Shown: positions 1 through 64,000 of the stretch, piece by piece
How the letters are laid out: each line of letters opens with the position of its first letter
How positions within the stretch are numbered: the stretch's first letter is position 1
Source: a virus
Length of the DNA: 64,000 nucleotides
Reading direction: 5' to 3' (one strand)
Virus record (IMG/VR): IMGVR_UViG_3300035146_000036
Notes under the pieces: generated by a model
What the model was told of the DNA's origin: nothing
The model's database searches: none
What the model saw: only the letters and a program-made list of their open reading frames with translations
Translations under genes and position numbers: made by a program

Positions 1-74
1 TGTTTAGATGGGAAACAATATGATTGAATTGGCTAAGCAGCAAACTAGAAGATAGTTATAGATAATTAGGTTCT

Positions 75-90
75 GCGAACTCGAGTTCGC
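75..90. promoter_or_regulatory. palindrome GCGAACTCGAGTTCGC copy 1
   Basis: Exact 16-mer; extended cTGCGAACTCGAGTTCGCAg. Confidence 0.7.
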
Positions 91-121
91 AGAAAAAACT
101 TTAGAAAAAAACTTAAAAAAG

Positions 122-150
122 TTGACAAACCATTTTTAAGGTTTTAAAAT
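122..150 (+). promoter_or_regulatory. sigma-70-type promoter TTGACAAA-N17-TAAAAT
   Basis: gTTGACAaaccatttttaaggttttTAAAAT; the 20-mer is identical to the promoter at 34639. Confidence 0.55.
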
Positions 151-195
151 CAAAGTAGATACTCAACAAGATGTTGAGAAAAATGGAGAGAAAAA

Positions 196-585
196 ATGAG
201 AAGTAAAAATTTTCAAAGATTGATTGATAAATATGGGGAAGATCGTATTAATGTTGGGGTTGATGGAGAGGAATTTTTGTATTTTTTTTCTGAAGGTCAA
301 GAGTATATTGCCTATGAGAACGGTGATATAGCAGAATTATATGAAGACAAGAAGACAGACAATTTTATAGAAGCGTGGAGATGGGGTAATGATAAAGGAG
401 AAGGATATAGTATTGGGGAAGAGTATCAGAGTCCGATGGAGGCAGCACAATCGGACGGATTGACTTGTATTATACAGATTAGTACAGATGGGTCTGTATT
501 GGGTTATAAAGAAGATGGAAGTGCTATTGTTGTATGTTGGTCTCATGGACCATGGGCGGTTGATGTAACTGATTATATGGAGTAA
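196..585 (+). CDS. hypothetical protein
   Basis: ORF track; + strand; RBS-like gagagaaaaaATG; downstream of TTGACA promoter at 122. Confidence 0.55.
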   Translation: MRSKNFQRLIDKYGEDRINVGVDGEEFLYFFSEGQEYIAYENGDIAELYEDKKTDNFIEAWRWGNDKGEGYSIGEEYQSPMEAAQSDGLTCIIQISTDGSVLGYKEDGSAIVVCWSHGPWAVDVTDYME

Positions 586-782
586 GATATGAGTAATTGT
601 ATAGATATAGAATTTACAGGACTGGAATTGAAAAAGGCAATTTCATATTTAAAGTTATCGATAGAGGTAAATAAAGATGCTGTTAAAAAAGCAGAGGAAT
701 GTTTGAATAGGTTGGTTAACTTGTGTGATTGTTTAGAAATACAAAAAGAATTTTACAGATAAAATAAGTAATATATCAAAAG

Positions 783-1151
783 TTGACAATATGGAGGGTT
801 GAGATGGGATATGCATCATATAATAGAGGGTCTAGTACTATTTCTCGTCAAATTGACATGGAACAACATGACCCATTATTTGATGTTATTGATTCTTTAA
901 ATAGCACAAAAAAAATAAGAACAAAATTTGATATTATTGGTATGGAACGTAAATTTTTTCAACCTTTTAAAAATGGTAAAATTAGTTTTGGAAACAATGG
1001 GTGGTGGTTCGAGGATGCTTCTAAAGTGGGCGGTTTTGGATATCATTATAAAACAATACGAGAAGTTTTGGCTAGTTGGGATATTATGGTAACTGGTATT
1101 GATGTAACTGGTAAAACGCCGATTTATTATACAGAGAATATAAATGAGTAA
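783..1151 (+). CDS. hypothetical protein (start probably ATG 804)
   Basis: ORF track; GGAGGG RBS precedes ATG 804. Confidence 0.5.
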   Translation: MTIWRVEMGYASYNRGSSTISRQIDMEQHDPLFDVIDSLNSTKKIRTKFDIIGMERKFFQPFKNGKISFGNNGWWFEDASKVGGFGYHYKTIREVLASWDIMVTGIDVTGKTPIYYTENINE

Positions 1152-1383
1152 AGTATCAAAAGTAGATATTATGTTGTTGGATGATGGGCTTGTTTTTGTA
1201 TGTGAAGCTAAAGGAAAGTTTGAGACTTGTGATTACACTGATGGATATAAAAACAGATGTCCATACAAGAGTAATCTAGGGTGTATTTGTGTAAATGATA
1301 GAGCAATAGAGGTTGCTCTGAAAAGGATGAAGCAAGCCATTTGTGATGAGATGAAAAGAAGGGGAATAACAGGAATGAAGTAA
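1144..1383 (+). CDS. small Cys-rich protein
   Basis: ORF track; overlapping-start gene packing. Confidence 0.5.
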   Translation: MSKVSKVDIMLLDDGLVFVCEAKGKFETCDYTDGYKNRCPYKSNLGCICVNDRAIEVALKRMKQAICDEMKRRGITGMK

Positions 1384-1629
1384 ATGTCAAAAGAAGTATT
1401 TTATCCAGTAGTAATTTATCGGGTTGATGAAGAAAACGAACCATATTTTATAGCATACCTTCCAGATTTTGGTGAAGCGGCATGTAGTGCCGTTGGAGAA
1501 ACAGAAGAAGAAGCATTATTGGAATTGAAGAATGTAAGACATGATGTAATTGAGTATTATAAAAAAAACGAGAGAGAATTGCCTAAGCCGTTTTCTAAGA
1601 AAGATATTCATTTTGGTTGGAGACATTGA
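1384..1629 (+). CDS. HicB-like / UPF0150 family protein (RNase H-like fold antitoxin-type)
   Basis: Motif YPVVIYRVDEENEPYFIAYLPDFGEAACSAVGETEEEALLEL resembles the HicB N-terminal domain. Confidence 0.6.
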   Translation: MSKEVFYPVVIYRVDEENEPYFIAYLPDFGEAACSAVGETEEEALLELKNVRHDVIEYYKKNERELPKPFSKKDIHFGWRH

Positions 1630-1641
1630 AAGGTAGATATA

Positions 1642-1944
1642 ATGAAGAGGTATACACAAGAAGATGTAGATAGGTGGGTTGAAGAGAACGGAGAGACAGA
1701 TGCGTATGGTTTGTTTAGAGAAGTCTTGCCTGGATATGATAAAAAGCTGGATCGGCTTGACAAAAGGATAGCTAAACTTTTGTCAGAAATTAGAGATGTA
1801 TTTCCAGATGCAGAATACTACACTGCTAGTGGTGGATTTAGTCTTGTTTTGGGCTGTACCCACGGGGGGTATGATGGAGAACAAGCTCAACAACAAAGAA
1901 CAGCGTGGGGAGGGTCTGCAGAAATAGGCGATGGAGATTGGTAA
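1642..1944 (+). CDS. hypothetical protein
   Basis: ORF track. Confidence 0.5.
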   Translation: MKRYTQEDVDRWVEENGETDAYGLFREVLPGYDKKLDRLDKRIAKLLSEIRDVFPDAEYYTASGGFSLVLGCTHGGYDGEQAQQQRTAWGGSAEIGDGDW

Positions 1945-2000
1945 TGGTAATGGTAATCAAAAGAACGGAAAAAGAAGAAGCATGTTGGTGAATAAATAAT

Positions 2001-2636
2001 ATGAATAATATTCAAGAAAATGATTTGGTAAAGAAATATATTGATATAGCAAAGGGTGTTGCAAGGTTATATTCTGCGGTTACGCCAGACCATATTTCAT
2101 TCGATGATTTGTTTTCGGCTGGATTGATAGGTATTTTAAATTCTATTAGATCTGGAAAAACAAGATGTGTTAAGGCAAGAGTGGTTTGGGCAATCAAGGA
2201 AGAACTGAGAAGATGTGATTTTGTAGATAAACAAAAACGAAAAAAGATCAATGATATTGAAATAGCTAAAGATGAATTATTTGTTAAATTGGGTAGATAT
2301 CCTACAGATATCGAAATTGCAGAAGAAGTTGGAATGAGTTTTGATGGATACAATAAATTTATACTTATGCATCAGGATTATAGATTATATGATGAGTTAG
2401 AAGATGTAGTTGTTGAAGATGAGGCTTTTTATGACGGTATTTTAGTTCGAGAAGTAGTTACTCGTGCGAATTTAAGTGACCGAGAATTGAAAATTTTAAG
2501 ATTACTGTATGTTGATGGGTATACGTTGGCAGAGGTAGGCAAACAAATAGGAGTAATAGAATCGAGAGTATGTCAGATAAAAAAAGAGATTTTGGCAAAG
2601 ATAAGTGATGCTATTTCTGTTGATAAAGTAGCTTGA
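2001..2636 (+). CDS. RNA polymerase sigma factor (sigma-70 family, FliA/SigF-like size)
   Basis: Region 2-like N-terminus; C-terminal region 4 HTH ELKILRLLYVDGYTLAEVGKQIGVIESRVCQIKKEILAK. Confidence 0.8.
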   Translation: MNNIQENDLVKKYIDIAKGVARLYSAVTPDHISFDDLFSAGLIGILNSIRSGKTRCVKARVVWAIKEELRRCDFVDKQKRKKINDIEIAKDELFVKLGRYPTDIEIAEEVGMSFDGYNKFILMHQDYRLYDELEDVVVEDEAFYDGILVREVVTRANLSDRELKILRLLYVDGYTLAEVGKQIGVIESRVCQIKKEILAKISDAISVDKVA

Positions 2637-2653
2637 TGTTTTTTTAAAAAAAA

Positions 2654-2682
2654 GTTGACTAAACGTGTTTTTTGTTGTAAAG
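2654..2682 (+). promoter_or_regulatory. sigma-70-type promoter TTGACT-N17-TAAAGA
   Basis: A-tract upstream; precedes the cca gene. Confidence 0.4.
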
Positions 2683-2722
2683 ATCATAGTAGGATGATGA
2701 CTAAGATGGTCATGGAGATACT

Positions 2723-4060
2723 ATGTTAGATACAGTCAAAGATTTTGCAAATAAGTATTTTAAATGTTTTCCTGTATATCTTGTAGGAGGGGGTGTCATA
2801 GATTATCTTTGTGATCGTATTCCAAAAGATTTTGACATAGAAATTTATGGTTTATCAATAGACGAAATTTCAGACATATTAAAATCCAATGGTTTTGACG
2901 TTAATTTTGTTGGGGCAAGTTTTGGAATAATCAAGACAGTATACAAGAATATTGATTTGGATATTTCTGTTCCCAGGGTAGATAATAGAATTGGGAAAGG
3001 TCATAAAGGATTTGATTGTTCTTTTCCTTCCAATATTTCGCCGAAAGAAGCGTCAAGAAGAAGAGATTTGACGATTAATTCAATTTTTTTAGATCTTCAT
3101 ACTTTGGATATTCATGATCCATGGGGAGGAGTTGAGGATTTAAGCAAGGGTGTGCTGAAAGCAACTGATTCAACAACATTTATTGAGGACCCGTTGAGGG
3201 TGCTTAGGGTTATGCAACTGTTAGCAAGGAAGGGAAAAAGTGTTGATTCAGATACTGTTGACTTATGTATTAGTATGGTCGATAGTTTTGTTGATTTGCC
3301 CCAAGAAAGAGTTTTTGAAGAGTTTGTGAAGCTTTTTAGTGCTAGTCGTCCATCAAAAGGGTTAAGGTTTTTGGTAGATTCAAATTGGATTTTTTGTTTT
3401 CCAGAGTTGGAAAGCCTTATTGGATGTAAACAACATCCAGAATGGCATCCAGAAGGAGATGTCTGGGAACATACTCTAAGAGTTGTTGATTGGGCAGCTA
3501 AAGAGAAAGAAAATTTGGATGAGGATTGGCGTTTGGCGTTCATGTTTGGGGCATTGCTACATGACATTGGGAAGCCAGTGGTTGTGTCTGATGATTTTAC
3601 TTGTCATGGCCATGATTTGGCTGGAGAGCCATTGACTAGGTCATTCATGGAAAGGATTACAAGGGATAAGGAACTGATTGATAGAGTTGTTTGTATTGTT
3701 AGAAATCATATGAGATGTGGACAACTTAGTTTTGGCGATGCTAAGAAATCAGGATGGAAGAGATTACATAATGACCTTAGGTTGGATGTTGTAGCATTTC
3801 TTTCTAAGTGTGATTCATTGTCTAGATATAGTGAAGAATATGTATCAGGAATGGAATATGAGCCAAGTATGGTTGCTTTGCAGTATTTTGATGAATTTGG
3901 GAAAAAGCCAATTAAGCCTGTATTGATGGGGAGACATTTGATTGATGCAGGAATGAAGCCTGGCCCAGAGTTTGGTAAGATCTTGGATAGGGCATATGAT
4001 ATCCAAATTGAAGACGGAATTTCTTGTCTAGACACATTGTTGAGGTTGGTTAATGGGTGA
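2723..4060 (+). CDS. cca: CCA-adding tRNA nucleotidyltransferase with HD domain
   Basis: Pol-beta NTase head GGGVIDYL..DFDIEI; RRDLTINS motif; HD motif LLHDIGK; 445 aa. Confidence 0.8.
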   Translation: MLDTVKDFANKYFKCFPVYLVGGGVIDYLCDRIPKDFDIEIYGLSIDEISDILKSNGFDVNFVGASFGIIKTVYKNIDLDISVPRVDNRIGKGHKGFDCSFPSNISPKEASRRRDLTINSIFLDLHTLDIHDPWGGVEDLSKGVLKATDSTTFIEDPLRVLRVMQLLARKGKSVDSDTVDLCISMVDSFVDLPQERVFEEFVKLFSASRPSKGLRFLVDSNWIFCFPELESLIGCKQHPEWHPEGDVWEHTLRVVDWAAKEKENLDEDWRLAFMFGALLHDIGKPVVVSDDFTCHGHDLAGEPLTRSFMERITRDKELIDRVVCIVRNHMRCGQLSFGDAKKSGWKRLHNDLRLDVVAFLSKCDSLSRYSEEYVSGMEYEPSMVALQYFDEFGKKPIKPVLMGRHLIDAGMKPGPEFGKILDRAYDIQIEDGISCLDTLLRLVNG

Positions 4061-4114
4061 AACAACTGGCTTGGAACTGTTTTAATACAAGCCGATGAGG
4101 CGAAAAACGAAAAG

Positions 4115-4399
4115 GTGAAGAAAGATATGCAATACACGATAGAAAGTGATAGGTTGTGGAAATTCGTTGAGGAGTTGCTTGTGTTTCCATTTCCTCAGAT
4201 ATGTAGACACACTGTGGTTTGCATGCTTGCAGATGCTTTTATGGAAAAAATTCACGCAGAGGACCCTCGCTTCAAAAGTTTTTGCCGTCATGTTGTCCGT
4301 GCTGATGACGATGAGGCACTTGAGATGCTTTATGAATTGAGAGAGAAGGACAACAGGTCAACAAAAGAAAAGAAAAAAGATGAGACCGGCAATTTATAG
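4115..4399 (+). CDS. hypothetical protein
   Basis: ORF track. Confidence 0.45.
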   Translation: MKKDMQYTIESDRLWKFVEELLVFPFPQICRHTVVCMLADAFMEKIHAEDPRFKSFCRHVVRADDDEALEMLYELREKDNRSTKEKKKDETGNL

Positions 4400-4589
4400 A
4401 TGCATTGGACCTAATTGTAAAGGTGGTAGTGAAACAGTAGTTTGTCTTGTGAGAGGTGCAAAGTCAAGACGATATTTATATCATGTTGAATGTTATGAAT
4501 GTGGTGCAAGAGGACCAGGAGGATTAACAAAGGTTGAAGCTATTTCAAATTGGAACAAATTTGTTGAAATAGGAAGTAGAGAATTATGA
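4380..4589 (+). CDS. Lar-family restriction-alleviation-like zinc-ribbon protein
   Basis: C..C...CYECGARGP...EAISNWNKF matches the Lar family signature; paralogs at 14206 and 14381. Confidence 0.55.
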   Translation: MRPAIYRCIGPNCKGGSETVVCLVRGAKSRRYLYHVECYECGARGPGGLTKVEAISNWNKFVEIGSREL

Positions 4590-4930
4590 GATACAAACGT
4601 AGTTTGTTTCCATTTTTGATTTCTTTGATATGGCCAATTTGGATAGTAGTTTTTATATTTTTAATTAATAACCCGCAAGGAGTTTTGAAAATGAAAAAAA
4701 CAGAAATTGATAGTCCTGGATTATGGTTGGTTAAGTTTCATGGAGATGAAGCGACATCAGTAATTCGTATAATTAGAAGAAGACATGTTCAGGATAAGGG
4801 TGATTCACTTTTAATTTGTGACAATCCTGGAATGCCAAGGCAAGGAGTAACTCCATTTTGGATTACCAAAAAACATTTGGAAAAAGTATACAGAAAGATA
4901 AAAGACCCGCTTGGTATTGAAGAGTATTAA
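4586..4930 (+). CDS. hypothetical membrane-anchored protein
   Basis: Hydrophobic N-terminus LISLIWPIWIVVFIFLI. Confidence 0.5.
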   Translation: MRYKRSLFPFLISLIWPIWIVVFIFLINNPQGVLKMKKTEIDSPGLWLVKFHGDEATSVIRIIRRRHVQDKGDSLLICDNPGMPRQGVTPFWITKKHLEKVYRKIKDPLGIEEY

Positions 4931-4962
4931 GGAATAATATTATAGGAAGTAAATGGAATAAT

Positions 4963-5148
4963 ATGGGAAAAAGAGATTCTAGGAAAAAGAAAAATAGACC
5001 AAGAAAAAGGTCTAGAGTGTTTGGGTCTAAAAAGCATGAAGAGCAAAATGCTATTCTACAGAGAGCTGCGAAAGATGCAGTGAACGATTATGAGAATGAC
5101 CGTGAATTAGTGTGGGATGACGCAGAGGAACCACTTGATTATTACTAA
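4963..5148 (+). CDS. small basic protein
   Basis: ORF track; K/R-rich N-terminus. Confidence 0.4.
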   Translation: MGKRDSRKKKNRPRKRSRVFGSKKHEEQNAILQRAAKDAVNDYENDRELVWDDAEEPLDYY

Positions 5149-5416
5149 AAAATCTTGTGTTAGATGTGGACATTGTTGTACACAATATTTTACCGTTATA
5201 GTTGTAATCCCTGAGTTGGGGCCAAGAAAAGACAATATAAGGTCAATAAATATGCTTGAAGAGAGATGTCCACATTTAGAAGGAGACCGGCCAGGAGAAT
5301 ACTCTTGTAGGATACATCATTATGAATGGTTCAAGGATACACCTTGCGGACAATATAATTCAGACGGTTGTACATTAGGAGAATACGTCATTAGTAATAG
5401 TAAGAAGGATGATTGA
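5117..5416 (+). CDS. Cys-rich hypothetical protein
   Basis: ORF track; CxxCxxCC cluster. Confidence 0.45.
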   Translation: MTQRNHLIITKKSCVRCGHCCTQYFTVIVVIPELGPRKDNIRSINMLEERCPHLEGDRPGEYSCRIHHYEWFKDTPCGQYNSDGCTLGEYVISNSKKDD

Positions 5417-5706
5417 TAGAGTGACTGGTTCAAAACAGAAAAGATTTATTTGAATTCATGATTATGGACCATTTGAGATATGTGAATATGAACAAAGATA
5501 TTTTCTTGAAATAGCAATATGGAAATCATCAGAAAAAGTATCAGGATGGTTGCTGCAGTGGGTGAGAAAAGAAGATGGAAGACCTCTTTCGTTCAAAAGA
5601 AGATGTGATGCAAGTAGATATGCAGGAAGACACTTTAAAGACTACGAAAGACAACACTGGACAATATCTTGTGGTAAATAAAGAATAAAATAAAGAATAA
5701 AAAGTG

Positions 5707-5735
5707 TTGACAAACTATTGATAACTAGATAATAT
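5707..5735 (+). promoter_or_regulatory. sigma-70-type promoter TTGACA-N17-TAATAT
   Basis: gtgTTGACAaactattgataactagaTAATAT. Confidence 0.55.
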
Positions 5736-5811
5736 ATTTACTTGATAAAAATATAATAATATTGAATCGATAGGAAATATAAGGAATAAACAATATTTAG
5801 GAGATAATAAA

Positions 5812-5955
5812 ATGGATGCTGCAATCATAATTATAGTGCTTTTGGCTGTAGGCTTTCTTGTAGCAGTTAGAATAGTTGGGATTAATAAGGGGGAGAAGAA
5901 CCCAGAAGAAGATGAAGATTGTCAAGAAGATGATGTTGGAGATAAAGAAGAATAG
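5812..5955 (+). CDS. small membrane/acidic-tail peptide (47 aa)
   Basis: Found by hand, ATG 5812; MDAAIIIIVLLAVGFLVAVRIVG + acidic tail; RBS aggagataataaaATG; TTGACA promoter at 5707. Confidence 0.4.
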   Translation: MDAAIIIIVLLAVGFLVAVRIVGINKGEKNPEEDEDCQEDDVGDKEE

Positions 5956-6142
5956 AGTATGGAGATAGAGTTTTGAAACGATACGTATTTTATGTAGACA
6001 CAGGGAATACAGGTGATTTGTCTCCTGAAGCAAAAGTTCGTCTTGAAAAGATAAGAAGCAAATATAAAAACAAAGAAGTTGATTTTAACAGTAATCTTAT
6101 TGGTACAGATGGTCATATAGATGATGAAAAGGGGAAAAATTA

Positions 6143-6355
6143 ATGAGTACTTGGAATGTTGAGAGTATTTTAGAAGAGAAGTTTCATGAGAAGAATGGAA
6201 GAGTTGGTAAGGTGTTTGGGGTAGATATAACAACTAGGTTTTCTAAAGAAGCGCTGGTTGGTATGATAGCTATGTTGGCTGATATGATGAAAGAAGAAGA
6301 TGCAAAAAGACATCATAAGATGATGTCATTTTTTCAGGCAAATAAACATGGGTAG
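6143..6355 (+). CDS. hypothetical protein
   Basis: ORF track; RBS aaggggaaaaattaATG. Confidence 0.5.
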   Translation: MSTWNVESILEEKFHEKNGRVGKVFGVDITTRFSKEALVGMIAMLADMMKEEDAKRHHKMMSFFQANKHG

Positions 6356-6731
6356 AAAGAAGAAAGAAAAAGTTAAAAGTGGTCAGCATCCATTTTGGGC
6401 ATTGTTATCAGAGTTGAAGGCTGAAGAGTTTGATAAAAATGTGACACTTTCTATTGGTGATATGGAGGCTAGATTAATTGCCACTTGGCCAAAAGTTACA
6501 AGAACAGTACTTAGTACACCTTTTGAAAATAAAAATATTCATGAAGCATGGAACTATATTGATTTTTATGCTGGTGGTTGGGCTAAGGCTGCTCTTGTGG
6601 ATGAAGATATAGTATGGAAGAAGTGGCAAGGATTAGCCAATACAAAGTTGATATATCCTGATGGGACATATCCTGATGAAGTTAGAACTGTATTGTTGGC
6701 TAAGGCAGATGCTTTGGCTAAGTTGAAATGA
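6348..6731 (+). CDS. hypothetical protein
   Basis: ORF track. Confidence 0.5.
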   Translation: MGRKKKEKVKSGQHPFWALLSELKAEEFDKNVTLSIGDMEARLIATWPKVTRTVLSTPFENKNIHEAWNYIDFYAGGWAKAALVDEDIVWKKWQGLANTKLIYPDGTYPDEVRTVLLAKADALAKLK

Positions 6732-7029
6732 TTGATTTTTTTTAAGGGTTATATGAAGATGGAATTATTATTAGAGAGTGTTTTTACTTTTGTTATCGGG
6801 GCGATTATTGGGGCGATAGTAGGATTTTTTGTGAAGATAATAAAGAAACGAAATTGATTTCGTAAGAAATAAATTGAAAGATGCTTTGGCTAATTTGAGG
6901 TGATAAAATGGATTTGTCAGAGTCTATATTGAAATTGAAATTTATTATTGATATTGTAATAGTAGTTGGAATTGTAACTATAATAGGAATTATAATAGGA
7001 ATTATTATTATATGGCGATATGAACTCAA

Positions 7030-7045
7030 ACGAACTCGAGTTCGC
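7030..7045. promoter_or_regulatory. palindrome copy 2 (aCGAACTCGAGTTCGC)
   Basis: 15/16 match, 22 nt upstream of ATG 7068. Confidence 0.7.
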
Positions 7046-7067
7046 AAAGCAAGAAATGAGTTGAAAG

Positions 7068-7358
7068 ATGTATAAAGAAAATTGTTGTAGTTTAAACATA
7101 GATGACATGAAGGGTTCTTTTTTGTGTAAGGCTATAGAAGATCTTGGATCTGGTCAGATGAGATGTACTGGGTTTAAGCGTGATGATAAAGAAGGATGTA
7201 GTAATGGATGTAAGTATAATATTATGTTTTCATGTCATAATATTGAGTTGCAATTGAAAACATTAGATGAATTGATAGAAAAATTGGGTATTTTAAAGGG
7301 ACAATTGGTCATAGAATTTGGTAAAAAGATGTATGAGCAAGTAAATGGTAATTCATAA
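7068..7358 (+). CDS. Cys-rich hypothetical protein
   Basis: ORF track; follows palindrome copy 2. Confidence 0.5.
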   Translation: MYKENCCSLNIDDMKGSFLCKAIEDLGSGQMRCTGFKRDDKEGCSNGCKYNIMFSCHNIELQLKTLDELIEKLGILKGQLVIEFGKKMYEQVNGNS

Positions 7359-7557
7359 TGTGGTCTGTGATGGATGTGGAAAAGAATGTGTTGGATTTCC
7401 TCCTCTTGAATTGAATAAGAGGGGGAGCAATAGGGATAAACTACATAAGATACGGTATATGTATTCTCTCTGTGGGTGGAGAGTGAATCTTCCTGGTGGA
7501 AAAGATTATTGTCCAGAATGTTGGGAGAAGATGAAAGATGAAGGAAAGCGTTTTTGA
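7345..7557 (+). CDS. zinc-ribbon protein
   Basis: CDGCGK...CPEC pairs. Confidence 0.5.
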   Translation: MVIHNVVCDGCGKECVGFPPLELNKRGSNRDKLHKIRYMYSLCGWRVNLPGGKDYCPECWEKMKDEGKRF

Positions 7558-7822
7558 TATAAAACAAGATCGGCCTGCAAAGAGAATACAGCAGGCTCTT
7601 TATAAAGAGAGAGACAAAGATGGAAGTAAATTGTTGTCACCATTAGAATGGCAACAGGCTGAAATAAATGTATTATGGAACGCCGTGAATGATGAGAGAA
7701 AGAAGATTGGCAAGGGGCCAATTAGAATAACTAGAATAGAGGATGTTGAAAAAACTGCCTTTGGTCATATTGATTATGTACATAAAATAGCAATCTATTG
7801 TGAAGAATTGGTTTATGAGTAA
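7538..7822 (+). CDS. hypothetical protein
   Basis: ORF track. Confidence 0.5.
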   Translation: MKESVFDIKQDRPAKRIQQALYKERDKDGSKLLSPLEWQQAEINVLWNAVNDERKKIGKGPIRITRIEDVEKTAFGHIDYVHKIAIYCEELVYE

Positions 7823-7825
7823 GTT

Positions 7826-8041
7826 ATGAAAAGGAGATTTGATATAGGTGATTCTGTAATAGTTGATGATGAAAATTCTATGTTAAATCAAAGGCATGGT
7901 TTTGTTAGTGGATATAATGAATCACGTGGTTATTATGTGGAATTCAAAACAACAATAACCATAATAGGTGGAAAGAATTTTTATTATTCTTGGTTTAAAG
8001 AGGAACAATTGAGGGATGGAAAAGGTCCATGTCTTTATTGA
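7826..8041 (+). CDS. hypothetical protein
   Basis: ORF track. Confidence 0.5.
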   Translation: MKRRFDIGDSVIVDDENSMLNQRHGFVSGYNESRGYYVEFKTTITIIGGKNFYYSWFKEEQLRDGKGPCLY

Positions 8042-8056
8042 TTATATGAAATAGGT

Positions 8057-8413
8057 TTGGTGTATATGATAATAGTTGCAATAGTTTGTGATAATTGTGG
8101 GCGTCAATACAGTCATAGAGAATTTAAAGAAGAGATTATTGATGATTTGCTTGATGCTCTCGAGACAAGAGGAATAAATAAGGATTTATGTACTGATTGT
8201 TCATTGGAAATATCTAAAGATAGACCAATGTGGGAAGATATTACTCTTGCAGAAGGAATAGATATACGGTTGTGTAGGGCACCATCTATGAAATCTATGG
8301 CTTTTGAATGTTCGAAGAGTGTTTTTGAAAAAGATGCTGATATTTGTAAATATTATTGTGACAGAGAGATTGGTGATACGGAATTTGGTCTTTGTTTATT
8401 CAAAGATGAATAA
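8057..8413 (+). CDS. Cys-rich zinc-ribbon protein
   Basis: CDNCG...CTDC...C...C. Confidence 0.5.
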   Translation: MVYMIIVAIVCDNCGRQYSHREFKEEIIDDLLDALETRGINKDLCTDCSLEISKDRPMWEDITLAEGIDIRLCRAPSMKSMAFECSKSVFEKDADICKYYCDREIGDTEFGLCLFKDE

Positions 8414-8526
8414 AAATAATATAATTTGGTGAATAAATATTCGTTATTTTATGGAAACCTCGGGATATAGAAAAAACGGATGAAAACTGTGAATAATTAT
8501 TCATAAAATATAGAAAGAGAGTTGAG

Positions 8527-8715
8527 ATGTATATACCAGACCCATTAGAGATTTTAGAGTCAAGAGAAGATAGAATGATAGATGAATTTGTTGATGAGTA
8601 TACTTGTATGGAATGTGGAAAACGGTTTGATTATGAAATGACGTGCGTTGACCCATTGGGTTGTGGACCAATTGTATGTGATGAGTGTTTGGGGGTAATT
8701 TTTGATGTTAGATAA
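8527..8715 (+). CDS. zinc-ribbon protein
   Basis: CMECGK...CDEC. Confidence 0.5.
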   Translation: MYIPDPLEILESREDRMIDEFVDEYTCMECGKRFDYEMTCVDPLGCGPIVCDECLGVIFDVR

Positions 8716-8929
8716 AATACGAAAAAGTGATTTAAAAAAAGGTATGTGGGTTGCTTATATTGCTAATCAAGTAAATTATGGTGGGGAAATAGAAGTTGGA
8801 AGAGTGAAAAGTTGGAATGATAAGTTTGTTTTTGTAGTATATAAATGTGCTGAAAATTGGGATCGGTATGAAGATTATACTGGAGTTGCTACAAAAATAG
8901 AGGATTTAGTTATATATGATGGGGATTGA
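8702..8929 (+). CDS. hypothetical protein
   Basis: ORF track. Confidence 0.5.
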   Translation: MMLDKIRKSDLKKGMWVAYIANQVNYGGEIEVGRVKSWNDKFVFVVYKCAENWDRYEDYTGVATKIEDLVIYDGD

Positions 8930-9245
8930 TATGATAATTGCAGCACCCAATTTACCGGATAAATATCATTTAGAATATGTAAAAAAAGAAATGAAGAAAC
9001 TTGGTGTACCTAAAATTAGAGCTATATGGTCAAAAACACATAATATATGGTTTGCAGCAGAAGGGTCACATCGTATTGCAGCAGCACATAAGGCTGGAAT
9101 AGTTCCTATTATAATTGATATTACTGGAGAAGATGCAATTGTTCAGAAGAATGAAGAGGATACCCAAATGACTGCTAGAGAGTTAGAAGATTGGTTGATT
9201 TCTGACCCTACTGCACCCAGATATGTTTTTGATGAAAATAATTGA
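8916..9245 (+). CDS. ParB/Srx-like nuclease-domain protein
   Basis: AAEGSHRIAAAHKAGIVPII resembles the ParB-N DGxHRxxAA motif. Confidence 0.45.
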   Translation: MMGIDMIIAAPNLPDKYHLEYVKKEMKKLGVPKIRAIWSKTHNIWFAAEGSHRIAAAHKAGIVPIIIDITGEDAIVQKNEEDTQMTARELEDWLISDPTAPRYVFDENN

Positions 9246-9446
9246 ATGGTAATTCGTAATAAAAAATGGAAATATATAGACCCATCTGGTGAATATGAAA
9301 AGACAGAATTAGAGATTTTAGCAGAATATTTTGAATGTTGGTCTGCTAAGATGAGAAAGAATGGAAGAGAGGACCTTATTTCTGAAAAAAGATGTATAGA
9401 TGATTGGGTTGTTACAAATTGGGCTTGGGAAGTGAAAAATGAATAA
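9246..9446 (+). CDS. hypothetical protein
   Basis: ORF track. Confidence 0.5.
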   Translation: MVIRNKKWKYIDPSGEYEKTELEILAEYFECWSAKMRKNGREDLISEKRCIDDWVVTNWAWEVKNE

Positions 9447-9678
9447 AAGAAAAGAAGAAATTTTTGAATCGGTACCTAAATGGGCTGATTTGTATGAGGT
9501 ATCTCATGATACGGTTAAGATGAGAAGTTGTGCTGGTCCTTTTTCACCATTAACTAATTCTCATATGATATTAGGTCCACCAATTTGTACCTTTAGATGT
9601 AAAAAATGTATGTCTATATATGATGAAGGTGATGTAATAGGAGACATAAAATGTCCAAGTTGTGGATATGGAGGATAG
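9439..9678 (+). CDS. zinc-ribbon protein
   Basis: CTFRCKKC...CPSCG. Confidence 0.5.
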   Translation: MNKRKEEIFESVPKWADLYEVSHDTVKMRSCAGPFSPLTNSHMILGPPICTFRCKKCMSIYDEGDVIGDIKCPSCGYGG

Positions 9679-9940
9679 TTTGAACGTTAAGGAGGCTAAG
9701 AAGGCAAAGAACAAGTGGAAGAAATCTGCACCATCTATGGGGGAGGATGAAGCTAATGATATATTGTTGTCTTCTATGAAGTGGTTATCAAGACATGTTG
9801 ATGGAGATGTTAAGGAAAGCAGAGAGCTTGGTGAAATGCTTCGTGATAAAGGTATATGGTATATGTTTATTGAAGGAGATGAACAGAGGCCGATATTTAA
9901 GACTAGAAGAGGAAAATTTAGAAGAATGGAATGGCCTTAA
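9662..9940 (+). CDS. hypothetical protein
   Basis: ORF track. Confidence 0.5.
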   Translation: MDMEDSLNVKEAKKAKNKWKKSAPSMGEDEANDILLSSMKWLSRHVDGDVKESRELGEMLRDKGIWYMFIEGDEQRPIFKTRRGKFRRMEWP

Positions 9941-9946
9941 AGATAG

Positions 9947-10234
9947 GTGTTTAAAATGGATAGTAAATGGTTGAAAGATTATTCTTTAGGACCAGATTGG
10001 TTCAAGGAAGGTGTTGATAAGGCTAGAAAAGAGTTTGATGAAAAAAGGCAAATTATATATGAAAAGTATGTTTTTAAGGACCCTAATAATGGCAAGATTT
10101 TGTTGATTGATGGAAGTGTTCATTTGTTGAAAGGTGCTGAAAAGAAATATACTAATGAAATGTGGGTTGCTCAGAAGAAATATGATGAAGAAATTAATTT
10201 GTTGAAAGATAGATTATTATTTATTTTTCATTGA
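9947..10234 (+). CDS. hypothetical protein
   Basis: ORF track. Confidence 0.5.
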   Translation: MFKMDSKWLKDYSLGPDWFKEGVDKARKEFDEKRQIIYEKYVFKDPNNGKILLIDGSVHLLKGAEKKYTNEMWVAQKKYDEEINLLKDRLLFIFH

Positions 10235-10249
10235 TATGGTGAAAATAAG

Positions 10250-10498
10250 ATGAATAAGATAGATTGGCCTAGTGGTAAGAAGATGCATGTTCAGAATATT
10301 GTTCTTGCACCACCTAATGGACGTCACGTTCATTCTGAATTGGTGGAAGAGGCTTACAAAGAATATTGTCAGATGTTCGGAAATAGTCAAACGTTAGAAA
10401 GATTACAAGAGAGGGGTGGATTTGATATAGTTGAATTGGCTACTTTTTTGTATATGAGGATAAAGCGGTTAGAGAAGAATATTGTAGAAAAAAGTTGA
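10250..10498 (+). CDS. hypothetical protein
   Basis: ORF track. Confidence 0.5.
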   Translation: MNKIDWPSGKKMHVQNIVLAPPNGRHVHSELVEEAYKEYCQMFGNSQTLERLQERGGFDIVELATFLYMRIKRLEKNIVEKS

Positions 10499-10522
10499 CA
10501 AATTTTGTGTTGTATATAATAT
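10495..10522 (+). promoter_or_regulatory. sigma-70-type promoter TTGACA-N16-TATAAT
   Basis: aaaagTTGACAaattttgtgttgtataTATAAT. Confidence 0.6.
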
Positions 10523-10571
10523 ATTTGCATGGATTTCTAGTTAGATTCTAGATGTGGAGTGAAAATGAAAA

Positions 10572-11804
10572 ATGAAAAGTTTAACTAAAAAGCAAATCGA
10601 AAAATTATCAATTTATAGAGATAAGTGGATACGAATAGGTACATCTATATTTGATATTGATGATCGTAAAATAGCTGAAAAGTATATTGATGATGTATAT
10701 TCGATTGCTGGATTTGAACCACCAAAATTTAAGATATGGTTATCTTCTCCTTATAGTGGTGTAATTGGAGTTGTGTTATTAAAACAGATTAGGGCTCAGG
10801 TTGGGGATCAGATTTGGGATCAGATTTGGGATCAGATTAGAAATCAGATTGTGGAACAGGTTGGGGAACAGGTCGGGGAACAGGTCTGGGAACAGGTCGG
10901 GCAACAGGTTGTGGAACATGTTGGGAATAAGGTTGGGGATCAGATTAAGGATCAGATTTGGTTTAAGAGTTTAGGTAAGGTTGTGAATCAGATTAGAAAT
11001 CATGTTGGGGATCAGATTTGGGAACAGATTAGAAATCAGATTAGAAATCAGATTAGAAATCAGGTTGGGGAACAGGTTGTGGAACAGGTTGGGGAACATG
11101 TTGTGGAACAGGTTGGGAATCAGATTGATGGTCAAAATTTGACATTTAACATTTGGCATCAGGTTGATGTTCAAACCTTTCAATGTGGATATGGAATTCA
11201 TGATGCTAACTTTTTATCATTTTATGATTATTTTGATAGTGAGGTATTATATAATTTGAATGAAATTAGGCCATTAATAAATTTGTCTAAATATGTTGGT
11301 TGGTGGTGGCCTTTTGAAAATGTAGTAATTTTTACGGATAAACCAATATTTGTTTGTTGTGATGACCGAGGTAGGCTTCATCATGAGAATAGGATGGCAT
11401 TAGAATATTCTGACGGATTCGGGATATACTCATGGCATGGCATTATGGTTTCAGAACAAATTATTATGAAACCAGAAACTATAACGTTAGACCAAGTAGT
11501 GAAAGAGAATAATCAGGAGATTCGTCGTATTATGTTGGATCGGTATGGATGGGATAGGGTTTTGTGTGATTTGCATGCTTGTGTAGAACATGAGGATAAT
11601 ACAGGAAAATTGATATCTACTTATAGGCTTGGAGAATATTTAGCTGGTGAAGATGAGATAGCAAAATTTGTATTAGTAGTTGACCCTTCTACTAATCGGA
11701 AATATTCATTAAGAGTACCACCCGAAACAAAAACAGCTAAAGAGGGAGTGGCATGGACATTTGGGCAAAAAGAAGATGAGTATAATCCAATAAAGGAGAC
11801 ATAG
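10572..11804 (+). CDS. tetrapeptide-repeat protein ((I/V)x(D/E)Q units) with globular C-terminal domain
   Basis: About 45 tandem 12-nt units at 10796-11140 encoding VGDQ/IWDQ/IRNQ/VGEQ...; promoter TTGACA 10495. Confidence 0.6.
   Translation: MKSLTKKQIEKLSIYRDKWIRIGTSIFDIDDRKIAEKYIDDVYSIAGFEPPKFKIWLSSPYSGVIGVVLLKQIRAQVGDQIWDQIWDQIRNQIVEQVGEQVGEQVWEQVGQQVVEHVGNKVGDQIKDQIWFKSLGKVVNQIRNHVGDQIWEQIRNQIRNQIRNQVGEQVVEQVGEHVVEQVGNQIDGQNLTFNIWHQVDVQTFQCGYGIHDANFLSFYDYFDSEVLYNLNEIRPLINLSKYVGWWWPFENVVIFTDKPIFVCCDDRGRLHHENRMALEYSDGFGIYSWHGIMVSEQIIMKPETITLDQVVKENNQEIRRIMLDRYGWDRVLCDLHACVEHEDNTGKLISTYRLGEYLAGEDEIAKFVLVVDPSTNRKYSLRVPPETKTAKEGVAWTFGQKEDEYNPIKET
10796..11140 (+). repeat. tandem 12-nt repeat array (~28 units) inside CDS 10572..11804
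   Basis: gatcagatttgg / gaacaggttggg variants encoding (I/V)x(D/E)Q. Confidence 0.8.
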
Positions 11805-11805
11805 A

Positions 11806-12096
11806 ATGTATAGGCAAGGTGATTTATTGTTTGTGATGGGCATAATCAAGCATGATGCAAAAGAACAAAAAGATGGTGTTTTGGCATTAGGCGAGGCAAC
11901 TGGACATCGTCATCGTATTGAGGATCGTTCAAATGCAATGATGATGGTAATTGGTACTATGGCTTATGTGCGTGCAATACAAGAGGCTAATATAGTACAT
12001 GAGGAGCATGCTACGATTACATTGCCTCCTGGAGATTGGGAGGTAATTAAACAGCGTGAGTACCATCCAGATGGATGGTTTCATGTATTAGATTAG
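11806..12096 (+). CDS. hypothetical protein
   Basis: ORF track. Confidence 0.5.
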   Translation: MYRQGDLLFVMGIIKHDAKEQKDGVLALGEATGHRHRIEDRSNAMMMVIGTMAYVRAIQEANIVHEEHATITLPPGDWEVIKQREYHPDGWFHVLD

Positions 12097-12423
12097 ATGA
12101 TTTCTGATAATAGAAATATATATATTTTAAACATTCTTATTGCTTTTGTATGGTTGTTTAATTTTTTTGATGCTGTTTTTACGTGGTATTGGTTGAATAA
12201 TGGTGCAGAAGAGTTGAACTGGATTATGAAGACATTGTTTGATGTTCATCCAATTTTGTTTTTCGTTTGTAAAATCGGTTTTGTGACTATTTTTTTGATA
12301 ATGTTGAAAAGGTGGTTGAAAGAACATTTTCTTGCCAGAGTAGGAATTGTATTGTGTTTTGTTATTTATTCTTTTGTGATTTTATGGCATTGTTGTGGTG
12401 CATATTATATTTTAGGTGATTAG
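12097..12423 (+). CDS. integral membrane protein (3-4 TM)
   Basis: Hydrophobic segments ILNILIAFVWLF, ILFFVCKIGFVTIFLIML, IVLCFVIYSFVILW. Confidence 0.5.
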   Translation: MISDNRNIYILNILIAFVWLFNFFDAVFTWYWLNNGAEELNWIMKTLFDVHPILFFVCKIGFVTIFLIMLKRWLKEHFLARVGIVLCFVIYSFVILWHCCGAYYILGD

Positions 12424-12427
12424 GATT

Positions 12428-12443
12428 GCGAACTCGAGTTCGC
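12428..12443. promoter_or_regulatory. palindrome copy 3
   Basis: Exact; 13 nt before ATG 12457. Confidence 0.7.
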
Positions 12444-12456
12444 AAAAGAGGATGAA

Positions 12457-12798
12457 ATGTATGAAGATGGATATGTAGTAAGAGAAAAAATAGGTAAAAA
12501 GAGTGATGAGGTTGCTTGGTGTATTCCTATGGATTATGAGATAATTCAGATTGTTCTTTATATTAGGCAGGGTGATGACAATATCATATTTGATATTATT
12601 GAAGGTAAGCCACGTGTATTTGTTAGAAAGAATAAAAAAGCTACTACGTATCTTCAGCGTATAATTAATTCTTGTCATACGTTTGACATTATTGCCTTCA
12701 AGAAAAAAGGAGATGATTGTTGTGATGTTGTTGCTAAGGAAGGATCTATATCATGGTATAATGATAATCCATCATTGAATCGTAGTTATCATAGATAA
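12457..12798 (+). CDS. hypothetical protein
   Basis: ORF track; preceded by palindrome copy 3 + GAGGATGA RBS. Confidence 0.55.
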   Translation: MYEDGYVVREKIGKKSDEVAWCIPMDYEIIQIVLYIRQGDDNIIFDIIEGKPRVFVRKNKKATTYLQRIINSCHTFDIIAFKKKGDDCCDVVAKEGSISWYNDNPSLNRSYHR

Positions 12799-12832
12799 TA
12801 GATTGGAATATATCTGGTTAGGAAAATAATGT

Positions 12833-13087
12833 TTGATGATTGTTTTATATATAAAAGATTGTGTAATGGTAAAAAAATATAGACAGGTTTTTCTTGGTTA
12901 TAACGATAGACGATTGGTGGGATGGGTGGATAACAGAATGGCCAAAAAAAGGAATTTGGTGACGATAAATGGGTATGATGGTGTATGGGAGATACTTGAA
13001 GTATTTGATGATGTAATAGTGGATGATGGGAATTTGGATACTTTATCTTCTGAGTATAGACATCATAGAGAAAGAACAGATGTATGA
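12833..13087 (+). CDS. hypothetical protein
   Basis: ORF track. Confidence 0.45.
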   Translation: MMIVLYIKDCVMVKKYRQVFLGYNDRRLVGWVDNRMAKKRNLVTINGYDGVWEILEVFDDVIVDDGNLDTLSSEYRHHRERTDV

Positions 13088-13272
13088 TATTTTTAGACCA
13101 AAAATATTTTGTAAAAAAGAAAGGTTTAAGAAGTAAAATTTGTCCAGATTGTGGTGGTTTTTTTACTAAAACTGAAGATGGATATTTATGTAATTTGTGT
13201 GGATTTGAGCTTGATAAAAATGGGAGTAGTAAATCATATTTTTATGGTGTGATTACTATTGAGAATAAATAA
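13084..13272 (+). CDS. zinc-ribbon protein
   Basis: CPDCGG...CNLCG. Confidence 0.5.
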   Translation: MIFLDQKYFVKKKGLRSKICPDCGGFFTKTEDGYLCNLCGFELDKNGSSKSYFYGVITIENK

Positions 13273-13295
13273 TAGATAGGAATATAAGTGTCAAT

Positions 13296-13622
13296 TTGAA
13301 ATTTAAATGTCTTGTTACTAGGAAAGAGAAAAAGACTGTTTCTGAAATTTTTTCATTGATTAAAGAACCTTGGTGTGAGGTTGTAGTTGAAATTAAAAAA
13401 ATGAATATTAGTGTGGTTTCATATTTTGAGAAAGATGCTGTGGTTTCAAAAATAGATGTTTGGGAAAAGGCAAATACACTAGAAGATTTAATTGATGATA
13501 TAGAATATTATTCTGGTGAAGTTATGCAATTTACTGGAGATGGTGTTTGGTTGAAGTTTGAATTGTCAGAAGATATACTTAGAAGGGTTTTAGAAAAACT
13601 TTTGAGGAAAAACTATGGATAG
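13296..13622 (+). CDS. hypothetical protein
   Basis: ORF track. Confidence 0.5.
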   Translation: MKFKCLVTRKEKKTVSEIFSLIKEPWCEVVVEIKKMNISVVSYFEKDAVVSKIDVWEKANTLEDLIDDIEYYSGEVMQFTGDGVWLKFELSEDILRRVLEKLLRKNYG

Positions 13623-14031
13623 GAAAGAAAGCATAAGAATTCATTGGGATTGGTATGGATATTGTAGGACATGCAAATTTTGGGATAGTCATGAGGATAG
13701 AAAGAAACTAGAAGGTAGATGTGATTATGAAAAATCACCTAATTACAATGAAGAAGTATGGAGTGAAGGACATTGTAAATGTTGGGAAAGTTTTGACCCT
13801 GAAATTGCTAATTTTATTGTGAATGTAGTTCAAAGAAGACCTAGGAGTGCAGGGGTATGGTTCTATGAAAATAATTATGATGGTCATATAGATGCAGCTC
13901 TTGTGGGCAGGAGATATGGAAGGCATAGTGGGCCACTGCAAGTATTTCATGTGGAAAATGATGATTGGTGTAATTTTGATGTTTTTGAAAAAGCTGAGGT
14001 AGCTAGATGGATGGATAAGGCAAAACTATGA
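13615..14031 (+). CDS. Cys/His-rich hypothetical protein
   Basis: ORF track. Confidence 0.5.
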   Translation: MDRKESIRIHWDWYGYCRTCKFWDSHEDRKKLEGRCDYEKSPNYNEEVWSEGHCKCWESFDPEIANFIVNVVQRRPRSAGVWFYENNYDGHIDAALVGRRYGRHSGPLQVFHVENDDWCNFDVFEKAEVARWMDKAKL

Positions 14032-14222
14032 TATTTGAAGCAAAATGTTCTGAGTGTGGAGAATGGTCAGAAATATCATGGTTTGAGTTTGAATTTTATG
14101 CTGGTTATTGGTGGATAGAATCTGGTCCATGTCCAGTATGTGGAGAATCTGTTAGAGTTGAAGAATTAGAAAGAAGAAGATTCGGGGGTAATAGGAGTTG
14201 GAAAGTTGGAAAAGAATCATAA
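14028..14222 (+). CDS. zinc-ribbon protein
   Basis: CSECG...CPVCG. Confidence 0.5.
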   Translation: MIFEAKCSECGEWSEISWFEFEFYAGYWWIESGPCPVCGESVRVEELERRRFGGNRSWKVGKES

Positions 14223-14433
14223 AGAATGTCCTCATTGTAGATATGATAAGCAAAGTGTTTACGAGAAAGAGAGAGAAGGATTTGGGTGGGGTCCTGTGAA
14301 ATATTATAGCGTAATTTGTGATAGGTGCAAAGCTCAAGGTCCTGAGATGGTTACACCAGATGATGCATGGATAGCATGGGATGATAGAGGTGAAGGAAAA
14401 ATGGGACTTAGATTTCATAGATATGGAAGATAA
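14206..14433 (+). CDS. Lar-family restriction-alleviation-like protein (paralog A)
   Basis: CPHC...QSVY...GFGW..VKYYSVICDRCKAQGPE...DDAWIAWD. Confidence 0.55.
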   Translation: MEKNHKECPHCRYDKQSVYEKEREGFGWGPVKYYSVICDRCKAQGPEMVTPDDAWIAWDDRGEGKMGLRFHRYGR

Positions 14434-14629
14434 GCATAAAAAATGTCCTTTTTGTGCTCATGATAAGCAAAGTATTTATTATAGAGAAACAGATGGATTT
14501 GGATGGTTTTCAGTAAAATATTACAATGTTCGTTGTAATAGTTGTGGTGCAGAAGGTCCCGAAGAACGTACAGAAGAAGAGGCTTGGAAAGCTTGGGACA
14601 AAAGAAAAAGAAAGAGTGATAAAAGTTGA
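14381..14629 (+). CDS. Lar-family restriction-alleviation-like protein (paralog B)
   Basis: CPFC...QSIYY...GFGW.SVKYYNVRCNSCGAEGPE...EEAWKAWD; tandem paralog of 14206..14433. Confidence 0.55.
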   Translation: MIEVKEKWDLDFIDMEDKHKKCPFCAHDKQSIYYRETDGFGWFSVKYYNVRCNSCGAEGPEERTEEEAWKAWDKRKRKSDKS

Positions 14630-15132
14630 TATTTATTGATGAAAAATGGTTGATGTATCTCTATGGTTGGATTTTCGTGAGACCACGTAGATGGTTTTTT
14701 ATGAATATATGTATAAATAATAAATTGCGTCTTTGGCCAAAAAAGGAATATGGTTATTGGTTTTGGCCTAATATGCATTGGATTGTTTTATATTATACTT
14801 TGTGGAAGTTTTTTAAATGGATGTATTATGAGGCTTGGAGGTTTTTTTGTAATTGGGATGGTGGATATAGAAATACTTATCCATGGATTGCTAGATTTAT
14901 TCATTGGATTGGGCGTACAACAGTTGGTGTTCATATATCCACGGTAGAGTGTTGGCATTGTGGATTTGAGGCTGGAAATCAGGTTGATTTATCATATGAT
15001 GATAGTGGAACGACATTTATTTTAGGGGATTCTGGTTCTTATGGTACGCAGGATGGAATATGTCATTGGTTTGAAGGTACAACAATTTGTCCAATATGTG
15101 GATATAGAGAACACTATGAGGATAGTGATTGA
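14626..15132 (+). CDS. hypothetical protein with C-terminal zinc ribbon, W/Y-rich
   Basis: ORF track; CWHCG...CPICG. Confidence 0.5.
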   Translation: MIFIDEKWLMYLYGWIFVRPRRWFFMNICINNKLRLWPKKEYGYWFWPNMHWIVLYYTLWKFFKWMYYEAWRFFCNWDGGYRNTYPWIARFIHWIGRTTVGVHISTVECWHCGFEAGNQVDLSYDDSGTTFILGDSGSYGTQDGICHWFEGTTICPICGYREHYEDSD

Positions 15133-15359
15133 GTGGATCAAGTTAGGTATAGTTTATGATTGTTCCGTATATTCCAAGATTGTACGAAAGAGGACTGAAA
15201 TTAAAGTGGTCAAAAATAATTTTGATTATTTTAGTAAGTTCTATAATTGCATTTTTAATTGTAATAGCAACATGTTTGTGTGTAGGGTGATTACAATTAA
15301 TAACTAAACGAGATATGGTGTCGTAATATTGGTTTGGAGTTTAGAAGGAGTATTTAATA

Positions 15360-15689
15360 ATGATGAATCCAGAAACAAATAGATTTGAAGAAGTGCATCC
15401 TAAGGTTGAGAGTGCTCTTGAACAATTTTCTGAAAAAATGTCTGATATGTCTGGGTATGTTCGTTATGATGGGTCTGATGTGCCTAAAGGATATCCTGTT
15501 TTTGGGATAGGAGAAGAGTTTCAACTTAAAGGATATCGATTTAAGGTTAAAAGGATAAAAGAAGATGAAATTACTTTTGAACCAATTGGTCCAGTACCTA
15601 TATCTAAAATGCGTAGTGTGGTATATACAAAAAAAGGTACTGGGTCTTCAAAGAAGAAAAAGAAAAGTGGTAGTAGAAAGAAGAGATAA
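15360..15689 (+). CDS. hypothetical protein with basic C-terminal tail
   Basis: ORF track; KKKKKSGSRKKR tail. Confidence 0.5.
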   Translation: MMNPETNRFEEVHPKVESALEQFSEKMSDMSGYVRYDGSDVPKGYPVFGIGEEFQLKGYRFKVKRIKEDEITFEPIGPVPISKMRSVVYTKKGTGSSKKKKKSGSRKKR

Positions 15690-15690
15690 A

Positions 15691-15867
15691 ATGTTGTCAG
15701 ATAAAGCAATTTGTTGGACATGTAATAAGTTTGTATATTCTGGAGAGTTAGATATTGGATATTGTTATTATCATGATAGAAATGTGAAACAAGATTCATC
15801 TTGTATTCATCATCCAGATTATGTTGAAGGTGATTTTATTGATATAGAAGATGAAGATGAAAGTTGA
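15691..15867 (+). CDS. small Cys/His protein (ATG 15691 inside track ORF 15565..15867)
   Basis: Start chosen immediately after stop of the preceding gene. Confidence 0.4.
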   Translation: MLSDKAICWTCNKFVYSGELDIGYCYYHDRNVKQDSSCIHHPDYVEGDFIDIEDEDES

Positions 15868-16153
15868 TACAATTGAAGATTTAAAAAAAATAGTTGGTAA
15901 AAAAGTTTATTTAGGTAAGCGTATTGCTTGGAACAACAATGATGATGATTTTGATACTTTTGAATTAGAAGTAGGAAGTATAATTATTGGACGCAAAAGA
16001 TATAAAAATGAACTTGGGTTAGTAGAAGTTTTTATAAAGCCTATTTTAAAAGATGATCCTTGGGAAGTAATTGGTGAAGTTCCTATTGATTTTGTTTGGA
16101 ATACTCGTGAAGAGGCATTGGATTTTATAGCGGAATATGAAAGACAAGATTAA
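15851..16153 (+). CDS. hypothetical protein
   Basis: ORF track. Confidence 0.5.
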   Translation: MKMKVDTIEDLKKIVGKKVYLGKRIAWNNNDDDFDTFELEVGSIIIGRKRYKNELGLVEVFIKPILKDDPWEVIGEVPIDFVWNTREEALDFIAEYERQD

Positions 16154-16398
16154 TGCATGTGAATTTTAATGGTATAAGGATAAATTTAGCAAGAGCATAT
16201 AATGGTTTGTTTGAGCAATCTGAGTCAATAGATAATGAGAGGATTGAAATAAGCAAAGATAGACTTGCTGAGATGTGTGAAATGGTAGGTGCATTTTTGT
16301 GTATTTATAACGAAGGAGATGAATCTTTTCGTGATTTATCAGATGATGTTAAATTGATAGACCCATATACTGGTAGATGGGAAGAAGATGATGGTTGA
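16153..16398 (+). CDS. hypothetical protein
   Basis: ORF track. Confidence 0.5.
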   Translation: MHVNFNGIRINLARAYNGLFEQSESIDNERIEISKDRLAEMCEMVGAFLCIYNEGDESFRDLSDDVKLIDPYTGRWEEDDG

Positions 16399-16684
16399 TA
16401 ATAATTGTTGTATGACATGTGAAAGTGTAAGGAGGGTTGCATCTGAAGATTTAGAAAAAGAAGGATATGTGGGTTGTAATATTTTGAGTGGTATTAGAGG
16501 TGTTATTTGTTATAATAAAGATGATTTGAATAAAATAATAGGTAATGTTGTTGCTATGGGATGGGTTGATTTGGGTTCTCGTCCTGGCAGTAAAAGTAGT
16601 GGTATGATAACAAATGAACAATTGATAATAAAAGGTGTTATTTCTTGTCCATGGTTTGAATTGAATTGGAGGAATAGAAAATGA
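16388..16684 (+). CDS. hypothetical protein
   Basis: ORF track. Confidence 0.5.
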   Translation: MMVDNNCCMTCESVRRVASEDLEKEGYVGCNILSGIRGVICYNKDDLNKIIGNVVAMGWVDLGSRPGSKSSGMITNEQLIIKGVISCPWFELNWRNRK

Positions 16685-16944
16685 GTTGTTGCAAAGACAA
16701 AAGATATATAGTTGTAGAGATAGAAGAAATACATAGAGTTATTGATGTGTGGAAGGAGAGGTTGAAGGGGTCATATACTGATGAACCATCAGCATATCAA
16801 GCTATTTGTGGATTTTTGCTTGAGGACTTGAAGAAACACAGATGTAAAAAAGGTACTGTGTCAAAGTCAAAGATTCTTTTGGAATCACAGTGTAAAGATA
16901 AAAAAGGGTCTTTAGTTACCATTGACGAGTCTTGTTGTGAATAG
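16681..16944 (+). CDS. hypothetical protein
   Basis: ORF track. Confidence 0.5.
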   Translation: MSCCKDKRYIVVEIEEIHRVIDVWKERLKGSYTDEPSAYQAICGFLLEDLKKHRCKKGTVSKSKILLESQCKDKKGSLVTIDESCCE

Positions 16945-17245
16945 ATTTGTAATGATGAAAGATGGTTTTTGGAAATGGGATATTGGTGGGTTGAGTTTTT
17001 TGATTGGTAGTACAAAAGAAAAAAATACATATTTAGCATTATGGGTAACAACTATTTCGATATTGAATTATAGAATGGTTGAAAGAAGAATTGTTGAAGG
17101 TAATTATGGATTGGTGTTAAAGAATTTAGAGAAAAAAGCATCAATTCTTTTGGTTAGAAGTAAAGTTAATGGTGGAAAAGATTTTATTGAATATATAAAC
17201 AAAAGACAAGAGGTAATGGATAGTTTGATGTGTGTTAGGTATTGA
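16922..17245 (+). CDS. hypothetical protein
   Basis: ORF track. Confidence 0.45.
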   Translation: MTSLVVNRFVMMKDGFWKWDIGGLSFLIGSTKEKNTYLALWVTTISILNYRMVERRIVEGNYGLVLKNLEKKASILLVRSKVNGGKDFIEYINKRQEVMDSLMCVRY

Positions 17246-17807
17246 TATGAATAAATTGGAAGATATGTCTAAAGCATTTGATTCATTAACTGGTGTTTGT
17301 GATAATTGTGGTTATACAGATGATAATATAGGTCGAAAAGAATGTTTAATGTGTGGAGCAAAGGCTTATGATGTAAAATTGCATGTTTTGGATAAAGATA
17401 GACCCAGTTTTCAAAAAATATATATGAATCTTGCGATTGATATTTCTAAACGGTCTACTTGTTCTAGGAGACAAGTAGGTTGTGTAATATCTTCTAGTGA
17501 TTTTAGAAGGATTCTTGCTGTTGGATATAATGGTAATGCTTCTGGGTTGCCCAATAAGTGTGATGCACCAAATGTTTCCTCAGGGTGTGGATGCATTCAT
17601 GCTGAGGAAAATGCTTGTATTTCTTGTGTTGAGCCAAGGAGTACAAAGAAAATAGTTTTTGTTACGGTTTTTCCTTGTAAGATGTGTGCAAAAAGATTTG
17701 TACAACTTGGTGGGGTTAAGCAAGTATATTATTTAGATGATTATCATGGTGAAGAAGCAAAATTTGTTTTTGATATGGCTGGAATTGAGTTTTGTCGTTT
17801 GTTGTAA
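17232..17807 (+). CDS. dCMP deaminase (CMP/dCMP-type zinc deaminase) with N-terminal zinc ribbon
   Basis: HAEENA ... PCKMC zinc-binding motifs; VGYNG; extra CDNCG..CLMCG ribbon at N-terminus. Confidence 0.8.
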   Translation: MLGIDMNKLEDMSKAFDSLTGVCDNCGYTDDNIGRKECLMCGAKAYDVKLHVLDKDRPSFQKIYMNLAIDISKRSTCSRRQVGCVISSSDFRRILAVGYNGNASGLPNKCDAPNVSSGCGCIHAEENACISCVEPRSTKKIVFVTVFPCKMCAKRFVQLGGVKQVYYLDDYHGEEAKFVFDMAGIEFCRLL

Positions 17808-17827
17808 TAATTATGGAAGATTGAGTT

Positions 17828-18052
17828 ATGATAGAAGTGAAAAGATGGATGTTTAGATGTTGGGTGGAAGGAATAATAATGGAAAGAGATTCCAAAGGTA
17901 GGGTTGTTGCAGTTGAAGAAGGTAAATGTCAAGAAGCGGAAGATGCGTTGAATAGGGGAGAAACAATAGGTTTTTTGGATAACAGGGGTAAATGTATTTC
18001 AACGATGTCATTAGTTGATGGTGAATATAAGGAAAAGTTATATGAAGATTAA
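17828..18052 (+). CDS. hypothetical protein
   Basis: ORF track. Confidence 0.5.
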   Translation: MIEVKRWMFRCWVEGIIMERDSKGRVVAVEEGKCQEAEDALNRGETIGFLDNRGKCISTMSLVDGEYKEKLYED

Positions 18053-18290
18053 GCATAAAGATATTTTTACAAAAGAACAAATTGAAGAATTAGTTGGTAG
18101 AGTTGTTACAATTAATTATAAGGGTCTTTTAGATAGGAAAGTTTTGGTAACTAGGCTTTTTAAGGGAAGTATAGGTTTTGATTCTAAAGAAGAATGGATA
18201 TTAGGTGTTGTTGAAATTGGGAAAGGATTTTTTGAGATACCGATTGCTATTTCTAATATATTAGAGATAAAGAAATTGGTAGTTGATTAG
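18015..18290 (+). CDS. hypothetical protein
   Basis: ORF track. Confidence 0.45.
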   Translation: MMVNIRKSYMKIKHKDIFTKEQIEELVGRVVTINYKGLLDRKVLVTRLFKGSIGFDSKEEWILGVVEIGKGFFEIPIAISNILEIKKLVVD

Positions 18291-18293
18291 TTG

Positions 18294-18309
18294 GCGAACT
18301 CGAGTTCGC
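18294..18309. promoter_or_regulatory. palindrome copy 4
   Basis: Exact; 12 nt before ATG 18322. Confidence 0.7.
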
Positions 18310-18321
18310 AAAGAGGTTGTT

Positions 18322-18525
18322 ATGTCGAGACGGGTTGTTGTTTGGTCTGGATGTGCTGATTCTACATATCTTCTTCATTGGTATGCTACTTATTCTTCTA
18401 TACAAAATCCTGTTTATGCTATTACGGTTGATTATCATCCTCAATTAGATAAGAAATTTATGGCTGCACAAAGAGCAGCAAAATTTGAAATGGAAAAGAA
18501 GAATCCACGGTCACCGTTTTTTTAA
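18322..18525 (+). pseudogene. PP-loop (QueC-like N-terminus) fragment, 68 aa (ATG 18322 inside track ORF 18283..18525)
   Basis: MSRRVVVWSGCADSTYLLHWY resembles the QueC/PP-loop SGGxDS start, but the ORF terminates after 68 aa; follows palindrome copy 4 + AGAGG RBS. Confidence 0.3.
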
Positions 18526-18536
18526 GGAGAAAAGAA

Positions 18537-18830
18537 ATGAATAAAATAAAATTAGGTGAAGGAAAATATCTTGTTAAGGTTGCAAGAGATAATGATACTA
18601 AAGATATAGGAATTGCATTTGTTAAGTTTGATAATAGTCATAAGATTGGGTCAAAGCCAACAGAAGAAGAAGATAAAAAAGAACCTTCATTTTTTATATC
18701 GTTAGGAAATATTAATAGTGCAACTATTATGTTGCAAGTACTTACGTATTCAATAGCATTAATAAATGGTGTTTCAGAGACAGATTGGTCAGAACATATA
18801 GATTTCGAAAGAGTTAATGGAAGAGCATAA
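18537..18830 (+). CDS. hypothetical protein
   Basis: ORF track; RBS aaggagaaaagaaATG. Confidence 0.55.
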   Translation: MNKIKLGEGKYLVKVARDNDTKDIGIAFVKFDNSHKIGSKPTEEEDKKEPSFFISLGNINSATIMLQVLTYSIALINGVSETDWSEHIDFERVNGRA

Positions 18831-18855
18831 TAAAGAATATATGAAAGGTTAAGAA

Positions 18856-19203
18856 ATGAAAATTGATAATTATGGTGAATGTATAATTTGTGATAAATGG
18901 TTTAGTTTAGGTGATGAATATGATGACCATTTAATGTCTGAACATTCAGATATTATGGATATTGTTATGAAAATTGATGATAGTGAGGATAGTGAGAAAA
19001 ATAAATTGATTTTTGACCTTATTAGGAAGGGATATGGGGAAAAACAACTTCCTGATAGATGGAAGGGCAAAGGTGGATTGAAGGATATTTATGAGATTCA
19101 TGGTTGGGAAGCTGTTTTTTGGGTTGGTAAAGCCATTAGGCAAGAAGAATTGTATGTTGAAGAGATGAAAGATAGGAATAGTAATGCAGACAATAAAGTT
19201 TAA
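18856..19203 (+). CDS. hypothetical protein (N-terminal C2H2-like CIIC...H..H)
   Basis: ORF track. Confidence 0.5.
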   Translation: MKIDNYGECIICDKWFSLGDEYDDHLMSEHSDIMDIVMKIDDSEDSEKNKLIFDLIRKGYGEKQLPDRWKGKGGLKDIYEIHGWEAVFWVGKAIRQEELYVEEMKDRNSNADNKV

Positions 19204-19732
19204 TTATGATTTTTTGGATGTACCATGTAAGAAGAATAAAGAAGTTATGGTTGGTTCTATTACATGTAAAAAATGTAAGCATAACAAAACTTCAGGCATA
19301 AGAATGAGATATGGAGGGGAAATAATGTGTAATTATGATGAAGATGTTATTGGTGACAGAGAAATAGTTGGTTGGTCATGTAATAAAAATGAAGAGCGGA
19401 TTGTTTGTAGTGATAAAGATGAAGCTATACGATATTATCTTGAAGCGTTTGAGTGTGGAGAAAAACCAGATAAGATAAAGGTTTTTGGCTTTGCTCGTTC
19501 TGAAATACATGATGATGGAACAGGTGTTTTAGAAGATTTTTTGATATGGTTAGATGAAGATTTTGGAGATCCAGATAGTGGATGGACAGAACCTTCTGAT
19601 AAAATGAAAAAGGCAGCAAAAGAATTTGTTGATGTCGTAATATCAGAATATGAGGTTTGGGCTTGTGATTGTGTTTATGAAGAGGAAGTTGATTTGAAAA
19701 AATGGATTGAAAAGAATGAAAGAAAAATTTAA
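19184..19732 (+). CDS. hypothetical Cys-rich protein
   Basis: ORF track; true start may be ATG 19244. Confidence 0.5.
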   Translation: MQTIKFNYDFLDVPCKKNKEVMVGSITCKKCKHNKTSGIRMRYGGEIMCNYDEDVIGDREIVGWSCNKNEERIVCSDKDEAIRYYLEAFECGEKPDKIKVFGFARSEIHDDGTGVLEDFLIWLDEDFGDPDSGWTEPSDKMKKAAKEFVDVVISEYEVWACDCVYEEEVDLKKWIEKNERKI

Positions 19733-20012
19733 AGATCTTGATAAATGTATAGCAATAATTCGTGAAGTATTTGGTAATCCTAGGATATTGATTGAATCAG
19801 TGATTGGTCCAGCAACTCATTATGATGATGATCCAGATTATTATATTGAAATGACGCTTTATCCATCAAAGTTTTTGGGTGATATATCAAAAGAAGAATT
19901 TAGAAAGAAAAGTTTGAAAGTGTATTCTATATTGAGACAAAAAGGATATAGAGATATTTGTGAAAAAGTTGTGATTAGAAAAGGTTGGAGTGGAAAGGAA
20001 GATAAAAAATGA
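19707..20012 (+). CDS. hypothetical protein
   Basis: ORF track. Confidence 0.5.
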   Translation: MKRMKEKFKDLDKCIAIIREVFGNPRILIESVIGPATHYDDDPDYYIEMTLYPSKFLGDISKEEFRKKSLKVYSILRQKGYRDICEKVVIRKGWSGKEDKK

Positions 20013-20722
20013 AAATTGTAGAACCATCAGTTGAAGTTATATTTTGGGCTCCTGAAGATAGTGGAACATTAGAGGAAGGAATTGAGAAAGCAGCAAGAAC
20101 TTGTTACAAAAGTGAAGGGAAAATTGGTGAAGGAACAGCGGATAAACTGATTAGGAAACTCAGAAAAAGTGGTCACCATGCTATGCTTGAATTTGGTTAT
20201 ATAATGGCAAGGATTATTGCGGACCGAGGTTTGAGTCATGAATTGGTAAGGCATAGATTGGCTTCCTTTGCACAGGAATCGACACGATGGTGCAATTACA
20301 ATTCTGAAAGATTTGATTCTGAAATTTCTGTAATAGAACCTCCAGGATTGACAGAGGAACAGAGAGTCATATGGTCTGTAGCAATGGCTGATGCTGAAAG
20401 ACATTATATGACTTTGATAAAAATTGGTGCTAAGCCACAAATAGCTAGGTCGGTTCTTCCGATAGGGTTAAAGACTGAGATTGTTATTGGGGCAAATCCA
20501 AGGGAATGGAGGCATATTTTTAAGATGAGGTGTGATAAATATGCTCACCCTATAATTAGGAGTATAATGATAGAGATTTTGTTGCAGTGTCGTGATAAAT
20601 ATCCTGCTATTTTTGATGATCTTTTTGATGATTTGCCTGATGAACTTATAAATAAATGGTCGGAATTAAAAGATAAAACTATGAGAGAAGTGATTATGAA
20701 ACATGTTGTTGACAAAACATGA
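20009..20722 (+). CDS. thyX: FAD-dependent thymidylate synthase ThyX
   Basis: Canonical ThyX motif RHRLASFAQESTRW (RHRx7-8S); 237 aa. Confidence 0.85.
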   Translation: MKIVEPSVEVIFWAPEDSGTLEEGIEKAARTCYKSEGKIGEGTADKLIRKLRKSGHHAMLEFGYIMARIIADRGLSHELVRHRLASFAQESTRWCNYNSERFDSEISVIEPPGLTEEQRVIWSVAMADAERHYMTLIKIGAKPQIARSVLPIGLKTEIVIGANPREWRHIFKMRCDKYAHPIIRSIMIEILLQCRDKYPAIFDDLFDDLPDELINKWSELKDKTMREVIMKHVVDKT

Positions 20723-20736
20723 ATATGCTGTAATAT
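20709..20736 (+). promoter_or_regulatory. sigma-70-type promoter TTGACA-N16-TAATAT
   Basis: Lies in the 3' end of thyX. Confidence 0.45.
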
Positions 20737-20788
20737 ATTAATGTTAGATCTGTAGGGCGATCTTACATGGATAGGAAATGAAACAAAA

Positions 20789-20974
20789 ATGAGACCATAT
20801 AAATCAGAATATTGGTGGTATGAAATAAAGCCAAATAGTAGATATGGTAATTTTGAGATAGCAGATTTAAGGGGGTTATCTGATAAAACAAGAGAGAAGC
20901 AAGTTTTATGTATAGAGAATGATCCTGTTTTTGTTAGGTGGTTAGATTTGGCATATCCGCCTAAGCATGTATAG
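20789..20974 (+). CDS. hypothetical protein (paralog of 22518..22727)
   Basis: MRPYKSEYWWYEI vs MRPDRPGYWWWRV. Confidence 0.5.
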   Translation: MRPYKSEYWWYEIKPNSRYGNFEIADLRGLSDKTREKQVLCIENDPVFVRWLDLAYPPKHV

Positions 20975-20986
20975 ATTGATAGAAAG

Positions 20987-21253
20987 GTGATATTGATGAT
21001 ATGCACAAGATGTGATGGTACTGGATTTATAAATTGGGATGAAAGGTGTGACCCAGAAGAATTTCATTCTGAAAATGTAGAAGGGGTTTTGAAGTGGATA
21101 TCAGAACATGAAGATACTGATATGTCGGTTTGTGATTGTTGTGGGGATGGAGAAGGGTGGTATGGGGTGCCAGGACAACATTATGGACATGATGACCCAA
21201 TAGGGAAGAATGGACCTTATGCTTATAATGGGGGGCTTTGTGAGTGCCATTAA
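20987..21253 (+). CDS. Cys-rich hypothetical protein
   Basis: ORF track. Confidence 0.5.
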   Translation: MILMICTRCDGTGFINWDERCDPEEFHSENVEGVLKWISEHEDTDMSVCDCCGDGEGWYGVPGQHYGHDDPIGKNGPYAYNGGLCECH

Positions 21254-21259
21254 TGAATT

Positions 21260-21481
21260 ATGAAAACTGTAAAAATAACAATTGAAGTTAAAGTACCTAA
21301 TAAAACTAAGTTTGTAGCTGTTGACAAGAATGGGTATGTATATGCTTATTCAAGTGTTAAACCAGTTGTGTTTTCTAACGAAAGTGTATGGGATATTGAT
21401 GGTGGTGGTATTGAAGAGTCAAAAAATTTTTCTAAAAGGGAAGTTTATAATTGGAGAGATACGTTGACGAAAGTTGAATAG
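21260..21481 (+). CDS. hypothetical protein (paralog of 22177..22473)
   Basis: MKTVKITIEVKVPNKTKFVAVDKNGYVYAY vs MKKVKITIEVEVKDEAKFVAVESDGTVYSF. Confidence 0.55.
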   Translation: MKTVKITIEVKVPNKTKFVAVDKNGYVYAYSSVKPVVFSNESVWDIDGGGIEESKNFSKREVYNWRDTLTKVE

Positions 21482-21483
21482 TT

Positions 21484-21867
21484 ATGGTTGATATAGATAA
21501 TTTTTTACCGTTGACTGGTAAAGAACCACCACCAGGTTGGAGAAGACGTGTTGATGGTTTATCTGCTTTCTATCATGGGGTATGGGATAATGAGAAAAAG
21601 CAGATGAGAGTGATAATATCGTATTCTAATGGATATGGTGATGGTAAATGGTGGTACCATGTTTCAGTATCTCATCGAAAAAGAATTATTACCTATGATG
21701 AACTAACATATGTGAAGAGGCATTGGGTTGGAGATGACCATAAAGCTATTATGGTGCTTCCTGAAAAATCAAAACATGTGAATATACATCCAAATTGTCT
21801 TCATTTGTTTTGTTGTCTTGATGGAGACCCTTTGCCTGATTTTACTGGAGGTATGGATACGATATGA
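21484..21867 (+). CDS. hypothetical protein
   Basis: ORF track. Confidence 0.5.
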   Translation: MVDIDNFLPLTGKEPPPGWRRRVDGLSAFYHGVWDNEKKQMRVIISYSNGYGDGKWWYHVSVSHRKRIITYDELTYVKRHWVGDDHKAIMVLPEKSKHVNIHPNCLHLFCCLDGDPLPDFTGGMDTI

Positions 21868-22190
21868 CAAAAGAATTTCATGTTGAAACTGGAATATTGA
21901 CGGAAGTTAAAACATCTAAGGTAGTTTTGATTACTGTTATAGAAAAACCATTTAGTTCTTTTGGTGAGTATAGAGATGACCATGAACATTCACGTAGTGG
22001 AGATCTGCAATCTTATTGTTTTATGTGTTCTAGATTGTTTAAAAATGAAGACAATATATTTTTAAGTTATTGGGAATCTCATGATAATGTGTTTTTATGT
22101 GAATCATGTAAAAATTTAGCATTAGAGTCTTGTGAAAAAAATATTGGGTCTGGTTTGATTGTAAAGAGGGGAAGATATGAAGAAAGTTAA
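21864..22190 (+). CDS. hypothetical Cys-rich protein
   Basis: ORF track. Confidence 0.5.
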   Translation: MTKEFHVETGILTEVKTSKVVLITVIEKPFSSFGEYRDDHEHSRSGDLQSYCFMCSRLFKNEDNIFLSYWESHDNVFLCESCKNLALESCEKNIGSGLIVKRGRYEES

Positions 22191-22473
22191 AATTACAATA
22201 GAAGTAGAAGTAAAAGATGAAGCGAAGTTTGTAGCGGTAGAAAGTGACGGTACCGTTTATTCATTTGGTGAATTTCCTCATCCTTCTCTTCATGGGTCAT
22301 ATTTTGAAGTAGAAGATGATGTTTTTTGTGAGTCTGCTAGAGTTAGTAATTGGCGTGAAACAATTACTGAAGTAGAAGATACTGAAGTAGAAGATACTGA
22401 AGTAAAAAATAAAAATAGACCAAATAAGCCTGAGAAAGATTGGTGGGATAACATTTTTGATACCAAAAAATGA
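22177..22473 (+). CDS. hypothetical protein (paralog of 21260..21481) with EDTEV repeats
   Basis: 18-nt tandem repeat actgaagtagaagat at 22370-22410. Confidence 0.55.
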   Translation: MKKVKITIEVEVKDEAKFVAVESDGTVYSFGEFPHPSLHGSYFEVEDDVFCESARVSNWRETITEVEDTEVEDTEVKNKNRPNKPEKDWWDNIFDTKK

Positions 22474-22517
22474 TTAGCAGAATGGGGTCAAAAACTGAAT
22501 AGGTGATGAAATAATAA

Positions 22518-22727
22518 ATGAGACCAGATAGACCAGGATATTGGTGGTGGCGTGTTGATGCTTCATGTAAGTGGGAGATAGTAGAAATATTAAAAAATTC
22601 TGATGATGAATTTATAGTTAGATGGATAGGTAAATCAGGATTTAGTTTTTTGTCTGTTGTTGGAGGTGAGTGGCTTGGAATGGTATGTTTAAATCATGTA
22701 ATACCATTTGTTAATGAAGGAGAGTGA
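22518..22727 (+). CDS. hypothetical protein (paralog of 20789..20974)
   Basis: Sequence similarity noted above. Confidence 0.5.
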   Translation: MRPDRPGYWWWRVDASCKWEIVEILKNSDDEFIVRWIGKSGFSFLSVVGGEWLGMVCLNHVIPFVNEGE

Positions 22728-23025
22728 TATGTATAAAGAAAAATTAGAAGTATTACGTGCAAATGTTGCTGTTCAATCTTCTGATGGAAATTGGAATTAT
22801 GACCCATATAATCATGGTTATGCTAATGGTTTAATTTTAGCTGAAGCTATTATGTATGATATTGAACCTAAATTTCTTGACGCACCCGAAGAGTGGATAA
22901 GTGAACGTGATGGTTTAGTATGCAGTAATGAAGATTTGAAGGATTTTGAAAGAATTAGTTTGGATTCTGAATTGTCAGCTTTGAATGTTTTGAACAGGAG
23001 TATTGCGAACTCGAGTTCGTTGTAA
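22708..23025 (+). CDS. hypothetical protein
   Basis: ORF track; 3' end overlaps palindrome copy 5. Confidence 0.45.
   Translation: MLMKESDMYKEKLEVLRANVAVQSSDGNWNYDPYNHGYANGLILAEAIMYDIEPKFLDAPEEWISERDGLVCSNEDLKDFERISLDSELSALNVLNRSIANSSSL
23005..23020. promoter_or_regulatory. palindrome copy 5 (GCGAACTCGAGTTCGt)
   Basis: 15/16; 20 nt before ATG 23041. Confidence 0.7.
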
Positions 23026-23040
23026 AGGAGGATATATAAA

Positions 23041-23376
23041 ATGGAATGGATAGGTGTTGATTTGGATGGAACATTGGCTGAATATGATAAATGGCGTGGT
23101 CCTTCTCATATAGGTAAGCCTATTTCTAAAATGGTTGATAGAGTAAAAAGATGGCCTAAGGATGGAAAGGATGTTCAGATTTTAACAGATAGAGTTCATA
23201 AGGATAATCCTGGTAAGGTTGAATCTGAATTGGCAATTAATTTGTGGACTAAAAGAGTCTTTGGAAAATCGTTAAAGACTAGAGCTGATAAAGATTTGAA
23301 TATGATTGAATTATGGGATGATAGATGTATTCAGTTGCTTACTAATACTGGAGAAAGAGTTGATGGTAAAGAATAA
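23041..23376 (+). CDS. small HAD-like protein (DxDGT motif)
   Basis: IGVDLDGTLAEY = HAD motif I; 111 aa, possibly a minimal nucleotidase/phosphatase. Confidence 0.45.
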   Translation: MEWIGVDLDGTLAEYDKWRGPSHIGKPISKMVDRVKRWPKDGKDVQILTDRVHKDNPGKVESELAINLWTKRVFGKSLKTRADKDLNMIELWDDRCIQLLTNTGERVDGKE

Positions 23377-23455
23377 AGTAATTATATCTTGGAAAATAGA
23401 TGAATGTTCATTACTTGATGTAAACAGGATTGAGAAAGTAAGATGAGGTTATAAG

Positions 23456-23716
23456 ATGGCTGTTTTTTATGAAGAACATGAAAAACCAACAAGAATATTT
23501 AGTTTTAAAGATACTATTGGTGATTTTCATTTTATTGATTTTACATTAATTTATAGAATAAGTATTCATGAAAATTGTGCGTCTGATTCATCTGATGTAT
23601 CTATATTTTGGAATTTTAAAATTACTGGATTAATTAAAACTGAATTTAAGACAAGTAAAGATAGTGCAAAAAAAATAGCTAATGCATGGTGTATGTGTAT
23701 TAATGGAGGTAATTAA
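23456..23716 (+). CDS. hypothetical protein
   Basis: ORF track. Confidence 0.5.
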   Translation: MAVFYEEHEKPTRIFSFKDTIGDFHFIDFTLIYRISIHENCASDSSDVSIFWNFKITGLIKTEFKTSKDSAKKIANAWCMCINGGN

Positions 23717-24025
23717 GTGAGTGAAGATGACAGTAAGTTATCTATAGTTAAAAAAAGTAATGATAGTGTTGAGTTGTTTAGTTTATCTGCAATTTATACT
23801 CAAGATGCAGATTCTTGTAGCAATGAAACATGTCAGGAATTGGAATTGAAGACAGATGATGCAGGTTGCGGAATGTATTATGTTTTATCTACTAAAAGAT
23901 GGGCTTTTGAAAGTGTTGATGAGATAGTAGGTATAATTGAAGATTTTCTGAAAAGAGTATGGCATTCTCGAACACAATCATTTGGATTGGGTCTGGATCA
24001 AAAGGATGGTGAGAATGATGATTGA
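23717..24025 (+). CDS. hypothetical protein
   Basis: ORF track (GTG start). Confidence 0.45.
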   Translation: MSEDDSKLSIVKKSNDSVELFSLSAIYTQDADSCSNETCQELELKTDDAGCGMYYVLSTKRWAFESVDEIVGIIEDFLKRVWHSRTQSFGLGLDQKDGENDD

Positions 24026-24296
24026 AATTATGAGTAAAATTAAATGTATAAAATGTGATTATATGGCTAAAGATATAGAGGATATGATGTGTCATATTGA
24101 AAAAGAACATGTTGATGTGTTTAATATGATTGAATCTATTAAGAATGTTGACCCAAATGAAAGAGGTAAAAAAATTGCTAGTGTTATTGAAGAAATATTA
24201 GGAGAAAAGATTCATGGAAATATTAATTATGATTCTCTTAGTGATATGTATGCTTTAAATGGTATATGTTCAATATTGGAATTGATTGTTTATTAA
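23982..24296 (+). CDS. hypothetical protein (C2H2-like CIKC...H..H)
   Basis: ORF track. Confidence 0.45.
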   Translation: MDWVWIKRMVRMMIEIMSKIKCIKCDYMAKDIEDMMCHIEKEHVDVFNMIESIKNVDPNERGKKIASVIEEILGEKIHGNINYDSLSDMYALNGICSILELIVY

Positions 24297-24835
24297 TATA
24301 TATAATAAGGAGAGTAGTTGTGGTTAAACCTGAGATTAAGCCGGAATGGGTTGAAAAGTATACTGATTCATTTGCATCACATTTAAGATATTATCGGCAG
24401 GCTGCTGATAAACTTGGTGTGGATAAATCACTTGTGCTGATTCATGATAATTCAAAAAGTATGGATGAAGAGTTTCCTTGGTATGTAAGGAGATTTGGTG
24501 GTGAGATTAAAGATGATCCTGAATGGTTGGCTGCTTGGAATCATCATATTCATAATAATCCTCATCATTGGGAATATTGGATAACACCAGGTGGTAATAA
24601 TGAACCTAATACAATATTGCCAATGCCAGAAAGATATGTGTTAGAAATGGTGGCAGATTGGATGGGGTCTGGACGTGCATATACTGGTGATTGGGATATG
24701 ACAGATTGGTTAAGTAGAAATTTGTCAAAGATAAAAATTCATAACAAAACAAGAGATAATGTTGAGAAAATTTTAGTTGATAAGCTTGGATATGAGAAAC
24801 AGAATATACTGTTATGGAGATGGAGTTTGAAATGA
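24266..24835 (+). CDS. hypothetical protein with possible HD-like motif
   Basis: LVLIHDNSK and HHIHNNPHH; start uncertain (GTG 24320?). Confidence 0.4.
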   Translation: MFNIGIDCLLIYIIRRVVVVKPEIKPEWVEKYTDSFASHLRYYRQAADKLGVDKSLVLIHDNSKSMDEEFPWYVRRFGGEIKDDPEWLAAWNHHIHNNPHHWEYWITPGGNNEPNTILPMPERYVLEMVADWMGSGRAYTGDWDMTDWLSRNLSKIKIHNKTRDNVEKILVDKLGYEKQNILLWRWSLK

Positions 24836-24901
24836 GTGGTTTTTTGTCGGGTATTTGGGGTTGTAAAGAGGGTAGTTGTTTATTGTTAGAAGAGGATACT
24901 A

Positions 24902-25627
24902 ATGAATAATTTTATTGTATTTGAAGGTATTGATGGTGTTGGAACTACAACACAATCATATATGATGTATGAATATTTAAAAGATTTGATTGGAAAGAAT
25001 AAAGTTGTATGGACAAAAGAACCAACTGATTCTTGTATCGGATATTTAATACGAGAGATTTTAGGTGGTACAGAAGAGAAGCCTTCTGGTAATGCCATGG
25101 AATTACTGTTTAGAGCAGATAGAATAGACCATGTTGAGGATTTTATAAGACCAAAGATAGAGGAAGGGAAATGGGTTATTTGCGATAGATATTATCCTTC
25201 AACACTTGTGTATCAAGGAATTCAAAATACTATGTTAGATAGTATAAAGCAGATGAAGCGTATGTTTTATCATTTTATTGATAATGATGGAATTGTTATT
25301 CCTATTTTAACAATTATTTTAGATGCTGATGTTGATATTTGTCAGAGCAGAATAAAAGATAGAGATACTCATCGTGAAATTTATGAAGATATAGAATTTC
25401 AATTAAAGGTAAAAGAATTGTATTTAGAGTGGGCTAATGTCGATTGGGATAGAATAGCTGGGGCACATGGTAAAACTGATGAAATTATTTATCCATGGAA
25501 TAAAAAAATAGTTGTTGATGCGAACGGAAGTGAAAAAGAAGTTCATGATAGATGTAAAAAAGTATTATGTGATGTTTTATCTGATGCTTTAGGTATCGAT
25601 TGGAACAGTTTAGAAGGTGTAAAATGA
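24902..25627 (+). CDS. tmk: thymidylate kinase (dTMP kinase)
   Basis: P-loop FIVFEGIDGVGTTTQ; TKEPTDS; LLF.ADRIDH; WVICDRYYPSTLVYQG lid region. Confidence 0.75.
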   Translation: MNNFIVFEGIDGVGTTTQSYMMYEYLKDLIGKNKVVWTKEPTDSCIGYLIREILGGTEEKPSGNAMELLFRADRIDHVEDFIRPKIEEGKWVICDRYYPSTLVYQGIQNTMLDSIKQMKRMFYHFIDNDGIVIPILTIILDADVDICQSRIKDRDTHREIYEDIEFQLKVKELYLEWANVDWDRIAGAHGKTDEIIYPWNKKIVVDANGSEKEVHDRCKKVLCDVLSDALGIDWNSLEGVK

Positions 25628-25827
25628 AATATTCTGTTTATGCAAAAGTTATTGGAAGTAAATATTTGGGTGAGGTAGAAGCTTCTAGCGAAAAAGAGGC
25701 CATTGAAAAAGGTTGGGAATTAGACGAAGCTTGCGTTTGTCTTTGCCATCAGTGTTCTTCGGAATGTGAAAATCCAGAAGTAGATCATATATCTGTTGTT
25801 CAGCATGGAGATGAAGATAATGGGTGA
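25600..25827 (+). CDS. small Cys-rich protein
   Basis: ORF track; likely start ATG 25624. Confidence 0.45.
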   Translation: MEQFRRCKMKYSVYAKVIGSKYLGEVEASSEKEAIEKGWELDEACVCLCHQCSSECENPEVDHISVVQHGDEDNG

Positions 25828-26188
25828 TTTTGATAAGAGTGGTGTTGAGTTAATAGCAGATGAGAGAAGAAGGCAGATTGAAGAAGAGAAGTATAGTTTA
25901 AAACACGATAGGTCTGTTAATAATTGTGGTCAATTGTCTTGGGCAGCTATTGCATATGCTGCACCTGGAAGAGTATACAGAAGAATGGGTTTAGGAGAAT
26001 CTAATTTTAAGTTTATGGACCCTTTTCCTTGGGATATTCAGTATGATGCTAGACTTAGAACTAGAAAAGCAAATAGAGGTAGTTTTTGTCCTTCTGAATA
26101 TGAAAAAGAGGAGAGGATGAGTTTGTTGATAAAAGCTGGTGCTTTGATTGCTGCAGAGATAGATAGGTTGAACAAATGGCAGAAGTAA
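25796..26188 (+). CDS. hypothetical protein
   Basis: ORF track. Confidence 0.5.
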   Translation: MFSMEMKIMGDFDKSGVELIADERRRQIEEEKYSLKHDRSVNNCGQLSWAAIAYAAPGRVYRRMGLGESNFKFMDPFPWDIQYDARLRTRKANRGSFCPSEYEKEERMSLLIKAGALIAAEIDRLNKWQK

Positions 26189-26433
26189 AAGATGGGTTAG
26201 AAGTACTTTCTAGGGTTTCTGGTGTTCCTAAAAATGAAGTTGATGAAATATGGCAGAGGGTAAAAGAAAACAAAGCCAGGTTAGATTCTTGTGAACTTCC
26301 TCATGATTTTTATCCGATAAATGAGAATGGTAGGTTACCAAGAAAAGCTGTATGCAAGAAGTGTCTTGGTGTTGTTGATATAACTAATGCTAGATTTTAT
26401 ATACAAGGTTTAAGAGATGCAAAACAAGGATGA
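26176..26433 (+). CDS. hypothetical protein
   Basis: ORF track. Confidence 0.5.
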   Translation: MAEVKDGLEVLSRVSGVPKNEVDEIWQRVKENKARLDSCELPHDFYPINENGRLPRKAVCKKCLGVVDITNARFYIQGLRDAKQG

Positions 26434-26599
26434 AAAGGTTCATATTTGTACATGGGAAGACCCATGGACACCTGAAAAATCTAAGAGAGCACAGCATCCA
26501 TTTGCTAAATGTGTATTTGATGGTGGTTGGGACCAAGAATATGAGAGATATGAATGTCCATGTTGTGGCAAGAGATTTAAAGTAGATATTCCTGGTTAG
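26417..26599 (+). CDS. zinc-ribbon protein
   Basis: CPCCGK. Confidence 0.45.
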   Translation: MQNKDEKVHICTWEDPWTPEKSKRAQHPFAKCVFDGGWDQEYERYECPCCGKRFKVDIPG

Positions 26600-26616
26600 G
26601 AATGGAAGGATAGAAA

Positions 26617-26823
26617 ATGAAAGAGAAGAGGATGAGGGATGAAGATAGATTAATTGGAATAGCTTTTGATGATAAGTATGATGATAATTGTCCATGTTTT
26701 CATGTATTTGAAAATGAAGATGATTTGATAGAATTTATTGGTGACAATAAAGATGAAATTGGAGAGTATTCTATATATAAACTAGAAAGAATTTTTTTAG
26801 ATCAAGATAGAATTTTGCATTAA
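26617..26823 (+). CDS. hypothetical acidic protein
   Basis: ORF track. Confidence 0.5.
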   Translation: MKEKRMRDEDRLIGIAFDDKYDDNCPCFHVFENEDDLIEFIGDNKDEIGEYSIYKLERIFLDQDRILH

Positions 26824-26834
26824 CAAGGAGATGA

Positions 26835-27740
26835 ATGATGAAGGTTTTTTATCACAGGGATGCTGACGGTAAATGTGCTGGGTATATTGCTAGGAATTTT
26901 ATTACTGGTTCTGCAAAAGGTATTTGTCCTGGTGAAGATTTTATTGATACTTCAGTAGAATGTATATCTATAAATTATAATGAAGAATTTCCGATTGATA
27001 GAATTAAAGAGGATGAAGGAGTTGTTATTGTTGATTTTAGTTTAAAACCAGATGTTATGTCAGGTTTGGTTAAAAAGACACATAATGTGATATGGATTGA
27101 CCATCATATAAGTGCCATAGAAAATCTTGATTCGTTTAAGCATATTCGTGGTTTAAGGTCTGTTGATTTTTCAGGTTGTGAACTTACTTGGTTGTATTTC
27201 AATTTTAAAATTGAAGGACATAATATTAAAATAAGAGAAAATTCGTTGGAAATGTGTCCTAAATCAATTCGTTTGATTGGTGATAGAGATGTATGGCGTT
27301 TTCAGTATGGTGATGAATCTAGATGGTTTCATGAGAGTTTCAAATTAATGGGTGAGCCATGTCCTGAAAATAAAGAAGTATGGGATAGATTATTTTTTGA
27401 TACTGATAGATTATTAGAGAATGGAAAGTTGCTTTGTGAGCATACAGCAATGATAAATAAAGCAGCTATTGATAGATGGGCATATGAAGCTTATTTAAAT
27501 GGGTATAGGATACTTGTATGTAATTCTGCTATTTCTGGGTCTGAAATATTTGGAGATAGAATAAAGGATTATCCTTTTGTAGCTGTATATTGTCATAACG
27601 GTAAGAATTGGACTGTTTCACTTTATTCTGAAAGTATGGATATAGTTGAGATAGCAAAAGAACGTGGAGGAGGAGGTCACCCAAGGGCTTGTGGTTTTAC
27701 ATCAGATGAAGTTCCTTTTGAAAGGATTTATAAAATATGA
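26835..27740 (+). CDS. DHH/DHHA1-family phosphoesterase (NrnA/RecJ-like)
   Basis: DHH motif VIWIDHHIS; DHHA1 GGGHPRACGF; N-terminal HRDADG. Confidence 0.7.
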   Translation: MMKVFYHRDADGKCAGYIARNFITGSAKGICPGEDFIDTSVECISINYNEEFPIDRIKEDEGVVIVDFSLKPDVMSGLVKKTHNVIWIDHHISAIENLDSFKHIRGLRSVDFSGCELTWLYFNFKIEGHNIKIRENSLEMCPKSIRLIGDRDVWRFQYGDESRWFHESFKLMGEPCPENKEVWDRLFFDTDRLLENGKLLCEHTAMINKAAIDRWAYEAYLNGYRILVCNSAISGSEIFGDRIKDYPFVAVYCHNGKNWTVSLYSESMDIVEIAKERGGGGHPRACGFTSDEVPFERIYKI

Positions 27741-27990
27741 ATTGTGAAAAAACAGAGATGTCACAGGAAGAAATTAATGATCGTTTGAGAATGTTAAATG
27801 ATAGACTTCCATTAGAAGTTAGAGAAGATTTTGAATATAGGTTTATTGGATATAAAAAATGTGATGGTGTTTCTACAGCAACATTTGGAATTTATAAAAA
27901 ATGATAAAATATGAATAGATGATGACCTTTATGATGATGAGGATGATCCTTGTATAAAGTGTAAATTTAGACATACAAAATAGATGAAAG

Positions 27991-28410
27991 GTGATTAGGA
28001 TGTGTGATGAGATAAAGAATAATAAGTTTAGTACTAATTTATTTAAACTTATAGAAGCAGAAGAAGAAGTTAAGATAGTTTGGAAAAAAGTGAGAGAGGA
28101 TATAATAAAATGTATTGGTGTTGAAAATATTATATTGAAAATGATTGATATGTGTTTTGATAATTTTATTCAAATGGTAACAGCATTAAGAATTTATCAT
28201 GATGATGATGGTAAATGGTTTATGAAGTGTGGAGATGAAATAGAATCTATTCCTATTAATGAAGGTTTTGAGTTGAATATTGAACATTTTATTTATGAAC
28301 AAGCATATAATATGTTGCAAAGGAAATTTAATAGATCATTTTTTATGATAGATCAAGTTTTAATAAATTTTTATGAAAATATGAGCAATAAAAAAGCAGG
28401 TTTGGTATGA
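27991..28410 (+). CDS. hypothetical protein
   Basis: ORF track. Confidence 0.5.
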   Translation: MIRMCDEIKNNKFSTNLFKLIEAEEEVKIVWKKVREDIIKCIGVENIILKMIDMCFDNFIQMVTALRIYHDDDGKWFMKCGDEIESIPINEGFELNIEHFIYEQAYNMLQRKFNRSFFMIDQVLINFYENMSNKKAGLV

Positions 28411-28718
28411 AAAATATAATAGATGGTGTTAATAGTGTTGAGAATGAAATCATGGCTAAACTAATTAATAATATTAAGATTGATATGGATATCTTGGTTT
28501 TAGAAGCGATAAATAAGATTATTAATGTGTTTTTTGAAGATAAGTTGGTGTTGAGTGAAGTTAGAGATAGGATTACTGTTGGTTTTGGTCCTGGAAGATC
28601 TGAGAATGTTTTATTTAAAAATATTGTTTTTTTAGATAAGGTACCGATGATTGAAGTAGTTCTTATGAAAGAAGATAATAAGATGTTTTTAAAAAAACGT
28701 TTGGTAGAATTAGTATGA
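28407..28718 (+). CDS. hypothetical protein
   Basis: ORF track. Confidence 0.5.
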   Translation: MKNIIDGVNSVENEIMAKLINNIKIDMDILVLEAINKIINVFFEDKLVLSEVRDRITVGFGPGRSENVLFKNIVFLDKVPMIEVVLMKEDNKMFLKKRLVELV

Positions 28719-37104: not shown

Positions 37105-38085
37105 GTGGATTATAGTAAAGAAGCGATAGATAACACTATCTTGAAGGTTAGAGTAGGATCTCATTTATTTGGGACAAATACAGAAGATAGTGATTTAGAT
37201 ATTGAAGGTATTTTTATGCCTCCAATATCTGTTTTATATGGTTTAGGGGAATGCAAGGAGGTTGATTTAAGTGAAGCATCAAAGGATGAAAAGGGTCGGA
37301 ATACATCTGATGCTATAGATTTTAAATTGAGAGAATACAGGACATTTATGCGATTAGCTATTCAGAATAATCCTAATATTTTGAATATTGTTTTTTCAAA
37401 TGATGAAAATGTTATTTTTCAAGACGAATTTGGAGAGCGATTGAGGGGAATGGCAGAGTATTTTCCATATAGAGATGGGTTAAGAAGGTATTATGGATAT
37501 GCTCAATCTCAATTGCAGAAAATGACTATTAAGCCAGATAATTATTCTTATTTAAACAAAGCGTTGGATTTTTTATCTGGATGTAATCAAAAAGCTATTC
37601 TTGTTGATGTAATAAGATCAAAATGTAATCCATTGGCTAGAGTGTTTATTGATAAGGGGCCTGGTAAGCATGTTGTTGTTGCTGATTTGCATTGTGAAAG
37701 GGGACTTCAAGTAGGAAAAGTTGTATCGATGATTAATGGTAGATTAGAAAGGGCTAGTTCAAGAGCTGATAATTGGGAAAGATTTGGATATGATGTGAAA
37801 TTTGCATCGAATTTGATTCAGATTTTAAAGCAAGGCATAGAGCTTGGTAAGACTGGTGTACTTAAATTTCCATTAGGATATAGAGATTTGATTCTTGATA
37901 TAAAGAAAGGCAAGTTTAAGTTATCTGAGGTTGATAATATGGCTACAGATTTGATTGAAGAAATGATTTCTATTATAGAGGGTGAATGTTGTTTGCCAAA
38001 GAAGCCTAGAAGGTTGGAAATTGGAAATTTCACTATTATTGAAGTAAAGAAATGGTGTGACAAGCAGTTTGTTAGTTGTCATTGA
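37105..38085 (+). CDS. Pol-beta superfamily nucleotidyltransferase-fold protein (GS-x11-DxD)
   Basis: VGSHLFGTNTEDSDLDIEGIF matches the NTase motif GS...(D/E)x(D/E) found in CD-NTases and MNT-type enzymes; 326 aa. Confidence 0.5.
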   Translation: MDYSKEAIDNTILKVRVGSHLFGTNTEDSDLDIEGIFMPPISVLYGLGECKEVDLSEASKDEKGRNTSDAIDFKLREYRTFMRLAIQNNPNILNIVFSNDENVIFQDEFGERLRGMAEYFPYRDGLRRYYGYAQSQLQKMTIKPDNYSYLNKALDFLSGCNQKAILVDVIRSKCNPLARVFIDKGPGKHVVVADLHCERGLQVGKVVSMINGRLERASSRADNWERFGYDVKFASNLIQILKQGIELGKTGVLKFPLGYRDLILDIKKGKFKLSEVDNMATDLIEEMISIIEGECCLPKKPRRLEIGNFTIIEVKKWCDKQFVSCH

Positions 38086-38131
38086 TATAATGTTTCACGT
38101 GAAATATTAGTGTTATTAAAGAGAATTAATT

Positions 38132-38147
38132 GCGAACTCGAGTTCGT
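38132..38147. promoter_or_regulatory. palindrome copy 8 (GCGAACTCGAGTTCGt)
   Basis: 15/16; directly upstream of TTGACA promoter 38155. Confidence 0.7.
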
Positions 38148-38154
38148 TATGATT

Positions 38155-38183
38155 GTTGACAAAATATTAATTAAGTGATAAGT
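38155..38183 (+). promoter_or_regulatory. sigma-70-type promoter TTGACA-N17-TAAGTA
   Basis: Follows palindrome copy 8. Confidence 0.4.
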
Positions 38184-38217
38184 ATGAAATGATATTGGTA
38201 TAGATATCAATGGAGTT

Positions 38218-38664
38218 GTGATGGGTAATAAGATTGTGATTTGTCCATATTGTGGAAAGAAGGCTGAATTAAAAACTGGCAGAGAAATATATTTGGGTAG
38301 GGGTTCTTGGGATGGTAAAAAGTTTTGGGTTTGTGAGCCTTGTAATGCTTGGGTTGGGTGTCATGACCGAAATAAGAGATATGGGCGTGTTGGTGATGAA
38401 CCATTAGGTAGACTTGCTAATAAAGAGTTGAGAGAAGCGAAGATGAAAGCTCATTTGGCATTTGACCCTATTTGGAAAGAGAAAAGTATGAAGCGTAAAG
38501 AGGCTTATGCATGGCTTGCTAAGAAGTTAGGAATACCTGCTGAGGAATGTCATATAGGAATGTTTGATGTAGACATGTGTAGAGAAGTGGTAATAGTAAT
38601 GTCTGATTATTCGTTAGTAGTTGCAAATGCAATTTGTGGGCATCAACTTGGGAAATTGGAATGA
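38218..38664 (+). CDS. zinc-ribbon domain protein
   Basis: CPYCGK...CEPC..W.GCH. Confidence 0.5.
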   Translation: MMGNKIVICPYCGKKAELKTGREIYLGRGSWDGKKFWVCEPCNAWVGCHDRNKRYGRVGDEPLGRLANKELREAKMKAHLAFDPIWKEKSMKRKEAYAWLAKKLGIPAEECHIGMFDVDMCREVVIVMSDYSLVVANAICGHQLGKLE

Positions 38665-38879
38665 AAATGTCTAATAATAAATATAGGCTAAATATTGAAC
38701 TTACAGATCAAGTAATGAAAAGATTGAACAAATTAGTTGTGGAAAGTGATTCAAGTTCTAAGACTGATGTTATTAGAAAATCGCTTGCTTTATATGAGAC
38801 AATAATGCGGATTCGAAAAGAAGATGGACAAGTTATATTATTATTAAGAGACGGAAATCAGATGGAATTGGTATTTTAA
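38634..38879 (+). CDS. ribbon-helix-helix-like small DNA-binding protein (likely start ATG 38657)
   Basis: YRLNIELTDQVMKRLNKLV resembles the RHH beta-strand + helix. Confidence 0.4.
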   Translation: MWASTWEIGMKMSNNKYRLNIELTDQVMKRLNKLVVESDSSSKTDVIRKSLALYETIMRIRKEDGQVILLLRDGNQMELVF

Positions 38880-38950
38880 ATAGGAGTGTCATATTATGGT
38901 GGTTTGACAAGGAAACAACGTAATAAATTAGAGCAGATCTATGATTATTT

Positions 38951-39151
38951 TTGGGGAGTTTATTAATGGAAACAAATGAACAATTTTATAATGATATTGA
39001 TAAAGCAAGAGAAGAAGGAAAGATTAGTTTAACAGAATGGGAGATTGATTTTATTGATTCAATTGGTGAACGATTGGATATGGGACGTGATTTATCCAGG
39101 AAACAGCGTGAAACGCTGGATAGAATTCATGAAAAAATAAGACCATGGTAG
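38951..39151 (+). CDS. hypothetical protein
   Basis: ORF track. Confidence 0.45.
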   Translation: MGSLLMETNEQFYNDIDKAREEGKISLTEWEIDFIDSIGERLDMGRDLSRKQRETLDRIHEKIRPW

Positions 39152-39630
39152 ATGATAAATATTTAATAGATGCAGCTGTTAGAATACTTGCATCTGTTTC
39201 TGATAGACACCTTGATGTGATTAAGCTTAATAAAATTCTTTTTTATCTTGATTTGAAATCATTGCTTGAGTGTAGTGAAACAGTAACTCATAAAGATTTT
39301 ATTGCAATAAAGCAGGGGCCAGTAATTTTAAATTACAGAAAATGTCTTGTTGATTCTATGAAAGAAAAAGGTTTGATTGTTGTTGAAGGTGATACGTTAA
39401 TATTGTTGAACAGGACAGGTTTTGATGGGAAATTTTATTCTGATGAATTTTTATATGTTTTAGACCTTAGCAATGATGATTCTTTTTGGGATTGGTATAA
39501 AGAAAATATTGGTTGGCAGATTGCATATAGAGAGGGATTAGGAAGAGGGAGGAAACCACAATTTATTAATATGCATTTGGCTATGCAACAGATAGTTGAT
39601 GATAATTGGAGGTATGAAAATGTTGAATAG
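39145..39630 (+). CDS. Panacea-domain (DUF4065/SocA-like) protein
   Basis: LNKILFYLDLKSLLECSETVTHKDFIAIKQGPVI matches the Panacea core (KL.KLLY..D.......G.P...E.F.A...GPV). Confidence 0.55.
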   Translation: MVDDKYLIDAAVRILASVSDRHLDVIKLNKILFYLDLKSLLECSETVTHKDFIAIKQGPVILNYRKCLVDSMKEKGLIVVEGDTLILLNRTGFDGKFYSDEFLYVLDLSNDDSFWDWYKENIGWQIAYREGLGRGRKPQFINMHLAMQQIVDDNWRYENVE

Positions 39631-39799
39631 AATAAAGAATTTTTTTGGTAGAATTATTTGTATGTGTGTTGGTTGCAAAATGGATCGTGATGTTTCTATA
39701 GTCGAGGAGTGGAAGTGTACTAGGTGTGGATATCATCATAAGAAGATTGAGTGGCCAACGGTAGATGTAAATTATAATCATTTTGATGATGCAAGTTGA
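39596..39799 (+). CDS. zinc-ribbon protein
   Basis: CVGC...CTRCG. Confidence 0.45.
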   Translation: MMIIGGMKMLNRIKNFFGRIICMCVGCKMDRDVSIVEEWKCTRCGYHHKKIEWPTVDVNYNHFDDAS

Positions 39800-39805
39800 G
39801 ATAAT

Positions 39806-40018
39806 ATGAAACCTATTATAAAAGTAAGTGGTGAAGTTATTACTATTAAAGAGTTGAAGGATTTTGTAAAAGATTTACCAGAAAAAGATAGTTATACTGG
39901 TGATGATTATGAAGTATGGATTGGTAGAGGAAATATATCAAATCCATGTAGACAATTATGGACATTAAATAAGAGTGACCGTGGTTGTGATATTTTATTG
40001 AGTGATGATGTTGGTTAA
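39806..40018 (+). CDS. hypothetical protein
   Basis: ORF track. Confidence 0.5.
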   Translation: MKPIIKVSGEVITIKELKDFVKDLPEKDSYTGDDYEVWIGRGNISNPCRQLWTLNKSDRGCDILLSDDVG

Positions 40019-40042
40019 AGTAATTATTGGAATAGCAATTAA

Positions 40043-40282
40043 ATGAGTACCGTGAAGATAAAAAATGATGCTGATCTAAAAAAAGCTTTTAATCGTCTCG
40101 ATGAAATTTGGACATCAAAGCCAGGTGAAGAGAACTGGGAAGAACGTTGTGACTTGGTGGACAAGATTGAACAATATGAGAATTTGACTGTTGATATTTC
40201 TCCACCAAATCCGGTTGATGCGATTCTTTTTAGAATGGAGCAAAGTAACCTGCTTTTGGAGGTGATTAATAATGAAAAATAA
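40043..40282 (+). CDS. HigA-type antitoxin N-terminal domain protein (stand-alone)
   Basis: IKNDADLKKAFNRLDEIWTSKPGEENWEERCDLVDKIEQYE matches the HigA N-domain pattern (I.tE.dYe.Al..i..L...pgt.e.d.L..L..LIe.YE). Confidence 0.5.
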   Translation: MSTVKIKNDADLKKAFNRLDEIWTSKPGEENWEERCDLVDKIEQYENLTVDISPPNPVDAILFRMEQSNLLLEVINNEK

Positions 40283-40520
40283 TGAATTTGGTAGGCATCT
40301 AAATGCTATCCGCATTAGCAAAAATATAAGTCTTGATGAATTAGCAAATGAAACCCAAATAGCTTCATGGGTTTTATGGAGTTATGAAGAAGGGAAGGAA
40401 ATTCCTAAAAAACCTAAAGTGCATGCGATAGCAAGAGCATTAGGTTGTGATGCTAGGAATCTTTTGGATTCAAGGAAGTATTCATTAGCGGAGAAACGGA
40501 GAAACAGCAATGAAATTTGA
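40272..40520 (+). CDS. XRE-family HTH protein (possible C-terminal half of a split HigA-like regulator)
   Basis: FGRHLNAIRISKNISLDELANETQIA...IPKKPKVHAIARALGCDARNLL = Cro/C1-type HTH; overlaps the previous ORF by 11 nt in another frame. Confidence 0.5.
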   Translation: MKNNEFGRHLNAIRISKNISLDELANETQIASWVLWSYEEGKEIPKKPKVHAIARALGCDARNLLDSRKYSLAEKRRNSNEI

Positions 40521-40776
40521 GGAGAACAAATCAATAGGGCATAAGGAAGGGGATTTTTTTATTGGTGGAAAGATGGTAACAGTACCAATTCCTCAATGGG
40601 AGAACACCTCACAAGGTGATGCTATACGTTGTAAAAGAAGAGCAAGTGGTATTACATTGAGAAGAGCTGCATCTATGATAGGAATAACTGGTACAGAATT
40701 GACAGGGTTAGAGATAGGGAAATATAGTATTTCAGAAGATGATTTTGATGATATTATGAGAAAATTGAGTGAGTAA
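40510..40776 (+). CDS. XRE-family HTH protein
   Basis: ITLRRAASMIGITGTELTGLEIGK HTH. Confidence 0.45.
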   Translation: MKFEENKSIGHKEGDFFIGGKMVTVPIPQWENTSQGDAIRCKRRASGITLRRAASMIGITGTELTGLEIGKYSISEDDFDDIMRKLSE

Positions 40777-40778
40777 TA

Positions 40779-41060
40779 ATGTTTGATAAATATGATGAAA
40801 TGATAAAACGTGAAAGGGAAAAATGGCTTTGTGAAAGAAAAAAATGGTATAATAAAATTGAAAAAAATTTTGAGGTAAAATCATGTAAAGGTTTAGCTAA
40901 TAAATATTGGTTTATTTTAGCAGTAATATTTTTATCTTTGGTATCTTTGCCTTTTTGGGTTCCTACTAATATTTTAAGAATAATAGGTAATGTTTTCCCA
41001 TTAATTGGATTATGTTTGTCATTGTTAGCATTATTATTATTATTTTATAGGAATAGGTGA
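40779..41060 (+). CDS. small membrane protein (2 TM)
   Basis: YWFILAVIFLSLVSLPFWV and LIGLCLSLLALLLLF. Confidence 0.5.
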   Translation: MFDKYDEMIKREREKWLCERKKWYNKIEKNFEVKSCKGLANKYWFILAVIFLSLVSLPFWVPTNILRIIGNVFPLIGLCLSLLALLLLFYRNR

Positions 41061-41063
41061 ATT

Positions 41064-41366
41064 ATGACTTGGTTTCGTAATATGACTTATTATGAATGGG
41101 CGTTAATTATGTGTAAGGAACTTAAAGAATGGAAAAAGACTGCACCAATATTAACGGATGAGGAGGCTTATGAAAGATTAAATGGGCTTGGTTACCTTAC
41201 AACAGATAGAGAATCTAGGGTGAAAATTTTAAATGTTGGATTATGGATTAGTGCAACGTTGGTTGATTTTGATGAAGGTTATCATTTAGATGCAAGACCA
41301 TGTTTTTTGAATAAGGATGGACATTTGAGGAAGATGAAAGTAGGGCCATTGGCTTTTGAGTTATAA
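41064..41366 (+). CDS. hypothetical protein
   Basis: ORF track. Confidence 0.5.
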   Translation: MTWFRNMTYYEWALIMCKELKEWKKTAPILTDEEAYERLNGLGYLTTDRESRVKILNVGLWISATLVDFDEGYHLDARPCFLNKDGHLRKMKVGPLAFEL

Positions 41367-41571
41367 GGAGATAGTTAAGATGGTTGTTGCTAAATTGCAT
41401 ATTATATGTGGTAATTGTGGAAAAGATGATGAATTTGAACATGATATTTTGCTTGGTCAAAAAGGTGCTAGAATGAAATCAACTCGTGTATTTTTGAAGT
41501 GTAAAAATTGTGGTACTATTCATGAATTAGATAATTATTCTGAGTTGAATGCTATTCAAGAAGAAATTTAA
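41356..41571 (+). CDS. zinc-ribbon protein
   Basis: CGNCGK...CKNCG. Confidence 0.5.
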   Translation: MSYKEIVKMVVAKLHIICGNCGKDDEFEHDILLGQKGARMKSTRVFLKCKNCGTIHELDNYSELNAIQEEI

Positions 41572-41573
41572 AT

Positions 41574-41765
41574 ATGTTATTGAAAATAGATAAAAATGGT
41601 ATTTGGGATTTAGACAGAGGATGTTATATTGTATGGACAGGTTTGGATGCAAGGTTGCATTGTTTAGGTGATAAAATTGAAAAGTTGAATGATTGGTTTG
41701 CTGATGTCTGTAGAAAACATCCTATCAATATTGAAGACGATAAAAACGGGGGTAGTATCTCTTGA
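41574..41765 (+). CDS. hypothetical protein
   Basis: ORF track. Confidence 0.45.
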   Translation: MLLKIDKNGIWDLDRGCYIVWTGLDARLHCLGDKIEKLNDWFADVCRKHPINIEDDKNGGSIS

Positions 41766-42072
41766 GTCAGAAGTAGTATTTTTGATTGAAGAAAAATTTA
41801 AAGAATTTGGTATTAAATATTCAAAAGAAGTTTTTTTATCTAAAGGATGCAGAGTAGATCTTTTGACAGAAGATGGGATTGCTATAGAAGTAAAAAAGGG
41901 CAAGCCAAATACAAGATCTGTATCAATGCAAATTAAAAGATATGCGAGTAGTGATAAAGTAACGGCTGTAGTTCTTGTATCTGAGAGGGGATTATTTAGT
42001 CATATAACAGAAGCAAATGGCAAACCGATTGGGTATGTTTCATTATCATCGAATTGGGGAGTAGCTTTATGA
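41689..42072 (+). CDS. possible PD-(D/E)xK nuclease-fold protein (start uncertain, maybe TTG ~41763)
   Basis: GCRVDLLTEDGIAIEVKKG resembles a D...E.K restriction-endonuclease-like core; overlaps the previous ORF. Confidence 0.3.
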   Translation: MIGLLMSVENILSILKTIKTGVVSLESEVVFLIEEKFKEFGIKYSKEVFLSKGCRVDLLTEDGIAIEVKKGKPNTRSVSMQIKRYASSDKVTAVVLVSERGLFSHITEANGKPIGYVSLSSNWGVAL

Positions 42073-42191
42073 AGATGTGTGTTAATGGGTGTAATGAGCC
42101 GGTTCATGATCCATCAAAAGTTTTATGTAAAAGATGTTTAGATGAATTGGATAAAAAGATGAAGACAATATTGAAACGGATGAAGGATAGA

Positions 42192-42207
42192 GCGAACTCG
42201 AGTTCGC
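42192..42207. promoter_or_regulatory. palindrome copy 9
   Basis: Exact; 15 nt before ATG 42223. Confidence 0.7.
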
Positions 42208-42222
42208 AGAAAGGTTGAGAAG

Positions 42223-42600
42223 ATGAAGTTTCATAATTGGACAGAAGAAGATGATAGTAAGTTGAAGGTAGCTATAAGAGATTGTCAGCCTATTTTTGAC
42301 CACTATAAGGAACAAGGTAAAACTTATAGTGAAGCTAATGCATGGGATGCTATTGCTGGAAGATTGTTGCCTGATATTTGTGTCACAGGTGCAGCATGTA
42401 GAAGACGATACGAGAAAATAAAGGAAAAAGAGAGTAGTGGTTGGGAGGATACAATAGAAAAAGTTGAGGCTTATGAGCGTGGATTAGCAGAGACAACTTT
42501 TGATGGAGTTTCTGAATTGCTTGGTAATGTAGATGCTATATTTGACGCTATAAGAGATATAAGAGAAGAGATTAGAGAATTAAAAGACATTTGGAAATGA
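42223..42600 (+). CDS. hypothetical protein
   Basis: ORF track; follows palindrome copy 9 + AGAAAGG RBS. Confidence 0.55.
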   Translation: MKFHNWTEEDDSKLKVAIRDCQPIFDHYKEQGKTYSEANAWDAIAGRLLPDICVTGAACRRRYEKIKEKESSGWEDTIEKVEAYERGLAETTFDGVSELLGNVDAIFDAIRDIREEIRELKDIWK

Positions 42601-42756
42601 AAATTAATTGGATTGTTATTTTGAAAGTTGATGATAGGGTACCAGAGTTTTATCCATGTGAAGAGAATAGTGAAGCTGAAAGATTGTATGAACATTTCAA
42701 GCAGAATTGGTCAAACGTGTATTTGTGTAAAGTAGAAAAGGGACCGTTGGTATAAT

Positions 42757-44526
42757 ATGGCAGATGAATTTCCTGATTACTTAAAAGAACCGACAAATAT
42801 TGGTTATAAATATGGAGATCTTTATTATAGAAAGGGAAGGTTTATTCTGTCTGGCGAACCTGTCATGATGGAATTTGCAAAGCGTGTCTTTCCTGGTGCT
42901 CAAGTAGGAGGATATAGAAAAACAGGGAAATTATCATTTGGAAGGTCATCTAGAGAAGTTTCAGATCTTAATTGGATGATGATGAGATTTCCGTTGAATG
43001 TGCATTGCAAGGAATACTTAGATAAAGCAAGAGACACTGCGGTTGACAGATGGTTTGGATTAGCAACTGGAAATAATTTAAAGCCAACCACTCCACCATC
43101 TGAGTTTTTAGGGAAGTTATATCCATATCAAGAAGAAGCTGTTACTTTTATGACATCAAATAAAAGAGTTTTATTAGGAGACAGCATGGGATTGGGTAAA
43201 ACATGGAGTGCTCTTGGTGCAGTAGCTCAATCTAAGATGTATCCGTGTTTAGTAGTATGTCAGGCACATGTTCAATTACAATGGCAAAGAGCTATAGGAT
43301 CTCTTTTTGATATGGGTAGTGGATATCAGAAGAGTCTTTTTGATACTGATTTTGATATATCAATAAAAAGAGGAAAATCTTTAGCACCTATATTAAAGGG
43401 AAGGACATCATACAGAATTCCAAGATTGCCATTTTCAATAATACATTATGGATTGATTGCATGGTGGGAAGAAGAATTATTGGCAAATAGATTTAAAACT
43501 GTAATTTTTGATGAAATTCAAGAATTACGACATAGTGACACTAAAAAATATTCTACTGCTTCTCTTTTGTCTGGGGAAGCAGAACACGTTTATGGGTTAT
43601 CAGGAACTCCAATTTACGGGTACGGTTCAGAGATATGGTCAGTTACAAATGCTGTTGATTTTAATTGCTTAGGGTCACAGGAGGCATTTGGTAGGGAGTG
43701 GTGTGATGGGTATGGGTCTAAGATAGTAAAGGATCCAAAGGCATTACACGGTCATATGGTGCGTGAGGGATTGCTTCTTAGACGTAAATATGATGATGTA
43801 ATGCCTGATTTGCCGAAAGTAATAAGAAGAGTTCAAGATCTTGAACAAGATGATGAATTGTATGAACAATTAATTGAAACAGCTAAAAGGAGAGCTGATG
43901 TTTGGCTTACTTCTTCTTTTACTGAGAAAGGTAGATTAGCAAGAGAGATAGAGGGAGAAACAAGACAAGCTGCAGGTATAGCAAAAGCAAAATATGTAGC
44001 TGAGTTTGTGGCTTCATTGATAGAAGCAGGAGAGAAACCACTTATTTATGCTTGGCATCATGCTGTTCATAATATTCTTCGTGAGACATTGGCAAGATAT
44101 GAACCCAGTTTTATAACTGGAAAACAGACGCAAATACAAAAAGATAGGGCAATACGTAAATTTGTTAATGGTGAAAATGATGTTGTTATTTTAAGTTTGA
44201 GGTCTGCATCTGGAATAGATGGTCTTCAATATCGTGCAACATGTTGTGTTTTTGCTGAATTAGATTGGAGTCCGGCAGTTCACGGGCAAAGTGAGACAAG
44301 AATTGCAAGAATAGGTGTAGACTCAACAGTGAAAGAAGTTCCTGCTTATTATTGTGTTTCACGAAGCGGATTTGATGAAATAATATTAGATGTTTTAGGT
44401 GTAAAGAAAGGACAATTTTTAGGATTGATGGGGGATGAACCTGAAGATGAACAAGAGGAATATGTTGCTTCACAAAGAATAGCTTCGAGAATAAAACTTT
44501 TGGTTGAAAAGTTGACAAATGGTTAA
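42757..44526 (+). CDS. SNF2-family DNA helicase/translocase
   Basis: SNF2_N motif I LLGDSMGLGKTWSALG; DEIQELRH (motif II); C-terminal helicase domain. Confidence 0.75.
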   Translation: MADEFPDYLKEPTNIGYKYGDLYYRKGRFILSGEPVMMEFAKRVFPGAQVGGYRKTGKLSFGRSSREVSDLNWMMMRFPLNVHCKEYLDKARDTAVDRWFGLATGNNLKPTTPPSEFLGKLYPYQEEAVTFMTSNKRVLLGDSMGLGKTWSALGAVAQSKMYPCLVVCQAHVQLQWQRAIGSLFDMGSGYQKSLFDTDFDISIKRGKSLAPILKGRTSYRIPRLPFSIIHYGLIAWWEEELLANRFKTVIFDEIQELRHSDTKKYSTASLLSGEAEHVYGLSGTPIYGYGSEIWSVTNAVDFNCLGSQEAFGREWCDGYGSKIVKDPKALHGHMVREGLLLRRKYDDVMPDLPKVIRRVQDLEQDDELYEQLIETAKRRADVWLTSSFTEKGRLAREIEGETRQAAGIAKAKYVAEFVASLIEAGEKPLIYAWHHAVHNILRETLARYEPSFITGKQTQIQKDRAIRKFVNGENDVVILSLRSASGIDGLQYRATCCVFAELDWSPAVHGQSETRIARIGVDSTVKEVPAYYCVSRSGFDEIILDVLGVKKGQFLGLMGDEPEDEQEEYVASQRIASRIKLLVEKLTNG

Positions 44527-44545
44527 TTGATGATTATGAATAGAG

Positions 44546-44893
44546 TTGATTAAGGCTAAGAAGGAAGTAAAAATGTCTTGTATTTACAAACATACAGTTC
44601 AAATTTCAGATGATGAAGAATTTTGGAAATGTCCCAAATGTGGTGCTGGTGTTGAGTATACTGATGAATATGGAGGTGTTCAGGAAGGATTTGTAATATC
44701 TGATTCCGTTAATTACGATTGTGAATTATTGCACGAAGATGATGAATTAGAATGTTGCAGATGTGGATATACTGCATCTGGGTTAGAATATATTAGAGAG
44801 TATATAAAAATGAAAAATTTGGTTAAATGTCCTTGTTGTAAGGGAAAAGGAATGATAACAAAAAATAAGGCTGAAGAATATAAAAATAGATAG
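44546..44893 (+). CDS. multi zinc-ribbon protein
   Basis: CPKCG, CCRCG, CPCCKGKG. Confidence 0.5.
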   Translation: MIKAKKEVKMSCIYKHTVQISDDEEFWKCPKCGAGVEYTDEYGGVQEGFVISDSVNYDCELLHEDDELECCRCGYTASGLEYIREYIKMKNLVKCPCCKGKGMITKNKAEEYKNR

Positions 44894-44901
44894 GATTAAC
44901 A

Positions 44902-45216
44902 GTGAAGCATTTAATTTTTACTGCAAAATACAACAGATTGATATCTAATAATGAAATTTTATCTATATTTCATGGTGCTTGTGAAAAAGCTAATGCTCAT
45001 ATTAGGCGTTCTATTGAATATTCATTTTATCCTGGTGGTTTTACAGCGGTAGTTATATTAGCTGAGAGTCACGCATCAATTCATACGTGGCCAGAAACCG
45101 GATTGATAAGGGTTGATTTCTTTTCTTGTTCTATGTCTCCAAATTTTGATGATTTTACAGATTATTTTAGGGAAAGTGGATTTATTGTGAACAAAGTTGA
45201 TATTTTGGAGAGATGA
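44902..45216 (+). CDS. speH: S-adenosylmethionine decarboxylase proenzyme (pyruvoyl-dependent, SpeH/SpeD-type)
   Basis: LAESHASIHTWPE contains the ES self-cleavage site and TWPE hallmark; about 100 aa small archaeal/Bacillus-type form. Confidence 0.7.
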   Translation: MKHLIFTAKYNRLISNNEILSIFHGACEKANAHIRRSIEYSFYPGGFTAVVILAESHASIHTWPETGLIRVDFFSCSMSPNFDDFTDYFRESGFIVNKVDILER

Positions 45217-45258
45217 GTTTTTTTAGGGAATAGGGTGAATTTTTGTGAAAAAAATAAG

Positions 45259-45286
45259 TTGACAAATGCTTTTAGATGAATAAAAT
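45259..45286 (+). promoter_or_regulatory. sigma-70-type promoter TTGACA-N16-TAAAAT
   Basis: aaaaataagTTGACAaatgcttttagatgaaTAAAAT. Confidence 0.55.
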
Positions 45287-45309
45287 GGTTAGTAGATGGT
45301 TGGCAAGAT

Positions 45310-45555
45310 GTGAACCAAAAGGAGAAAGAGATGTCGGCAAATAGTTTTGATAAAGAAGAGTTTGCCAAAGAAGTATTTGGTGAAATGCTTGATGATGTGA
45401 TAAAGTGGATTAGGAAAGAATTAGACCCAGATGAAGTATTTTCTGATGAAGCTTTGATAGATTGGGTGACAAGTAACAAAAGCCCAGAAGATGTTTTTGA
45501 TTTTGAAGATCTTGAAAAATGGGCTATTGATAATATGGAGATTATGCATCGATAG
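45310..45555 (+). CDS. hypothetical acidic protein
   Basis: ORF track; TTGACA promoter 45259. Confidence 0.5.
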   Translation: MNQKEKEMSANSFDKEEFAKEVFGEMLDDVIKWIRKELDPDEVFSDEALIDWVTSNKSPEDVFDFEDLEKWAIDNMEIMHR

Positions 45556-45627
45556 AGCAAAGAGATGAATTATTTGATTAAGTAGTTTATTTTTGTTCTT
45601 TGAAAATTGAATAAAGTATATGATTTA

Positions 45628-45978
45628 GGGGTCGATTTGGTTTCGACATTTGACTAGATTGATATTATGCATGTTCCGCTTTGGGTATTCAGCGGATTAA
45701 AAAGAATGCTTGAATACAATCGTCAGACATAACGATAGCCAAGTTTGGGCTGAAGCTGCCTAAACCGTCCAAGTGCTGATTGCCTGTGTAGGTATAAGGG
45801 CGTCATTTTTACAGGATAGTGACCATTTTTCATGGGAAATGGTGAGCGAAAATGACCATGAAGAATTTGTATGTAGTTGTCTATCATTGCATGCAAATTA
45901 TTTAGATAGACTAAACATGTGAAGATTAATATTGAGATGTCTAAATGGACTGGGGTTCGATTCCCCACGACTCCAACT
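45628..45978 (+). ncRNA. ssrA: tmRNA (ssrA-like), tag approx (A)NDSQVWAEAA
   Basis: 5' GGGGUCGAUUUGGUUUCGAC matches the tmRNA 5' consensus GGGGnnGAUUnnGGnUUCGAC; 3' T-arm CUGGGGUUCGAUUCCCCA + acceptor CGACUCC pairing with 5' GGGGUCG; tag ORF aac gat agc caa gtt tgg gct gaa gct gcc TAA at 45731-45763, about 100 nt from the 5' end as in E. coli (ANDENYALAA); CCA not encoded. Confidence 0.75.
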
Positions 45979-45982
45979 ATAT

Positions 45983-46192
45983 GGGAATGATGTGTGGTGG
46001 GACACACTGGAAATGGTCAACGAGGCTCTTCAAGTAAGTTGTAAGATATTTATACCTAACCGCATAGGCGAATGATATCTTATGGGTTAATACTGAACAA
46101 AGATGCGTTCCAAGCTTTCATGATTTATCTGGCGAGATTTATTGTGTAAAGATTCCATAAACTCGTTTCCGGTTCGAATCCGGACATTCCCC
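45983..46192 (+). ncRNA. tRNA-like gene with ~130-nt insertion (interrupted tRNA / structured RNA)
   Basis: Perfect 7-bp acceptor GGGAATG/CATTCCC; D-arm GTGT-GGTGGGAC-ACAC; perfect T-arm TCCGG-TTCGAAT-CCGGA; halves are 210 nt apart. Confidence 0.3.
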
Positions 46193-46202
46193 TAGTAATA
46201 TT

Positions 46203-46325
46203 GGATACTGTATGTGTCAGGTGGCACAGTTCTGCATGGAGAACTTCTTGAGACAAATAACCTATAACCAGTGAGTGCTGATCAAAAAATGTCAAAGAGA
46301 AATGGTTCGATACCAGCAGTATCCT
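46203..46325 (+). ncRNA. tRNA-like element (8-bp terminal stem, D-arm-like, weak T-arm)
   Basis: GGATACTG...CAGTATCC terminal helix; TGTG-TCAGGTGG-CACA D-arm; GGTTCGATACC T-loop-like; 123 nt, non-canonical. Confidence 0.2.
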
Positions 46326-46366
46326 AAAATTTTAAAAATATTTTTAATATATTAGGAGATATAAAA

Positions 46367-46555
46367 ATGGATAAGAAAACAGCATGCAAGACGGTCGTGT
46401 TGCATCTATGTGATGAACCATATAAAGAATGTGATTTTTATGTAGATGACCATATGAGGTGTAAGTATAGGGGATATGGAGATGGAAGATGCTTATGTGA
46501 AGAAGCATGGATAGAGAATATAAAAAAGGAAAATAGTAAACCCAAAGATGGCTAA
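46367..46555 (+). CDS. small Cys-rich protein
   Basis: ORF track; RBS ttaggagatataaaaATG. Confidence 0.5.
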   Translation: MDKKTACKTVVLHLCDEPYKECDFYVDDHMRCKYRGYGDGRCLCEEAWIENIKKENSKPKDG

Positions 46556-46675
46556 TTTAAGGGTTATAGATGAATGGCTTTATATTGAAGTGTTCGAAGC
46601 AGTGGCAAAATGAACACGAAAAAAAGATCTGCCATTGAGGAATTTTCCATGTTTGCCTTTAAAAAAACATGGTTA

Positions 46676-46750
46676 TCGGGATGTAGCGCAGTCTGGTTAG
46701 CGCACTTGATTTGGGGTCAAGGGGTCATAGGTTCGAATCCTATCATTCCG
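46676..46750 (+). tRNA. tRNA-Pro (anticodon UGG)
   Basis: Acceptor CGGGATG/CATTCCG (C1-G72 as in bacterial tRNA-Pro), D-arm GCGC-AGTCTGGTTA-GCGC, anticodon arm CTTGA-TTTGGGG-TCAAG (UGG), T-arm ATAGG-TTCGAAT-CCTAT, discriminator A, no encoded CCA. Confidence 0.8.
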
Positions 46751-47049
46751 ACGAGGAGCAGCCTCAAAACTGCAATATAGGTGAAAGTCCTTAAGGATGT
46801 TAACGATGTGAGAACATTTAAGTGTTGTTTTCCTCTGGCGAATTGGCTAAGTCATGAAACCACAAGGCATCCTTGCCACTGTTGCTGTGCAGTATCACAG
46901 TGTCTATGTCCTATAATCAGTTTGTTTTAGAAGACGTTCTAGACAAAGATGAATAAGGAGTAGACCGGGTTTGCTGATTGTCCGAGAAACGAATTAGACC
47001 TATATGGAGTGAGCCATACAGCTTGGTGCGATGCCAGGCATTTAAATAT

Positions 47050-47209
47050 TGGCCAATGGCGGAAAGGTATACGCATCAGAAGTGACCGGTTGTTGTCAGA
47101 TTAGCTGTTTGATATACAGAAAGGGTCCCAGCCATGTATAGTTATATATATGGTAAAAGTATGATATTAGGGTGCACACTAATTGTAGGTTCGAATCCTA
47201 CTTGGCCAA
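47050..47209 (+). ncRNA. tRNA-like gene with ~100-nt insertion
   Basis: Perfect acceptor TGGCCAA/TTGGCCA, T-arm GTAGG-TTCGAAT-CCTAC, D-arm-like GCG-GAAAGGTATA-CGC; anticodon arm not resolvable. Confidence 0.3.
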
Positions 47210-47263
47210 CTGAAAATAGATATATTGTAAGGAAATGAAGAAATAGGTAGATTAGGACATTTT

Positions 47264-47506
47264 ATGAATCATTGGCGAAATCGTGTTTTTTATAAATTAG
47301 GTCTTATGTTTGACCCAATAATTATGGTGGATAACAGCAGGAATTCTAAATGTCTTAGTCGTGGTTATCATGAATGGGTATGGGATGAAATAAGATGTGA
47401 TTTACCAAGAAATATAAAATGTAAGCAGTGTTCTAGTGTGGCGATTTTTCATTCTGCTGATTGGGATAAAATTGATGAGTTTTTTAAGGAATATTTTGGT
47501 TGTTAA
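47264..47506 (+). CDS. hypothetical protein
   Basis: ORF track. Confidence 0.5.
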   Translation: MNHWRNRVFYKLGLMFDPIIMVDNSRNSKCLSRGYHEWVWDEIRCDLPRNIKCKQCSSVAIFHSADWDKIDEFFKEYFGC

Positions 47507-47521
47507 TGGAGGATTTATTTT

Positions 47522-48010
47522 ATGAGAATTGCTGAAGAAATATTAGAAAGAATTAAAGTAGAACAACAGAATGATATTTTAGAGTTAGCGATAGGTGATT
47601 TAATAGGGGTTCTTACGTTTGAGGAGGCGAAGAGTATACGCAAAAAGGATATTACTAAAGAGGATTGGGGAGAGGTATTAAGTAGGGATATTGAAAATGT
47701 AAAGAAACGACTTGTTGATTATTTGCCTTTTGCTATAGAAAAGGCGCTTGATCATAGAGGTATTTCATCATTTAGAAGTGTCGCACATATGAGGACTTAT
47801 GTATGGTTAATTGGTGATGATGAGGCATTGAAGTTCGTTGAGGATTCATCTAATTATCCTCAGTATGGTGTTCCAGTTTTAAAATATTTAGCTGATAGAT
47901 ATAATTTTGATTATAAAAACATTCTAGATGAAGAAGAATTAAGAATGTTTTTAAATATGTCGAAGGGTTTGTCATGTAAGGAAGATTGTGATATGGGTTG
48001 TGGAAGATGA
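47522..48010 (+). CDS. hypothetical protein
   Basis: ORF track. Confidence 0.5.
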   Translation: MRIAEEILERIKVEQQNDILELAIGDLIGVLTFEEAKSIRKKDITKEDWGEVLSRDIENVKKRLVDYLPFAIEKALDHRGISSFRSVAHMRTYVWLIGDDEALKFVEDSSNYPQYGVPVLKYLADRYNFDYKNILDEEELRMFLNMSKGLSCKEDCDMGCGR

Positions 48011-48066
48011 AAATGATTGTGAGTATCCCATTTCATGGGGAGACTAATAACAGTTGAAGGAGATTT

Positions 48067-48654
48067 TTGATGGAAGAAGAAAAAAAAGGAAAGAGTGAGA
48101 TTAGTATTAGAGCCGAAAAGATGGCTAACGAGATTTGGGAAAAGGCATCTGCTGTTAATACTGATTGGTATGCAGATTTGGTTTTGAGACTAGAAAAGTC
48201 AATGAAGAGAGTACAAGAGAAACGTGATTTTGAAAAATATATGAAAGATGGAGTGCGTTTTGTTACAGAGAATTCTGATAAGATTTCTATGTACAAGATT
48301 GTGATGCCAGATCTTAAATGTATTATTGGTGTTGGAATTATGGCGAAAGATGATTCTCGTAGGAGATTTAATGTTTCAACATGTATTTGTGCTCCTCCTG
48401 ATTTTGATAGATGGAGTGATAAAACAGCGAAAGGATATATTGGTAATAGACTCAGAGAATTTGGTTATGAAATAGAATATGATTCTCATATTGATGAAGC
48501 AAAAATTGTTATTGGTATTTATTTTAGGATTATGAGTGATGCTTTGTTGAATTTTTTAGGACCAGCATTTTTAAGAAAAAAAGTTCAAGCATGGGGAAAA
48601 ACATCGTTCTATTTTGAAAAAATTAAATTGGGTAGAAAACTGGATTTAAAATGA
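48067..48654 (+). CDS. hypothetical protein
   Basis: ORF track. Confidence 0.5.
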   Translation: MMEEEKKGKSEISIRAEKMANEIWEKASAVNTDWYADLVLRLEKSMKRVQEKRDFEKYMKDGVRFVTENSDKISMYKIVMPDLKCIIGVGIMAKDDSRRRFNVSTCICAPPDFDRWSDKTAKGYIGNRLREFGYEIEYDSHIDEAKIVIGIYFRIMSDALLNFLGPAFLRKKVQAWGKTSFYFEKIKLGRKLDLK

Positions 48655-48914
48655 TTGAACGAAAGTATCAGTATGATTATAAATGTCCCTTTTGTGATTC
48701 AGTGGAGTGGGAGGATTTAACAGAAGAGGGTGAAGTGCTTATGCTGAGTAATCATAAAGAAGTTGATATAAATGAATTAGCTGGTGGTAATTGGAGTGCA
48801 AGGTTACCTGAGAGATGGGTTGGTTCTGTTCAGAAACCATATATTAATGGTATTCCGATTCGTGGTATAACATGTAAGAAATGTGGTAATTTGGCATTTT
48901 TTTCGATTTTTTAA
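48651..48914 (+). CDS. zinc-ribbon protein
   Basis: CPFCDS...CKKCG. Confidence 0.5.
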   Translation: MIERKYQYDYKCPFCDSVEWEDLTEEGEVLMLSNHKEVDINELAGGNWSARLPERWVGSVQKPYINGIPIRGITCKKCGNLAFFSIF

Positions 48915-48944
48915 TGAAGTTTTATTTGTTTTGCCTCCTTCAAG

Positions 48945-49184
48945 GTGGAGAGAATGACAACGAAATATCAGCGCTTTTTATTGGAACACTCACTCGGCGG
49001 AAAAGACCCTAAAAAGTGGTATCGAAATCATTTTGTTGCAAGCCCCGGTCATACCGATTTAACAGACATCCGGGAGCTTGAAAAAGCCGGTTTCATGAAA
49101 CAGATAAAAGCCCCGGAATTCTGTGACGCCGATTCAATGCTTTTCGTCGTAACGGACGACGGGAAAAAGTTCTTGTCCGGATAA
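48945..49184 (+). CDS. hypothetical protein encoded in a GC-rich compositional island
   Basis: Local GC and codon usage (ccc, ggg, gac, gcc, ccg) clearly above the ~32% GC flanks; RBS aaggtggagagaATG; terminator downstream. Confidence 0.5.
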   Translation: MERMTTKYQRFLLEHSLGGKDPKKWYRNHFVASPGHTDLTDIRELEKAGFMKQIKAPEFCDADSMLFVVTDDGKKFLSG

Positions 49185-49355
49185 GTCTTTGGATGACTAT
49201 AAACTCATCATGGTGGAGGTGCAAAAGCAACTATAGCTAATATATCATGATGATATATTGCAACCTGTCCTGGGGTTGTTGCAACATGAATTAATTAAGG
49301 TTCTCACATTTTCACTGTTTCATGTCCAGGACATTTTTAAAAAAAACGAAGGATA

Positions 49356-49395
49356 AAGCCTAGCAAATGATGATTTGTTAGGCTTTTTTATTTAT
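49356..49395 (+). terminator. rho-independent terminator
   Basis: AAGCCTAGCAAA-tgatga-TTTGTTAGGCT hairpin followed by TTTTTTATTTATT. Confidence 0.6.
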
Positions 49396-49482
49396 TCTGT
49401 TATATTTCTATAATATCATATCAGTTGCAGTAGGTTTGGAATTGAGTATAATGGATAGTAGTATGGTAGGTTGCTGCTATTT

Positions 49483-49498
49483 GCGAACTCGAGTTCGT
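49483..49498. promoter_or_regulatory. palindrome copy 10 (GCGAACTCGAGTTCGt)
   Basis: 15/16; 22 nt before ATG 49521 (terminase small subunit). Confidence 0.7.
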
Positions 49499-49520
49499 AG
49501 CTTGTTGATGGAGTTGATAG

Positions 49521-50171
49521 ATGGATAGAGATATAGTTAAAAGGGAGAAATTTTCTAAAATAAAAAAGCTTCGTTGTTTTCAGAGAGTGCATGAGATGTT
49601 ATCTCATGGTTATCCTGCACCAGGGGTTGCAAATTTTATTAGAGAACAGGGAGAATATCTGCATGTTAAAGAACAATCTTTAATTGAGGTACTTAGAAAA
49701 TATAGACAAGAGATTCTTCCTGCAGATGTTTTGGTGACTAGACAGCCACATGTTATTATTGATGCAAGAAAACAATATACTGATAAGTTGGAAGAGCTTC
49801 GTAGAATGGATGATTTGTATGAAGCTCTTAAATATGAGTTTGATGTTGGACATGCTCAATTTAGAATGCATGGATTTTCAGATCAAGAGCATAGACATAC
49901 CGCAAAAGCATTGATGGATTTAATTTATAAAATGCACATGGTCAAGATGGATCTTGGTATTTCTGGTCAAAGAAATCTTGGTACGATAACTGTATCACCA
50001 GAGAGATTGGAAGAGATTCGTTTAAAATATGGTGATAAAGCAGCTAAGGCGATGTCTGATCCAGTAAGTAGAGCAAGAGTTATTGCTTATCTTAAAGCAG
50101 CACAAGATGCAGCTGGTTTGAAGGAAAAGGAAGATGCTGGAGAAATAATTGATGTTAAGGTTGAGAAATGA
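49521..50171 (+). CDS. putative terminase small subunit
   Basis: Immediately upstream of and overlapping the large terminase; 216 aa; preceded by palindrome copy 10. Confidence 0.45.
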   Translation: MDRDIVKREKFSKIKKLRCFQRVHEMLSHGYPAPGVANFIREQGEYLHVKEQSLIEVLRKYRQEILPADVLVTRQPHVIIDARKQYTDKLEELRRMDDLYEALKYEFDVGHAQFRMHGFSDQEHRHTAKALMDLIYKMHMVKMDLGISGQRNLGTITVSPERLEEIRLKYGDKAAKAMSDPVSRARVIAYLKAAQDAAGLKEKEDAGEIIDVKVEK

Positions 50172-52219
50172 TTACTACTGGTAAAAATGGAAGAAGATAT
50201 TCAAAGACTACATTTGATGAAGCAGTTGGTATCATTGACCATATGAAACAGAATTTAACACCAGAAGAAAGATTGTTAGTTGATATTCTTGGTGAAGAGG
50301 AATTAGAAAATCAGGTTCTTGTTAAAGAAGGATTGTTTGGTCATATTTATCATACTATTCCAGTTACTATGGAGCAATTTATTGATGATCCTTATTTTTT
50401 AGGTGAGTCATGTTCTACTATATATCCTGCAATAAAAGAAGATTTGATAGATATGTTTGAACGTCCATATAGAGAGGTAATATTGACGGGATCTATCGGT
50501 GTTGGTAAAACTTATTGCCTTTCAATTGCGATTTGTAGGATTTTATATGAATTATCTTGTATGATTTCACCACAAAAAACATTTGGTCTTTCATCTGGGT
50601 CTGAAATGGTGATTCCATTAATATCCAAAAATCTTACATTAGCTAGAGAAGTAATGAAATCAGCAGTTGATGATAAGATAAAAGAATCACCATATTTTAT
50701 GACTAAGTTTGCTCCTAATATAAAACAAGATTATACTTTATTTCCTCATAATATTAGAGTGAAAATTGGTTCATATGGGTCTGATAGAATTTTGGGTACA
50801 AATATTTTTAGTGCAGCATGCGATGAAACAAATTTTCCACCAAAGCGAAAAGGACAACAAATTGCTATAGGTTTTGGTCAGAAATTAAAGGCTGCTCATT
50901 TTGATATAGTTGAGAAGATATACAGAGGATTAGTTAGAAGGATAAAATCTAGGTTTCAGAATGCAGGAGGGGGATTTCCTGGGATGGTGATTTTGGCGTC
51001 TTCTGCAGCTACTGTAGAGTCATTTACAGAAAGGAAGCTTAGAGAGAGTAAGGATGATCCTTTAGTTTTTGTTAGGGACCATACTCAATGGACTGCAAAG
51101 CCAAAGGAAGAATTCTGTGGTGAATTTTTTTATATCATATGTTCTACATCAGCAACGAAATCAAGGATTCTTAGAGAGGATGAATATGATGCTATAACTG
51201 ATGAATATTTAGAAGCAAATGATGCTTTTATTATGGATATTCCTGTTGAATACAAAGAAGATTTTGAATCAAATATGGAAGAGTCATTAAGGGATATTGC
51301 TGGCTTTTCTACAGAAGCTATTTCTCAGTTTGTGCAACGACCTAAAATGATTTCTGTTTGCACCAATACAAATATTGTTCATCCTTTTGATAGAGAAGAA
51401 TGGGTAGCTGGTGGTCCTGGTGTTATGGATTGGAATGCTTTAGTAGTAGAGATTGAAAGGAACTTGCCAGGTGGATTTAAGGAAAGAGCGTTTATGCCTA
51501 GGAGAAATCCATCAGCAATGCGTTGGTGCCATGTAGATGCGTCAACATCTGGTGATAGTTCTGGCTTGGCAATAGGACATATAGATAGGTGGGTAGAAGT
51601 AGTAAGAAGAGATTTGGAAGGATATGTTCATGTAGATCAGGAACCATATTATATTATAGATTTTATGTTGAGAATTAATCCTCCACCAGCTGAACAGATT
51701 TATATGCCAGATATTAGGGTAATGATTTATGATTTTATGGTTCATGGTTTTAAATTTATTGGGTTTTCGTCAGATACTTATCAGCATGTTGAAATGCACC
51801 AACAGATATCTAGAAAAGGAATAAAACCACATATTGTATCTATGGATTCATCTACTGAGGCTTATGATGAATTGAAATCGGCTTTTTATGAAAAAAGAAT
51901 TGAGATATATTATTATGAACCTTTTATTGAAGAATTTAAAAAACTAGAGTATGATCGTCTTGCTGGGAAGATTGACCATCCGTTGGCTGGCTCGAAAGAT
52001 TGTAGTGACTCAGTTGCCGGAGTGGTTCAAGGATTAAAGAAAGCGGCATCTATGATGCCACTACAAGGTAGAATGGCGAAATCACCTAATCTTTCCCACG
52101 AGCATTCATGGGTGTCACCCCTGATTCCTGCTGATAAAGTTGATATAGAAGATGTGAAGGCTGCAAAAGAAGGGATAAGCAAAGAGGATTATTTGCCAAT
52201 ACTCTTTGATGGAGATTAA
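50168..52219 (+). CDS. terL: terminase large subunit
   Basis: Walker A LTGSIGVGKTYCLS; Walker B-like IFSAACDETNF; C-terminal nuclease-like domain with conserved D/E; 683 aa. Confidence 0.75.
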   Translation: MITTGKNGRRYSKTTFDEAVGIIDHMKQNLTPEERLLVDILGEEELENQVLVKEGLFGHIYHTIPVTMEQFIDDPYFLGESCSTIYPAIKEDLIDMFERPYREVILTGSIGVGKTYCLSIAICRILYELSCMISPQKTFGLSSGSEMVIPLISKNLTLAREVMKSAVDDKIKESPYFMTKFAPNIKQDYTLFPHNIRVKIGSYGSDRILGTNIFSAACDETNFPPKRKGQQIAIGFGQKLKAAHFDIVEKIYRGLVRRIKSRFQNAGGGFPGMVILASSAATVESFTERKLRESKDDPLVFVRDHTQWTAKPKEEFCGEFFYIICSTSATKSRILREDEYDAITDEYLEANDAFIMDIPVEYKEDFESNMEESLRDIAGFSTEAISQFVQRPKMISVCTNTNIVHPFDREEWVAGGPGVMDWNALVVEIERNLPGGFKERAFMPRRNPSAMRWCHVDASTSGDSSGLAIGHIDRWVEVVRRDLEGYVHVDQEPYYIIDFMLRINPPPAEQIYMPDIRVMIYDFMVHGFKFIGFSSDTYQHVEMHQQISRKGIKPHIVSMDSSTEAYDELKSAFYEKRIEIYYYEPFIEEFKKLEYDRLAGKIDHPLAGSKDCSDSVAGVVQGLKKAASMMPLQGRMAKSPNLSHEHSWVSPLIPADKVDIEDVKAAKEGISKEDYLPILFDGD

Positions 52220-52221
52220 AT

Positions 52222-53898
52222 ATGAGTTGGACAGATAGAATTAAAAAGCTTGTTCAAAGAGATAAAAAGGAACAGATAGTAGAAAAGGGGAAGGGATGGA
52301 CTTTTGATGACCCATTTAGTTCTGTTTCAGGTAATTTAGTTGTTGATGCTGGATATACTAATTTAAAATCTGCGTTAACAATGGACCAATCATTATTGGC
52401 AAGGTTTGCTGATTATGAAAATATGGACGATTATCCTGAACTATCTTGTGCTCTCGATATTTTTTCAGATGATACAACTATTACGGATAATTTACGTGGT
52501 AAAACAATATGGGGTGAATCTAAAGATACGATTTTAAAAGATATTATTGATGATTGTTTGCATAGGAGATTAAGAATAGAGGAAGATATTTGGCTTGCTA
52601 TTAGAACATTATGTAAATACGGGAATGTTTATGCTGAAATTATAACAACGGATATTGGTGTTGTTGGGTTAAATTTTTTGCCAGTTCCAACTATGCGTAG
52701 ATTGGTGACAATGAAGGGTGATCTTGTAGGTTTTATTCAAGATTTAAAAGGAAGATTTAATACTGAAGGTTTGGCTATAAATGATATTAATAAACTTAAG
52801 GAACAGACAAAAGAACGTGGAATGATTTTCTTTGAGCCTTGGGAAATTGTTCACTGGAGGCTTCAGTCTAAATTTACTAATTCATTATACGGGTATGCAG
52901 TTTTTGACGCAGCTAGGTGGGTATGGAAGCGTCTTGTAATGCTTGAAGATACAGCATTATTATATCAACTGACTAGGTCTCCAGGACGGTATGCTTTTTA
53001 TATAGATACAGGAGATTTGCCTCCTGATGAAGCAATGGCGTTAGTTAAAAAGGTAAAACGACAGTATAAAAAACGAACACTTGTTAATCCGTCTACAGGA
53101 GAACTTGAATTTAGAAATAATCCTCTTAGTCCTGAAGATGACATGTGGATTCCTACAAGAAGCGGTAAAGAGTCTGCAAGAGTTGATGTATTGTCTGGGC
53201 CAGATTGGCAATCAATGGATAGTATTGAGTACCTACGTGATAAGATGTTTACGTCCATTAAGATTCCACGTAGTTATTATGGTGGTGATGCTGAAGCAGA
53301 GCAAGGACTTGCACAAAAGGATGTACGATTTGCACGTACATGTATGAGGATTCAGAGAGAATTTAGAAATGGTATACGTCAGATACTTCGTGTTCATTTG
53401 GCTGCAATAAATATAGATCCTGATACGGTTGAATGGGATACACGAATGACTATGCCGTCAAGTATTTTTGAATTACAGCAGATAGAAGTTATGAATGCAC
53501 AAGCAGGTTTGATAGAAACTCTATCTCAATTCTTCCCGAAAGAATGGTTGTTGCGTAGAATTCTTCACCTAAGTCAGGATGATGCTGTGTCAGTTGTTAA
53601 TGATAAGATGAGTGAAGAAGAGAGAGCATTAATGGACCAAGCTAGGATTGCTTCATCAATAGAGAAAAGATATCCTGGAATAGATATTGGTGATGCAACT
53701 ATTGCTGATGCTGGTCAAGAAGCCAGAAATGAAGAAGTTAAGTTTTCAAGAGAGATAAAAAAATTGACAGAAATGGTAAGTAAGTCTATGCAAGAGTCCA
53801 ATAGGGTGATAAAAAAGTTAGAGGAAATGGATTTATCATCTAAAAGAGATACACGAAAGATTGATAATAGTATAAAATATATACGTAGGGTGAAATAG
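52222..53898 (+). CDS. putative portal protein
   Basis: 558 aa directly after TerL (synteny); size and acidic/helical C-terminus typical. Confidence 0.55.
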   Translation: MSWTDRIKKLVQRDKKEQIVEKGKGWTFDDPFSSVSGNLVVDAGYTNLKSALTMDQSLLARFADYENMDDYPELSCALDIFSDDTTITDNLRGKTIWGESKDTILKDIIDDCLHRRLRIEEDIWLAIRTLCKYGNVYAEIITTDIGVVGLNFLPVPTMRRLVTMKGDLVGFIQDLKGRFNTEGLAINDINKLKEQTKERGMIFFEPWEIVHWRLQSKFTNSLYGYAVFDAARWVWKRLVMLEDTALLYQLTRSPGRYAFYIDTGDLPPDEAMALVKKVKRQYKKRTLVNPSTGELEFRNNPLSPEDDMWIPTRSGKESARVDVLSGPDWQSMDSIEYLRDKMFTSIKIPRSYYGGDAEAEQGLAQKDVRFARTCMRIQREFRNGIRQILRVHLAAINIDPDTVEWDTRMTMPSSIFELQQIEVMNAQAGLIETLSQFFPKEWLLRRILHLSQDDAVSVVNDKMSEEERALMDQARIASSIEKRYPGIDIGDATIADAGQEARNEEVKFSREIKKLTEMVSKSMQESNRVIKKLEEMDLSSKRDTRKIDNSIKYIRRVK

Positions 53899-53909
53899 GA
53901 GATTTTCAC

Positions 53910-54764
53910 ATGGCATATATTCAAGGTTCAGCAATAGAAAAGGTGAGAATAGGAAGTATTGAGCATAAGCTTGGTGATATACACGATTTTATTCAGGAGG
54001 AATATAAAGATGCTTTGCGTATTATTGCTACATTTGATGACCATGTGTTAGCCTTTAATGGAGAAGGCAAATTAAGGAATATTTCTTTTTTGATAGATGA
54101 AGATGGGAAGATGAGAATTAATGAAGACAAAGCATCTAGGTCTATTCCTATTATAAAAGAAGAAGAAATCCCATCTCATGTATCAAAAGAACTAAAAAGT
54201 ATAGCTAAATCTATGATGAATGGTGATGATGTATTGCGAACTCGAGTTCGCGAGTTGGTGCCTTTTATTAATGATAAAGATATGATTTGGTTTTCTGATA
54301 TTATGAATGGTATCAAAGAATCTACAAAGCCTAATGAGTGGAGTAAAATGTATGAGGCTAATGTAGAGCGTATAAAGACAAGACTTTATGGTCGCATTAG
54401 AGACATAGAAGGTGGAGTTCCTAAAACAAGATATTCTAGATTGCCGGAAGAAAGAATTTATGAATTTGCAAAAGAAGTGAATGAATCTATGTCAATTCTT
54501 CTTGACCGATATAAAATTATAATAGAAGGTTGCAAAGATTTATCATTTTGTGATAATAAGTTTTTAGGTGCCGTTTGTGAATCGTTGATAGTTGAAGCGC
54601 AGGCTGCTGTTAGTCTGCTTGGTAAGGCCGAAAAGTTGTCAAGGCATGAGGATTTGCCTTTAGTAGCAAAGGCACATGACAAATTGGCCGACCGAGCAAG
54701 GACAATGGTTTTGTTATCAGAATATCTGAAATTAAAAGCAAAACCTAACAACAAGGAGCGTTAA
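53910..54764 (+). CDS. hypothetical head-morphogenesis protein
   Basis: ORF track; within the structural module; contains palindrome copy 11 in-frame (TRVREL). Confidence 0.5.
   Translation: MAYIQGSAIEKVRIGSIEHKLGDIHDFIQEEYKDALRIIATFDDHVLAFNGEGKLRNISFLIDEDGKMRINEDKASRSIPIIKEEEIPSHVSKELKSIAKSMMNGDDVLRTRVRELVPFINDKDMIWFSDIMNGIKESTKPNEWSKMYEANVERIKTRLYGRIRDIEGGVPKTRYSRLPEERIYEFAKEVNESMSILLDRYKIIIEGCKDLSFCDNKFLGAVCESLIVEAQAAVSLLGKAEKLSRHEDLPLVAKAHDKLADRARTMVLLSEYLKLKAKPNNKER
54236..54251. promoter_or_regulatory. palindrome copy 11 (intragenic)
   Basis: Exact; lies inside CDS 53910..54764. Confidence 0.6.
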
Positions 54765-54768
54765 TGCA

Positions 54769-55686
54769 ATGACTCGTCAACGAATGAAGACAACATTAGA
54801 AGAGGATTTTTCAGCGCTTGGTATAAAAATGAATGCTGGAAGATCCGTGAAAATGTCTGGTATTATCGAGGAGGATAAAGATGATTCTCCCAAAGAACCT
54901 GAAAAGGATTTAGATGAAGACAATGATCCTTTCGATGGTGAATATGTCACCAATGAGCTTTTTGACAGGATAGAAGCACTTCCATTAGATGATTTGGAAG
55001 AAGATGATATTCAGAAAGTTCTTGATGGTCTTTCTGAAAAGAAAATTCCGGACAACAATGTTGATATTCTTGAAAGAGCTGAGAAGATAGTAACGGCCTT
55101 GAAAGAAGCAAAAGCTACTCGTCAGAGGCGTTTTAAGGGTGGTTCTACCGCAAGAAAAATGTCCTTTCAGTGCCCCCCTGGGATGCGTGCAGTAAAGACA
55201 GGTGGTGGCACACCTGTTTGTAGGCCATCTCATGTTGTAGCTGGTGGAATGGGAAAACTGGCAAAAGAAGGACGATTGAAAAAGAAATGGCGTAGAGGAG
55301 GCAAAGGCGTTGTTTCTAAGATGCGGTCAGGAAGGGTAGAAAAACGACGTAAGGGGCTCAGAAGCGAAGAGAATATGTCGTCATTTGCTCAAGAACTTTT
55401 GCTTTTATCAGAGGATATATCACGAGAAGAATCGAAGAGTGTTAGGGATGAAATTGTAGAGCGAATTGTTAATATAGTTGATTTTCTTAATGAGGAATTT
55501 TGTGATGATTCAGTGGCTGATATTTATACAGAGTCTGTAGATTCTGTTCTGGATATGTATGAAGCTGGTCGATTAGAAGAAGACGTAATGGATGATGAAG
55601 AGTTTATAGCGGAGTTGAACCCAATACTTACTATTATCAGCAAGTCAATTAATAAGCTGGATGATGGTGAGTTGGGAAACGATTAA
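54769..55686 (+). CDS. hypothetical acidic protein (structural module)
   Basis: ORF track; acidic N and C termini, basic centre. Confidence 0.5.
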   Translation: MTRQRMKTTLEEDFSALGIKMNAGRSVKMSGIIEEDKDDSPKEPEKDLDEDNDPFDGEYVTNELFDRIEALPLDDLEEDDIQKVLDGLSEKKIPDNNVDILERAEKIVTALKEAKATRQRRFKGGSTARKMSFQCPPGMRAVKTGGGTPVCRPSHVVAGGMGKLAKEGRLKKKWRRGGKGVVSKMRSGRVEKRRKGLRSEENMSSFAQELLLLSEDISREESKSVRDEIVERIVNIVDFLNEEFCDDSVADIYTESVDSVLDMYEAGRLEEDVMDDEEFIAELNPILTIISKSINKLDDGELGND

Positions 55687-55869
55687 ACCGCTTATCAGAA
55701 AAAAAGACTGATGGATCAGGTGGTAAGCGGAAACGGAGAACGGCATATACGTCTGGGAGATTAGAATTGATTGGTTATGTTTCACCATTGAAGAGTTTGA
55801 GCTTGGATGGAAATAAAACAAGAAGAAAAATCTCTCCAGAAGCTAAGCGTAAACTAGATCGTAATCCAC

Positions 55870-57558
55870 TTGCTAGAAAACGTGGTCTTCGGTTTAAGAG
55901 CTGGAGAAAGTGGTGATATTATGAGCATGAGAAAGATTTTAATCGAATCAACTCCTGTAACTCTTTCATTGGTAGAGGGTGCCGGAAATAAGACTATAGC
56001 ACGTGGTGAATTTGGTCGTTGTGATGTTCCAACTCAGAATGGTAGGGTTTATCCTCAGAGATTAATGCAGCGAGAAATTGATCGTCTTCAAGAAGATTTG
56101 TCTCATAGGAGAATATTAGGTGAACTTGATCATCCTAGTGATGGAAAAACATCATTGAAGCGTGTTAGTCACGTGATAACTGGGTTGAAAATAAAAGATG
56201 GTATTGTAATAGGTGAAGCAGAGATTCTTAATACTCCTGAAGGAAAGACGTTGAAGGCTCTTATAGAGGCTAACGTTCAAGTTGGAGTATCAAGTAGAGC
56301 ATATGGTTCTACTGCACCTGCAAAGGGACAATCAGAGGCAGAAGAAGTTCAAGATGATTTAATTTTGAAGACATATGATTTTGTTGCTGATCCTGCTGTA
56401 AAAACAGCTGTTCCTGGTATTTATACTGAAGATGTCGATGATCCAACATTGGCTAAGATGTTTTTAGATGAGTTTCCAGAAGTTGCAGAGTCTTTAAAAA
56501 ATATGAATGATGGTGTTTTGTCTGAAGAGAAATTATCAGATAAAAATAAAGAAGCACCAAAGAAGGATAATGTTTCTGAACAGTTTGAAAGAAGACTTCG
56601 TGACGAAATTCTTGAACTAAAGGAAGTTGTTAGACAGGAAATAATTGAAGAGGTAGAAGCTGATCCTGAAATTGCTGGTTCAAAAGCTGTATTGTCAGCT
56701 ATAGCTGAAATGGTGAGTGCTTATAAAAAAGATCCTAATGAGGATGATATAAAAGCTACTATTAAAGCTGGTGAGCTTCAAGTATCAGAAGCAAATAGAG
56801 AACGTGACGAAGCAATTGAAGAGGCTAAAGTATTAAAATGTTGGCTTGAAATTGAAAAAAAGATTTCTGGTCATCCAATGATTGAGTCAATTAGGAGTCT
56901 TTTGAATGGTAGAAAATTTGAATCAGCTGAAGATGCTGTTTCCGTTGTAGATACTATTTTAAAAGACCTTCCAGAGGGAGAAGTAATAAAAAAAGAAGAG
57001 GCAAAACTTCGCGAAGAAAATATAGAATTGAATGGTAAAATAACCCTGCTGCAAAGCAAGGTTGAAGAGTTGTCTAGTAAATTGTCGAAAGCTGCTAAGT
57101 TGGGAGAGCGCATAGACCTTCAAAGACGCAAAGAGATTGAAGAATATGAGTCAAGAATTTCAAAGATTGAAATTGAATCTCAAAATGCTATTAAAGAAGC
57201 TGAAGAAGCTAAATTAAAAGCAAAAGAGAGTAGTGAATTGGCTCGTAAAAAGTTTGAAGAAGCTGATTTGAAAGCCTATAAGCTTGAGAAGGTTGCACGT
57301 TTCACTAATGGTAGAGAGTTGATGGCCTTAATGGAAGATGTCCATGATCGGTCTCGTGTTGATACGTTGATTTCTGAGAGAGGGTTGACTGAGTTAGGAG
57401 ATCCTACTCTTCAACGAATGAGAAACTCACTTGGTAAAGGACAAGTGAGTGAAAAACCAATTGTTGAAGAAACAATTCCAAAGAAACAATTCAGAACTGA
57501 GTTAGGACATGACCTTGGTGAGATTGTTACTTTGGCTGGGATTTCCAAGGTGGATTAA
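55870..57558 (+). CDS. prohead protease fused to coiled-coil scaffolding domain (start possibly ATG 55921)
   Basis: N-terminal ~180 aa matches HK97-type prohead serine protease pattern (GELDHP.DG......VSHVITGLKIKDG.VIGEAEIL.T..GK.LKALIEANVQVGVSSRAYG); remainder is E/K-rich coiled coil. Confidence 0.65.
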   Translation: MLENVVFGLRAGESGDIMSMRKILIESTPVTLSLVEGAGNKTIARGEFGRCDVPTQNGRVYPQRLMQREIDRLQEDLSHRRILGELDHPSDGKTSLKRVSHVITGLKIKDGIVIGEAEILNTPEGKTLKALIEANVQVGVSSRAYGSTAPAKGQSEAEEVQDDLILKTYDFVADPAVKTAVPGIYTEDVDDPTLAKMFLDEFPEVAESLKNMNDGVLSEEKLSDKNKEAPKKDNVSEQFERRLRDEILELKEVVRQEIIEEVEADPEIAGSKAVLSAIAEMVSAYKKDPNEDDIKATIKAGELQVSEANRERDEAIEEAKVLKCWLEIEKKISGHPMIESIRSLLNGRKFESAEDAVSVVDTILKDLPEGEVIKKEEAKLREENIELNGKITLLQSKVEELSSKLSKAAKLGERIDLQRRKEIEEYESRISKIEIESQNAIKEAEEAKLKAKESSELARKKFEEADLKAYKLEKVARFTNGRELMALMEDVHDRSRVDTLISERGLTELGDPTLQRMRNSLGKGQVSEKPIVEETIPKKQFRTELGHDLGEIVTLAGISKVD

Positions 57559-57588
57559 CAACGATCACATTTTAAGGAGAGTTAGATT

Positions 57589-59205
57589 ATGAGTACAGAG
57601 GCAAGGCAGCTTCTAGAAATGGCAGGGCCAAATACTATCCATGATGATAGTTATGCGAATGCTTGTATTTCTAAATGGAAACCATTATTAGAATCAACTG
57701 GTAAAGATGACCCAATTGAAATTCCATGGAATAGGAAAGTTACAGCTGTTCTTCTTGAGAATGAGATGCAGCATCTCAAACAACTCAATGAAGATACGTT
57801 GTCAACAAATACTGGGTATTTCACCAAGTATACATTCCCGATTCTTAGGAGAGTATGGCCGAATCTGATTGCAAATCAAATTGTTAGTGTTCAGCCTATG
57901 ACTTCACCTGTTGGTGGTATTTTCTATTATGAAAGACGATACACTGATAGAAAAGGCACAAAAGTTCCATATCTCGGGATTTCGAATGATCCAACAGATA
58001 TGAACTATGATGGTGAATTGGATGCTGGCGATAGTATGGTTCGGAATTTTGGTAGATACTATTCGTCTGAGTTTGTGGATTATGATTGTGTTTGTACGGA
58101 TACTGGAACGAGTACATCTTCTTTAACGAATGCTTCTACTAATTGTAGGACTACAGATTGGTCTCCAATTCGTGCTAATGGTACCGTTGGTCAGCGTACA
58201 TTTTATGTTAAATTCTATTATTCAATGGCGACTGGTCCAGTAGATGTAATTGCGACTATGAATGATGCTGGTAATTTGATTGATAATACTGCAAATACGA
58301 ATAATGTTGGTACATTTGATATTACTGACGGTACTTGGTCAATTACTCCAGCGGATGCTTCTGGTAGTGCAGATAATTTTGAGGATAATACTGTTGTTTA
58401 TGTTCAATATTTTGTTGAGTGGGAGAAAGTTTATCAGACTAGTGGAGCTAAGATTCCTAGCGTTGATTTAAATATAACGCTTCAAACTGTTCAGGCAGAG
58501 AGCAGGAAACTTAGGGCGCGTTGGACGGTGGAAGCTGTTGACGATATGCGTGCACTTCATGGAATAGATGTTGAAACTGAGATTGTTTCAACATTTAGTC
58601 ATGAAGTTATGCTCGAAATTGACCGGGAGATAATTAATGATTTAATTGATGGAGCTATGCATGCAGCTTCGTTTGATTATTTCAATGGTGGGAGTGTTGT
58701 TCCAATCCCTGGTGAGATTGAGCTTATTCGTAGATTGATTACTGTAATTGGTTCAATGTCTGCACAGATTCATAAGACTTCAGGAAGAGCACCTGCTAAT
58801 TTCTTGGTTGTTGGACCTGCTGTAGCATCATTACTTGATCAACTTTCTACGCATGGAGATTATGCATCGATAGAGCAACCGATTCTTCAACCATCATATG
58901 GTCCAGTGATGGCAAATTATGGTATTTGTAGGATAGGTACTCTTCTTAGAAAATGGACTGTTTATTTGAATCCATTCCAAGATGAGACTAAGATTCTTGT
59001 TGGTTTAAAAGGTCGTGGTTTTATTGATGCTGGATATGCATATTGTCCATATGTGCCACTTCAAGTTACACCTACGTTCCTTGATCCTGATGATCAAACA
59101 TTTAGGAAGGGAATCAGGACAAGATATGCTACTAAGATGCTTCGAAAGGAGTATTATGGTGTTATTACTTGTTCTAATCTTCCATCTGTTACTAGTACTC
59201 CTTAA
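57589..59205 (+). CDS. putative major capsid protein
   Basis: 538 aa immediately after protease/scaffold; strong RBS aaggagagttagattATG; strong terminator follows. Confidence 0.55.
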   Translation: MSTEARQLLEMAGPNTIHDDSYANACISKWKPLLESTGKDDPIEIPWNRKVTAVLLENEMQHLKQLNEDTLSTNTGYFTKYTFPILRRVWPNLIANQIVSVQPMTSPVGGIFYYERRYTDRKGTKVPYLGISNDPTDMNYDGELDAGDSMVRNFGRYYSSEFVDYDCVCTDTGTSTSSLTNASTNCRTTDWSPIRANGTVGQRTFYVKFYYSMATGPVDVIATMNDAGNLIDNTANTNNVGTFDITDGTWSITPADASGSADNFEDNTVVYVQYFVEWEKVYQTSGAKIPSVDLNITLQTVQAESRKLRARWTVEAVDDMRALHGIDVETEIVSTFSHEVMLEIDREIINDLIDGAMHAASFDYFNGGSVVPIPGEIELIRRLITVIGSMSAQIHKTSGRAPANFLVVGPAVASLLDQLSTHGDYASIEQPILQPSYGPVMANYGICRIGTLLRKWTVYLNPFQDETKILVGLKGRGFIDAGYAYCPYVPLQVTPTFLDPDDQTFRKGIRTRYATKMLRKEYYGVITCSNLPSVTSTP

Positions 59206-59277
59206 CGGGATGTGTTGCTCCATTCAATGGGGTGTGGATTGAAACAGTGGTAGTATAGTATTGTGACCAATTGTTAA

Positions 59278-59311
59278 GGGTCGGGTCGATATCGGCTCGA
59301 CCCTTTTTTTA
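59278..59311 (+). terminator. rho-independent terminator
   Basis: GGGTCGGGTCGATATCGGCTCGACCC hairpin + TTTTTTT. Confidence 0.7.
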
Positions 59312-59322
59312 GGAGATTAAAA

Positions 59323-59868
59323 ATGCCAAAATATAAGATGAAAAATGGTCAGAAGCGACAACAGTTTTGTGGTGGTATAACTAGAATTATAAATAATGGT
59401 TCTAAAGCTAGTGGTATAAGAGATTTTGTTTTTGAACCAGGTGAGATTGTTGATACTGGCGATTTTAATCTTAATTGTTGGGTTAGAGATGGATATCTTA
59501 TTGAAGTAAAAGATGAAGTAGAAGATGAAATAAAAGATGAAATAAAAGATGAATGTTTGGATGAGGATTTAGATAAAAAGTTGGATATAATTGAGAATAT
59601 TTCTTTAGAATCAGATTCGATTGATAATTTTAGTATTGTTGATTCTAATATAGAAGAAAATGATAAAATAGATGGTGATGATGAAGATAATTGTGACAAA
59701 GAAGATAATAAAGAGTTTAATAATTCAGATGATATTAATAATGAAGTAGGTGATTATGTATCAGTAAAAGGTGGTTTTAGATGTCTTTCTTGTGGAAAGT
59801 TTCTTAAAAGTGAGAAGAGAATGATTACTCATGTAGATAGAAAACATAAAGGGTTGAAATTGTATTAA
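59323..59868 (+). CDS. acidic repeat protein with C-terminal C2H2 zinc finger
   Basis: DEVEDEIKDEIKDE tandem repeats; CLSCGKFLKSEKRMITHVDRKH. Confidence 0.5.
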   Translation: MPKYKMKNGQKRQQFCGGITRIINNGSKASGIRDFVFEPGEIVDTGDFNLNCWVRDGYLIEVKDEVEDEIKDEIKDECLDEDLDKKLDIIENISLESDSIDNFSIVDSNIEENDKIDGDDEDNCDKEDNKEFNNSDDINNEVGDYVSVKGGFRCLSCGKFLKSEKRMITHVDRKHKGLKLY

Positions 59869-60576
59869 ATGGAGGATTCCATGAAAAAAACATTATTTGA
59901 GAGTAGGCTTGATAATACAATTGATGCAGGTTTAATAGGGATTGGTGAGACAGTAGAGGTTAGAAATAAAATGGGTGTTCATGTTGCTGTGGGAGAGGTA
60001 GTGGCTGTTACACCTATGGGTTTATCTATTAGAGAAAATGGTTTTTTTGATCGAGATTTATATTTATTTTCTGTTTTAGAGCCAGAACAATTGGAAGTTG
60101 TTGGATATAGTTTATTGAGTTCACCTGATGATCGTGTAGCTAAAAGATTAGCTGAGCTTGGTGAGGAAGTACCAATAAATGAAGCTGATAAAATGGATAA
60201 TTATGTAAATAAAGATAATGGTAATAAAGATGATGGTAATAAAGATGATGAAGATGAAGAAGAAGATGATGATGATAAAAAAGACAAAGAAAAAGGGAAG
60301 AAATCTAATGGTGATATGGAACCATTAGCAAAACCGGAATCATCGGTGGATGTTGATTCACTTCCGGAAGATATAAAAAAATCTATTATATCAATTGTTC
60401 AGATGAATGAAGACCAACTTAATGGTGTGCTATCTGAAATAGGAGATGCTACAGTAAAGGCATTAAAGAGAGTAAATATAAAGGAACCTGAAATTTATAG
60501 TGTTGTTGGTAAAATACAAGATTCTGCAGAGAAGATATTGACATCACCTATTAAGCGGTCAATTGGGAAGAAATAA
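59869..60576 (+). CDS. acidic hypothetical protein
   Basis: ORF track; D/E/K low-complexity centre. Confidence 0.5.
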   Translation: MEDSMKKTLFESRLDNTIDAGLIGIGETVEVRNKMGVHVAVGEVVAVTPMGLSIRENGFFDRDLYLFSVLEPEQLEVVGYSLLSSPDDRVAKRLAELGEEVPINEADKMDNYVNKDNGNKDDGNKDDEDEEEDDDDKKDKEKGKKSNGDMEPLAKPESSVDVDSLPEDIKKSIISIVQMNEDQLNGVLSEIGDATVKALKRVNIKEPEIYSVVGKIQDSAEKILTSPIKRSIGKK

Positions 60577-60581
60577 TCATT

Positions 60582-61322
60582 ATGAATTGTGGAGTAGAAT
60601 GGAGTGATAATAGAGCAACTGATGTTGTGAAAGAATATATTCTTGATGAACTAGGTTGTGATGTCATAGGTGTTGAGCTCACGGATAAGCATTTGGAGAG
60701 TGCTATTCGTAAGGCACAGGAATATTGGTTAATGTGGGTTGGTAGGGTACGTTCCGTTGATTTGACGCTTACTAGTGCTAGGGAATATCCTGCTTCTGTC
60801 CTTGGTCCAGATGTTGATAGTGTAGTTGATGTTTATTTCGATGCTTATGATTCTTCTTTGAAAGATATTTTTGGGTGGGCAGATGTAGAGATAAATCCAT
60901 TTCAATATGTTTATGAAGGGAGAGGGGGATATTCTGGATTAGTTCAATATATGATGTATCGGGATGATGCTAAAAAAATTGTATCAGCTGACCGAGATTG
61001 GCAATGGGATAAGTCTAGGCGTATATTGGTAATATCTCCAGAGAATAGTAATACTAGGAAGATAAAAGTTGTTTATCTTTCAAGATGTTTTGATTATAAT
61101 TATTTAAGTACATATGAGTGGCATCTATTTAAGGAATATGCTTTAATGAGAGCAATGAAAACTTTGGCTACGATTAGAATGAAATATTCTGATAAGCCAT
61201 CTGCAACAGGTACATATACAATGGATGGTGAAACGATGTATGCAAATGCTGAAGCTATGGAAATGCGACTTGAAGAGAAGATGCGGTTGATGCAACATCC
61301 AGTTGGGATAATGACCGATTGA
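60582..61322 (+). CDS. hypothetical structural protein
   Basis: ORF track. Confidence 0.5.
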   Translation: MNCGVEWSDNRATDVVKEYILDELGCDVIGVELTDKHLESAIRKAQEYWLMWVGRVRSVDLTLTSAREYPASVLGPDVDSVVDVYFDAYDSSLKDIFGWADVEINPFQYVYEGRGGYSGLVQYMMYRDDAKKIVSADRDWQWDKSRRILVISPENSNTRKIKVVYLSRCFDYNYLSTYEWHLFKEYALMRAMKTLATIRMKYSDKPSATGTYTMDGETMYANAEAMEMRLEEKMRLMQHPVGIMTD

Positions 61323-61337
61323 TAGAACTAATTTTTG

Positions 61338-61353
61338 GCGAACTCGAGTTCGC
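61338..61353. promoter_or_regulatory. palindrome copy 12
   Basis: Exact; 18 nt before ATG 61372. Confidence 0.7.
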
Positions 61354-61371
61354 AAGAGGGAGAATTTTAAA

Positions 61372-62253
61372 ATGGAAGACATCGCAAAGTTTCGCATTTT
61401 GACAGAACAAGTTCTTAGTGAAGATGAAAAAAAACTTACTGGAATAGGGCTTCAAAACAAACAAAGGCGTGAATTAGATGAGGAAGTTGTTGGATATAAG
61501 ATAGAATCTTCTAAAAAGGAAGAAGTTCCTTCTTTGGTTTCAGATAATGATAGTGATGATTTGGTTTTTGTTTTTGAAGATGAAGAAGATGCTGTGGATA
61601 TGTATTCTTTTTTTGTTGAATCAAAATTTTTAGATGTTGGTGAAATAGTTTTGAGGAATGTTAATGAGGAACATACTGTTTCTTTTAATTCTAATGTTAT
61701 TACTATGAAACCAGAACTGATTCAAGCAGCATTGTTAGCATATGAAGATCGTTTATATGTTGAGACAGAAGATGAATTGAAAGCTTTTGAAGATGTTATA
61801 GAAGGTCTTACTGATTTGTTGGAAGCATCAGGTACAAGAACATCTGGAGCGCCAAAGCGCAAAAAAGGAATGGGTAATCCTTTTCATGATAGAGATGATG
61901 GTAAGTTTTCTGGTGCAGAAAGTCATGCATCAAAAGGTGGTGGGTCTTGGGCTATTGGGAAAAGGAAACTGAAATTTACAGGTAAGGGTAAAAATAAGGA
62001 TGGAGGATTGCTTGTAAAATATGGGTCAACGAAGCATCCATGTGGGCGTGCCGCACGTAAACAAAACAAAGATGTTAGATGTTGGGATGGTACAGAAATT
62101 GAAAGTGTTGAGAATAATGATACCGTTATTGAAGGTAGAATTGGTAAAAGACTTTCTAGAATAATGAAGGGAAAGAAGATAACAAAAGAAGGTATAAATA
62201 TTGCTGATCTTTCTTTTATAATGGAGATGAGAGCTAAATATAATAATATGTGA
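61372..62253 (+). CDS. hypothetical structural protein
   Basis: ORF track; follows palindrome copy 12 + AGAGGGAG RBS. Confidence 0.5.
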   Translation: MEDIAKFRILTEQVLSEDEKKLTGIGLQNKQRRELDEEVVGYKIESSKKEEVPSLVSDNDSDDLVFVFEDEEDAVDMYSFFVESKFLDVGEIVLRNVNEEHTVSFNSNVITMKPELIQAALLAYEDRLYVETEDELKAFEDVIEGLTDLLEASGTRTSGAPKRKKGMGNPFHDRDDGKFSGAESHASKGGGSWAIGKRKLKFTGKGKNKDGGLLVKYGSTKHPCGRAARKQNKDVRCWDGTEIESVENNDTVIEGRIGKRLSRIMKGKKITKEGINIADLSFIMEMRAKYNNM

Positions 62254-62266
62254 TTTGGAGAAATGA

Positions 62267-62851
62267 ATGGGATGTATAGGCAAGGGGTACTGGGGTTCTC
62301 AAGATGAGGATTATTTTAAGGCACAAGAAGCAGAAAGGATTGCTTCTTCTGGTACATCTTGTGAATATTATTCTTTGAATAGAGGAAAGAATGTAGATCC
62401 TCTTTATGGTGAACCGGATAATGATCCTCTTTATGGTGGAACGAATCCAAAATCACCTATTGGTACATCTCAAACTCACGATCTTGCGTGGAATTTTTGT
62501 CCAGATATAGCACAAGGTGATTCTGCTATTATTATTCCATGTTCTTTTCAATATGAAGAAGCTGAAAATAGAAGTCCAATGGTTAGACCAGAGGGTAAGA
62601 TTGTGGAATATGATGCAGTAATGTCTATTGCTGTTAATCATTGGATTTGTGAAATTTTAGAATCTGGGTTGATTTGTTTGAGTGGTAGGGTACCAAAAGA
62701 AGATGATGTTGTTTATTGTTTTAATGAATGGTGGGATGTTGTTAAAGTTGGTGGGTCTGGATATATATTGGGAACACCTATTTATGTTGGATATAAATTT
62801 GAGTTAAAAAAGAGAACTCAATTTACTCCTGATAGAAAAGTTGATTTATGA
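62267..62851 (+). CDS. hypothetical structural protein
   Basis: ORF track. Confidence 0.5.
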   Translation: MGCIGKGYWGSQDEDYFKAQEAERIASSGTSCEYYSLNRGKNVDPLYGEPDNDPLYGGTNPKSPIGTSQTHDLAWNFCPDIAQGDSAIIIPCSFQYEEAENRSPMVRPEGKIVEYDAVMSIAVNHWICEILESGLICLSGRVPKEDDVVYCFNEWWDVVKVGGSGYILGTPIYVGYKFELKKRTQFTPDRKVDL

Positions 62852-63219
62852 TAACAAAAGAAATGATTGATGTTGAGTTGTCAACTGGGTTGTGTTTTGT
62901 TTGTTCTTCTTGTGAACATTGGCATAATTCAAAGGGGAAAGAACATATTTTAATGTGTGGTCATGATAGATGTGGTGGTCCAATGGTTGGTCGTGGATTT
63001 CCTGAATACAAAGGGCCATATGAAAATAAATTGTCGGAATATTGTTTTATATGTGGGAAAGATGCAGATGGTTCTATTAAAATAGGTGATAGATTGCTTG
63101 GGTTTTGTAAAAATGTTGGTCCAAATAATGAAACATGTTTTGATAAAATGAAGAAAATGCTTTCTGGTAATAAAGTAATTGCAAAAGAGATTGTTGTTAA
63201 TAAAATTGATAGTATTTAG
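62848..63219 (+). CDS. Cys-rich protein
   Basis: ORF track. Confidence 0.5.
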   Translation: MITKEMIDVELSTGLCFVCSSCEHWHNSKGKEHILMCGHDRCGGPMVGRGFPEYKGPYENKLSEYCFICGKDADGSIKIGDRLLGFCKNVGPNNETCFDKMKKMLSGNKVIAKEIVVNKIDSI

Positions 63220-63221
63220 AT

Positions 63222-64000
63222 ATGGCCAACTATAATGCTACAACAGATATGACACTTGAAGCAGCAATTGCTGCTGGTCCTATGACTAATGGCGATAATC
63301 TTACGATTAGTAATAATGCTATTGTAACGTGTACTCAAACACCTAGTATATTAATGGGTAGAGTTATAGGTGATAGTGGCGAGTTATTTTTAGATGGTAA
63401 GAATATTTCTAGTGGTAATTTAATAAATTTTTGTGGAGAATATCAAGAAGCAATTTATCTTTATTTTAAAGGCAAATTGAGAGTTGATGGAGATTGGTAT
63501 TTAATAGGTACTACAAATGGTACAGACAGTCAGACTTTTAATCTTGCTTCATATTGGGGAGGTAGTCTTGAGGATTTAATACCTGCTATATGGGTTGAAA
63601 CTGGAAGAAGAATAGATTTTGATAATGATTCAGGAGAGACACCAGAAATAGGAGATTGGCTTTACAAGACTTCTGATGATTTAGTTATGGGAAGGATTGT
63701 AGAGGTACAATCTACTTATGTTGTGGTAAAATTTTTAACAGGAAGCCTTGCTGATAATGATGGAATAGAGATAAGAAAAATAGTTGATAATGAAGGTCCA
63801 GATTATCAAGTTTCGTGGACTGCTCAAGTTGCAAATGCAAGTGGTGATATAAAAGAGTCAGGAGTATATCAAGAATTTGCTAATGTTATTGCGAATAGTA
63901 CAAGTTATATAAGTACATTTAATCATCATTTGGGAGGGTTTGTTTTCGAACATACTTTTCAATCTAATACATTAACGATGGGTTCTAGTGTTGGGGGTGG
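63222..64000 (+). CDS. hypothetical structural protein (partial, runs off window end)
   Basis: ATG 63222, open to 64000 in frame; G/T/S-rich beta-type composition typical of tail/fibre proteins. Confidence 0.45.
   Translation, partial: MANYNATTDMTLEAAIAAGPMTNGDNLTISNNAIVTCTQTPSILMGRVIGDSGELFLDGKNISSGNLINFCGEYQEAIYLYFKGKLRVDGDWYLIGTTNGTDSQTFNLASYWGGSLEDLIPAIWVETGRRIDFDNDSGETPEIGDWLYKTSDDLVMGRIVEVQSTYVVVKFLTGSLADNDGIEIRKIVDNEGPDYQVSWTAQVANASGDIKESGVYQEFANVIANSTSYISTFNHHLGGFVFEHTFQSNTLTMGSSVGG

What the first reader, a model, noticed from the sequence alone, without database searches (positions are those of the whole stretch)
75..61353. Perfect 16-bp palindrome GCGAACTCGAGTTCGC repeated 12 times, mostly just upstream of ribosome-binding sites
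Twelve copies occur in 64 kb: eight exact and four with a single end mismatch, and several extend to 20-bp palindromes. Most sit 12-26 nt upstream of a start codon and are followed by AAAGAGG-type RBS sequence (copies 3, 4, 7, 9, 10, 12). The motif appears in front of both early-region and structural-module genes (terminase small subunit at 49483; the gene at 61372). One copy lies in-frame inside a CDS (54236). Such a long, invariant, self-complementary motif is not a sigma-70 promoter, which here are TTGACAAA-type. It could be the operator of a dimeric phage HTH/RHH regulator, the promoter of the phage-encoded sigma factor, or an RNA hairpin in 5'UTRs (an RNase III-type processing or stability element, or a translational operator).
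Basis: seen in the sequence. Interest (0 to 1): 0.8.

Follow-up and report, generated by a model that had tools for sequence, protein, structure and literature searches.

The report
Dispersed 16-bp palindrome at phage gene boundaries
A large uncultivated T4-like phage carries an almost invariant 16-base palindrome about every 5.6 kb, wedged between genes; all its copies changed in step in a sister lineage, so it is most likely the genome-wide docking site of a phage-encoded two-part (dimeric) protein whose identity and purpose are unknown.

Summary
The window has 12 copies of RCGAACTCGAGTTCGY (7 exact, 5 with one end mismatch; 0 expected by chance). It is the most repeated 11-mer in the window. 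The window belongs to a 158-kb contig of a low-GC, strongly GC-skewed, T4-like phage with every gene on one strand.

Copies sit in minimal gaps (stop codon, motif, Shine-Dalgarno, start). They are spaced far more evenly than chance (CV 0.25-0.33, P about 1e-5), and their positions are kept in relatives down to 60% capsid identity.

Across 58 non-orthologous sites:
- the arms CGAAC/GTTCG never vary;
- the centre drifts (TCGA, TCAA, TTGA, TTAA);
- the outer R/Y bases vary independently in each half;
- a sister lineage has every copy switched symmetrically to CGAAA/TTTCG, including a copy inside a gene, where the protein sequence changed to follow the motif.

This pattern fits a dyad-symmetric, sequence-reading, co-evolving factor. 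A phage-encoded dimeric DNA-binding protein acting genome-wide is the most likely candidate. The closest analogues are mycobacteriophage stoperators and the unexplained Cluster O and Cluster K repeats.

The motif equals the Gram-positive LexA box, but its placement and the lineage switch argue against host LexA. An RNA hairpin read by a protein remains the main rival. I class it as a new variant of a known kind, of moderate interest.

The parts
75..90 (.). Copy 1, GCGAACTCGAGTTCGC. It extends to a 24-bp perfect palindrome. A TTGACA-N17-TAAAAT promoter-like site follows at 122-150, and the next gene starts at 196.
7030..7045 (.). Copy 2, ACGAACTCGAGTTCGC. It overlaps the 3' end of small ORF 6908-7075 and lies 22 nt before ATG 7068. 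In the relative L167, sequence homology changes sharply exactly at this copy.
12428..12443 (.). Copy 3, exact, a 20-bp palindrome. It lies 4 nt after stop codon TAG 12421-12423 and 13 nt before ATG 12457 (aaaagagg Shine-Dalgarno).
18294..18309 (.). Copy 4, exact. It lies 3 nt after stop codon TAG 18288-18290. The sequence aaagagg, then ATG 18322, follows.
23005..23020 (.). Copy 5, GCGAACTCGAGTTCGT. It lies within the last codons of ORF 22708-23025 (peptide ...ANSSSL*) and 20 nt before ATG 23041 (aaggagg).
29763..29778 (.). Copy 6, exact. Its first base is the last base of stop codon TAG 29761-29763. No convincing start codon lies within 100 nt downstream.
35272..35287 (.). Copy 7, ACGAACTCGAGTTCGC. 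It lies 8 nt after stop codon TAA 35261-35263 and 26 nt before ATG 35314.
38132..38147 (.). Copy 8, GCGAACTCGAGTTCGT. It lies 8 nt upstream of a TTGACA(-35)...TAAGTA promoter-like site. That site precedes the operon encoding DUF3268 (38218), a putative RHH protein (38634) and an XRE HTH protein (40272).
42192..42207 (.). Copy 9, exact. It overlaps the 3' end of small ORF 42054-42218 (...ANSSSQKG*) and lies 15 nt before ATG 42223. In relatives L010 and L025, homology resumes 4 nt before this copy.
49483..49498 (.). Copy 10, GCGAACTCGAGTTCGT. It sits at the 3' end of a 336-nt gap, 22 nt before ATG 49521, the gene preceding the large terminase. The position is conserved in L010, L021 and L279.
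54236..54251 (.). Copy 11, exact, in frame inside CDS 53910-54764 (peptide RTRVR, using the rare codons CGA, CGA and CGC). It is conserved in relatives with 45-71% identity. In the sister lineage it is switched to GCGAAATCGATTTCGC (peptide RNRFR).
61338..61353 (.). Copy 12, exact. It lies 15 nt after stop codon TGA 61320-61322 and 18 nt before ATG 61372 (aagaggg). Orthologous copies are ACGAAC..GTTCGT in L002, GCGAACTTGAGTTCGT in L003 and GCGAACTCAAGTTCGC in L326/L327.

Best explanation
The motif R-CGAAC-TYRA-GTTCG-Y is most likely the recognition site, on double-stranded DNA, of a homodimeric sequence-specific protein encoded by the phage and co-evolving with it. One monomer would read each 8-bp half-site RCGAACTY.

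The sites are kept at about one per 5-6 kb, in the shortest available gaps between co-directional genes, in every functional module. By analogy with systems of known function, the protein most likely acts genome-wide on transcription, either as an elongation roadblock or silencer or as a global regulator at cistron boundaries. Two copies sit just upstream of sigma-70-type promoters.

Shown: the two-fold symmetry, the independent variation of the half-sites, the positional conservation, selection on the nucleotide sequence even inside a coding region, the concerted specificity switch between lineages, and the coincidence with module and cassette junctions.

Inferred: The protein could be a LexA-like winged-helix protein, since the class-1 site is a perfect Gram-positive LexA box and phage-encoded LexA homologues are known (phage GIL01 encodes one).
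For: (1) There are 12 copies in the window against 0 expected and 15 in 83 kb of the parent contig.

(2) Among 58 non-orthologous sites in the phage family, the arms are 52 CGAAC/GTTCG, 6 CGAAA/TTTCG and 0 mixed. The outer positions are always R and Y and vary independently (Fisher P = 0.57). The centre positions 8 and 9 are Y and R and also vary independently (P = 0.28). So the degeneracy is dyad-symmetric per half-site and does not follow base pairing.

(3) Both orientations of the asymmetric centres (TCAA and TTGA) occur, so the centre has no strand or loop identity.

(4) In a sister lineage (L340, L341, L353, L365, L374; family membership shown by tblastn) every copy has the symmetric C-to-A / G-to-T arm change.

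(5) The in-CDS copy is identical over 16 nt in a protein stretch where about half the codons differ. It uses Arg codons of 6.7%, 6.7% and 1.3% usage. In the sister lineage the encoded peptide changes (RTRVR to RNRFR) to follow the motif.

(6) Orthologous positions are kept down to 60-70% capsid identity and across GC contents of 34-55%.

(7) The motif sits tightly between stop codon and Shine-Dalgarno, on both sides.

(8) Known systems work this way. Cluster A mycobacteriophage repressors terminate elongation at numerous stoperators across the genome (PMC9283540). The authors of the Cluster O study proposed dimeric regulatory proteins for a 34-copy palindrome (PMC4351075).
Against: No cognate protein was identified. 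Pfam and PHROGs scans of the window found only generic XRE, RHH and sigma proteins, and no LexA/S24, ParB or KorB family member. Only about 84 kb of the 158-kb genome could be read.

No integrase or other lysogeny gene was seen, so a silencing role has no lifestyle support. The only related hits are antirepressor-like P22_AR_N and Bro-N proteins on related contigs.

The symmetric arm switch is also exactly what a base-paired stem would show (C-G to A-U). Because every gene is on one strand, every copy is transcribed, so an RNA-level reader cannot be excluded.

The even spacing is not explained by a simple operator model, and it is not universal. Relative L331 has gaps of 179-900 bp.
Confidence: 0.45

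Rival explanations
1. RNA element. The transcribed motif folds into a 6-bp stem with a 4-nt loop between cistrons. A phage-encoded RNA-binding protein or endoribonuclease (Csy4/Cas6-like or RegB-like in logic) reads it. The protein would cut or insulate the long polycistronic transcripts at cistron boundaries, leave a protective terminal hairpin, or repress translation of the downstream gene.
For: All genes are on one strand, so every copy is transcribed. Most copies lie between a stop codon and the next Shine-Dalgarno, which is the place where cutting would not damage coding sequence. The lineage switch C-G to A-U keeps the base pair. The hairpin is predicted in context and leaves the Shine-Dalgarno free. 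An NYN-domain nuclease and RNA-repair genes occur in the phage family.
Against: The stem sequence is invariant with no site-by-site compensatory changes across 58 sites, while the loop varies and occurs in both orientations. This is the reverse of how proteins usually read RNA hairpins (my own general knowledge). The outer R/Y pair shows no covariation: A..C mismatches are as common as expected by chance. The full dyad symmetry, including the centre, has no reason in RNA. The hairpin is weak (-6.7 kcal/mol) and far too short for RNase III. The conserved in-CDS copy would cut or block its own mRNA. There is no Rfam match.
Confidence: 0.25
2. Host LexA boxes. The class-1 site is a perfect Gram-positive SOS (Cheo) box, CGAAC-N4-GTTCG. 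Host LexA would bind the phage genome at about 28 places. The phage would use this either to tie its expression to the host SOS state or to titrate LexA away from host targets.
For: The site matches the published consensus 5'-CGAAC(N4)GTTCG-3' exactly in all 12 copies (PMC9700832). The arms are invariant while the 4-bp spacer drifts in relatives, as in LexA boxes. Invariance across relatives with 34-55% GC suggests a very conserved reader. Phages that exploit LexA are known: GIL01 and pBtic235 (PMC9700832, PMC4551915).
Against: A sister lineage has switched every copy to CGAAA-N4-TTTCG. I know of no reported LexA motif with that sequence, and LexA motifs are described as extremely stable across broad groups (PMC8565304). 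The sites are not at promoters: they lie between stop codon and Shine-Dalgarno, and twice upstream of a -35 element. The spacer is nearly fixed as TCGA within the window lineage, unlike a LexA regulon. The known LexA-controlled jumbo prophage has a single operator (PMC9700832). The host is unknown: scans of genome and metagenome collections found only chance single hits outside the phage family.
Confidence: 0.1
3. DNA-level structural or enzymatic site. The motif would be the target of a phage nickase, recombinase or structure-specific enzyme, or of a ParB/KorB-type clamp loader. Its role would be in replication, clamp loading, genome organisation, or exchange of gene cassettes between co-infecting phages. 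Even spacing would matter for such roles.
For: Spacing is quasi-regular (P about 1e-5). In relative L331, four copies bracket small ORFs inserted between the large terminase and portal genes. A homing-endonuclease ORF nested in an intein of the terminase gene carries its own copy at its stop codon. Homology with relatives breaks exactly at copies 2 and 9. Several independent assemblies end just after copy 1. The Cluster O paper reports insertions and deletions flanked by its palindrome (PMC4351075). From my own knowledge, plasmid RK2 has 12 KorB palindromes in 60 kb, and phage N15 has dispersed centromere palindromes.
Against: No recombinase, nickase or ParB-family gene was found in the sequence available. 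Only 2 of roughly 25 homology breakpoints coincide with a copy. Even spacing is absent in L331. Sixteen bp of identity would promote occasional recombination whatever the primary function is. Selection for evolvability cannot by itself keep the sequence invariant.
Confidence: 0.12
4. Promoter. The site would be a compact promoter for the phage sigma factor or a phage RNA polymerase, possibly used as an extruded DNA hairpin as with the phage N4 virion polymerase. It would fire just upstream of each ribosome-binding site.
For: Copies lie directly upstream of gene starts in all modules, and inserted cassettes bring their own copy. The conserved in-CDS copy lies upstream of the highly expressed head genes. 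From my own knowledge, N4 early promoters are 5-7-bp-stem DNA hairpins. The DNA hairpin here is of similar size (-4.7 kcal/mol).
Against: A perfect palindrome would fire in both directions, yet no genes lie on the other strand. In several copies only 12-15 nt separate the motif from the start codon, so a transcript starting downstream of the motif would lose the Shine-Dalgarno. Sigma-70-family promoters are asymmetric. No phage RNA polymerase was found in the sequence available.
Confidence: 0.05

Closest known systems
Cluster O mycobacteriophage 17-bp palindromic repeat, 5'-TGTTCGGNNNCCGAACA (Corndog and relatives; PMC4351075)
   Same: An invariant inverted repeat with a short, less constrained spacer. 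There are dozens of copies throughout the phage genome, many in short intergenic gaps and some inside genes. Positions are conserved among relatives, and some insertions and deletions are flanked by copies. The repeat is absent from the host genome. The authors suggest a dimeric regulatory protein, but the function is unknown.
   Different: The sequence and geometry differ (7-bp arms with a 3-bp spacer). Density is higher (34 copies in about 70 kb), and a third of the copies are inside genes. The host is a high-GC actinobacterium and the phage a siphovirus. Neither even spacing nor a lineage-wide specificity switch was reported.
Stoperators of Cluster A mycobacteriophages (L5 gp71-type immunity repressors; PMC9283540, PMC6550527)
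   Same: Numerous binding sites for one phage protein are distributed across the genome in short intergenic spaces of both early and late operons. The site consensus co-evolves with the protein between lineages. The function is known: silencing by blocking transcription elongation.
   Different: Stoperators are asymmetric 13-14-bp sites, bound by a monomer, and oriented with respect to transcription (PMC9283540). The motif here is dyad-symmetric. No repressor and no evidence of lysogeny was found here.
Start-associated sequences and extended SAS inverted repeats of Cluster K mycobacteriophages (PMC3203893)
   Same: Conserved repeats lie immediately upstream of translation starts of many genes. 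ESAS are inverted repeats just upstream of the ribosome-binding site, and their consensus differs between subclusters. The function is unknown. The authors found little support for RNA hairpins.
   Different: SAS itself is asymmetric, contains the Shine-Dalgarno, and is restricted to the non-structural half of the genome. ESAS are imperfect 17-bp repeats with variable spacers. The motif here does not include the Shine-Dalgarno and occurs in all modules.
Gram-positive LexA (DinR) operator, the Cheo box CGAAC-N4-GTTCG (PMC9700832)
   Same: The arm sequence and the 4-bp spacer geometry are identical.
   Different: Cheo boxes overlap the promoters of SOS genes, their spacers vary within a regulon, and a genome has a few dozen imperfect sites. 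Here the sites are perfect, are not at promoters, and are replaced by CGAAA/TTTCG in a sister phage lineage.
KorB operators of plasmid RK2 and dispersed ParB/SopB centromere palindromes of phage N15 (own knowledge, not checked in papers here)
   Same: About a dozen copies of a 13-16-bp perfect palindrome are scattered over roughly 60 kb, some far from promoters or inside genes. A dimeric ParB-family protein acting globally reads them.
   Different: No ParB- or KorB-family protein was detected in the sequence available. Those sites are not placed at cistron boundaries.

Membership tests
LexA (Cheo) box of Gram-positive bacteria | Sequence CGAAC-N4-GTTCG | tested here: met
   All 12 window copies and 52 of 58 family sites match. 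The consensus is taken from PMC9700832.
LexA (Cheo) box of Gram-positive bacteria | Operator overlaps or adjoins the promoter of the regulated gene | tested here: not met
   Copies lie between a stop codon and the next Shine-Dalgarno. The two promoter-linked copies lie 8 and 31 nt upstream of the -35 element.
LexA (Cheo) box of Gram-positive bacteria | Motif stable across hosts and set by the host protein, not by the phage lineage | tested here: not met
   The sister phage lineage has every copy as CGAAA-N4-TTTCG. LexA motifs are described as extremely stable across broad groups (PMC8565304).
LexA (Cheo) box of Gram-positive bacteria | Bound by LexA and released on RecA-stimulated cleavage | not testable with these tools
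   This needs EMSA or ChIP, and the host is unknown.
Stoperator-type dispersed repressor sites (Cluster A mycobacteriophages) | Many copies in short intergenic spaces of both early and late operons | tested here: met
   Copies lie in the small-gene, nucleotide-metabolism, regulator, packaging, head and tail regions.
Stoperator-type dispersed repressor sites (Cluster A mycobacteriophages) | Asymmetric site in one orientation relative to transcription | tested here: not met
   The site is dyad-symmetric, and the asymmetric centre variants occur in both orientations.
Stoperator-type dispersed repressor sites (Cluster A mycobacteriophages) | Cognate immunity repressor encoded by a temperate phage | tested here: inconclusive
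   An XRE HTH protein (40272-40520) and a weak RHH hit are present but not linked to the motif. No integrase was seen. Only about 84 of 158 kb could be read.
Stoperator-type dispersed repressor sites (Cluster A mycobacteriophages) | Site consensus differs between lineages (co-evolution with the protein) | tested here: met
   Class 1 has CGAAC/GTTCG and class 2 has CGAAA/TTTCG, with no mixed sites.
Intrinsic (Rho-independent) terminator | GC-rich hairpin followed by a run of U | tested here: not met
   The downstream flank is A- and purine-rich, and there is no T run on either strand. The terminator scan of 1-20 kb did not report any copy.
RNase III processing site (phage T7 type) | Long (about 20 bp) imperfect double-stranded stem | tested here: not met
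   Only a 6-bp stem is predicted (up to 10 bp in copy 1), at -6.7 kcal/mol.
Any curated RNA family (Rfam 15) | Match to a covariance model at its gathering score | tested here: not met
   Only tmRNA and tRNA-Pro were found in the window.
Structured RNA hairpin under structural selection only | Independent compensatory changes at different copies; stem sequence free to vary | tested here: not met
   There is no site-by-site covariation in 58 sites. The only change is concerted across a lineage. The outer pair shows independence (P = 0.57).
ParB-parS / KorB-OB systems | ParB-family protein (ParBc plus HTH) encoded with the sites | tested here: inconclusive
   There is no ParBc hit in the window. 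The small ORF 8916-9245 looks ParB-N-like by eye only, with no PHROG hit. The rest of the genome was not readable.
Phage N4-type hairpin promoter | Phage virion RNA polymerase, and a transcription start a few nt 3' of a 5-7-bp hairpin | not testable with these tools
   No phage RNA polymerase was seen in the sequence available. Transcription starts need RNA data.

The most novel reading that the evidence does not exclude
The sites could be a genome-organising system rather than ordinary operators. A phage-encoded factor would load at evenly spaced, dyad-symmetric sites about every 5.6 kb along a genome of more than 158 kb that is transcribed in one direction. It might partition the genome into units, for instance as a ParB/KorB-like sliding clamp loader, or by site-specific nicking that loads a clamp for late transcription. 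The same sites would double as the junctions at which gene cassettes are swapped between phages, giving an integron-like 'plug-in' grammar for a large virus. Alternatively, the sites could be a natural Csy4-like cistron-insulation system at the RNA level.
Probability: 0.15. Interest if true: 0.8.

Novelty: new variant of a known kind. Interest (0 to 1): 0.55.

Why it matters
Dispersed, invariant palindromes in phage genomes have been reported before, in Cluster O and Cluster K mycobacteriophages, and have stayed unexplained for over a decade. This case adds three features that make the question tractable.

First, it has a formal signature of dyad-symmetric half-site recognition. Second, there is a natural specificity switch between two sister lineages. 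That switch should allow the cognate protein to be found by looking for a DNA- or RNA-binding protein whose recognition residues co-vary with the motif class. Third, the spacing is quasi-regular, which hints at a genome-scale function rather than gene-by-gene regulation.

It also shows that a perfect match to a famous host operator (the LexA box) can be misleading. If the factor turns out to organise transcription, or to mediate cassette exchange, along a very long one-directional genome, that would be a new principle for large phages.

Tried and rejected
- **Chance:** rejected. Shuffles give 0 matches.
- **Host-genome motif:** Almost all hits were single chance matches in high-GC genomes. Only 5 loci belonged to the phage family, and no bacterial genome with multiple copies was seen. 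The host remains unknown.
- **Mis-binned contig:** one family contig is binned as an 'uncultured archaeon' MAG. The phage encodes a tmRNA and a sigma-70-family protein and uses Shine-Dalgarno sites, so I treat that bin assignment as wrong.
- **Close cultured relative:** none. Megablast of the structural region against 50,697 phage records found nothing. The best protein match is 31.6% identity to a 595-kb uncultured phage. That phage and another 35% relative carry no such motif and no other repeated inverted repeat.
- **Intrinsic terminator, RNase III site, Rfam family:** all rejected.
- **Sigma-factor promoter:** rejected on geometry.
- **Ribosome-binding-site-specific function:** weakened, because the motif abuts the upstream stop codon as closely as the downstream Shine-Dalgarno.
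- **Conserved flanks beyond 16 bp:** none. There is only a weak T at -2 and A at +2.
- **Cognate protein:** Pfam on all window ORFs (concatenated) and PHROGs on 10 candidates found no LexA/S24, ParB, recombinase or RNase that could be tied to the motif. Large ORFs on related contigs gave DnaB, an N6/N4 methylase, an NYN nuclease and antirepressor-like proteins, none of them decisive.
- **Universality of even spacing:** rejected. Relative L331 has clustered copies.
- **Errors of mine:** one search was a wasted scan, because its pattern is the reverse complement of that. L289, first counted as a family member, is an RNA virus (RdRP) and was removed.
- **Literature search for the exact 16-mer:** it returns only shRNA cloning constructs.

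Full report
**1. Observation**

The pattern GCGAACTCGAGTTCGC occurs 7 times exactly and 12 times with at most one mismatch. The coordinates are 75, 7030, 12428, 18294, 23005, 29763, 35272, 38132, 42192, 49483, 54236 and 61338. Dinucleotide-preserving shuffles give none.

The five imperfect copies differ only at the first or last base. The 14-bp core CGAACTCGAGTTCG is invariant, so the motif is RCGAACTCGAGTTCGY. Every GAAC-N4-GTTC in the window belongs to one of these copies, and 12 of the 14 CTCGAG sites do. The motif gives the most repeated 11-mers in the window. The next repeated word is a promoter-like AAAGTTGACAAA.

Only copies 1 (24 bp) and 3 (20 bp) extend into longer perfect palindromes.

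**2. Context**

The window has 34% GC, a GC skew of +0.3 to +0.55 (C is 10% of the + strand) and all genes on the + strand. It encodes:
- a T4-type portal, prohead protease and gp23-like capsid protein;
- an SNF2 helicase, ThyX, dCMP deaminase and thymidylate kinase;
- a CCA-adding-type nucleotidyltransferase and a sigma-70-family protein;
- XRE-type and a possible RHH regulator;
- a tmRNA and a tRNA-Pro.

There is no close cultured relative. The nearest public phage record is a 595-kb uncultured phage at 31.6% capsid identity.

The window is part of a 158,275-bp JGI metagenome contig. With 10 kb recovered on each side, 83 kb hold 15 copies.

**3. Placement**

Coding density is 91%, yet 9 of 12 motif centres lie within 35 nt of a gene boundary, against 21% for random positions (P = 1e-4). 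The typical layout is stop codon, 0-15 nt, motif, 0-8 nt, Shine-Dalgarno, start codon.

- Eight copies have a start codon 12-26 nt after the motif.
- Three copies overlap the last codons of the upstream ORF, in two different frames.
- Copies 1 and 8 are followed by sigma-70-type promoter-like sites, 31 and 8 nt downstream.
- Copy 11 is in frame inside CDS 53910-54764.

Because the motif abuts the upstream stop codon as tightly as the downstream Shine-Dalgarno, its closeness to ribosome-binding sites is what any element squeezed into minimal intergenic gaps would show. It is not specific evidence for a role in translation.

**4. Spacing**

Gaps in the window are 6955, 5398, 5866, 4711, 6758, 5509, 2860, 4060, 7291, 4753 and 7102 bp. 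The CV is 0.25, against about 0.92 for random sites or randomly chosen gene starts (P = 1e-5 to 3e-5). Over 83 kb the CV is 0.33 (P = 2e-5).

Gaps measured on other family contigs at non-orthologous places are also 3.1-7.3 kb (and derived values). A more distant relative, L331, is different. It has 9 copies in 21.6 kb with gaps as short as 179 bp. Even spacing is therefore a property of this lineage and not a rule of the family.

**5. Conservation in relatives**

Scans of IMG/VR, and searches with the capsid protein, recovered about 35 related contigs. They have the same skewed composition and homologous genes.

Orthologous copies are kept in front of the same genes at 70-75% nucleotide identity. 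Examples are copies 9, 10, 11 and 12 in L002, L010, L025 and L003.

The in-CDS copy is the clearest case. It lies in a protein stretch where about half the codons differ between the window and L002. Even so, the 16 nt are identical and use CGA, CGA and CGC for arginine, whose usage in this genome is 6.7%, 6.7% and 1.3%. Selection there acts on the nucleotide sequence and not on the protein.

**6. How the motif varies**

Relatives at 63-70% capsid identity keep the arms but let the centre drift to TCAA, TTGA or TTAA. Across 58 non-orthologous sites:
- position 1 is always R and position 16 always Y, and the two vary independently (Fisher P = 0.57);
- positions 8 and 9 are Y and R and also vary independently (P = 0.28);
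- both orientations of the asymmetric centres occur.

The consensus is thus two independent copies of the half-site RCGAACTY in inverted orientation. A homodimer reading duplex DNA would produce this degeneracy pattern. A base-paired stem would not, because it would show G-C/A-U covariation and avoid A..C, and a specific loop would have one orientation.

**7. A concerted switch**

One relative, L332 (the same contig as L374), has 60% capsid identity. At the position orthologous to the in-CDS copy it carries GCGAAATCGATTTCGC, with both arms changed symmetrically.

A scan for this variant found further contigs carrying only this form: L340 (three copies), L341, L353 and L365. Most copies again lie just upstream of a Shine-Dalgarno and start codon. 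tblastn shows these contigs belong to the same phage family, with 37-62% identity to terminase, portal, protease and tail proteins.

No site with mixed arms exists: 52 are C/G, 6 are A/T and 0 are mixed. In the CDS, the encoded peptide changed from RTRVR to RNRFR to accommodate the new motif.

A change applied to all copies in a genome and to both arms means the arms are read by a trans-acting factor whose specificity changed. This excludes a structure-only hairpin. It also argues against a host factor as conserved as LexA.

**8. The LexA resemblance**

CGAAC-N4-GTTCG is the published Bacillus Cheo-box consensus (PMC9700832). The arm-and-spacer behaviour in section 6 is LexA-like, and this was my leading idea for a while. 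Four points count against host LexA:
- the sites are not at promoters;
- the spacer is almost fixed within the lineage;
- the one described LexA-controlled jumbo prophage has a single operator (PMC9700832).

A phage-encoded LexA-like winged-helix protein remains possible, since GIL01 encodes a LexA homologue (PMC6182141, title and abstract only). None was detected in the sequence available.

**9. Links to gene cassettes**

- In L331, four copies bracket three small blocks of ORFs inserted between the large terminase and portal genes. Those genes are adjacent in the window and in L327.
- In L021, L004 and L293 the large terminase gene carries a 1.46-kb intein. A NUMOD3-repeat ORF nested in another frame within it ends in an extra copy of the motif.
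- Homology between the window and relatives resumes 2 nt before copy 2 (L167) and 4 nt before copy 9 (L010, L025). That is 2 of roughly 25 internal breakpoints, where about 0.05 would be expected by my own estimate.
- Several independent assemblies end 45-65 nt after copy 1.

The motif therefore marks module junctions more often than chance, as was reported for the Cluster O palindrome (PMC4351075). Sixteen identical bases would favour such exchanges whatever the primary function is, so I treat this as a consequence and not the cause of conservation.

**10. Rejected or weakened readings**

- Intrinsic terminator: no U tract.
- RNase III site: the stem is only 6 bp, at -6.7 kcal/mol.
- Any Rfam family: no match.
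- Sigma-factor promoter: wrong geometry and symmetry.
- N4-type hairpin promoter: the DNA hairpin is of comparable size (-4.7 kcal/mol). However, no phage RNA polymerase was found, and a perfect palindrome would fire both ways.

**11. Best explanation and its limits**

The evidence supports a dyad-symmetric, sequence-specific, co-evolving reader of the two arms. I judge a phage-encoded homodimeric DNA-binding protein the most likely reader (0.45). Genome-wide control of transcription at cistron boundaries is the most plausible activity, by analogy with stoperators (PMC9283540).

The main rival is an RNA hairpin read by a phage RNA-binding protein or endonuclease (0.25). Every copy is transcribed, and the arm switch preserves pairing. 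Other rivals are host LexA (0.10), an enzymatic or architectural DNA site (0.12) and a promoter (0.05).

What binding does, why the spacing is even in this lineage, and which protein is responsible were not resolved. Only about 84 of 158 kb of the genome could be read, and the host is unknown.

**12. Comparison and novelty**

The closest published cases are:
- the 34-copy 17-bp palindrome of Cluster O mycobacteriophages, function unknown (PMC4351075);
- the start-associated and extended inverted repeats of Cluster K, function unknown (PMC3203893);
- the stoperators of Cluster A, which silence transcription (PMC9283540).

This motif differs from all of them in sequence and host range, and in belonging to a large T4-like phage. 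It also differs in its strict dyad symmetry, its quasi-regular spacing and the documented concerted specificity switch. It is a new variant of a known kind. Its interest lies mainly in making an old unexplained phenomenon testable.

Noticed in passing
window 45628-45978 and 46677-46752: The phage encodes a full-length tmRNA (Rfam 110 bits; predicted tag peptide VRHNDSQVWAEAA) and a tRNA-Pro(TGG). They lie in a roughly 1.7-kb stretch with no convincing protein genes.
   Followed up: partly
whole window: The strand asymmetry is extreme. GC skew is +0.27 to +0.56 in every 2-kb window (G 24%, C 10%), and all genes over at least 83 kb are on one strand. Related contigs range from 31% to 55% GC while keeping the skew and the motif.
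   Followed up: partly
L021 (G-rich orientation) 3053-4510 and 6806-7331; the insertion points correspond to window 50826/50828 and 53124/53130: Close relatives (97-99% identical) carry a 1.46-kb intein in the large terminase gene. A NUMOD3-repeat ORF is nested in a different frame within it. They also carry a 525-bp insertion in the portal gene. The window has neither insertion.
   Followed up: partly
window 30675-33329: An 884-aa protein has a Major Vault Protein shoulder domain (E = 3.6e-24) and a weak vault-repeat hit. This is unusual for a phage.
   Followed up: no
window 10800-11100 (inside gene 10572-11804, DUF6745): A 12-nt periodic tandem repeat (GGGATCAGATT / CAGATTAGAAATCA words recurring every 12 nt) lies within the coding sequence.
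   Followed up: no
window 117-130, 778-790, 10490-10502, 44507-44519, 45256-45266, 38156: The -35-like word AAAGTTGACAAA recurs. It probably marks the host-type early promoters of this phage. Two of these sites lie directly downstream of motif copies.
   Followed up: partly
L167 and L252 (GenBank CAYUTF010000008.1, 65,298 bp): A close relative of this phage sits in a public genome bin labelled 'uncultured archaeon'. The tmRNA, the sigma-70-family gene and the Shine-Dalgarno usage point to a bacterial host, so the binning looks wrong.
   Followed up: partly
window 18322-18525: The short ORF after copy 4 begins MSRRVVVWSGCADSTYLL..., which resembles by eye the PP-loop (SGGxDS) start of QueC-type enzymes. 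It is only about 67 aa long. It may be a truncated or split 7-deazaguanine-pathway gene.
   Followed up: no
window 37105-38085; L319 7726-8355 and 1-874: There is an RlaP-type nucleotidyltransferase in the window, an RNA ligase about 1.8 kb upstream of it, and a RecA/UvsX-like gene about 9 kb upstream of it. Together with the CCA-adding-type enzyme, these form an RNA-repair-like gene set.
   Followed up: no
L126 402 and L294 9174 (G-rich orientation): In two related contigs a motif copy lies a few bases after a sequence that looks like a tRNA T-arm (ggttcgaatcc / gttagaatcc), so it may directly follow a tRNA gene. No tRNA search was run on these contigs.
   Followed up: no
L289 (IMGVR_UViG_3300022722_000170): A contig with similar GC and skew carries one copy of the 16-mer but encodes an RNA-dependent RNA polymerase. 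It is an RNA virus and the hit is a chance match, which is a caution against assigning family membership by composition alone.
   Followed up: yes

Follow-up and report, generated by a model that had tools for sequence, protein, structure and literature searches.

A predicted RNA 3'-end nucleotidyltransferase of the RlaP family encoded by a divergent T4-like phage

The 326-aa nucleotidyltransferase (NTase) encoded at positions 37105..38085 (+ strand) of the window, by which we mean the whole 64-kb stretch of DNA analysed, is close to certainly a member of the RlaP family, as judged from its sequence. It is probably a catalytically competent RlaP of the T4 NrdC.11 type, which would add nucleotides to RNA 3'-OH ends and take part in tRNA repair. 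We infer its activity, its RNA substrate, the metal it prefers and its role in counter-defence from the bacterial RlaPs and from gene linkage. An earlier note on this DNA had described the enzyme as one of unknown role, a description superseded by its assignment to PF10127/RlaP, a family characterised biochemically in 2025 (PMC12776372). The practical value of the assignment lies in a corrected annotation, namely an RlaP/NrdC.11-type RNA 3'-end NTase and not a CD-NTase.

Family membership

The open reading frame, taken from the ORF list, starts with a GTG codon. A Shine-Dalgarno-like AGGAG is read in the sequence at 37093-37097 of the + strand, 7 nt 5' of this start, and in the alignment the starting M-D-Y is common to the homologs. 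Scans for transcription signals near the gene remained at chance level, with 16 promoter-like sites for 15 expected and 1 terminator-like site (38132-38147) for 0.9 expected.

The protein matches the Pfam profile PF10127 (RlaP, 'RNA repair pathway DNA polymerase beta family') with 59.0 bits, for a cut-off of 23 (E 7.7e-16). The match extends from residue 10 to residue 141 and covers positions 19-141 of the 249 of the model, i.e. the NTase half only, model positions 142-249 (the C-terminal domain) being unaligned. The phrog_388 profile ('nucleotidyltransferase') is matched over residues 4-309 (E 1.1e-46). A search among 5.8 billion proteins gave 38 homologs with 42-100% identity, all 38 of which are precomputed as PF10127. 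When the homolog profile was compared with 1.84 billion representatives, 9,819 clusters were found at E<=1e-3 and 1,128 at E<=1e-30. Moreover, tblastn located homologs in 1,671 deposited phage genomes, mainly in the nrdC.x region of T4-like phages of enterobacteria. The IMG/VR collection returned no relatives when scanned with the single protein, and homolog loci when scanned with an alignment. No NCBIfam match was obtained at E<=1, and sequence searches of the PDB, whether run with the single protein or the profile of 37 homologs, produced only chance-level matches to uL22 and ART.

The named relative of reference is T4 NrdC.11 (NP_049709.1; gene nrdC.11). BLASTP aligns it to residues 11-287 of the window NTase (2e-21, 25% identity), and hhalign gives a probability of 99.4% over 274 columns. 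Both domains align, over about 300 residues, and the two proteins share the G-S...D-x-D...D residues as well as a G-x-D-x-K motif in the C-terminal domain. NrdC.11 itself matches PF10127 with 46.6 bits, again through its N-terminal NTase half only. This common partial match, together with the alignment, indicates that the window NTase is by sequence typical of the NrdC.11-like RlaPs of phages. The differences reside in an identity of only 25-27% to T4 NrdC.11 and phrog_388 and in a middle insert (residues ~145-205) of different sequence. The window NTase is a new divergent member of a known, very large family, and no feature separates this copy from the thousands of other RlaPs.

Active site and predicted fold

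The Pol-beta NTase motif reads G18-S19-x10-D30-L-D32 in the window protein and is encoded at 37156..37200 (+ strand) as a nucleotide- and metal-binding motif. The peptide VGSHLFGTNTEDSDLDIEGIF, quoted in the earlier note, corresponds to residues 17-37. That note had proposed a GS-x11-DxD enzyme; the motif is indeed present in the ORF it named and agrees with the family, and the spacing is of ten residues, not eleven. Conservation was assessed with two alignments, A1 containing 37 close homologs and A2 containing 12 deliberately diverse homologs, among which are T4 NrdC.11 and ligase-linked, CCA-linked and short RlaP forms. G18, S19, D30 and D32 are invariant in both alignments. A third catalytic acid, which the note had suggested looking for, is found in D72 (37318..37320, + strand), the predicted third carboxylate, likewise invariant in A1 and A2 and located in an I-D-F sequence at the start of modelled strand 71-77. 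The family match over the whole ORF and the invariance of these residues argue that the motif does not result from chance. On these alignments the catalytic triad is intact.

An AlphaFold2 model calculated from the 37-sequence alignment (pLDDT 91.8, pTM 0.86) displays two domains. The N-terminal Pol-beta NTase domain spans about residues 1-120 (37105..37464, + strand), in agreement with the Pfam RlaP match, and contains strands 11-17, 31-37 and 71-77 and helix 18-22. It is followed by a helical, KNTase-C/HEPN-like domain of about residues 126-302 (37480..38010, + strand), formed by long helices 126-158, 203-250 and 273-292 with a small β insert at residues ~181-197. A long C-terminal helix, residues 303-325 (38011..38079, + strand), completes the model. 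The conserved residues of the C-terminal domain in A1 are R213, R220, D230 and K232. The last three belong to an R220...G-x-D230-x-K232-F motif (37762..37800, + strand), in which all three are invariant in A1 and K232 is also invariant in A2.

Several RlaP homologs of ~670 aa (P0052, P0054, P0071, P0084 and P0104) carry a LAGLIDADG intein-like insertion of ~350 aa. The insertion falls exactly between D230 and K232 in the helical domain, so that P0104 reads ...YGVD, then the insert, then TKF.... Inteins typically sit at functionally critical sites. The location of this one therefore supports the importance of the C-terminal motif.

The solved folds nearest to the model, according to Foldseek, are the two-domain NTases 3c18 and KNTase/ANT(4'), followed by HalB, AadA and LinB. 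A search of BFVD returned many phage models annotated as nucleotidyltransferase, with TM values of 0.55-0.69. A small-molecule NTase of the KNTase, ANT or Lnu type, modifying an antibiotic or a metabolite, is nevertheless hardly credible, since the TM-scores to these enzymes are low (about 0.3), the identity is of 8-14% and no resistance family is matched in Pfam or NCBIfam. In addition, the substrates on which RlaPs were active are RNAs, not proteins or DNA (PMC12776372).

HalB, also among the near folds, raises the possibility of an enzyme of the Hailong or MenT/AbiEii/MNT-like kind, which would produce free oligodeoxyadenylate signals or exert toxic nucleotidylation of a tRNA or of a HEPN partner. 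HalB (PDB 9dbh) is only 217 aa long, synthesises free oligodeoxyadenylate and has the HalA channel as its partner, whereas the window NTase has no conserved partner of this kind: its membrane-protein neighbour occurs in 0/80 IMG/VR loci. HalB and the window NTase are only 10% identical, and the latter belongs by sequence to RlaP rather than to HalB or MNT. MNT-HEPN toxin-antitoxin pairs combine a small MNT with a HEPN protein carrying an Rx4-6H motif, an arrangement that differs from that of the window NTase. No His of its C-terminal domain is conserved in A1 or A2, leaving no Rx4-6H motif, which indicates that the helical domain is not a HEPN nuclease. Finally, the conservation and synteny of the gene are those of a phage gene and not of a mobile two-gene cassette. 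We therefore regard a HalB- or MNT-like function as very unlikely.

The same question arises for the CD-NTases. The earlier note had suggested a CD-NTase-like enzyme, i.e. a relative of cGAS that could make or mimic a nucleotide second messenger in defence or anti-defence. The Pol-beta GS...DxD motif, the size of about 330 aa and the presence of toxin-antitoxin-like small genes nearby speak for such an enzyme. However, what cGAS, DncV and CdnC have in common with the window NTase is only the GS...DxD...D active site of the superfamily. A PADLOC search with the NTase and three of its neighbours gave no match, the NTase having none at E<=1, and Pfam at E<=0.1 yielded RlaP only for this protein, with no CD-NTase profile. 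The fold match of CdnC to the model is negligible (rank 49, probability 0.07), so that a cGAS/DncV-type fold is not recovered, and PADLOC detected no CBASS effector or Cap gene among the neighbours tested. Lacking a profile match, a fold match of any weight and a CBASS context, the CD-NTase reading is disfavoured and appears highly improbable. Thus the antibiotic-modifying, HalB/MNT-like and CD-NTase readings each carry very little probability, and the RlaP assignment is retained in what follows.

RNA-repair genes and proposed role

The RlaP family was named by Burroughs and Aravind after its linkage to RNA ligases, as recounted in two later papers (PMC12776372, PMC7824862). It was predicted to act in RNA repair, and its biochemistry was described in a preprint of December 2025 by Carruthers, Fatma & Huang on two Pseudomonas RlaPs, PfRlaP and PaRlaP, the only members for which such data are known, whose genes lie between rtcB and rtcA (PMC12776372). 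These enzymes add 1-2 NMPs to an RNA 3'-OH, accept any NTP and also dATP, are inactive on DNA and protein, and prefer Mn2+ or Co2+ to Mg2+ (PMC12776372). They favour the 5' half of a cleaved-tRNA mimic, and a tRNA repaired after the loss of one nucleotide of its anticodon loop is better aminoacylated with RlaP (PMC12776372). RNAs of rRNA and tRNA size are also labelled by bacterial RlaP, whichever NTP is supplied (PMC12776372), which points to a loose specificity. The crystal structure of PfRlaP opens with the NTase domain, continues with a helical C-terminal domain and ends in a helix that returns to the NTase domain; three aspartates are strictly conserved (PMC12776372). That RlaP serves in vivo as an antidote to nucleotide-removing ribotoxins such as RloC is the explicit proposal of the authors, who place T4 NrdC.11 in the family as a protein 'of unknown function' (PMC12776372). 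A review of jumbo phages describes RlaP as the most prevalent NTase of this kind, with a distribution that parallels that of RNA ligases (PMC7824862). The nrdC.11 block can be missing from a viable genome-reduced T4 (PMC9825161); this counts among the points against the mechanism proposed below, and it also fits an accessory, conflict-related role.

The RlaPs of P. fluorescens and P. aeruginosa belong to the same Pfam family as the window NTase and share its three conserved aspartates. The order of elements in the PfRlaP crystal structure (NTase domain, helical domain, terminal helix) is the same as in the predicted model of the window protein, and the predicted chemistry, addition of an NMP to an RNA 3'-OH, is the same as well. 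The C-terminal domain of the window protein diverges from the assayed bacterial type, and its substrate specificity could thus differ. The gene context is also different. The bacterial rlaP genes lie in an operon, with rtcB and rtcA on either side, whereas the window NTase has no ligase gene within the 64 kb: searches for Rnl1, Rnl2, RtcB, RtcA and Pnkp by tblastn, by phage-homolog profiles, by Pfam on ORFs of at least 160 aa and by PHROG on the larger ORFs found none in the window. In this respect it resembles T4 nrdC.11, since both are single genes in an early/accessory region of a T4-like myovirus with no adjoining RNA ligase, nrdC.11 being away from rnlA, rnlB and pseT. The only other RNA-end repair enzyme encoded in the window is a CCA-adding enzyme (2723..4060, + strand), recognised by Pfam through its PolyA_pol head, RNA-binding and HD domains and situated 33 kb upstream of the NTase gene. 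From this we consider it possible that the CCA-adding enzyme is a functional companion of the NTase.

Linkage was examined in 80 IMG/VR loci containing an NTase homolog with 10-kb flanks, and the figures are raw counts that include near-duplicate loci and come with no background rate. Within 10 kb of the RlaP homolog, an Rnl1-like gene is present in 11/80 loci, a Pnkp-like gene in 9/80, RtcB in 6/80 and a CCA-adding enzyme in 29/80, at least one of the four being present in 42/80. A ligase or Pnkp accompanies the homolog in 19/80 loci. The branch of the window NTase itself (>=36% identity) has an RNA-repair gene within 10 kb in 14/28 loci, with RtcB in L010, L033 and L035. Probes of T4 Rnl2 and E. 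coli RtcA gave no usable match in any locus. The CCA-adding gene is commoner near RlaP homologs than the RNA ligases and is often directly adjacent, for instance in L041-L044 and L051. Adjacency to an RNA ligase is therefore typical of the family and not universal, as the 19/80 count and the position of T4 nrdC.11 apart from its ligase genes illustrate.

Short RlaPs of ~250 aa are encoded in L041-L044, L046 and L051, immediately beside a CCA-adding gene; they are devoid of the middle insert, which corresponds to residues ~148-220 of the window protein. A homolog of 665 aa, P0135, appears to be a fusion of RlaP (residues 18-315) with DUF5131 (PF07505, E 7.7e-49), which could be either real or an artefact of gene calling.

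The mechanism that we consider probable would proceed as follows. D30, D32 and D72 would hold two divalent metals, probably Mn2+, together with the NTP, and a positively charged cleft between the NTase and helical domains would bind the broken RNA. The enzyme would then extend the RNA 3'-OH by one or two nucleotides without a template. In the infected cell this would restore the nucleotides trimmed from tRNAs cleaved by host anticodon nucleases of the RloC type or, alternatively, those missing at the 3' ends of other damaged RNAs. An RNA ligase of phage or host origin could subsequently reseal the RNA into a usable molecule, and the phage CCA-adding enzyme would cover damage to the acceptor end.

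The absence of a ligase gene from the window and the frequent linkage to CCA-adding genes sustain the main rival of this mechanism, in which the same chemistry is directed at another target. An enzyme of RlaP fold would act independently of any ligase on other RNA 3' ends, for instance on tRNA acceptor ends in concert with the CCA-adding enzyme, or would mark host RNAs. The CCA-adding gene, often adjacent, is indeed the most frequent neighbour among the 80 loci, and the loose specificity of the bacterial RlaPs would accommodate such targets. However, the related contigs are 124-188 kb long, hence the window holds only part of the phage genome and a ligase gene may lie elsewhere, or the RtcB of the host could serve. 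The CCA-adding gene is distant in the window itself, and homologs of the same branch lie near RtcB or Rnl1-like genes. We consider this rival unlikely on balance. A specific form of it, in which the NTase would work with the CCA-adding enzyme of the phage to restore tRNAs damaged at their 3' ends by host nucleases, is suggested by the divergent C-terminal domain, the distinctive middle insert, the usual CCA linkage and the lack of a ligase here; it seems to us a quite doubtful proposition. If true, the phage would counter host defence by a route other than the 'fill in, then ligate' one proposed for the bacterial RlaPs. As to the preferred mechanism, repair of cleaved tRNAs by nucleotide addition followed by ligation, any phage RlaP, that of the window included, could serve to test the anticodon-nuclease antidote model.

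Gene neighbourhood and other features of the phage

The NTase gene is followed by genes for a DUF3268 zinc-finger protein (38218-38664) and an RHH protein (38634-38879), by a Panacea-like ORF (39145-39630) that scores 25.3 bits in Pfam, just under the cut-off of 25.7, and by two XRE-type HTH ORFs (40272-40776). Small ORFs of an insertion region occupy 39806-40282 and 40779-41060. The zinc-finger, RHH and Panacea-like neighbours named in the earlier note are thus present, the Panacea assignment being below the cut-off, and the HTH pair, which it took for a split HigA module, is assigned here to the XRE type only. The functional meaning it attached to these neighbours finds no support in related phages. 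The RHH and Panacea-like genes, a 79-aa ORF and a 93-aa membrane ORF are present in 0/85 related loci, and a 70-aa ORF has a match in L013 only. In the 75%-identical relative L005, and also in L007, the flanking genes are contiguous without the RHH gene, the Panacea-like gene and three small ORFs. This shows that the RHH and Panacea-like genes and the 79-aa and 93-aa ORFs are strain-specific insertions and not partners of the NTase. The region downstream of the NTase looks like a hotspot for the insertion of strain-specific small genes, which are possibly toxin-antitoxin-like morons.

Upstream, and on the + strand as well, are found genes for a 172-aa single-pass membrane protein (35721-36239), a 60-aa ORF that bears the N-terminal methylation motif of type IV pilins (36226-36408; Pfam N_methyl, E 1.3e-8) and a protein of 206 aa whose N-terminus is signal- or lipoprotein-like (36449-37069). 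These three genes, together with the DUF3268, the two XRE-type HTH and an MVP-like gene, are syntenic in the three closest relatives only, in a rearranged order in L003. The membrane, pilin-like and 206-aa trio is kept beside the NTase gene in L003-L007, on its opposite side in L003. A functional module made of the NTase and this trio was considered and was rejected as a family feature, being shared by the three closest relatives only. None of the neighbours is conserved throughout the 80 IMG/VR loci or is a family-wide partner of the NTase.

The MVP-like gene (30675-33329, + strand) encodes a protein of 884 aa with a Pfam MVP_shoulder match (E 3.6e-24) and a weak Vault_3 match. It is also present in L003 (6037-8691) and L005 (2799-5429), and its product is conserved in related phage contigs (55-81% identity). 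A 2023 preprint had already described MVPs encoded by phages of the human gut (10.1101/2023.11.10.566534).

The window derives from a very divergent T4-like myovirus, with a gp20 portal protein, a gp21-type protease, a gp23 capsid protein and a large terminase. Its major capsid protein has at most 32% identity to that of any deposited phage, and a megablast search with 20 kb of the window against deposited phages gave no match. A full-length tmRNA is encoded at 45628-45978 (+ strand; Rfam RF00023, 110 bits for a gathering score of 47; ARAGORN tag VRHNDSQVWAEAA*), and a tRNA-Pro(UGG) is located 0.7 kb 3' of it, at 46677-46752 (+ strand). This phage therefore adds one more very divergent T4-like lineage in which an RlaP gene coexists with a CCA-adding enzyme, a tmRNA and a tRNA, a set that fits the view that large phages protect the RNA pool of translation against host ribotoxins.

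Other products encoded in the window are a sigma-70 region 3/4 protein (2001-2636), a DUF6745 protein of 410 aa (10572-11804), a dCMP deaminase (17232-17807), ThyX (20009-20722) and an S-adenosylmethionine decarboxylase (44902-45216), as well as a thymidylate kinase, a DHH protein and a SNF2 helicase. The GC content of the window is 31-38%, and its two strands are extremely asymmetric. All convincing ORFs are on the + strand. Over positions 1-64000 this strand contains 10.1% C for 24% G, and the GC skew is of +0.27 to +0.56 in every 2-kb bin.

Follow-up and report, generated by a model that had tools for sequence, protein, structure and literature searches.

A stand-alone HigA N-terminal-domain homologue among accessory antitoxin-like genes of an uncultivated phage

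Introduction

Toxin-antitoxin (TA) systems are common abortive-infection defences, and we know of only a few phage countermeasures directed at those of type II. The Dmd protein of phage T4, which acts against RnlA/LsoA, and the pseudo-ToxI of phage phiTE, an antitoxin mimic, both defeat TA-based abortive infection, and to our knowledge Dmd bears no sequence relation to a host antitoxin. Small helix-turn-helix (HTH) regulators of the Aca type, in turn, belong to phage anti-defence operons. HigA of the E. coli K-12 type (YgjM; PDB entries 5IFG, 6KML and 5YCL) is the partner of a HigB of family PF09907. Its N-terminal domain is reportedly the toxin-binding part in the E. coli HigBA structure 5IFG, and in the open-access literature we found no statement that the N-domain of E. 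coli HigA contacts HigB.

PD-lambda-2 is an experimentally validated anti-phage system that consists of a HigB-like protein A, a HigA-like HTH-M78 peptidase (protein B) and a Beta_protein (protein C) (Vassallo et al., 2022; PMC9519451). The Panacea domains found in PanA antitoxins have been demonstrated to bind many toxins directly and thereby to neutralise them (Kurata et al., 2022; PMC8832971). PanAT pairs are known to occur in phages, and T4 Dmd is cited in the same work as a phage antitoxin (PMC8832971).

Here, we analyse positions 38634-40776 of a 64-kb stretch of DNA, referred to as the window in the following, that belongs to the genome (~158 kb) of an uncultivated phage for which no close relative was found in the INPHARED collection. 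A preliminary description had read this region as a TA or anti-defence-like cluster of five consecutive small genes, in which a HigA N-domain and an XRE HTH appeared as separate, overlapping ORFs. The ORFs do lie at the positions given at that time. However, both the ORF listing and the gene calls made independently by JGI count eight of them between 38634 and 40776, all on the plus strand and tightly packed.

Results

Comparison with the syntenic relatives L173/L174 sorts these genes into two classes. Both relatives keep RlaP, DUF3268, ORF2, the zinc-ribbon gene, ORF5, ORF7 to ORF13, ORF15 and SNF2 at 41-86% identity, and they lack exactly three genes, namely those encoding the RHH protein, the Panacea-like protein and ORF6. 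Where the Panacea-like gene is missing, ORF2 directly abuts the zinc-ribbon gene. The RHH, Panacea-like and ORF6 genes are hence accessory, and ORF2, the zinc-ribbon gene, ORF7, ORF8 and the downstream genes form the backbone. All three accessory ORFs are intact in every haplotype and show a phage-like composition (GC 28-36%, skew 0.28-0.45). Gene overlaps are the rule across the whole phage, as judged from the ORF listing and the JGI gene calls.

The 79-aa product of ORF6 (40043..40282, plus strand) has by itself no match in Pfam or NCBIfam and none among PDB sequences, and a word-indexed homology search returned near-identical proteins only. With HMMER, 221 relatives were retrieved, and a profile built from them reaches the solved HigA proteins of E. 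coli and Shigella (E 3e-12; 5YCL, 5IFG) with coverage of both domains. The PADLOC model PD-Lambda-2_B matches ORF6 directly (E 3.3e-11, model positions 6-73 of 402), phrog_10398, a profile of 66 positions, is matched from end to end, and a protein of 95% identity has been named HigA by JGI. An AlphaFold model of ORF6 consists of three helices (pLDDT 81.5), and its seven best fold matches in the PDB are all HigA, at weak E-values of 0.6-2.7. Since these fold matches are weak and a profile restricted to the N-domain reaches HigA at just E 0.88, it is mainly the full-length relatives and the PADLOC model that carry the assignment. ORF6 retains the first HTH helix (FRMEQSNL) and ends nine residues past this motif, without a DNA-binding HTH. 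Sequence comparison thus identifies ORF6 as genuinely homologous to the N-terminal domains of E. coli K-12-type HigA and PD-lambda-2 protein B, and the relatives' profile together with the PADLOC model bears out the initial HigA N-domain call. Its ribosome-binding site is weak. Haplotype L001 carries a Y45C exchange at a nearly invariant position, which could reflect relaxed constraint; close haplotypes differ at too few synonymous and non-synonymous sites to allow a test for selection.

In bacteria, the ORF6 family occurs almost throughout in its full-length form (115-131 aa at 78 of 80 loci), and a HigB-like ORF identified by local phmmer lies just upstream at 57 of these 80 loci. Seven of nine sampled upstream ORFs belong to Pfam PF09907 HigB (E 1e-24 to 1e-36). 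A narrow N-domain alignment was used for this locus scan, the broad alignment being too diverse. In cells, the family is therefore a true antitoxin, with full-length HigA encoded beside HigB. Relatives of ~400 aa with a Peptidase_M78 domain are also present among the HMMER and viral matches of ORF6. A different situation is found in the phage-like contigs L007, L008, L010 and L175, which carry stand-alone relatives (P0002, P0004, P0006 and P0012; 79-94 aa, 49-62% identical) without an adjoining HTH gene.

ORF7 (40272..40520, plus strand, 82 aa) overlaps ORF6 by exactly 11 nt (40272-40282), an overlap that had been noted before, and lies in the +1 frame. Three explanations had been offered for this arrangement, namely a frameshifted pseudogene, a programmed frameshift or a genuine two-gene arrangement, and the last of these proved to be the right one. 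ORF7 contains all five XRE helices, with the Pfam HTH match beginning at residue 5, and scores above the Pfam cut-offs of HTH_19 (PF12844; 30.7 vs 30.2 bits), HTH_31 (PF13560; 28.6 bits, cut-off 27) and HTH_3 (PF01381; 25.7 bits, cut-off 23). It has its own Shine-Dalgarno sequence, GGAGGTG, which as read from the sequence lies within the 3' end of ORF6 (40258..40264, plus strand), 7 nt upstream of the ATG, and has the counterpart GGGAGGTG in L170. A profile of the HigA-type HTH, derived from the full-length relatives of ORF6, finds nothing in ORF7, in ORF8 or in any frame past FRMEQSNL. The two ORFs are consequently not the halves of one HigA. A sequencing error that would separate them is likewise excluded, as the junction is free of indels in three haplotypes from at least 8 independent assemblies. 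Two of these haplotypes have GAA in place of the stop codon TAA of ORF6, followed by TGA, so that ORF6 ends 3 nt later; since the stop moves between haplotypes, no stop-dependent shift site is conserved. Programmed ribosomal frameshifting was rejected on these grounds, namely that the stop and its context vary between haplotypes, that no fused homologue was found and that ORF7 occurs without ORF6. In L173/L174, which lack ORF6, the homologues of ORF5 and ORF7 share an 11-nt overlap, and in L171, where ORF6 is missing as well, the ORF7 homologue follows an unrelated 63-aa ORF with a similar overlap. Homologues of ORF7 (71-94% identity) are all stand-alone proteins of 76-88 aa. ORF7 is therefore an independent regulator, encoded by a gene separate from ORF6.

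ORF8 (40510..40776, plus strand, 88 aa) is probably a short HTH protein, the domain spanning residues ~36-86. Its match to HTH_31 (E 2.4e-4, 21.8 bits) falls below the cut-off of 27, and its putative HTH core AASxxGxTGTELTGLEIGKYS is invariant in the relatives from L170, L173 and L001. The notion that ORF7 and ORF8 are paralogues was dropped, as BLASTP detects no similarity between them. Among PDB sequences, no relatives of ORF7 and only insignificant matches of ORF8 (best E 0.097) were found.

The gene for the RHH (CopG-like) protein (38661..38879, plus strand, 72 aa, with the start called by JGI) overlaps the stop codon of DUF3268 with its start (ATGA). The protein passes Pfam RHH_1 (PF01402; E 1.6e-4, 21.9 bits vs a cut-off of 20.5) and matches phrog_8557 (E 1.3e-9); sequence relatives in the PDB were not found. 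The 161-aa protein encoded at 39145..39630 (plus strand) is probably Panacea/DUF4065-like, with a score below the Pfam threshold: it misses the cut-off of SocA_Panacea (PF13274) by 0.4 bit (E 3.1e-5, 25.3 bits vs 25.7), the match covers profile positions 1-43 of 113 only, i.e., the N-terminal third, and the match to phrog_1281 (E 3.3e-6) is confined to residues 7-65. The word-indexed homology search returned only near-identical relatives of this protein, no PDB relative was found, and its single-sequence AlphaFold model was discarded (pLDDT 36). Of the domain calls made in the preliminary description, Pfam thus supports RHH and the XRE domain of ORF7, Panacea is probable and the second XRE domain (ORF8) is plausible, the latter two at sub-threshold scores.

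ORF2 (38966..39151, plus strand, 61 aa) and ORF5 (39806..40018, plus strand, 70 aa) match no family in Pfam, NCBIfam or PHROG. The homologue of ORF2 in L173 is 85% identical, and a 77-aa paralogue is also present upstream there; ORF5 is kept in L173 and missing from L170. The zinc-ribbon protein (39620..39799, plus strand, 59 aa, CxxC...CxxC) shows only weak matches to zinc-ribbon families of Pfam and has a 64% identical homologue in L173.

No HigB-like ORF could be detected in the six frames of the 64-kb window of the ~158-kb genome (best E 1.6), and no higB adjoins ORF6, unlike the situation at 57 of the 80 cellular loci. ORF6 is hence an orphan antitoxin-like gene without a toxin in the 64-kb window. 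The neighbours of the antitoxin-like genes likewise match no toxin family or PADLOC model (Pfam, NCBIfam, PHROG, PADLOC). Further, ORF2, the zinc-ribbon gene, ORF5, ORF7 and DUF3268 persist in L173/L174 without the adjoining antitoxin-like gene, which is not as expected of a toxin that needs neutralisation. The designation as a TA cluster could consequently not be upheld. The label "anti-defence-like" stays reasonable as a tentative one.

A 16-bp palindrome, GCGAACTCGAGTTCG(C/T), occurs in 12 copies in the window, with 0 expected. The preliminary description had proposed the dimeric DNA binders of the cluster as candidates for binding it. One copy marks the upstream border of the co-directional block (38132..38147) and has a conserved counterpart at the syntenic position of L173; the next one lies at the downstream edge (42192..42207). 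Relatives without the RHH gene retain the palindrome at syntenic positions, so that its conservation does not depend on RHH. A scan for sigma-70 promoters and terminators gave no excess of sites over shuffled sequence, and neither an operator-like inverted repeat nor a significant promoter was found.

Discussion

Among the described systems, E. coli K-12-type HigA is one of the closest; ORF6 is homologous to, and collinear with, its N-terminal helical domain and first HTH helix. It differs from HigA in that it lacks the C-terminal HTH, has no higB in the window and is encoded by a phage. Its likeness to PD-lambda-2 is limited to the first ~70 residues of protein B; a Pfam scan of 28 ORFs gave neither Peptidase_M78 nor Beta_protein, and a HigB-like protein A was not found in the window. 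That protein C might be a Panacea protein was considered and dropped, as the supplement of the original paper assigns it to PF14350 Beta_protein (PMC9519451), and with it the link of two cluster genes to PD-lambda-2 was abandoned. The 161-aa protein shares with PanA antitoxins the match to PF13274 in its N-terminal third and a length typical of single-domain PanA, but this match stays below the cut-off, the remaining domain is unmatched and no cognate toxin gene was found. With Dmd and pseudo-ToxI, the ORF6, Panacea-like and RHH genes would share the proposed role of a toxin-less phage gene that neutralises a host toxin; in contrast to Dmd, the genes described here are recognisable antitoxin homologues or fragments, for which we infer this role. 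ORF7 and ORF8 resemble Aca regulators in being small HTH genes downstream of small accessory genes, but they are part of the backbone and occur also in relatives devoid of the accessory genes.

From our point of view, the RHH, Panacea-like and ORF6 genes may represent accessory orphan antitoxin fragments set among backbone regulators, with a role in counter-defence, a reading to which we give about an even chance of being correct. The region from 38634 to 40776 belongs to a co-directional block of small genes bounded by the palindromes at 38132 and 42192, in which ORF7 and ORF8 probably act as ordinary small phage transcription regulators. ORF7 would be translated from its own Shine-Dalgarno sequence, and its start overlaps the preceding gene in each case, as in translational coupling. 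ORF6 corresponds to the putative toxin-binding part of a HigA-type antitoxin and lacks the DNA-binding HTH. If expressed during infection, such orphan fragments could bind and hold inactive those host toxins that are otherwise released upon decay of the labile host antitoxins, and in this way counteract TA-based abortive infection. Putative targets are HigB-family RNases, PD-lambda-2-type systems of HigB and HigA-peptidase, and toxins neutralised by Panacea domains. For PD-lambda-2, the effect of a free N-domain is not obvious, because protein B is the toxic component and protein A rescues (PMC9519451).

One could speculate further that stand-alone HigA N-domain proteins, i.e., ORF6, its four relatives from other phage-like contigs and phrog_10398, constitute an as yet uncharacterised family of anti-defence proteins that recurs among phages, which would sponge HigB-family toxins or disarm PD-lambda-2-type systems, and that RHH, Panacea-like and HigA-N genes are stacked as an exchangeable counter-defence cassette. 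We regard this extension as tentative and rather doubtful.

Several other readings of the locus have to be weighed against counter-defence. ORF6, perhaps together with the RHH and Panacea-like proteins, could be a domesticated interaction module that serves phage-internal regulation, for instance as a partner or anti-repressor of ORF7, ORF8 or another regulator, and has no relation to host toxins. The position of ORF6 directly ahead of two HTH genes, with its putative translational coupling to ORF7, and the retained helix FRMEQ would fit such a function, but L173/L174 have functioning ORF7 and ORF8 in the absence of ORF6, and the other stand-alone relatives have no HTH neighbour, which makes this reading unlikely. 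Somewhat less probable again, in our estimation, is that the antitoxin-like genes were captured from host TA systems, have no function and are now decaying. The truncation of ORF6 relative to cellular HigA, its weak ribosome-binding site and the Y45C exchange at a nearly invariant residue in L001 could be taken as signs of decay; however, none of these ORFs is disrupted in any haplotype, their composition fits the phage, and the same truncation is seen in at least four unrelated phage-like contigs (at the 49-62% identity given above) as well as in a PHROG family.

The view that the cluster holds one or several true phage TA pairs, e.g., the Panacea-like protein with ORF2 or the zinc-ribbon protein, or RHH with a neighbour, and serves addiction or superinfection exclusion can draw on the fact that Panacea and RHH are domains typically found in antitoxins, on the known phage-borne PanAT pairs and on gene overlaps of the kind seen in TA pairs. 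As such overlaps are common throughout this phage, no neighbour matches a toxin family or PADLOC model, and the flanking genes persist where the antitoxin-like genes are missing, we consider it improbable. Least probable is that ORF6 and ORF7 are one split HigA gene, be it a pseudogene, a sequencing error or a programmed +1 frameshift yielding a fused antitoxin. N-domain and HTH in one chain are the usual architecture of the family, and the 11-nt overlap in different frames adjoins an A-run, yet the indel-free junction, the mobile stop codon, the Shine-Dalgarno sequence of ORF7 and its lack of a HigA-type HTH match all speak against it. A fusion would moreover duplicate helix 1, and each partner occurs without the other, ORF7 in L171 and L173/L174 and ORF6-like genes in contigs without a following HTH gene. 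The split-HigA reading is thus already largely refuted.

Overall, the present analysis corrects an attractive annotation, in that the adjacent ORFs for a HigA N-domain and an XRE HTH do not represent a broken gene in this phage. If the counter-defence reading is true, an antitoxin N-domain stripped of its HTH and carried as an accessory phage gene would represent a simple route to a countermeasure, and the family of ORF6-type sequences could be used to search for it in other phages.

Gene content and domain assignments

The interval 38634-40776 is part of a run of small, closely spaced plus-strand genes in the ORF listing, five of which the preliminary description had reported as consecutive. 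JGI and Logan gene calls, made independently on identical or near-identical contigs, place eight genes here, all on the plus strand, namely those for an RHH protein (38661-38879, 72 aa), ORF2 (38966-39151, 61 aa), a Panacea-like protein (39145-39630, 161 aa), a zinc ribbon of the pattern CxxC..CxxC (39620-39799, 59 aa), ORF5 (39806-40018, 70 aa), ORF6 (40043-40282, 79 aa), ORF7 (40272-40520, 82 aa) and ORF8 (40510-40776, 88 aa). The earlier observation is hence confirmed in part: the gene count has to be revised, while the RHH protein, the HTH of ORF7 and the overlap of exactly 11 nt between ORF6 and ORF7, in different frames, all stand. The longest contig of the uncultivated phage to which the window belongs measures 158 kb (JGI 3300035101, Ga0373597_0000001), and no close relative was found among deposited phages.

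The RHH protein passes the Pfam cut-off for RHH_1 (21.9 against 20.5 bits), and the Panacea-like protein falls 0.4 bit below that for SocA_Panacea, with a match to profile positions 1-43 of 113 only. Three HTH models match ORF7 above the Pfam cut-off; the HTH match of ORF8 lies beneath it, and the helix-turn-helix core of ORF8 is invariant across relatives. ORF6 has no match in Pfam or NCBIfam and matches phrog_11202 and phrog_10398 (the latter over 66 positions).

The GC skew of the window (34% GC) lies between +0.21 and +0.57 in each 1-kb bin of 1-64000 (0.41 overall), and the strand asymmetry is extreme, with nearly all long ORFs on the plus strand. ARAGORN predicts a tmRNA-like gene (45628-45975; predicted tag peptide VRHNDSQVWAEAA) and a tRNA-Pro(TGG) (46677-46752). 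Unusual neighbours, called from precomputed Pfam matches to identical contigs, are a protein of 884 aa that carries the major vault protein domain MVP_shoulder (30675-33329), a 60-aa prepilin-type N_methyl protein (about 36226-36408), an RlaP nucleotidyltransferase (37105-38085) and an AdoMet-decarboxylase-like protein (44902-45216). A 127-aa ORF (41689-42072), which overlaps a 63-aa ORF (41574-41765), has a weak Cas4/PD-(D/E)xK nuclease-like match under the cut-off (PF01930, E 0.002).

ORF6 as a HigA-type N-terminal domain

ORF6 has 221 relatives by exhaustive HMMER search. Where these are full-length, the N-domain, a FRMEQxGL motif and a characteristic HTH follow each other in that order, and a profile of the relatives matches the solved HigA antitoxins of E. 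coli and Shigella with E 3e-12, collinear across both domains. The PADLOC model of protein B of PD-lambda-2, a defence system with a HigB-like A, a HigA-like HTH-M78 peptidase B and a protein C, matches ORF6 directly through its N-terminus (E 3.3e-11), and a protein 95% identical to ORF6 is named HigA by JGI. The alignment-based AlphaFold model of ORF6 has three helices (pLDDT 81.5), and HigA structures make up its best seven PDB fold matches, whose statistics are weak (E 0.6-2.7, TM 0.46). A profile of the N-domain alone reaches just E 0.88 against HigA, so the assignment of ORF6 to the HigA-type N-terminal domains draws chiefly on its full-length relatives and on the PADLOC model.

Members of the family in bacterial genomes have the features of a canonical antitoxin: the proteins are of 115-131 aa at 78 of 80 loci, a HigB-like gene lies directly upstream at 57 of the 80 (local phmmer), and of nine upstream ORFs that were sampled, Pfam confirmed seven as HigB (PF09907, E 1e-24 to 1e-36). 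Among the phage haplotypes of ORF6, one (P0001, contig L001, 942-1184) has the change Y45C at a position where the family hardly varies, besides three further amino-acid changes in 79 residues.

A truncated stand-alone form is found repeatedly in phages. Such relatives are 79-94 aa long, 49-62% identical to ORF6 and end shortly past the FRMEQ motif, and the phage-like contigs that carry them have no adjoining HTH gene. Their neighbours are a DNA methylase and DUF5131 (L007), ParB_N and DUF5661 genes (L008), a cytosine methylase to which the gene lies 3' on a 75-kb viral contig (L010), and small genes with a dCMP deaminase (L175). The IMG/VR matches are mostly prophage-looking, and those carry full-length HigA or a fusion of HigA and peptidase of about 400 aa.

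ORF6 and ORF7 are two genes

The preliminary description offered three options for ORF6 and ORF7, a HigA split by a pseudogene-forming frameshift, one split by a programmed frameshift, or a true pair of genes, and proposed resequencing to look for a sequencing error. An HTH-encoding gene does overlap the N-domain gene in another frame. When a HigA-type HTH profile was derived from the full-length relatives of ORF6, its one match was the eight-residue stretch FRMEQSNL in the C-terminal part of ORF6. Nothing further was matched in ORF7, ORF8, any downstream frame or a hypothetical ORF6-ORF7 fusion. The XRE domain of ORF7 is complete, its match beginning at residue 5, and the gene has its own Shine-Dalgarno sequence (GGAGGTG, 7 nt 5' of the ATG); ORF7 homologues (71-94% identity) are all 76-88 aa long. 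ORF7 also occurs without ORF6: in the syntenic relatives L173 and L174, where ORF6 is absent, its homologue overlaps the end of the ORF5 homologue by 11 nt, and in contig L171 it is preceded by an unrelated 63-aa cysteine-rich ORF. As ORF7 homologues thus stand behind other genes, with the same overlap in L173/L174, the overlap belongs to the ORF7 start, as translational coupling, and is no frameshift scar. The junction shows no indel in eight independent assemblies with three haplotypes, which in effect answers the proposed resequencing and excludes a sequencing error. Two haplotypes have GAA in place of the TAA stop of ORF6, with a TGA 3 nt further on as the new end, which speaks against a shift site that is conserved and depends on the stop. 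We reject the split HigA in both of its frameshift versions.

Accessory and backbone genes

We compared 18 window proteins with L173/L174 by tblastn. RlaP, DUF3268, ORF2, the zinc ribbon, ORF5, ORF7-ORF13, ORF15 and an SNF2 helicase are kept in the same order at 41-86% identity; all three antitoxin-like genes (RHH, Panacea-like and ORF6) are missing, and so is the small ORF14. L170, a contig about 86-100% identical, has all three and lacks ORF5. Because the genes that flank each antitoxin-like gene persist without it, none behaves as a dependent toxin. No HigB-like ORF was found in six frames of the window, and the neighbours of the antitoxin-like genes matched no toxin or defence model, so that the toxin expected for the proposed TA cluster was not found and that label is not supported. 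The three genes share the unusual composition of the phage, and they are therefore not very recent arrivals. Three accessory genes, orphans derived from antitoxins, are interspersed with backbone regulators (ORF7 and ORF8) in this block.

In L173, where the tandem pair lies at 3071-3304 and 3329-3514, ORF2 has a paralogue that takes the place of the RHH gene, and both proteins carry the motif LTxWExxFxDSI...LxxKQRxxL.

The window contains 12 copies of the 16-bp palindrome GCGAACTCGAGTTCG(C/T), where 0 would be expected. The copies (GCGAACTCGAGTTCGC, at 75, 7030, 12428, 18294, 23005, 29763, 35272, 38132, 42192, 49483, 54236 and 61338) all read in the same direction at a spacing of about 3-7 kb, and those at 38132 and 42192 bracket the block. 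Some fall within ORFs; a ribosome-binding site and start codon come after several of them, and a good TTGACA-17-TAAAAT promoter after the one at 75. The palindrome is kept at the syntenic sites of relatives with 60-85% protein identity. L170 and L173/L174 both keep it, and since L173/L174 lack the RHH gene, its presence can be explained without the RHH protein. Possible binders are ORF7 and ORF8.

Proposed role

In E. coli HigA the HTH is at the C-terminal end, and the N-domain is reportedly (5IFG structure paper) the part that binds HigB. We propose that the RHH, Panacea-like and ORF6 proteins act in counter-defence, a role in which they would bind host toxins set free during infection. ORF6, as a HigA N-terminal module without DNA binding, would be aimed at HigB-family RNases or, alternatively, at HigB/HigA-peptidase systems such as PD-lambda-2. 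The latter is an experimentally validated abortive-infection defence in which B is the toxic partner and is rescued by A (PMC9519451), which makes the effect of an added free N-domain there uncertain. Toxins of many types are neutralised by Panacea domains, which bind them directly (PMC8832971).

The 25-kb contig L171, whose ORF7 homologue is 76% identical, encodes a 69-aa protein (1439-1648) with an Acb2_Tad1_hairpin domain, the mark of the anti-CBASS/anti-Thoeris sponge family; its gene lies 2.4 kb upstream of the ORF7 homologue in one co-directional run of small genes.

Overall, to call this gene block "anti-defence-like" is a reasonable hypothesis, and one that can be tested.

Follow-up and report, generated by a model that had tools for sequence, protein, structure and literature searches.

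Clusters of tRNA genes in phage genomes are usually read as a codon supply or as anti-defence spare parts. Phage T4 RNAC and RNAD have had no functional explanation for decades. The mycobacteriophage DS6A carries a tmRNA-like gene that lacks both a coding sequence and a tag and that inhibits the host tmRNA (PMC11915505). Allo-tRNAs, found in bacteria and marked by a 9/3 acceptor branch, a long variable arm and G73 or U73, include translationally inactive members that have been proposed as regulatory non-coding RNAs; irregular or inactive allo-tRNA pseudogenes are on record as well, and 8/4-type serine and histidine tRNAs have been reported from phages (Mukai et al. 2017, PMC5389517).

The window, by which we mean the whole 64,000-nt stretch of DNA that was analysed, belongs to a tailed phage and contains an RNA island (Table 1) that can be set beside these systems. 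At least four structured RNAs (E1, E2, E3 and gapB) are maintained in one phage lineage and are matched by no Rfam model, and one of the four is supported by covariation to a degree seen in curated families. The structures exist, are conserved and covary, without decodable anticodon loops, intron signatures or an encoded CCA. The reading that we favour, and hold to be somewhat probable, is that the island is a tRNA-type cluster composed of a tmRNA, one ordinary tRNA and the non-decoding tRNA mimics E1-E3, which are matured by tRNA-processing enzymes.

Table 1. Features of the RNA island and the associated nucleotidyltransferase gene, in window coordinates
Feature	Position	Strand	Description and basis
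Class II tRNA nucleotidyltransferase, predicted CCA-adding type, with HD domain	2723-4060	+	Pfam, PHROGs
RNA island	45628-47209	+	tmRNA, E1, E2, 62-aa ORF, tRNA-Pro(UGG), gapB, E3
tmRNA, standard one-piece	45628-45975/8	+	Rfam RF00023, ARAGORN
tmRNA tag reading frame	45722-45763	+	ARAGORN; gene positions 95-136 are coding
E1, tRNA-framed structured RNA	45983-46192	+	210 nt, ~133 nt extra; frame and covariation
E2, allo-tRNA/tRNA-Sec-like frame	46203-46325	+	123 nt, ~57-nt extra arm
Small protein gene	46367-46555	+	62 aa, Cys-rich, RBS AGGAGA; ORF list
tRNA-Pro(UGG), canonical	46677-46751	+	Rfam RF00005 (65.9 bits), ARAGORN; no encoded CCA
gapB, conserved ~298-nt structured non-coding element	46752-47049	+	Conservation, covariation
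E3, tRNA-Leu-framed RNA	47050-47209	+	160 nt, ~72-90 nt extra; fold, ARAGORN intron mode

The motif GGTTCGA occurs six times in the 64-kb window, against 2.2 copies expected window-wide, and five of the six copies lie between 45954 and 47194, in agreement with an earlier sequence-only reading that had reported five such T-arm signatures in the island. Neighbouring genes are spaced by 7-10 nt or abut directly. The same reading had described the stretch as lacking protein ORFs, which is wrong: the 62-aa gene is conserved in its cysteines, exists in relatives as 66-aa versions that differ by an in-frame four-codon indel, occurs in roughly half of the related islands, with a gene call in both L041 and L044, and matches no Pfam family. 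A promoter scan returned a single good sigma-70-like site (45259-45286), not above shuffle expectation, and the promoter/terminator scan, whose results did not exceed shuffle expectation, gave no terminators within the island.

The conventional members of the island are readily recognized. The tmRNA (45628-45975) aligns full-length to RF00023, over model positions 1-374, with 110.3 bits (E 3e-42, gathering score 47); orthologues, which score 112-128 bits on the same model, are present in L002, L004, L009, L012, L041, L042 and L044. Its acceptor stem, GGGGUCG/CGACUCC, carries G3.U70 and is followed by discriminator A73, the alanine identity, with no encoded CCA. The tag is VRHNDSQVWAEAA-stop in the window and AKNNYPDLAEAA-stop in the L002 lineage, and its C-terminal AEAA is kept between lineages whose nucleotide identity is 74%. 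Both the phage tmRNA with a tag ORF and the canonical tRNA-Pro(UGG) named by the sequence-only reading are thus borne out by covariance models and ARAGORN, and the tRNA-Pro is the only part of the island with a match in INPHARED, namely to phage tRNA-Pro genes. The reported absence of an encoded 3' CCA holds for all five RNAs, in the window and in every related phage. The accompanying claim of a phage-encoded CCA-adding enzyme likewise agrees with the domains of a gene product encoded 42 kb upstream, which matches the PolyA_pol head (60 bits), PolyA_pol_RNAbd (31 bits) and HD (34 bits) in Pfam and the tRNA nucleotidyltransferase family phrog_2244 (E 2e-59) in PHROGs. By family this is a class II nucleotidyltransferase of the CCA-adding type, a predicted specificity that family membership does not separate from poly(A) or CC-/A-adding activity. 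No SmpB gene is found among the window ORFs of ≥100 aa searched against Pfam and PHROGs. More broadly, the suggested manipulation of ribosome rescue and host translation by the phage is a reasonable hypothesis.

Between these genes lie the elements that had been described as three interrupted tRNA-like genes with perfect stems. The frames themselves stand, with paired acceptor, D-arm and T-arm in each; E2 departs from the description, having a 9-bp acceptor with a 3-bp T-stem and its extra sequence in the variable arm. E1 provides the deepest comparison. Specifically, its frame consists of a 7-bp acceptor, a 5-bp D-stem and a 5-bp T-arm with loop UUCGAAU, followed by C at N73, and all 28 frame pairs are kept in five variants from three lineages, seven of them with compensatory changes and none broken. 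Comparative pairing defines helix S1 (46008-46012 with 46153-46157) and helix S2 (46019-46024 with 46162-46167), which cross to form a pseudoknot at the tRNA-like junction, and the junction sequence AUGGUC (46013-46018) is invariant. Two hairpins, the long H1 and H2, lie in the core of ~128 nt. At a comparative depth of three lineages only, this core has 33 consensus pairs with 92% pairing; 10 of the pairs are compensatory, compared with 0-3 when the register is shifted. Evidence for the structure also comes from RNAalifold. Because about 61 base pairs are conserved across three lineages, 17 of them with compensatory changes, E1 is, on this comparative evidence, a real structured RNA.

The position of E1, 7 nt downstream of the tmRNA in both lineages, and its tRNA-like domain closing a pseudoknotted body would fit a tmRNA-derived, tag-less paralogue that competes with the host tmRNA/SmpB or with the phage tmRNA, for which DS6A sets a precedent (PMC11915505), and its 5' end is tmRNA-like enough to enter a 19.9-bit tmRNA_permuted alignment. 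That alignment spans the tmRNA 3' end as well as the E1 5' end and, as a match, is an adjacency artefact that bridges the two; E1 alone matches no tmRNA model, and Rfam searches from the window down to short slices with permissive filters gave it no family of its own. Moreover, E1 has G3-C70 instead of G3.U70, its discriminator is C or U by lineage instead of A, and its D-stem is real and covarying, which that of tmRNA is not. Indels between lineages leave no reading frame conserved, and E1 was rejected as a second tagged tmRNA for that reason. A DS6A-like paralogue is, in our estimate, quite unlikely.

Intron-containing tRNAs, the first of two explanations offered by the sequence-only reading, would require that the inserts of E1-E3 be excised, whether autocatalytically or by an enzyme of phage or host origin, to leave decoding tRNAs; for E1, the product would be a tRNA with anticodon GGU. 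ARAGORN in its intron and tmRNA modes calls the tmRNA and, in intron mode, recognizes the E1 and E3 frames with boundaries that match the manual parse, missing E2. A single E1 parse even fits all lineages, with loop A-U-GGU-R-N and the insert after U36, and yields U33, purine 37 and a U at -1 as in group I 5' splice sites, within an invariant AUGGUC junction. A consistent GGU parse is, however, expected fairly often by chance, and the anticodons and insertion points that ARAGORN assigns vary among E1 orthologues, giving Phe(AAA), His(GUG) and Ile(AAU). The last base of the E1 insert is A, U or G by lineage, so that no omega-G is conserved, and in the covarying helix S2 the 5' end of that insert is paired with the variable region. 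E2 carries its additional nucleotides in the variable arm, and its 6-nt central loop is itself variable; a canonical anticodon loop is absent throughout, with 80-150 nt in its place in E1 and E3.

Model searches point in the same direction. On short slices (357-467 nt) with permissive filters, no group I or II intron family in Rfam, RF00028 included, matched at E<=10, RF00005 matched none of E1, E2 and E3 at E<=10 on short slices, and ARAGORN in default mode calls none of the three. Neither a splicing endonuclease nor an RNA ligase appears among the window ORFs of ≥100 aa in Pfam or PHROGs. The inserts measure 57-138 nt; the smallest known group I intron is about 205 nt. In intron-form tmRNA genes, the introns average 414 bp (PMC11915505). 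Without a match to intron or tRNA models, with disagreeing orthologue anticodons and with the E2 arm in the wrong place, the intron explanation is not supported, and we consider it improbable. The second explanation, other tRNA-derived structured RNAs, is supported by conserved, covarying structure and the lack of an intron signature.

E2 extends this picture to a different frame. Its 9-bp acceptor (GGAUACUGU/GCAGUAUCC) and 3-bp T-stem (UGG/CCA) form the 12-bp branch in the 9/3 geometry of allo-tRNAs, which it also resembles in its 6-bp D-stem with tetraloop (UGUGUC-AGGU-GGCACA), its long variable arm and U73. The central stem-loop departs from that pattern: a 5-bp stem closes a loop of 6 nt rather than 7, which varies among close relatives (GCAUGG, with C to A giving GAAUGG in L009), and E2 has no tRNA-Sec match at E<=10, whereas allo-tRNAs were discovered through such scores. 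Rfam on short slices, with tRNA-Sec included and at E<=10, and ARAGORN in every mode all miss it. The fold has an MFE z of -3.0, and in a comparison that spans one lineage the core is invariant, the ninth acceptor pair changes from U.G to U-A, a hairpin pair in the ~57-nt arm runs from C-G through U.G to U-A, and all substitutions are either pairing-neutral or in loops. The arm tip takes a 40-nt insertion in L012 and L041, so that the variable arm covers 57-97 nt overall.

E3 is framed as a leucine tRNA. It combines a 7-bp acceptor, U8, a 5-bp T-arm and A73 with a Leu-type D-arm (GCGG-AAAGGUAUA-CGC) that contains A14 and a class-II-like variable hairpin (AUUAG..CUAAU), while its anticodon arm has grown to ~90 nt. 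Its sequence is 99.4-100% identical in five relatives, against 95-97% for the helicase gene and 94-97% for neighbouring genes, a conservation that exceeds that of its flanks. L002 carries two paralogous E3-type genes, E3a and E3b, both with A73; all three E3-type genes have the tRNA-Leu identity set of U8, GCGG-A14 and A73, and the E3a copy also has G3.U70. The best Rfam match of E3 is a weak tRNA-Sec hit (19.5 bits), with nothing else. Leucine identity resides in A73 and A14, and leucylation does not need the anticodon arm (PMC9976931).

The fourth RNA, gapB, was overlooked by the sequence-only reading. It starts directly 3' of a tRNA in every relative and, in the window's lineage, ends exactly where E3 begins. 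Identity in L002/L003 is 72%, a conservation level like that of the tmRNA. The 84-pair consensus is 97.8% paired and includes 4 compensatory pairs; shuffles gave 0.7 and reached that count in 0 of 500 cases, and controls with a shifted register gave 0-1. Indels are confined to one hairpin tip and do not keep a reading frame, and gapB was therefore rejected as coding. Rfam, at gathering and permissive thresholds and from the window to short slices, has no match for it. An GGUGAAAGUCC motif hinted at CR-I/P4 of RNase P RNA; this identity was rejected, with no RNase P model match and the putative P4 partner disrupted in L012. The flanking tRNA-like structures would free gapB as a separate RNA.

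Rfam searches of the window, a 2-kb slice and two short slices (357-467 nt), with gathering as well as permissive thresholds, returned nothing for E1, E2, E3 and gapB beyond the 19.9-bit tmRNA_permuted and 19.5-bit tRNA-Sec matches. Across the INPHARED, IMG/VR, metagenome and GTDB scans, the elements were seen in one narrow phage clade only: pattern scans of IMG/VR gave no homologues beyond the same four contigs, a metagenome scan added two relatives (L009 and L012), a GTDB scan with a 15-mer gave >120 chance matches of which nhmmer confirmed none, a tmRNA 5' motif scan gave 14 chance matches, all without a tmRNA, and the island is absent from relatives whose helicase is <=68% identical. The paper on AcrIIIA1 and t(m)RNA fragments has no bearing on the island.

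Within the clade the island is mosaic. E2 and E3 are not essential, because the L002 lineage lacks E2 and L012 has lost E3 by deletion. The layout seen in the window is explained by a deletion that joined the identical T-arms of a tRNA-Pro and a tRNA-Leu gene. Such losses and rearrangements, together with the existence of irregular or inactive allo-tRNA pseudogenes, are what one would expect if the elements were functionless, decaying tRNA pseudogenes or recombination scars. The 17 compensatory pairs of E1 with no broken frame pair, the 99.4-100% identity of E3 amid neighbours at 94-97% and the perfect acceptor stems of every element argue against decay, which we judge highly unlikely. Nor are the inserts repeated elements: they have no other copies and no extended complementarity anywhere in the window, and an origin by mobile insertion was rejected for want of other copies.

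From these features, we infer how E1-E3 would be processed and charged and what they would target. All three retain the tRNA half that processing enzymes would see, namely the 12-bp acceptor/T-arm helix and the D-loop/T-loop elbow. RNase P would cut their 5' ends, 3' trimming and the phage CCA-adding enzyme would complete their 3' ends, and the tRNA frame would give them stability. Where a tRNA has its anticodon or variable region, these RNAs have a larger folded domain that is specific to the lineage and unable to read codons; its probable partner would be a factor of the host or the phage, for example a synthetase, an elongation or rescue factor, a tRNA-directed nuclease or a tRNA-modifying enzyme. 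The synthetases for alanine, serine and leucine do not require the anticodon. The frames of the tmRNA, E2 and E3 correspond to these identities, with G3.U70 for alanine (also in E3a of L002), a long variable arm and U73 for serine or allo-tRNA, and A73 and A14 for leucine. Because their frames match anticodon-independent identities, E2 and E3 may be aminoacylated like tmRNA, whereas E1, by its G3-C70 and varying discriminator, matches none of them.

The tRNA frames could instead be mere processing or stability scaffolds around an embedded small RNA or aptamer that acts without charging or factor binding. The structured, covarying cores, a frame type that differs by element, an E2 arm tip that accepts 40 nt and the tRNA-like structures on both sides of gapB are all compatible with such a role. 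Identity nucleotides that processing does not need are nevertheless kept: U8, A14 and A73 recur in all three E3-type genes despite their divergence, and E3a retains G3.U70. The inserts also offer neither extended complementarity nor other copies in the window; a purely scaffolding function seems unlikely to us. The non-decoding mimics of the favoured reading could also form a phage toolkit, in which aminoacylatable mimics built on the alanine, serine and leucine identities would use expanded, pseudoknotted domains to reach ribosomes, synthetases or defence nucleases that target tRNAs, with E1 as a tag-less tmRNA relative and with tRNA punctuation releasing gapB, one more large RNA. This version is speculative and rather unlikely; if true, a toolkit of charged mimics would constitute a new class of trans-acting modulators of translation or defence.

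At minimum, E1, E2, E3 and gapB are candidates for new RNA families, and RNAs of the E1-E3 type are overlooked by default tRNA finders. If charged, or if they bind factors of translation or defence, these RNAs would broaden the known viral tRNA mimicry in bacteria and would represent natural cases of the 'tRNA scaffold' of RNA engineering. Among known systems, bacterial tRNAs with group I introns, such as the cyanobacterial tRNA-Leu(UAA), and intron-form tmRNA genes likewise have tRNA halves split in or near the anticodon loop, and the E3 frame is also of the leucine type; group I introns, however, follow U(-1)/omega-G rules, match RF00028 and are larger (from ~205 nt), which the inserts of E1-E3 do not and are not. 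With tmRNA and the DS6A element, the new RNAs share a tRNA-like domain that closes a large pseudoknotted body and, by prediction, a charging identity independent of an anticodon. They differ from these in having real D-stems, no G3.U70 (E3a of L002 excepted), no tag frame and no tmRNA match, and in size, the DS6A element measuring ~65 nt compared with 210 nt for E1, 123 nt for E2 and 160 nt for E3.

The comparison with phage T4 is one of architecture only, as rnaC/rnaD and the island elements share no homology past an 11-nt T-loop consensus. RNAC has no D-arm, and its acceptor is not a perfect 7-bp stem, whereas the frames of E1-E3 are complete and E1 is pseudoknotted. The likeness lies in layout and design: RNAC and RNAD are stable RNAs (species 1 and 2) at the end of a tRNA cluster and, like E1-E3, lie a few nucleotides from a tRNA; RNAC encloses a non-tRNA body between a canonical T-arm (CCGGG-UUCGAAU-CCCGG) and a terminal stem, as the island elements do; and its tRNA-Sec score of 17.5 bits is similarly weak to the 19.5 bits of E3. 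In the favoured reading, E1-E3 are non-decoding tRNA mimics analogous to T4 RNAC.

The new comparative data indicate that, next to ordinary components, the RNA island of this phage (tmRNA through E3) holds four unclassified structured RNAs; they occur only in a narrow clade and are new forms of a kind already known, the irregular tRNA-like RNAs of tRNA clusters. Three of them, E1, E2 and E3, keep the acceptor, D and T arms of a tRNA with extra sequence between the halves, and the fourth, gapB, is a conserved structured element of its own that the sequence-only reading had omitted. By sequence comparison, the evidence is strong only for E1. Phage tmRNAs, tRNAs and CCA enzymes are already known, which makes that part ordinary. 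The sequence-only reading largely held up: its tmRNA with tag ORF, canonical tRNA-Pro(UGG), three interrupted tRNA-like elements (now E1-E3) and encoded CCA-adding enzyme were all recovered, and an encoded 3' CCA is, as it had stated, missing after all five genes (tmRNA, tRNA-Pro, E1-E3), in the window and in every relative. Its five GGTTCGA T-arm signatures lie within 1.3 kb and make up five of the six copies in the 64-kb window, where 2.2 are expected. A custom scan, which required a T-arm, a 3' acceptor strand after it and, at most 450 nt upstream, a perfect 5' partner of that strand, returned, with the canonical UUCGA T-loop, the island elements only, block-shuffled windows giving 0-3 loose matches. 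The assertion that the stretch lacks protein ORFs, by contrast, failed, as a real small gene lies within it. The phage tmRNA tags end in AEAA in both lineages (WAEAA, window 45722-45763; LAEAA, 5106-5144 of the distant relative L002), not in the usual LAA-type sequence, which might, speculatively, mean tagging without ClpXP-type degradation.

Features of the island, the CCA-adding enzyme gene and recurrent elements in related phage sequences (L numbers)
Feature	Location	Strand	Remarks
CCA-adding type tRNA nucleotidyltransferase	2723-4060	+	445 aa; PolyA_pol head, RNA-binding and HD domains; phage tRNA nucleotidyltransferase family match
Standard one-piece tmRNA	45628-45975/8	+	ARAGORN and Rfam agree; 110.3 bits (threshold 47); tag VRHNDSQVWAEAA*
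E1	45983-46192	+	fully paired acceptor stem
E2	46203-46325	+	fully paired acceptor stem
Small gene	46367-46555	+	62 aa; cysteines conserved; in-frame 4-codon indel separates relatives
tRNA-Pro(UGG)	46677-46751	+	ARAGORN and Rfam agree; 65.9 bits
gapB	46752-47049	+	conserved structured element
E3	47050-47209	+	fully paired acceptor stem
'tRNA-Leu(UAA)'	L004 4213-4288; L009 14529-14604; L041 9570-9645; L042 9028-9103; L044 9529-9604		
~43-nt motif	window 59207-59248; L012 12070-12118; L004 4162-4199; L042 8977-9014		

All sizeable ORFs of the window lie on the + strand. It encodes a portal protein, head maturation protease, major head protein and terminase and thus derives from a tailed phage, whose genome is large, since the helicase adjoining the island is carried by contigs 160-190 kb long. 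Immediately upstream of the CCA-adding enzyme gene lies that of a phage sigma factor (2001-2636; sigma-70 regions 3 and 4). Further window genes encode an RlaP-type 'RNA repair pathway' nucleotidyltransferase (37105-38085; 59 bits), an 884-aa protein with a major-vault-protein shoulder domain (30675-33329; Pfam MVP_shoulder, 85 bits) and a weak Vault_3 repeat, which has a homologue in the relative L024 (11861-14482), and, between helicase and island, an S-adenosylmethionine decarboxylase-like protein (44902-45216; Pfam AdoMet_dc, 73 bits) that is kept in relatives.

Relatives were sought via the flanking SNF2 helicase, and the same island was recovered in IMG/VR, JGI, ENA, NCBI and Logan contigs. 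They fall into a window-like lineage (L004, L009, L012, L041, L042, L044; helicase gene 95-97% identical to the window's) and a more distant one (L002/L003; helicase 80% identical in protein, RNAs 70-75% in nucleotides). The general order is tmRNA - E1 - E2 - (small ORF) - tRNA-Pro - (ORFs - tRNA-Leu(UAA)) - gapB - E3. The window is without the segment between the identical T-arms of tRNA-Pro and tRNA-Leu, and its missing tRNA-Leu(UAA) is consistent with deletion by recombination between these arms. In relatives, this 76-nt 'tRNA-Leu(UAA)' is class-I-shaped, with U73, the T-arm of tRNA-Pro and no long variable arm. The island is not at this position in relatives with at most 68% helicase identity, and no copy of E1 or gapB turned up in INPHARED, the remaining IMG/VR or the GTDB matches. 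L024 (66% helicase identity) has, in the gene-free gap after its helicase, a ~260-nt element (6268-6525) closed by a 22-bp stem, which contains an internal repeat as well as two T-arm motifs of canonical form; it is called neither by Rfam nor by ARAGORN with default settings, and in intron mode ARAGORN assigns part of it to tRNA-Leu(CAA). The island of L002 holds two further structured candidates: at 5598-5663 a long, perfectly paired hairpin that lies between E1 and the E3-type gene E3a, and at 7086-7170 an element of 85 nt that has a terminal stem of 8-9 bp and a GGGG/CCCC hairpin and lacks a T-loop. Related phages also encode the tRNA-related Thg1, QueC and SpoU methylase (L021 20462-21232, 6240-6815; L019 1893-2468), and several helicase homologues (P0020/P0040/P0044) carry LAGLIDADG or HNH intein-like insertions.

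For E1, each helix was extracted from each of five variants from three lineages. All 28 base pairs of the frame (7 in the acceptor, 5 in D, 5 and 6 in the crossing helices S1 and S2, 5 in T) are kept and none is broken, with compensatory double changes in seven. Specifically, acceptor pair 4 is A-U, G.U or G-C, G-C gives way to A-U at acceptor pair 7 and at the first pair of the D-stem, two T-stem pairs change, S1 passes from UGGAA/UUCCA to CGGAA/UUCCG and S2 from AACGAG/CUCGUU to AGCGAG/CUCGCU. As S1 and S2 cross, either they form a pseudoknot at the junction or they are alternative helices; the six junction nucleotides, AUGGUC, are invariant. The core of 128-133 nt consists of a long hairpin, H1, with a different sequence in each of the three lineages, plus another hairpin, H2; its 33 consensus pairs are 92% paired, and 10 of them are compensatory, as opposed to 0-3 when the register is shifted by 1-3 nt. 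The window lineage has C as discriminator and L002 has U, pair 3-70 is G-C, and E1 has no conserved reading frame.

The sequence-only reading had proposed that E1-E3 may be intron-containing tRNAs or other tRNA-derived structured RNAs. The ARAGORN intron-mode check that it suggested gave a divided answer: the frames of E1 and E3 are recognised, but the 7-nt loop is built from different pieces in each orthologue, so that E1 is called Phe(AAA), His(GUG) or Ile(AAU), the insertion being placed at 30/31, 32/33 or 35, and E2 is never found. A manual parse of E1 as A-U-GGU-R-N, with the insert after U36, is consistent across all lineages; however, the insert ends in A, U or G, and its start pairs with the variable region as the covarying helix S2. 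Rfam, even on slices of 357-467 nt, yields no tRNA, tmRNA, group I, group II or RNase P match for E1, E2, E3 or gapB, and the scanned window ORFs of at least 100 aa include no splicing endonuclease or RNA ligase. On these grounds introns are an improbable explanation, and the other option, tRNA-derived structured RNAs, is supported.

In the E2 fold, a single linker nucleotide separates the 9-bp acceptor stem from a 6-bp D-stem, whose tetraloop is AGGU; then come a 5-bp hairpin closing a loop of 6 nt, an extra arm of ~57 nt and a 3-bp T-stem with loop UUCGAUA, and position 73 is U. With this fold, E2 shares with allo-tRNAs their defining 9/3 geometry and a tRNA-Sec-like D-arm. Its core is unchanged in six variants, among which the ninth acceptor pair changes from U.G to U-A, the small arm hairpin shows C-G, U.G and U-A, and the central loop varies from GCAUGG to GAAUGG; L012 and L041 have a 40-nt insertion at the arm tip, and the L002 lineage is missing E2. 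A recurrent ~43-nt motif (hairpin GUCGCC..GGGGCG, then UGGAUUGAAAC) occurs after the major head gene just 5' of a strong terminator, upstream of the relatives' tRNA-Leu(UAA) and in the E2 variable-arm tip of L012/L041; the motif may serve as a hairpin for processing or regulation, or it may be a small mobile element. E3 has the frame of tRNA-Leu: U8 and A73 are present, A14 lies in the D-arm GCGG-AAAGGUAUA-CGC, the T-arm has 5 bp, and ~90 nt separate the D-arm from a variable hairpin that is class-II-like. It is 99.4-100% identical within the window lineage, versus 94-99% for the adjacent gapB and 95-97% for the helicase gene, is precisely deleted in L012 and has two paralogous counterparts in L002 (195 and 108 nt; A73 in both, G3.U70 in one). 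gapB (~298 nt), without an Rfam family match, always starts at the base right after a tRNA discriminator and is 72% conserved between lineages (tmRNA, 74%), with its indels located at the tip of a single hairpin (two relatives have +4 and +11 nt; hairpin absent in L002). Four of its 84 pairs are compensatory, versus 0.7 in shuffles (0/500) and 0-1 in shifted controls, which is modest support because the structure came from the same sequences.

Taken together, we read E1-E3 as non-decoding tRNA mimics that would be matured, and possibly charged, by the tRNA machinery, while their expanded domains would supply specificity. The proposed maturation follows established tRNA biology, and the 12-bp acceptor branch is discussed in PMC5389517. 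Ala, Ser and Leu are the anticodon-independent tRNA identities, and the frames of the tmRNA, E2 and E3 correspond to them, respectively. For Leu, identity lies in A73 and A14, and the anticodon arm is dispensable for aminoacylation (review, PMC9976931); in allo-tRNAs, the V-arm and G73/U73 point to SerRS (PMC5389517). Some allo-tRNAs do not work in translation, and a role as regulatory RNAs has been proposed for these (PMC5389517). The nearest precedents are T4 RNAC/RNAD, whose function is unknown, and the tmRNA-like gene of phage DS6A, which has no tag (PMC11915505). RNAC/RNAD share the genomic setting of E1-E3, and in RNAC a canonical T-arm surrounds a non-tRNA body.
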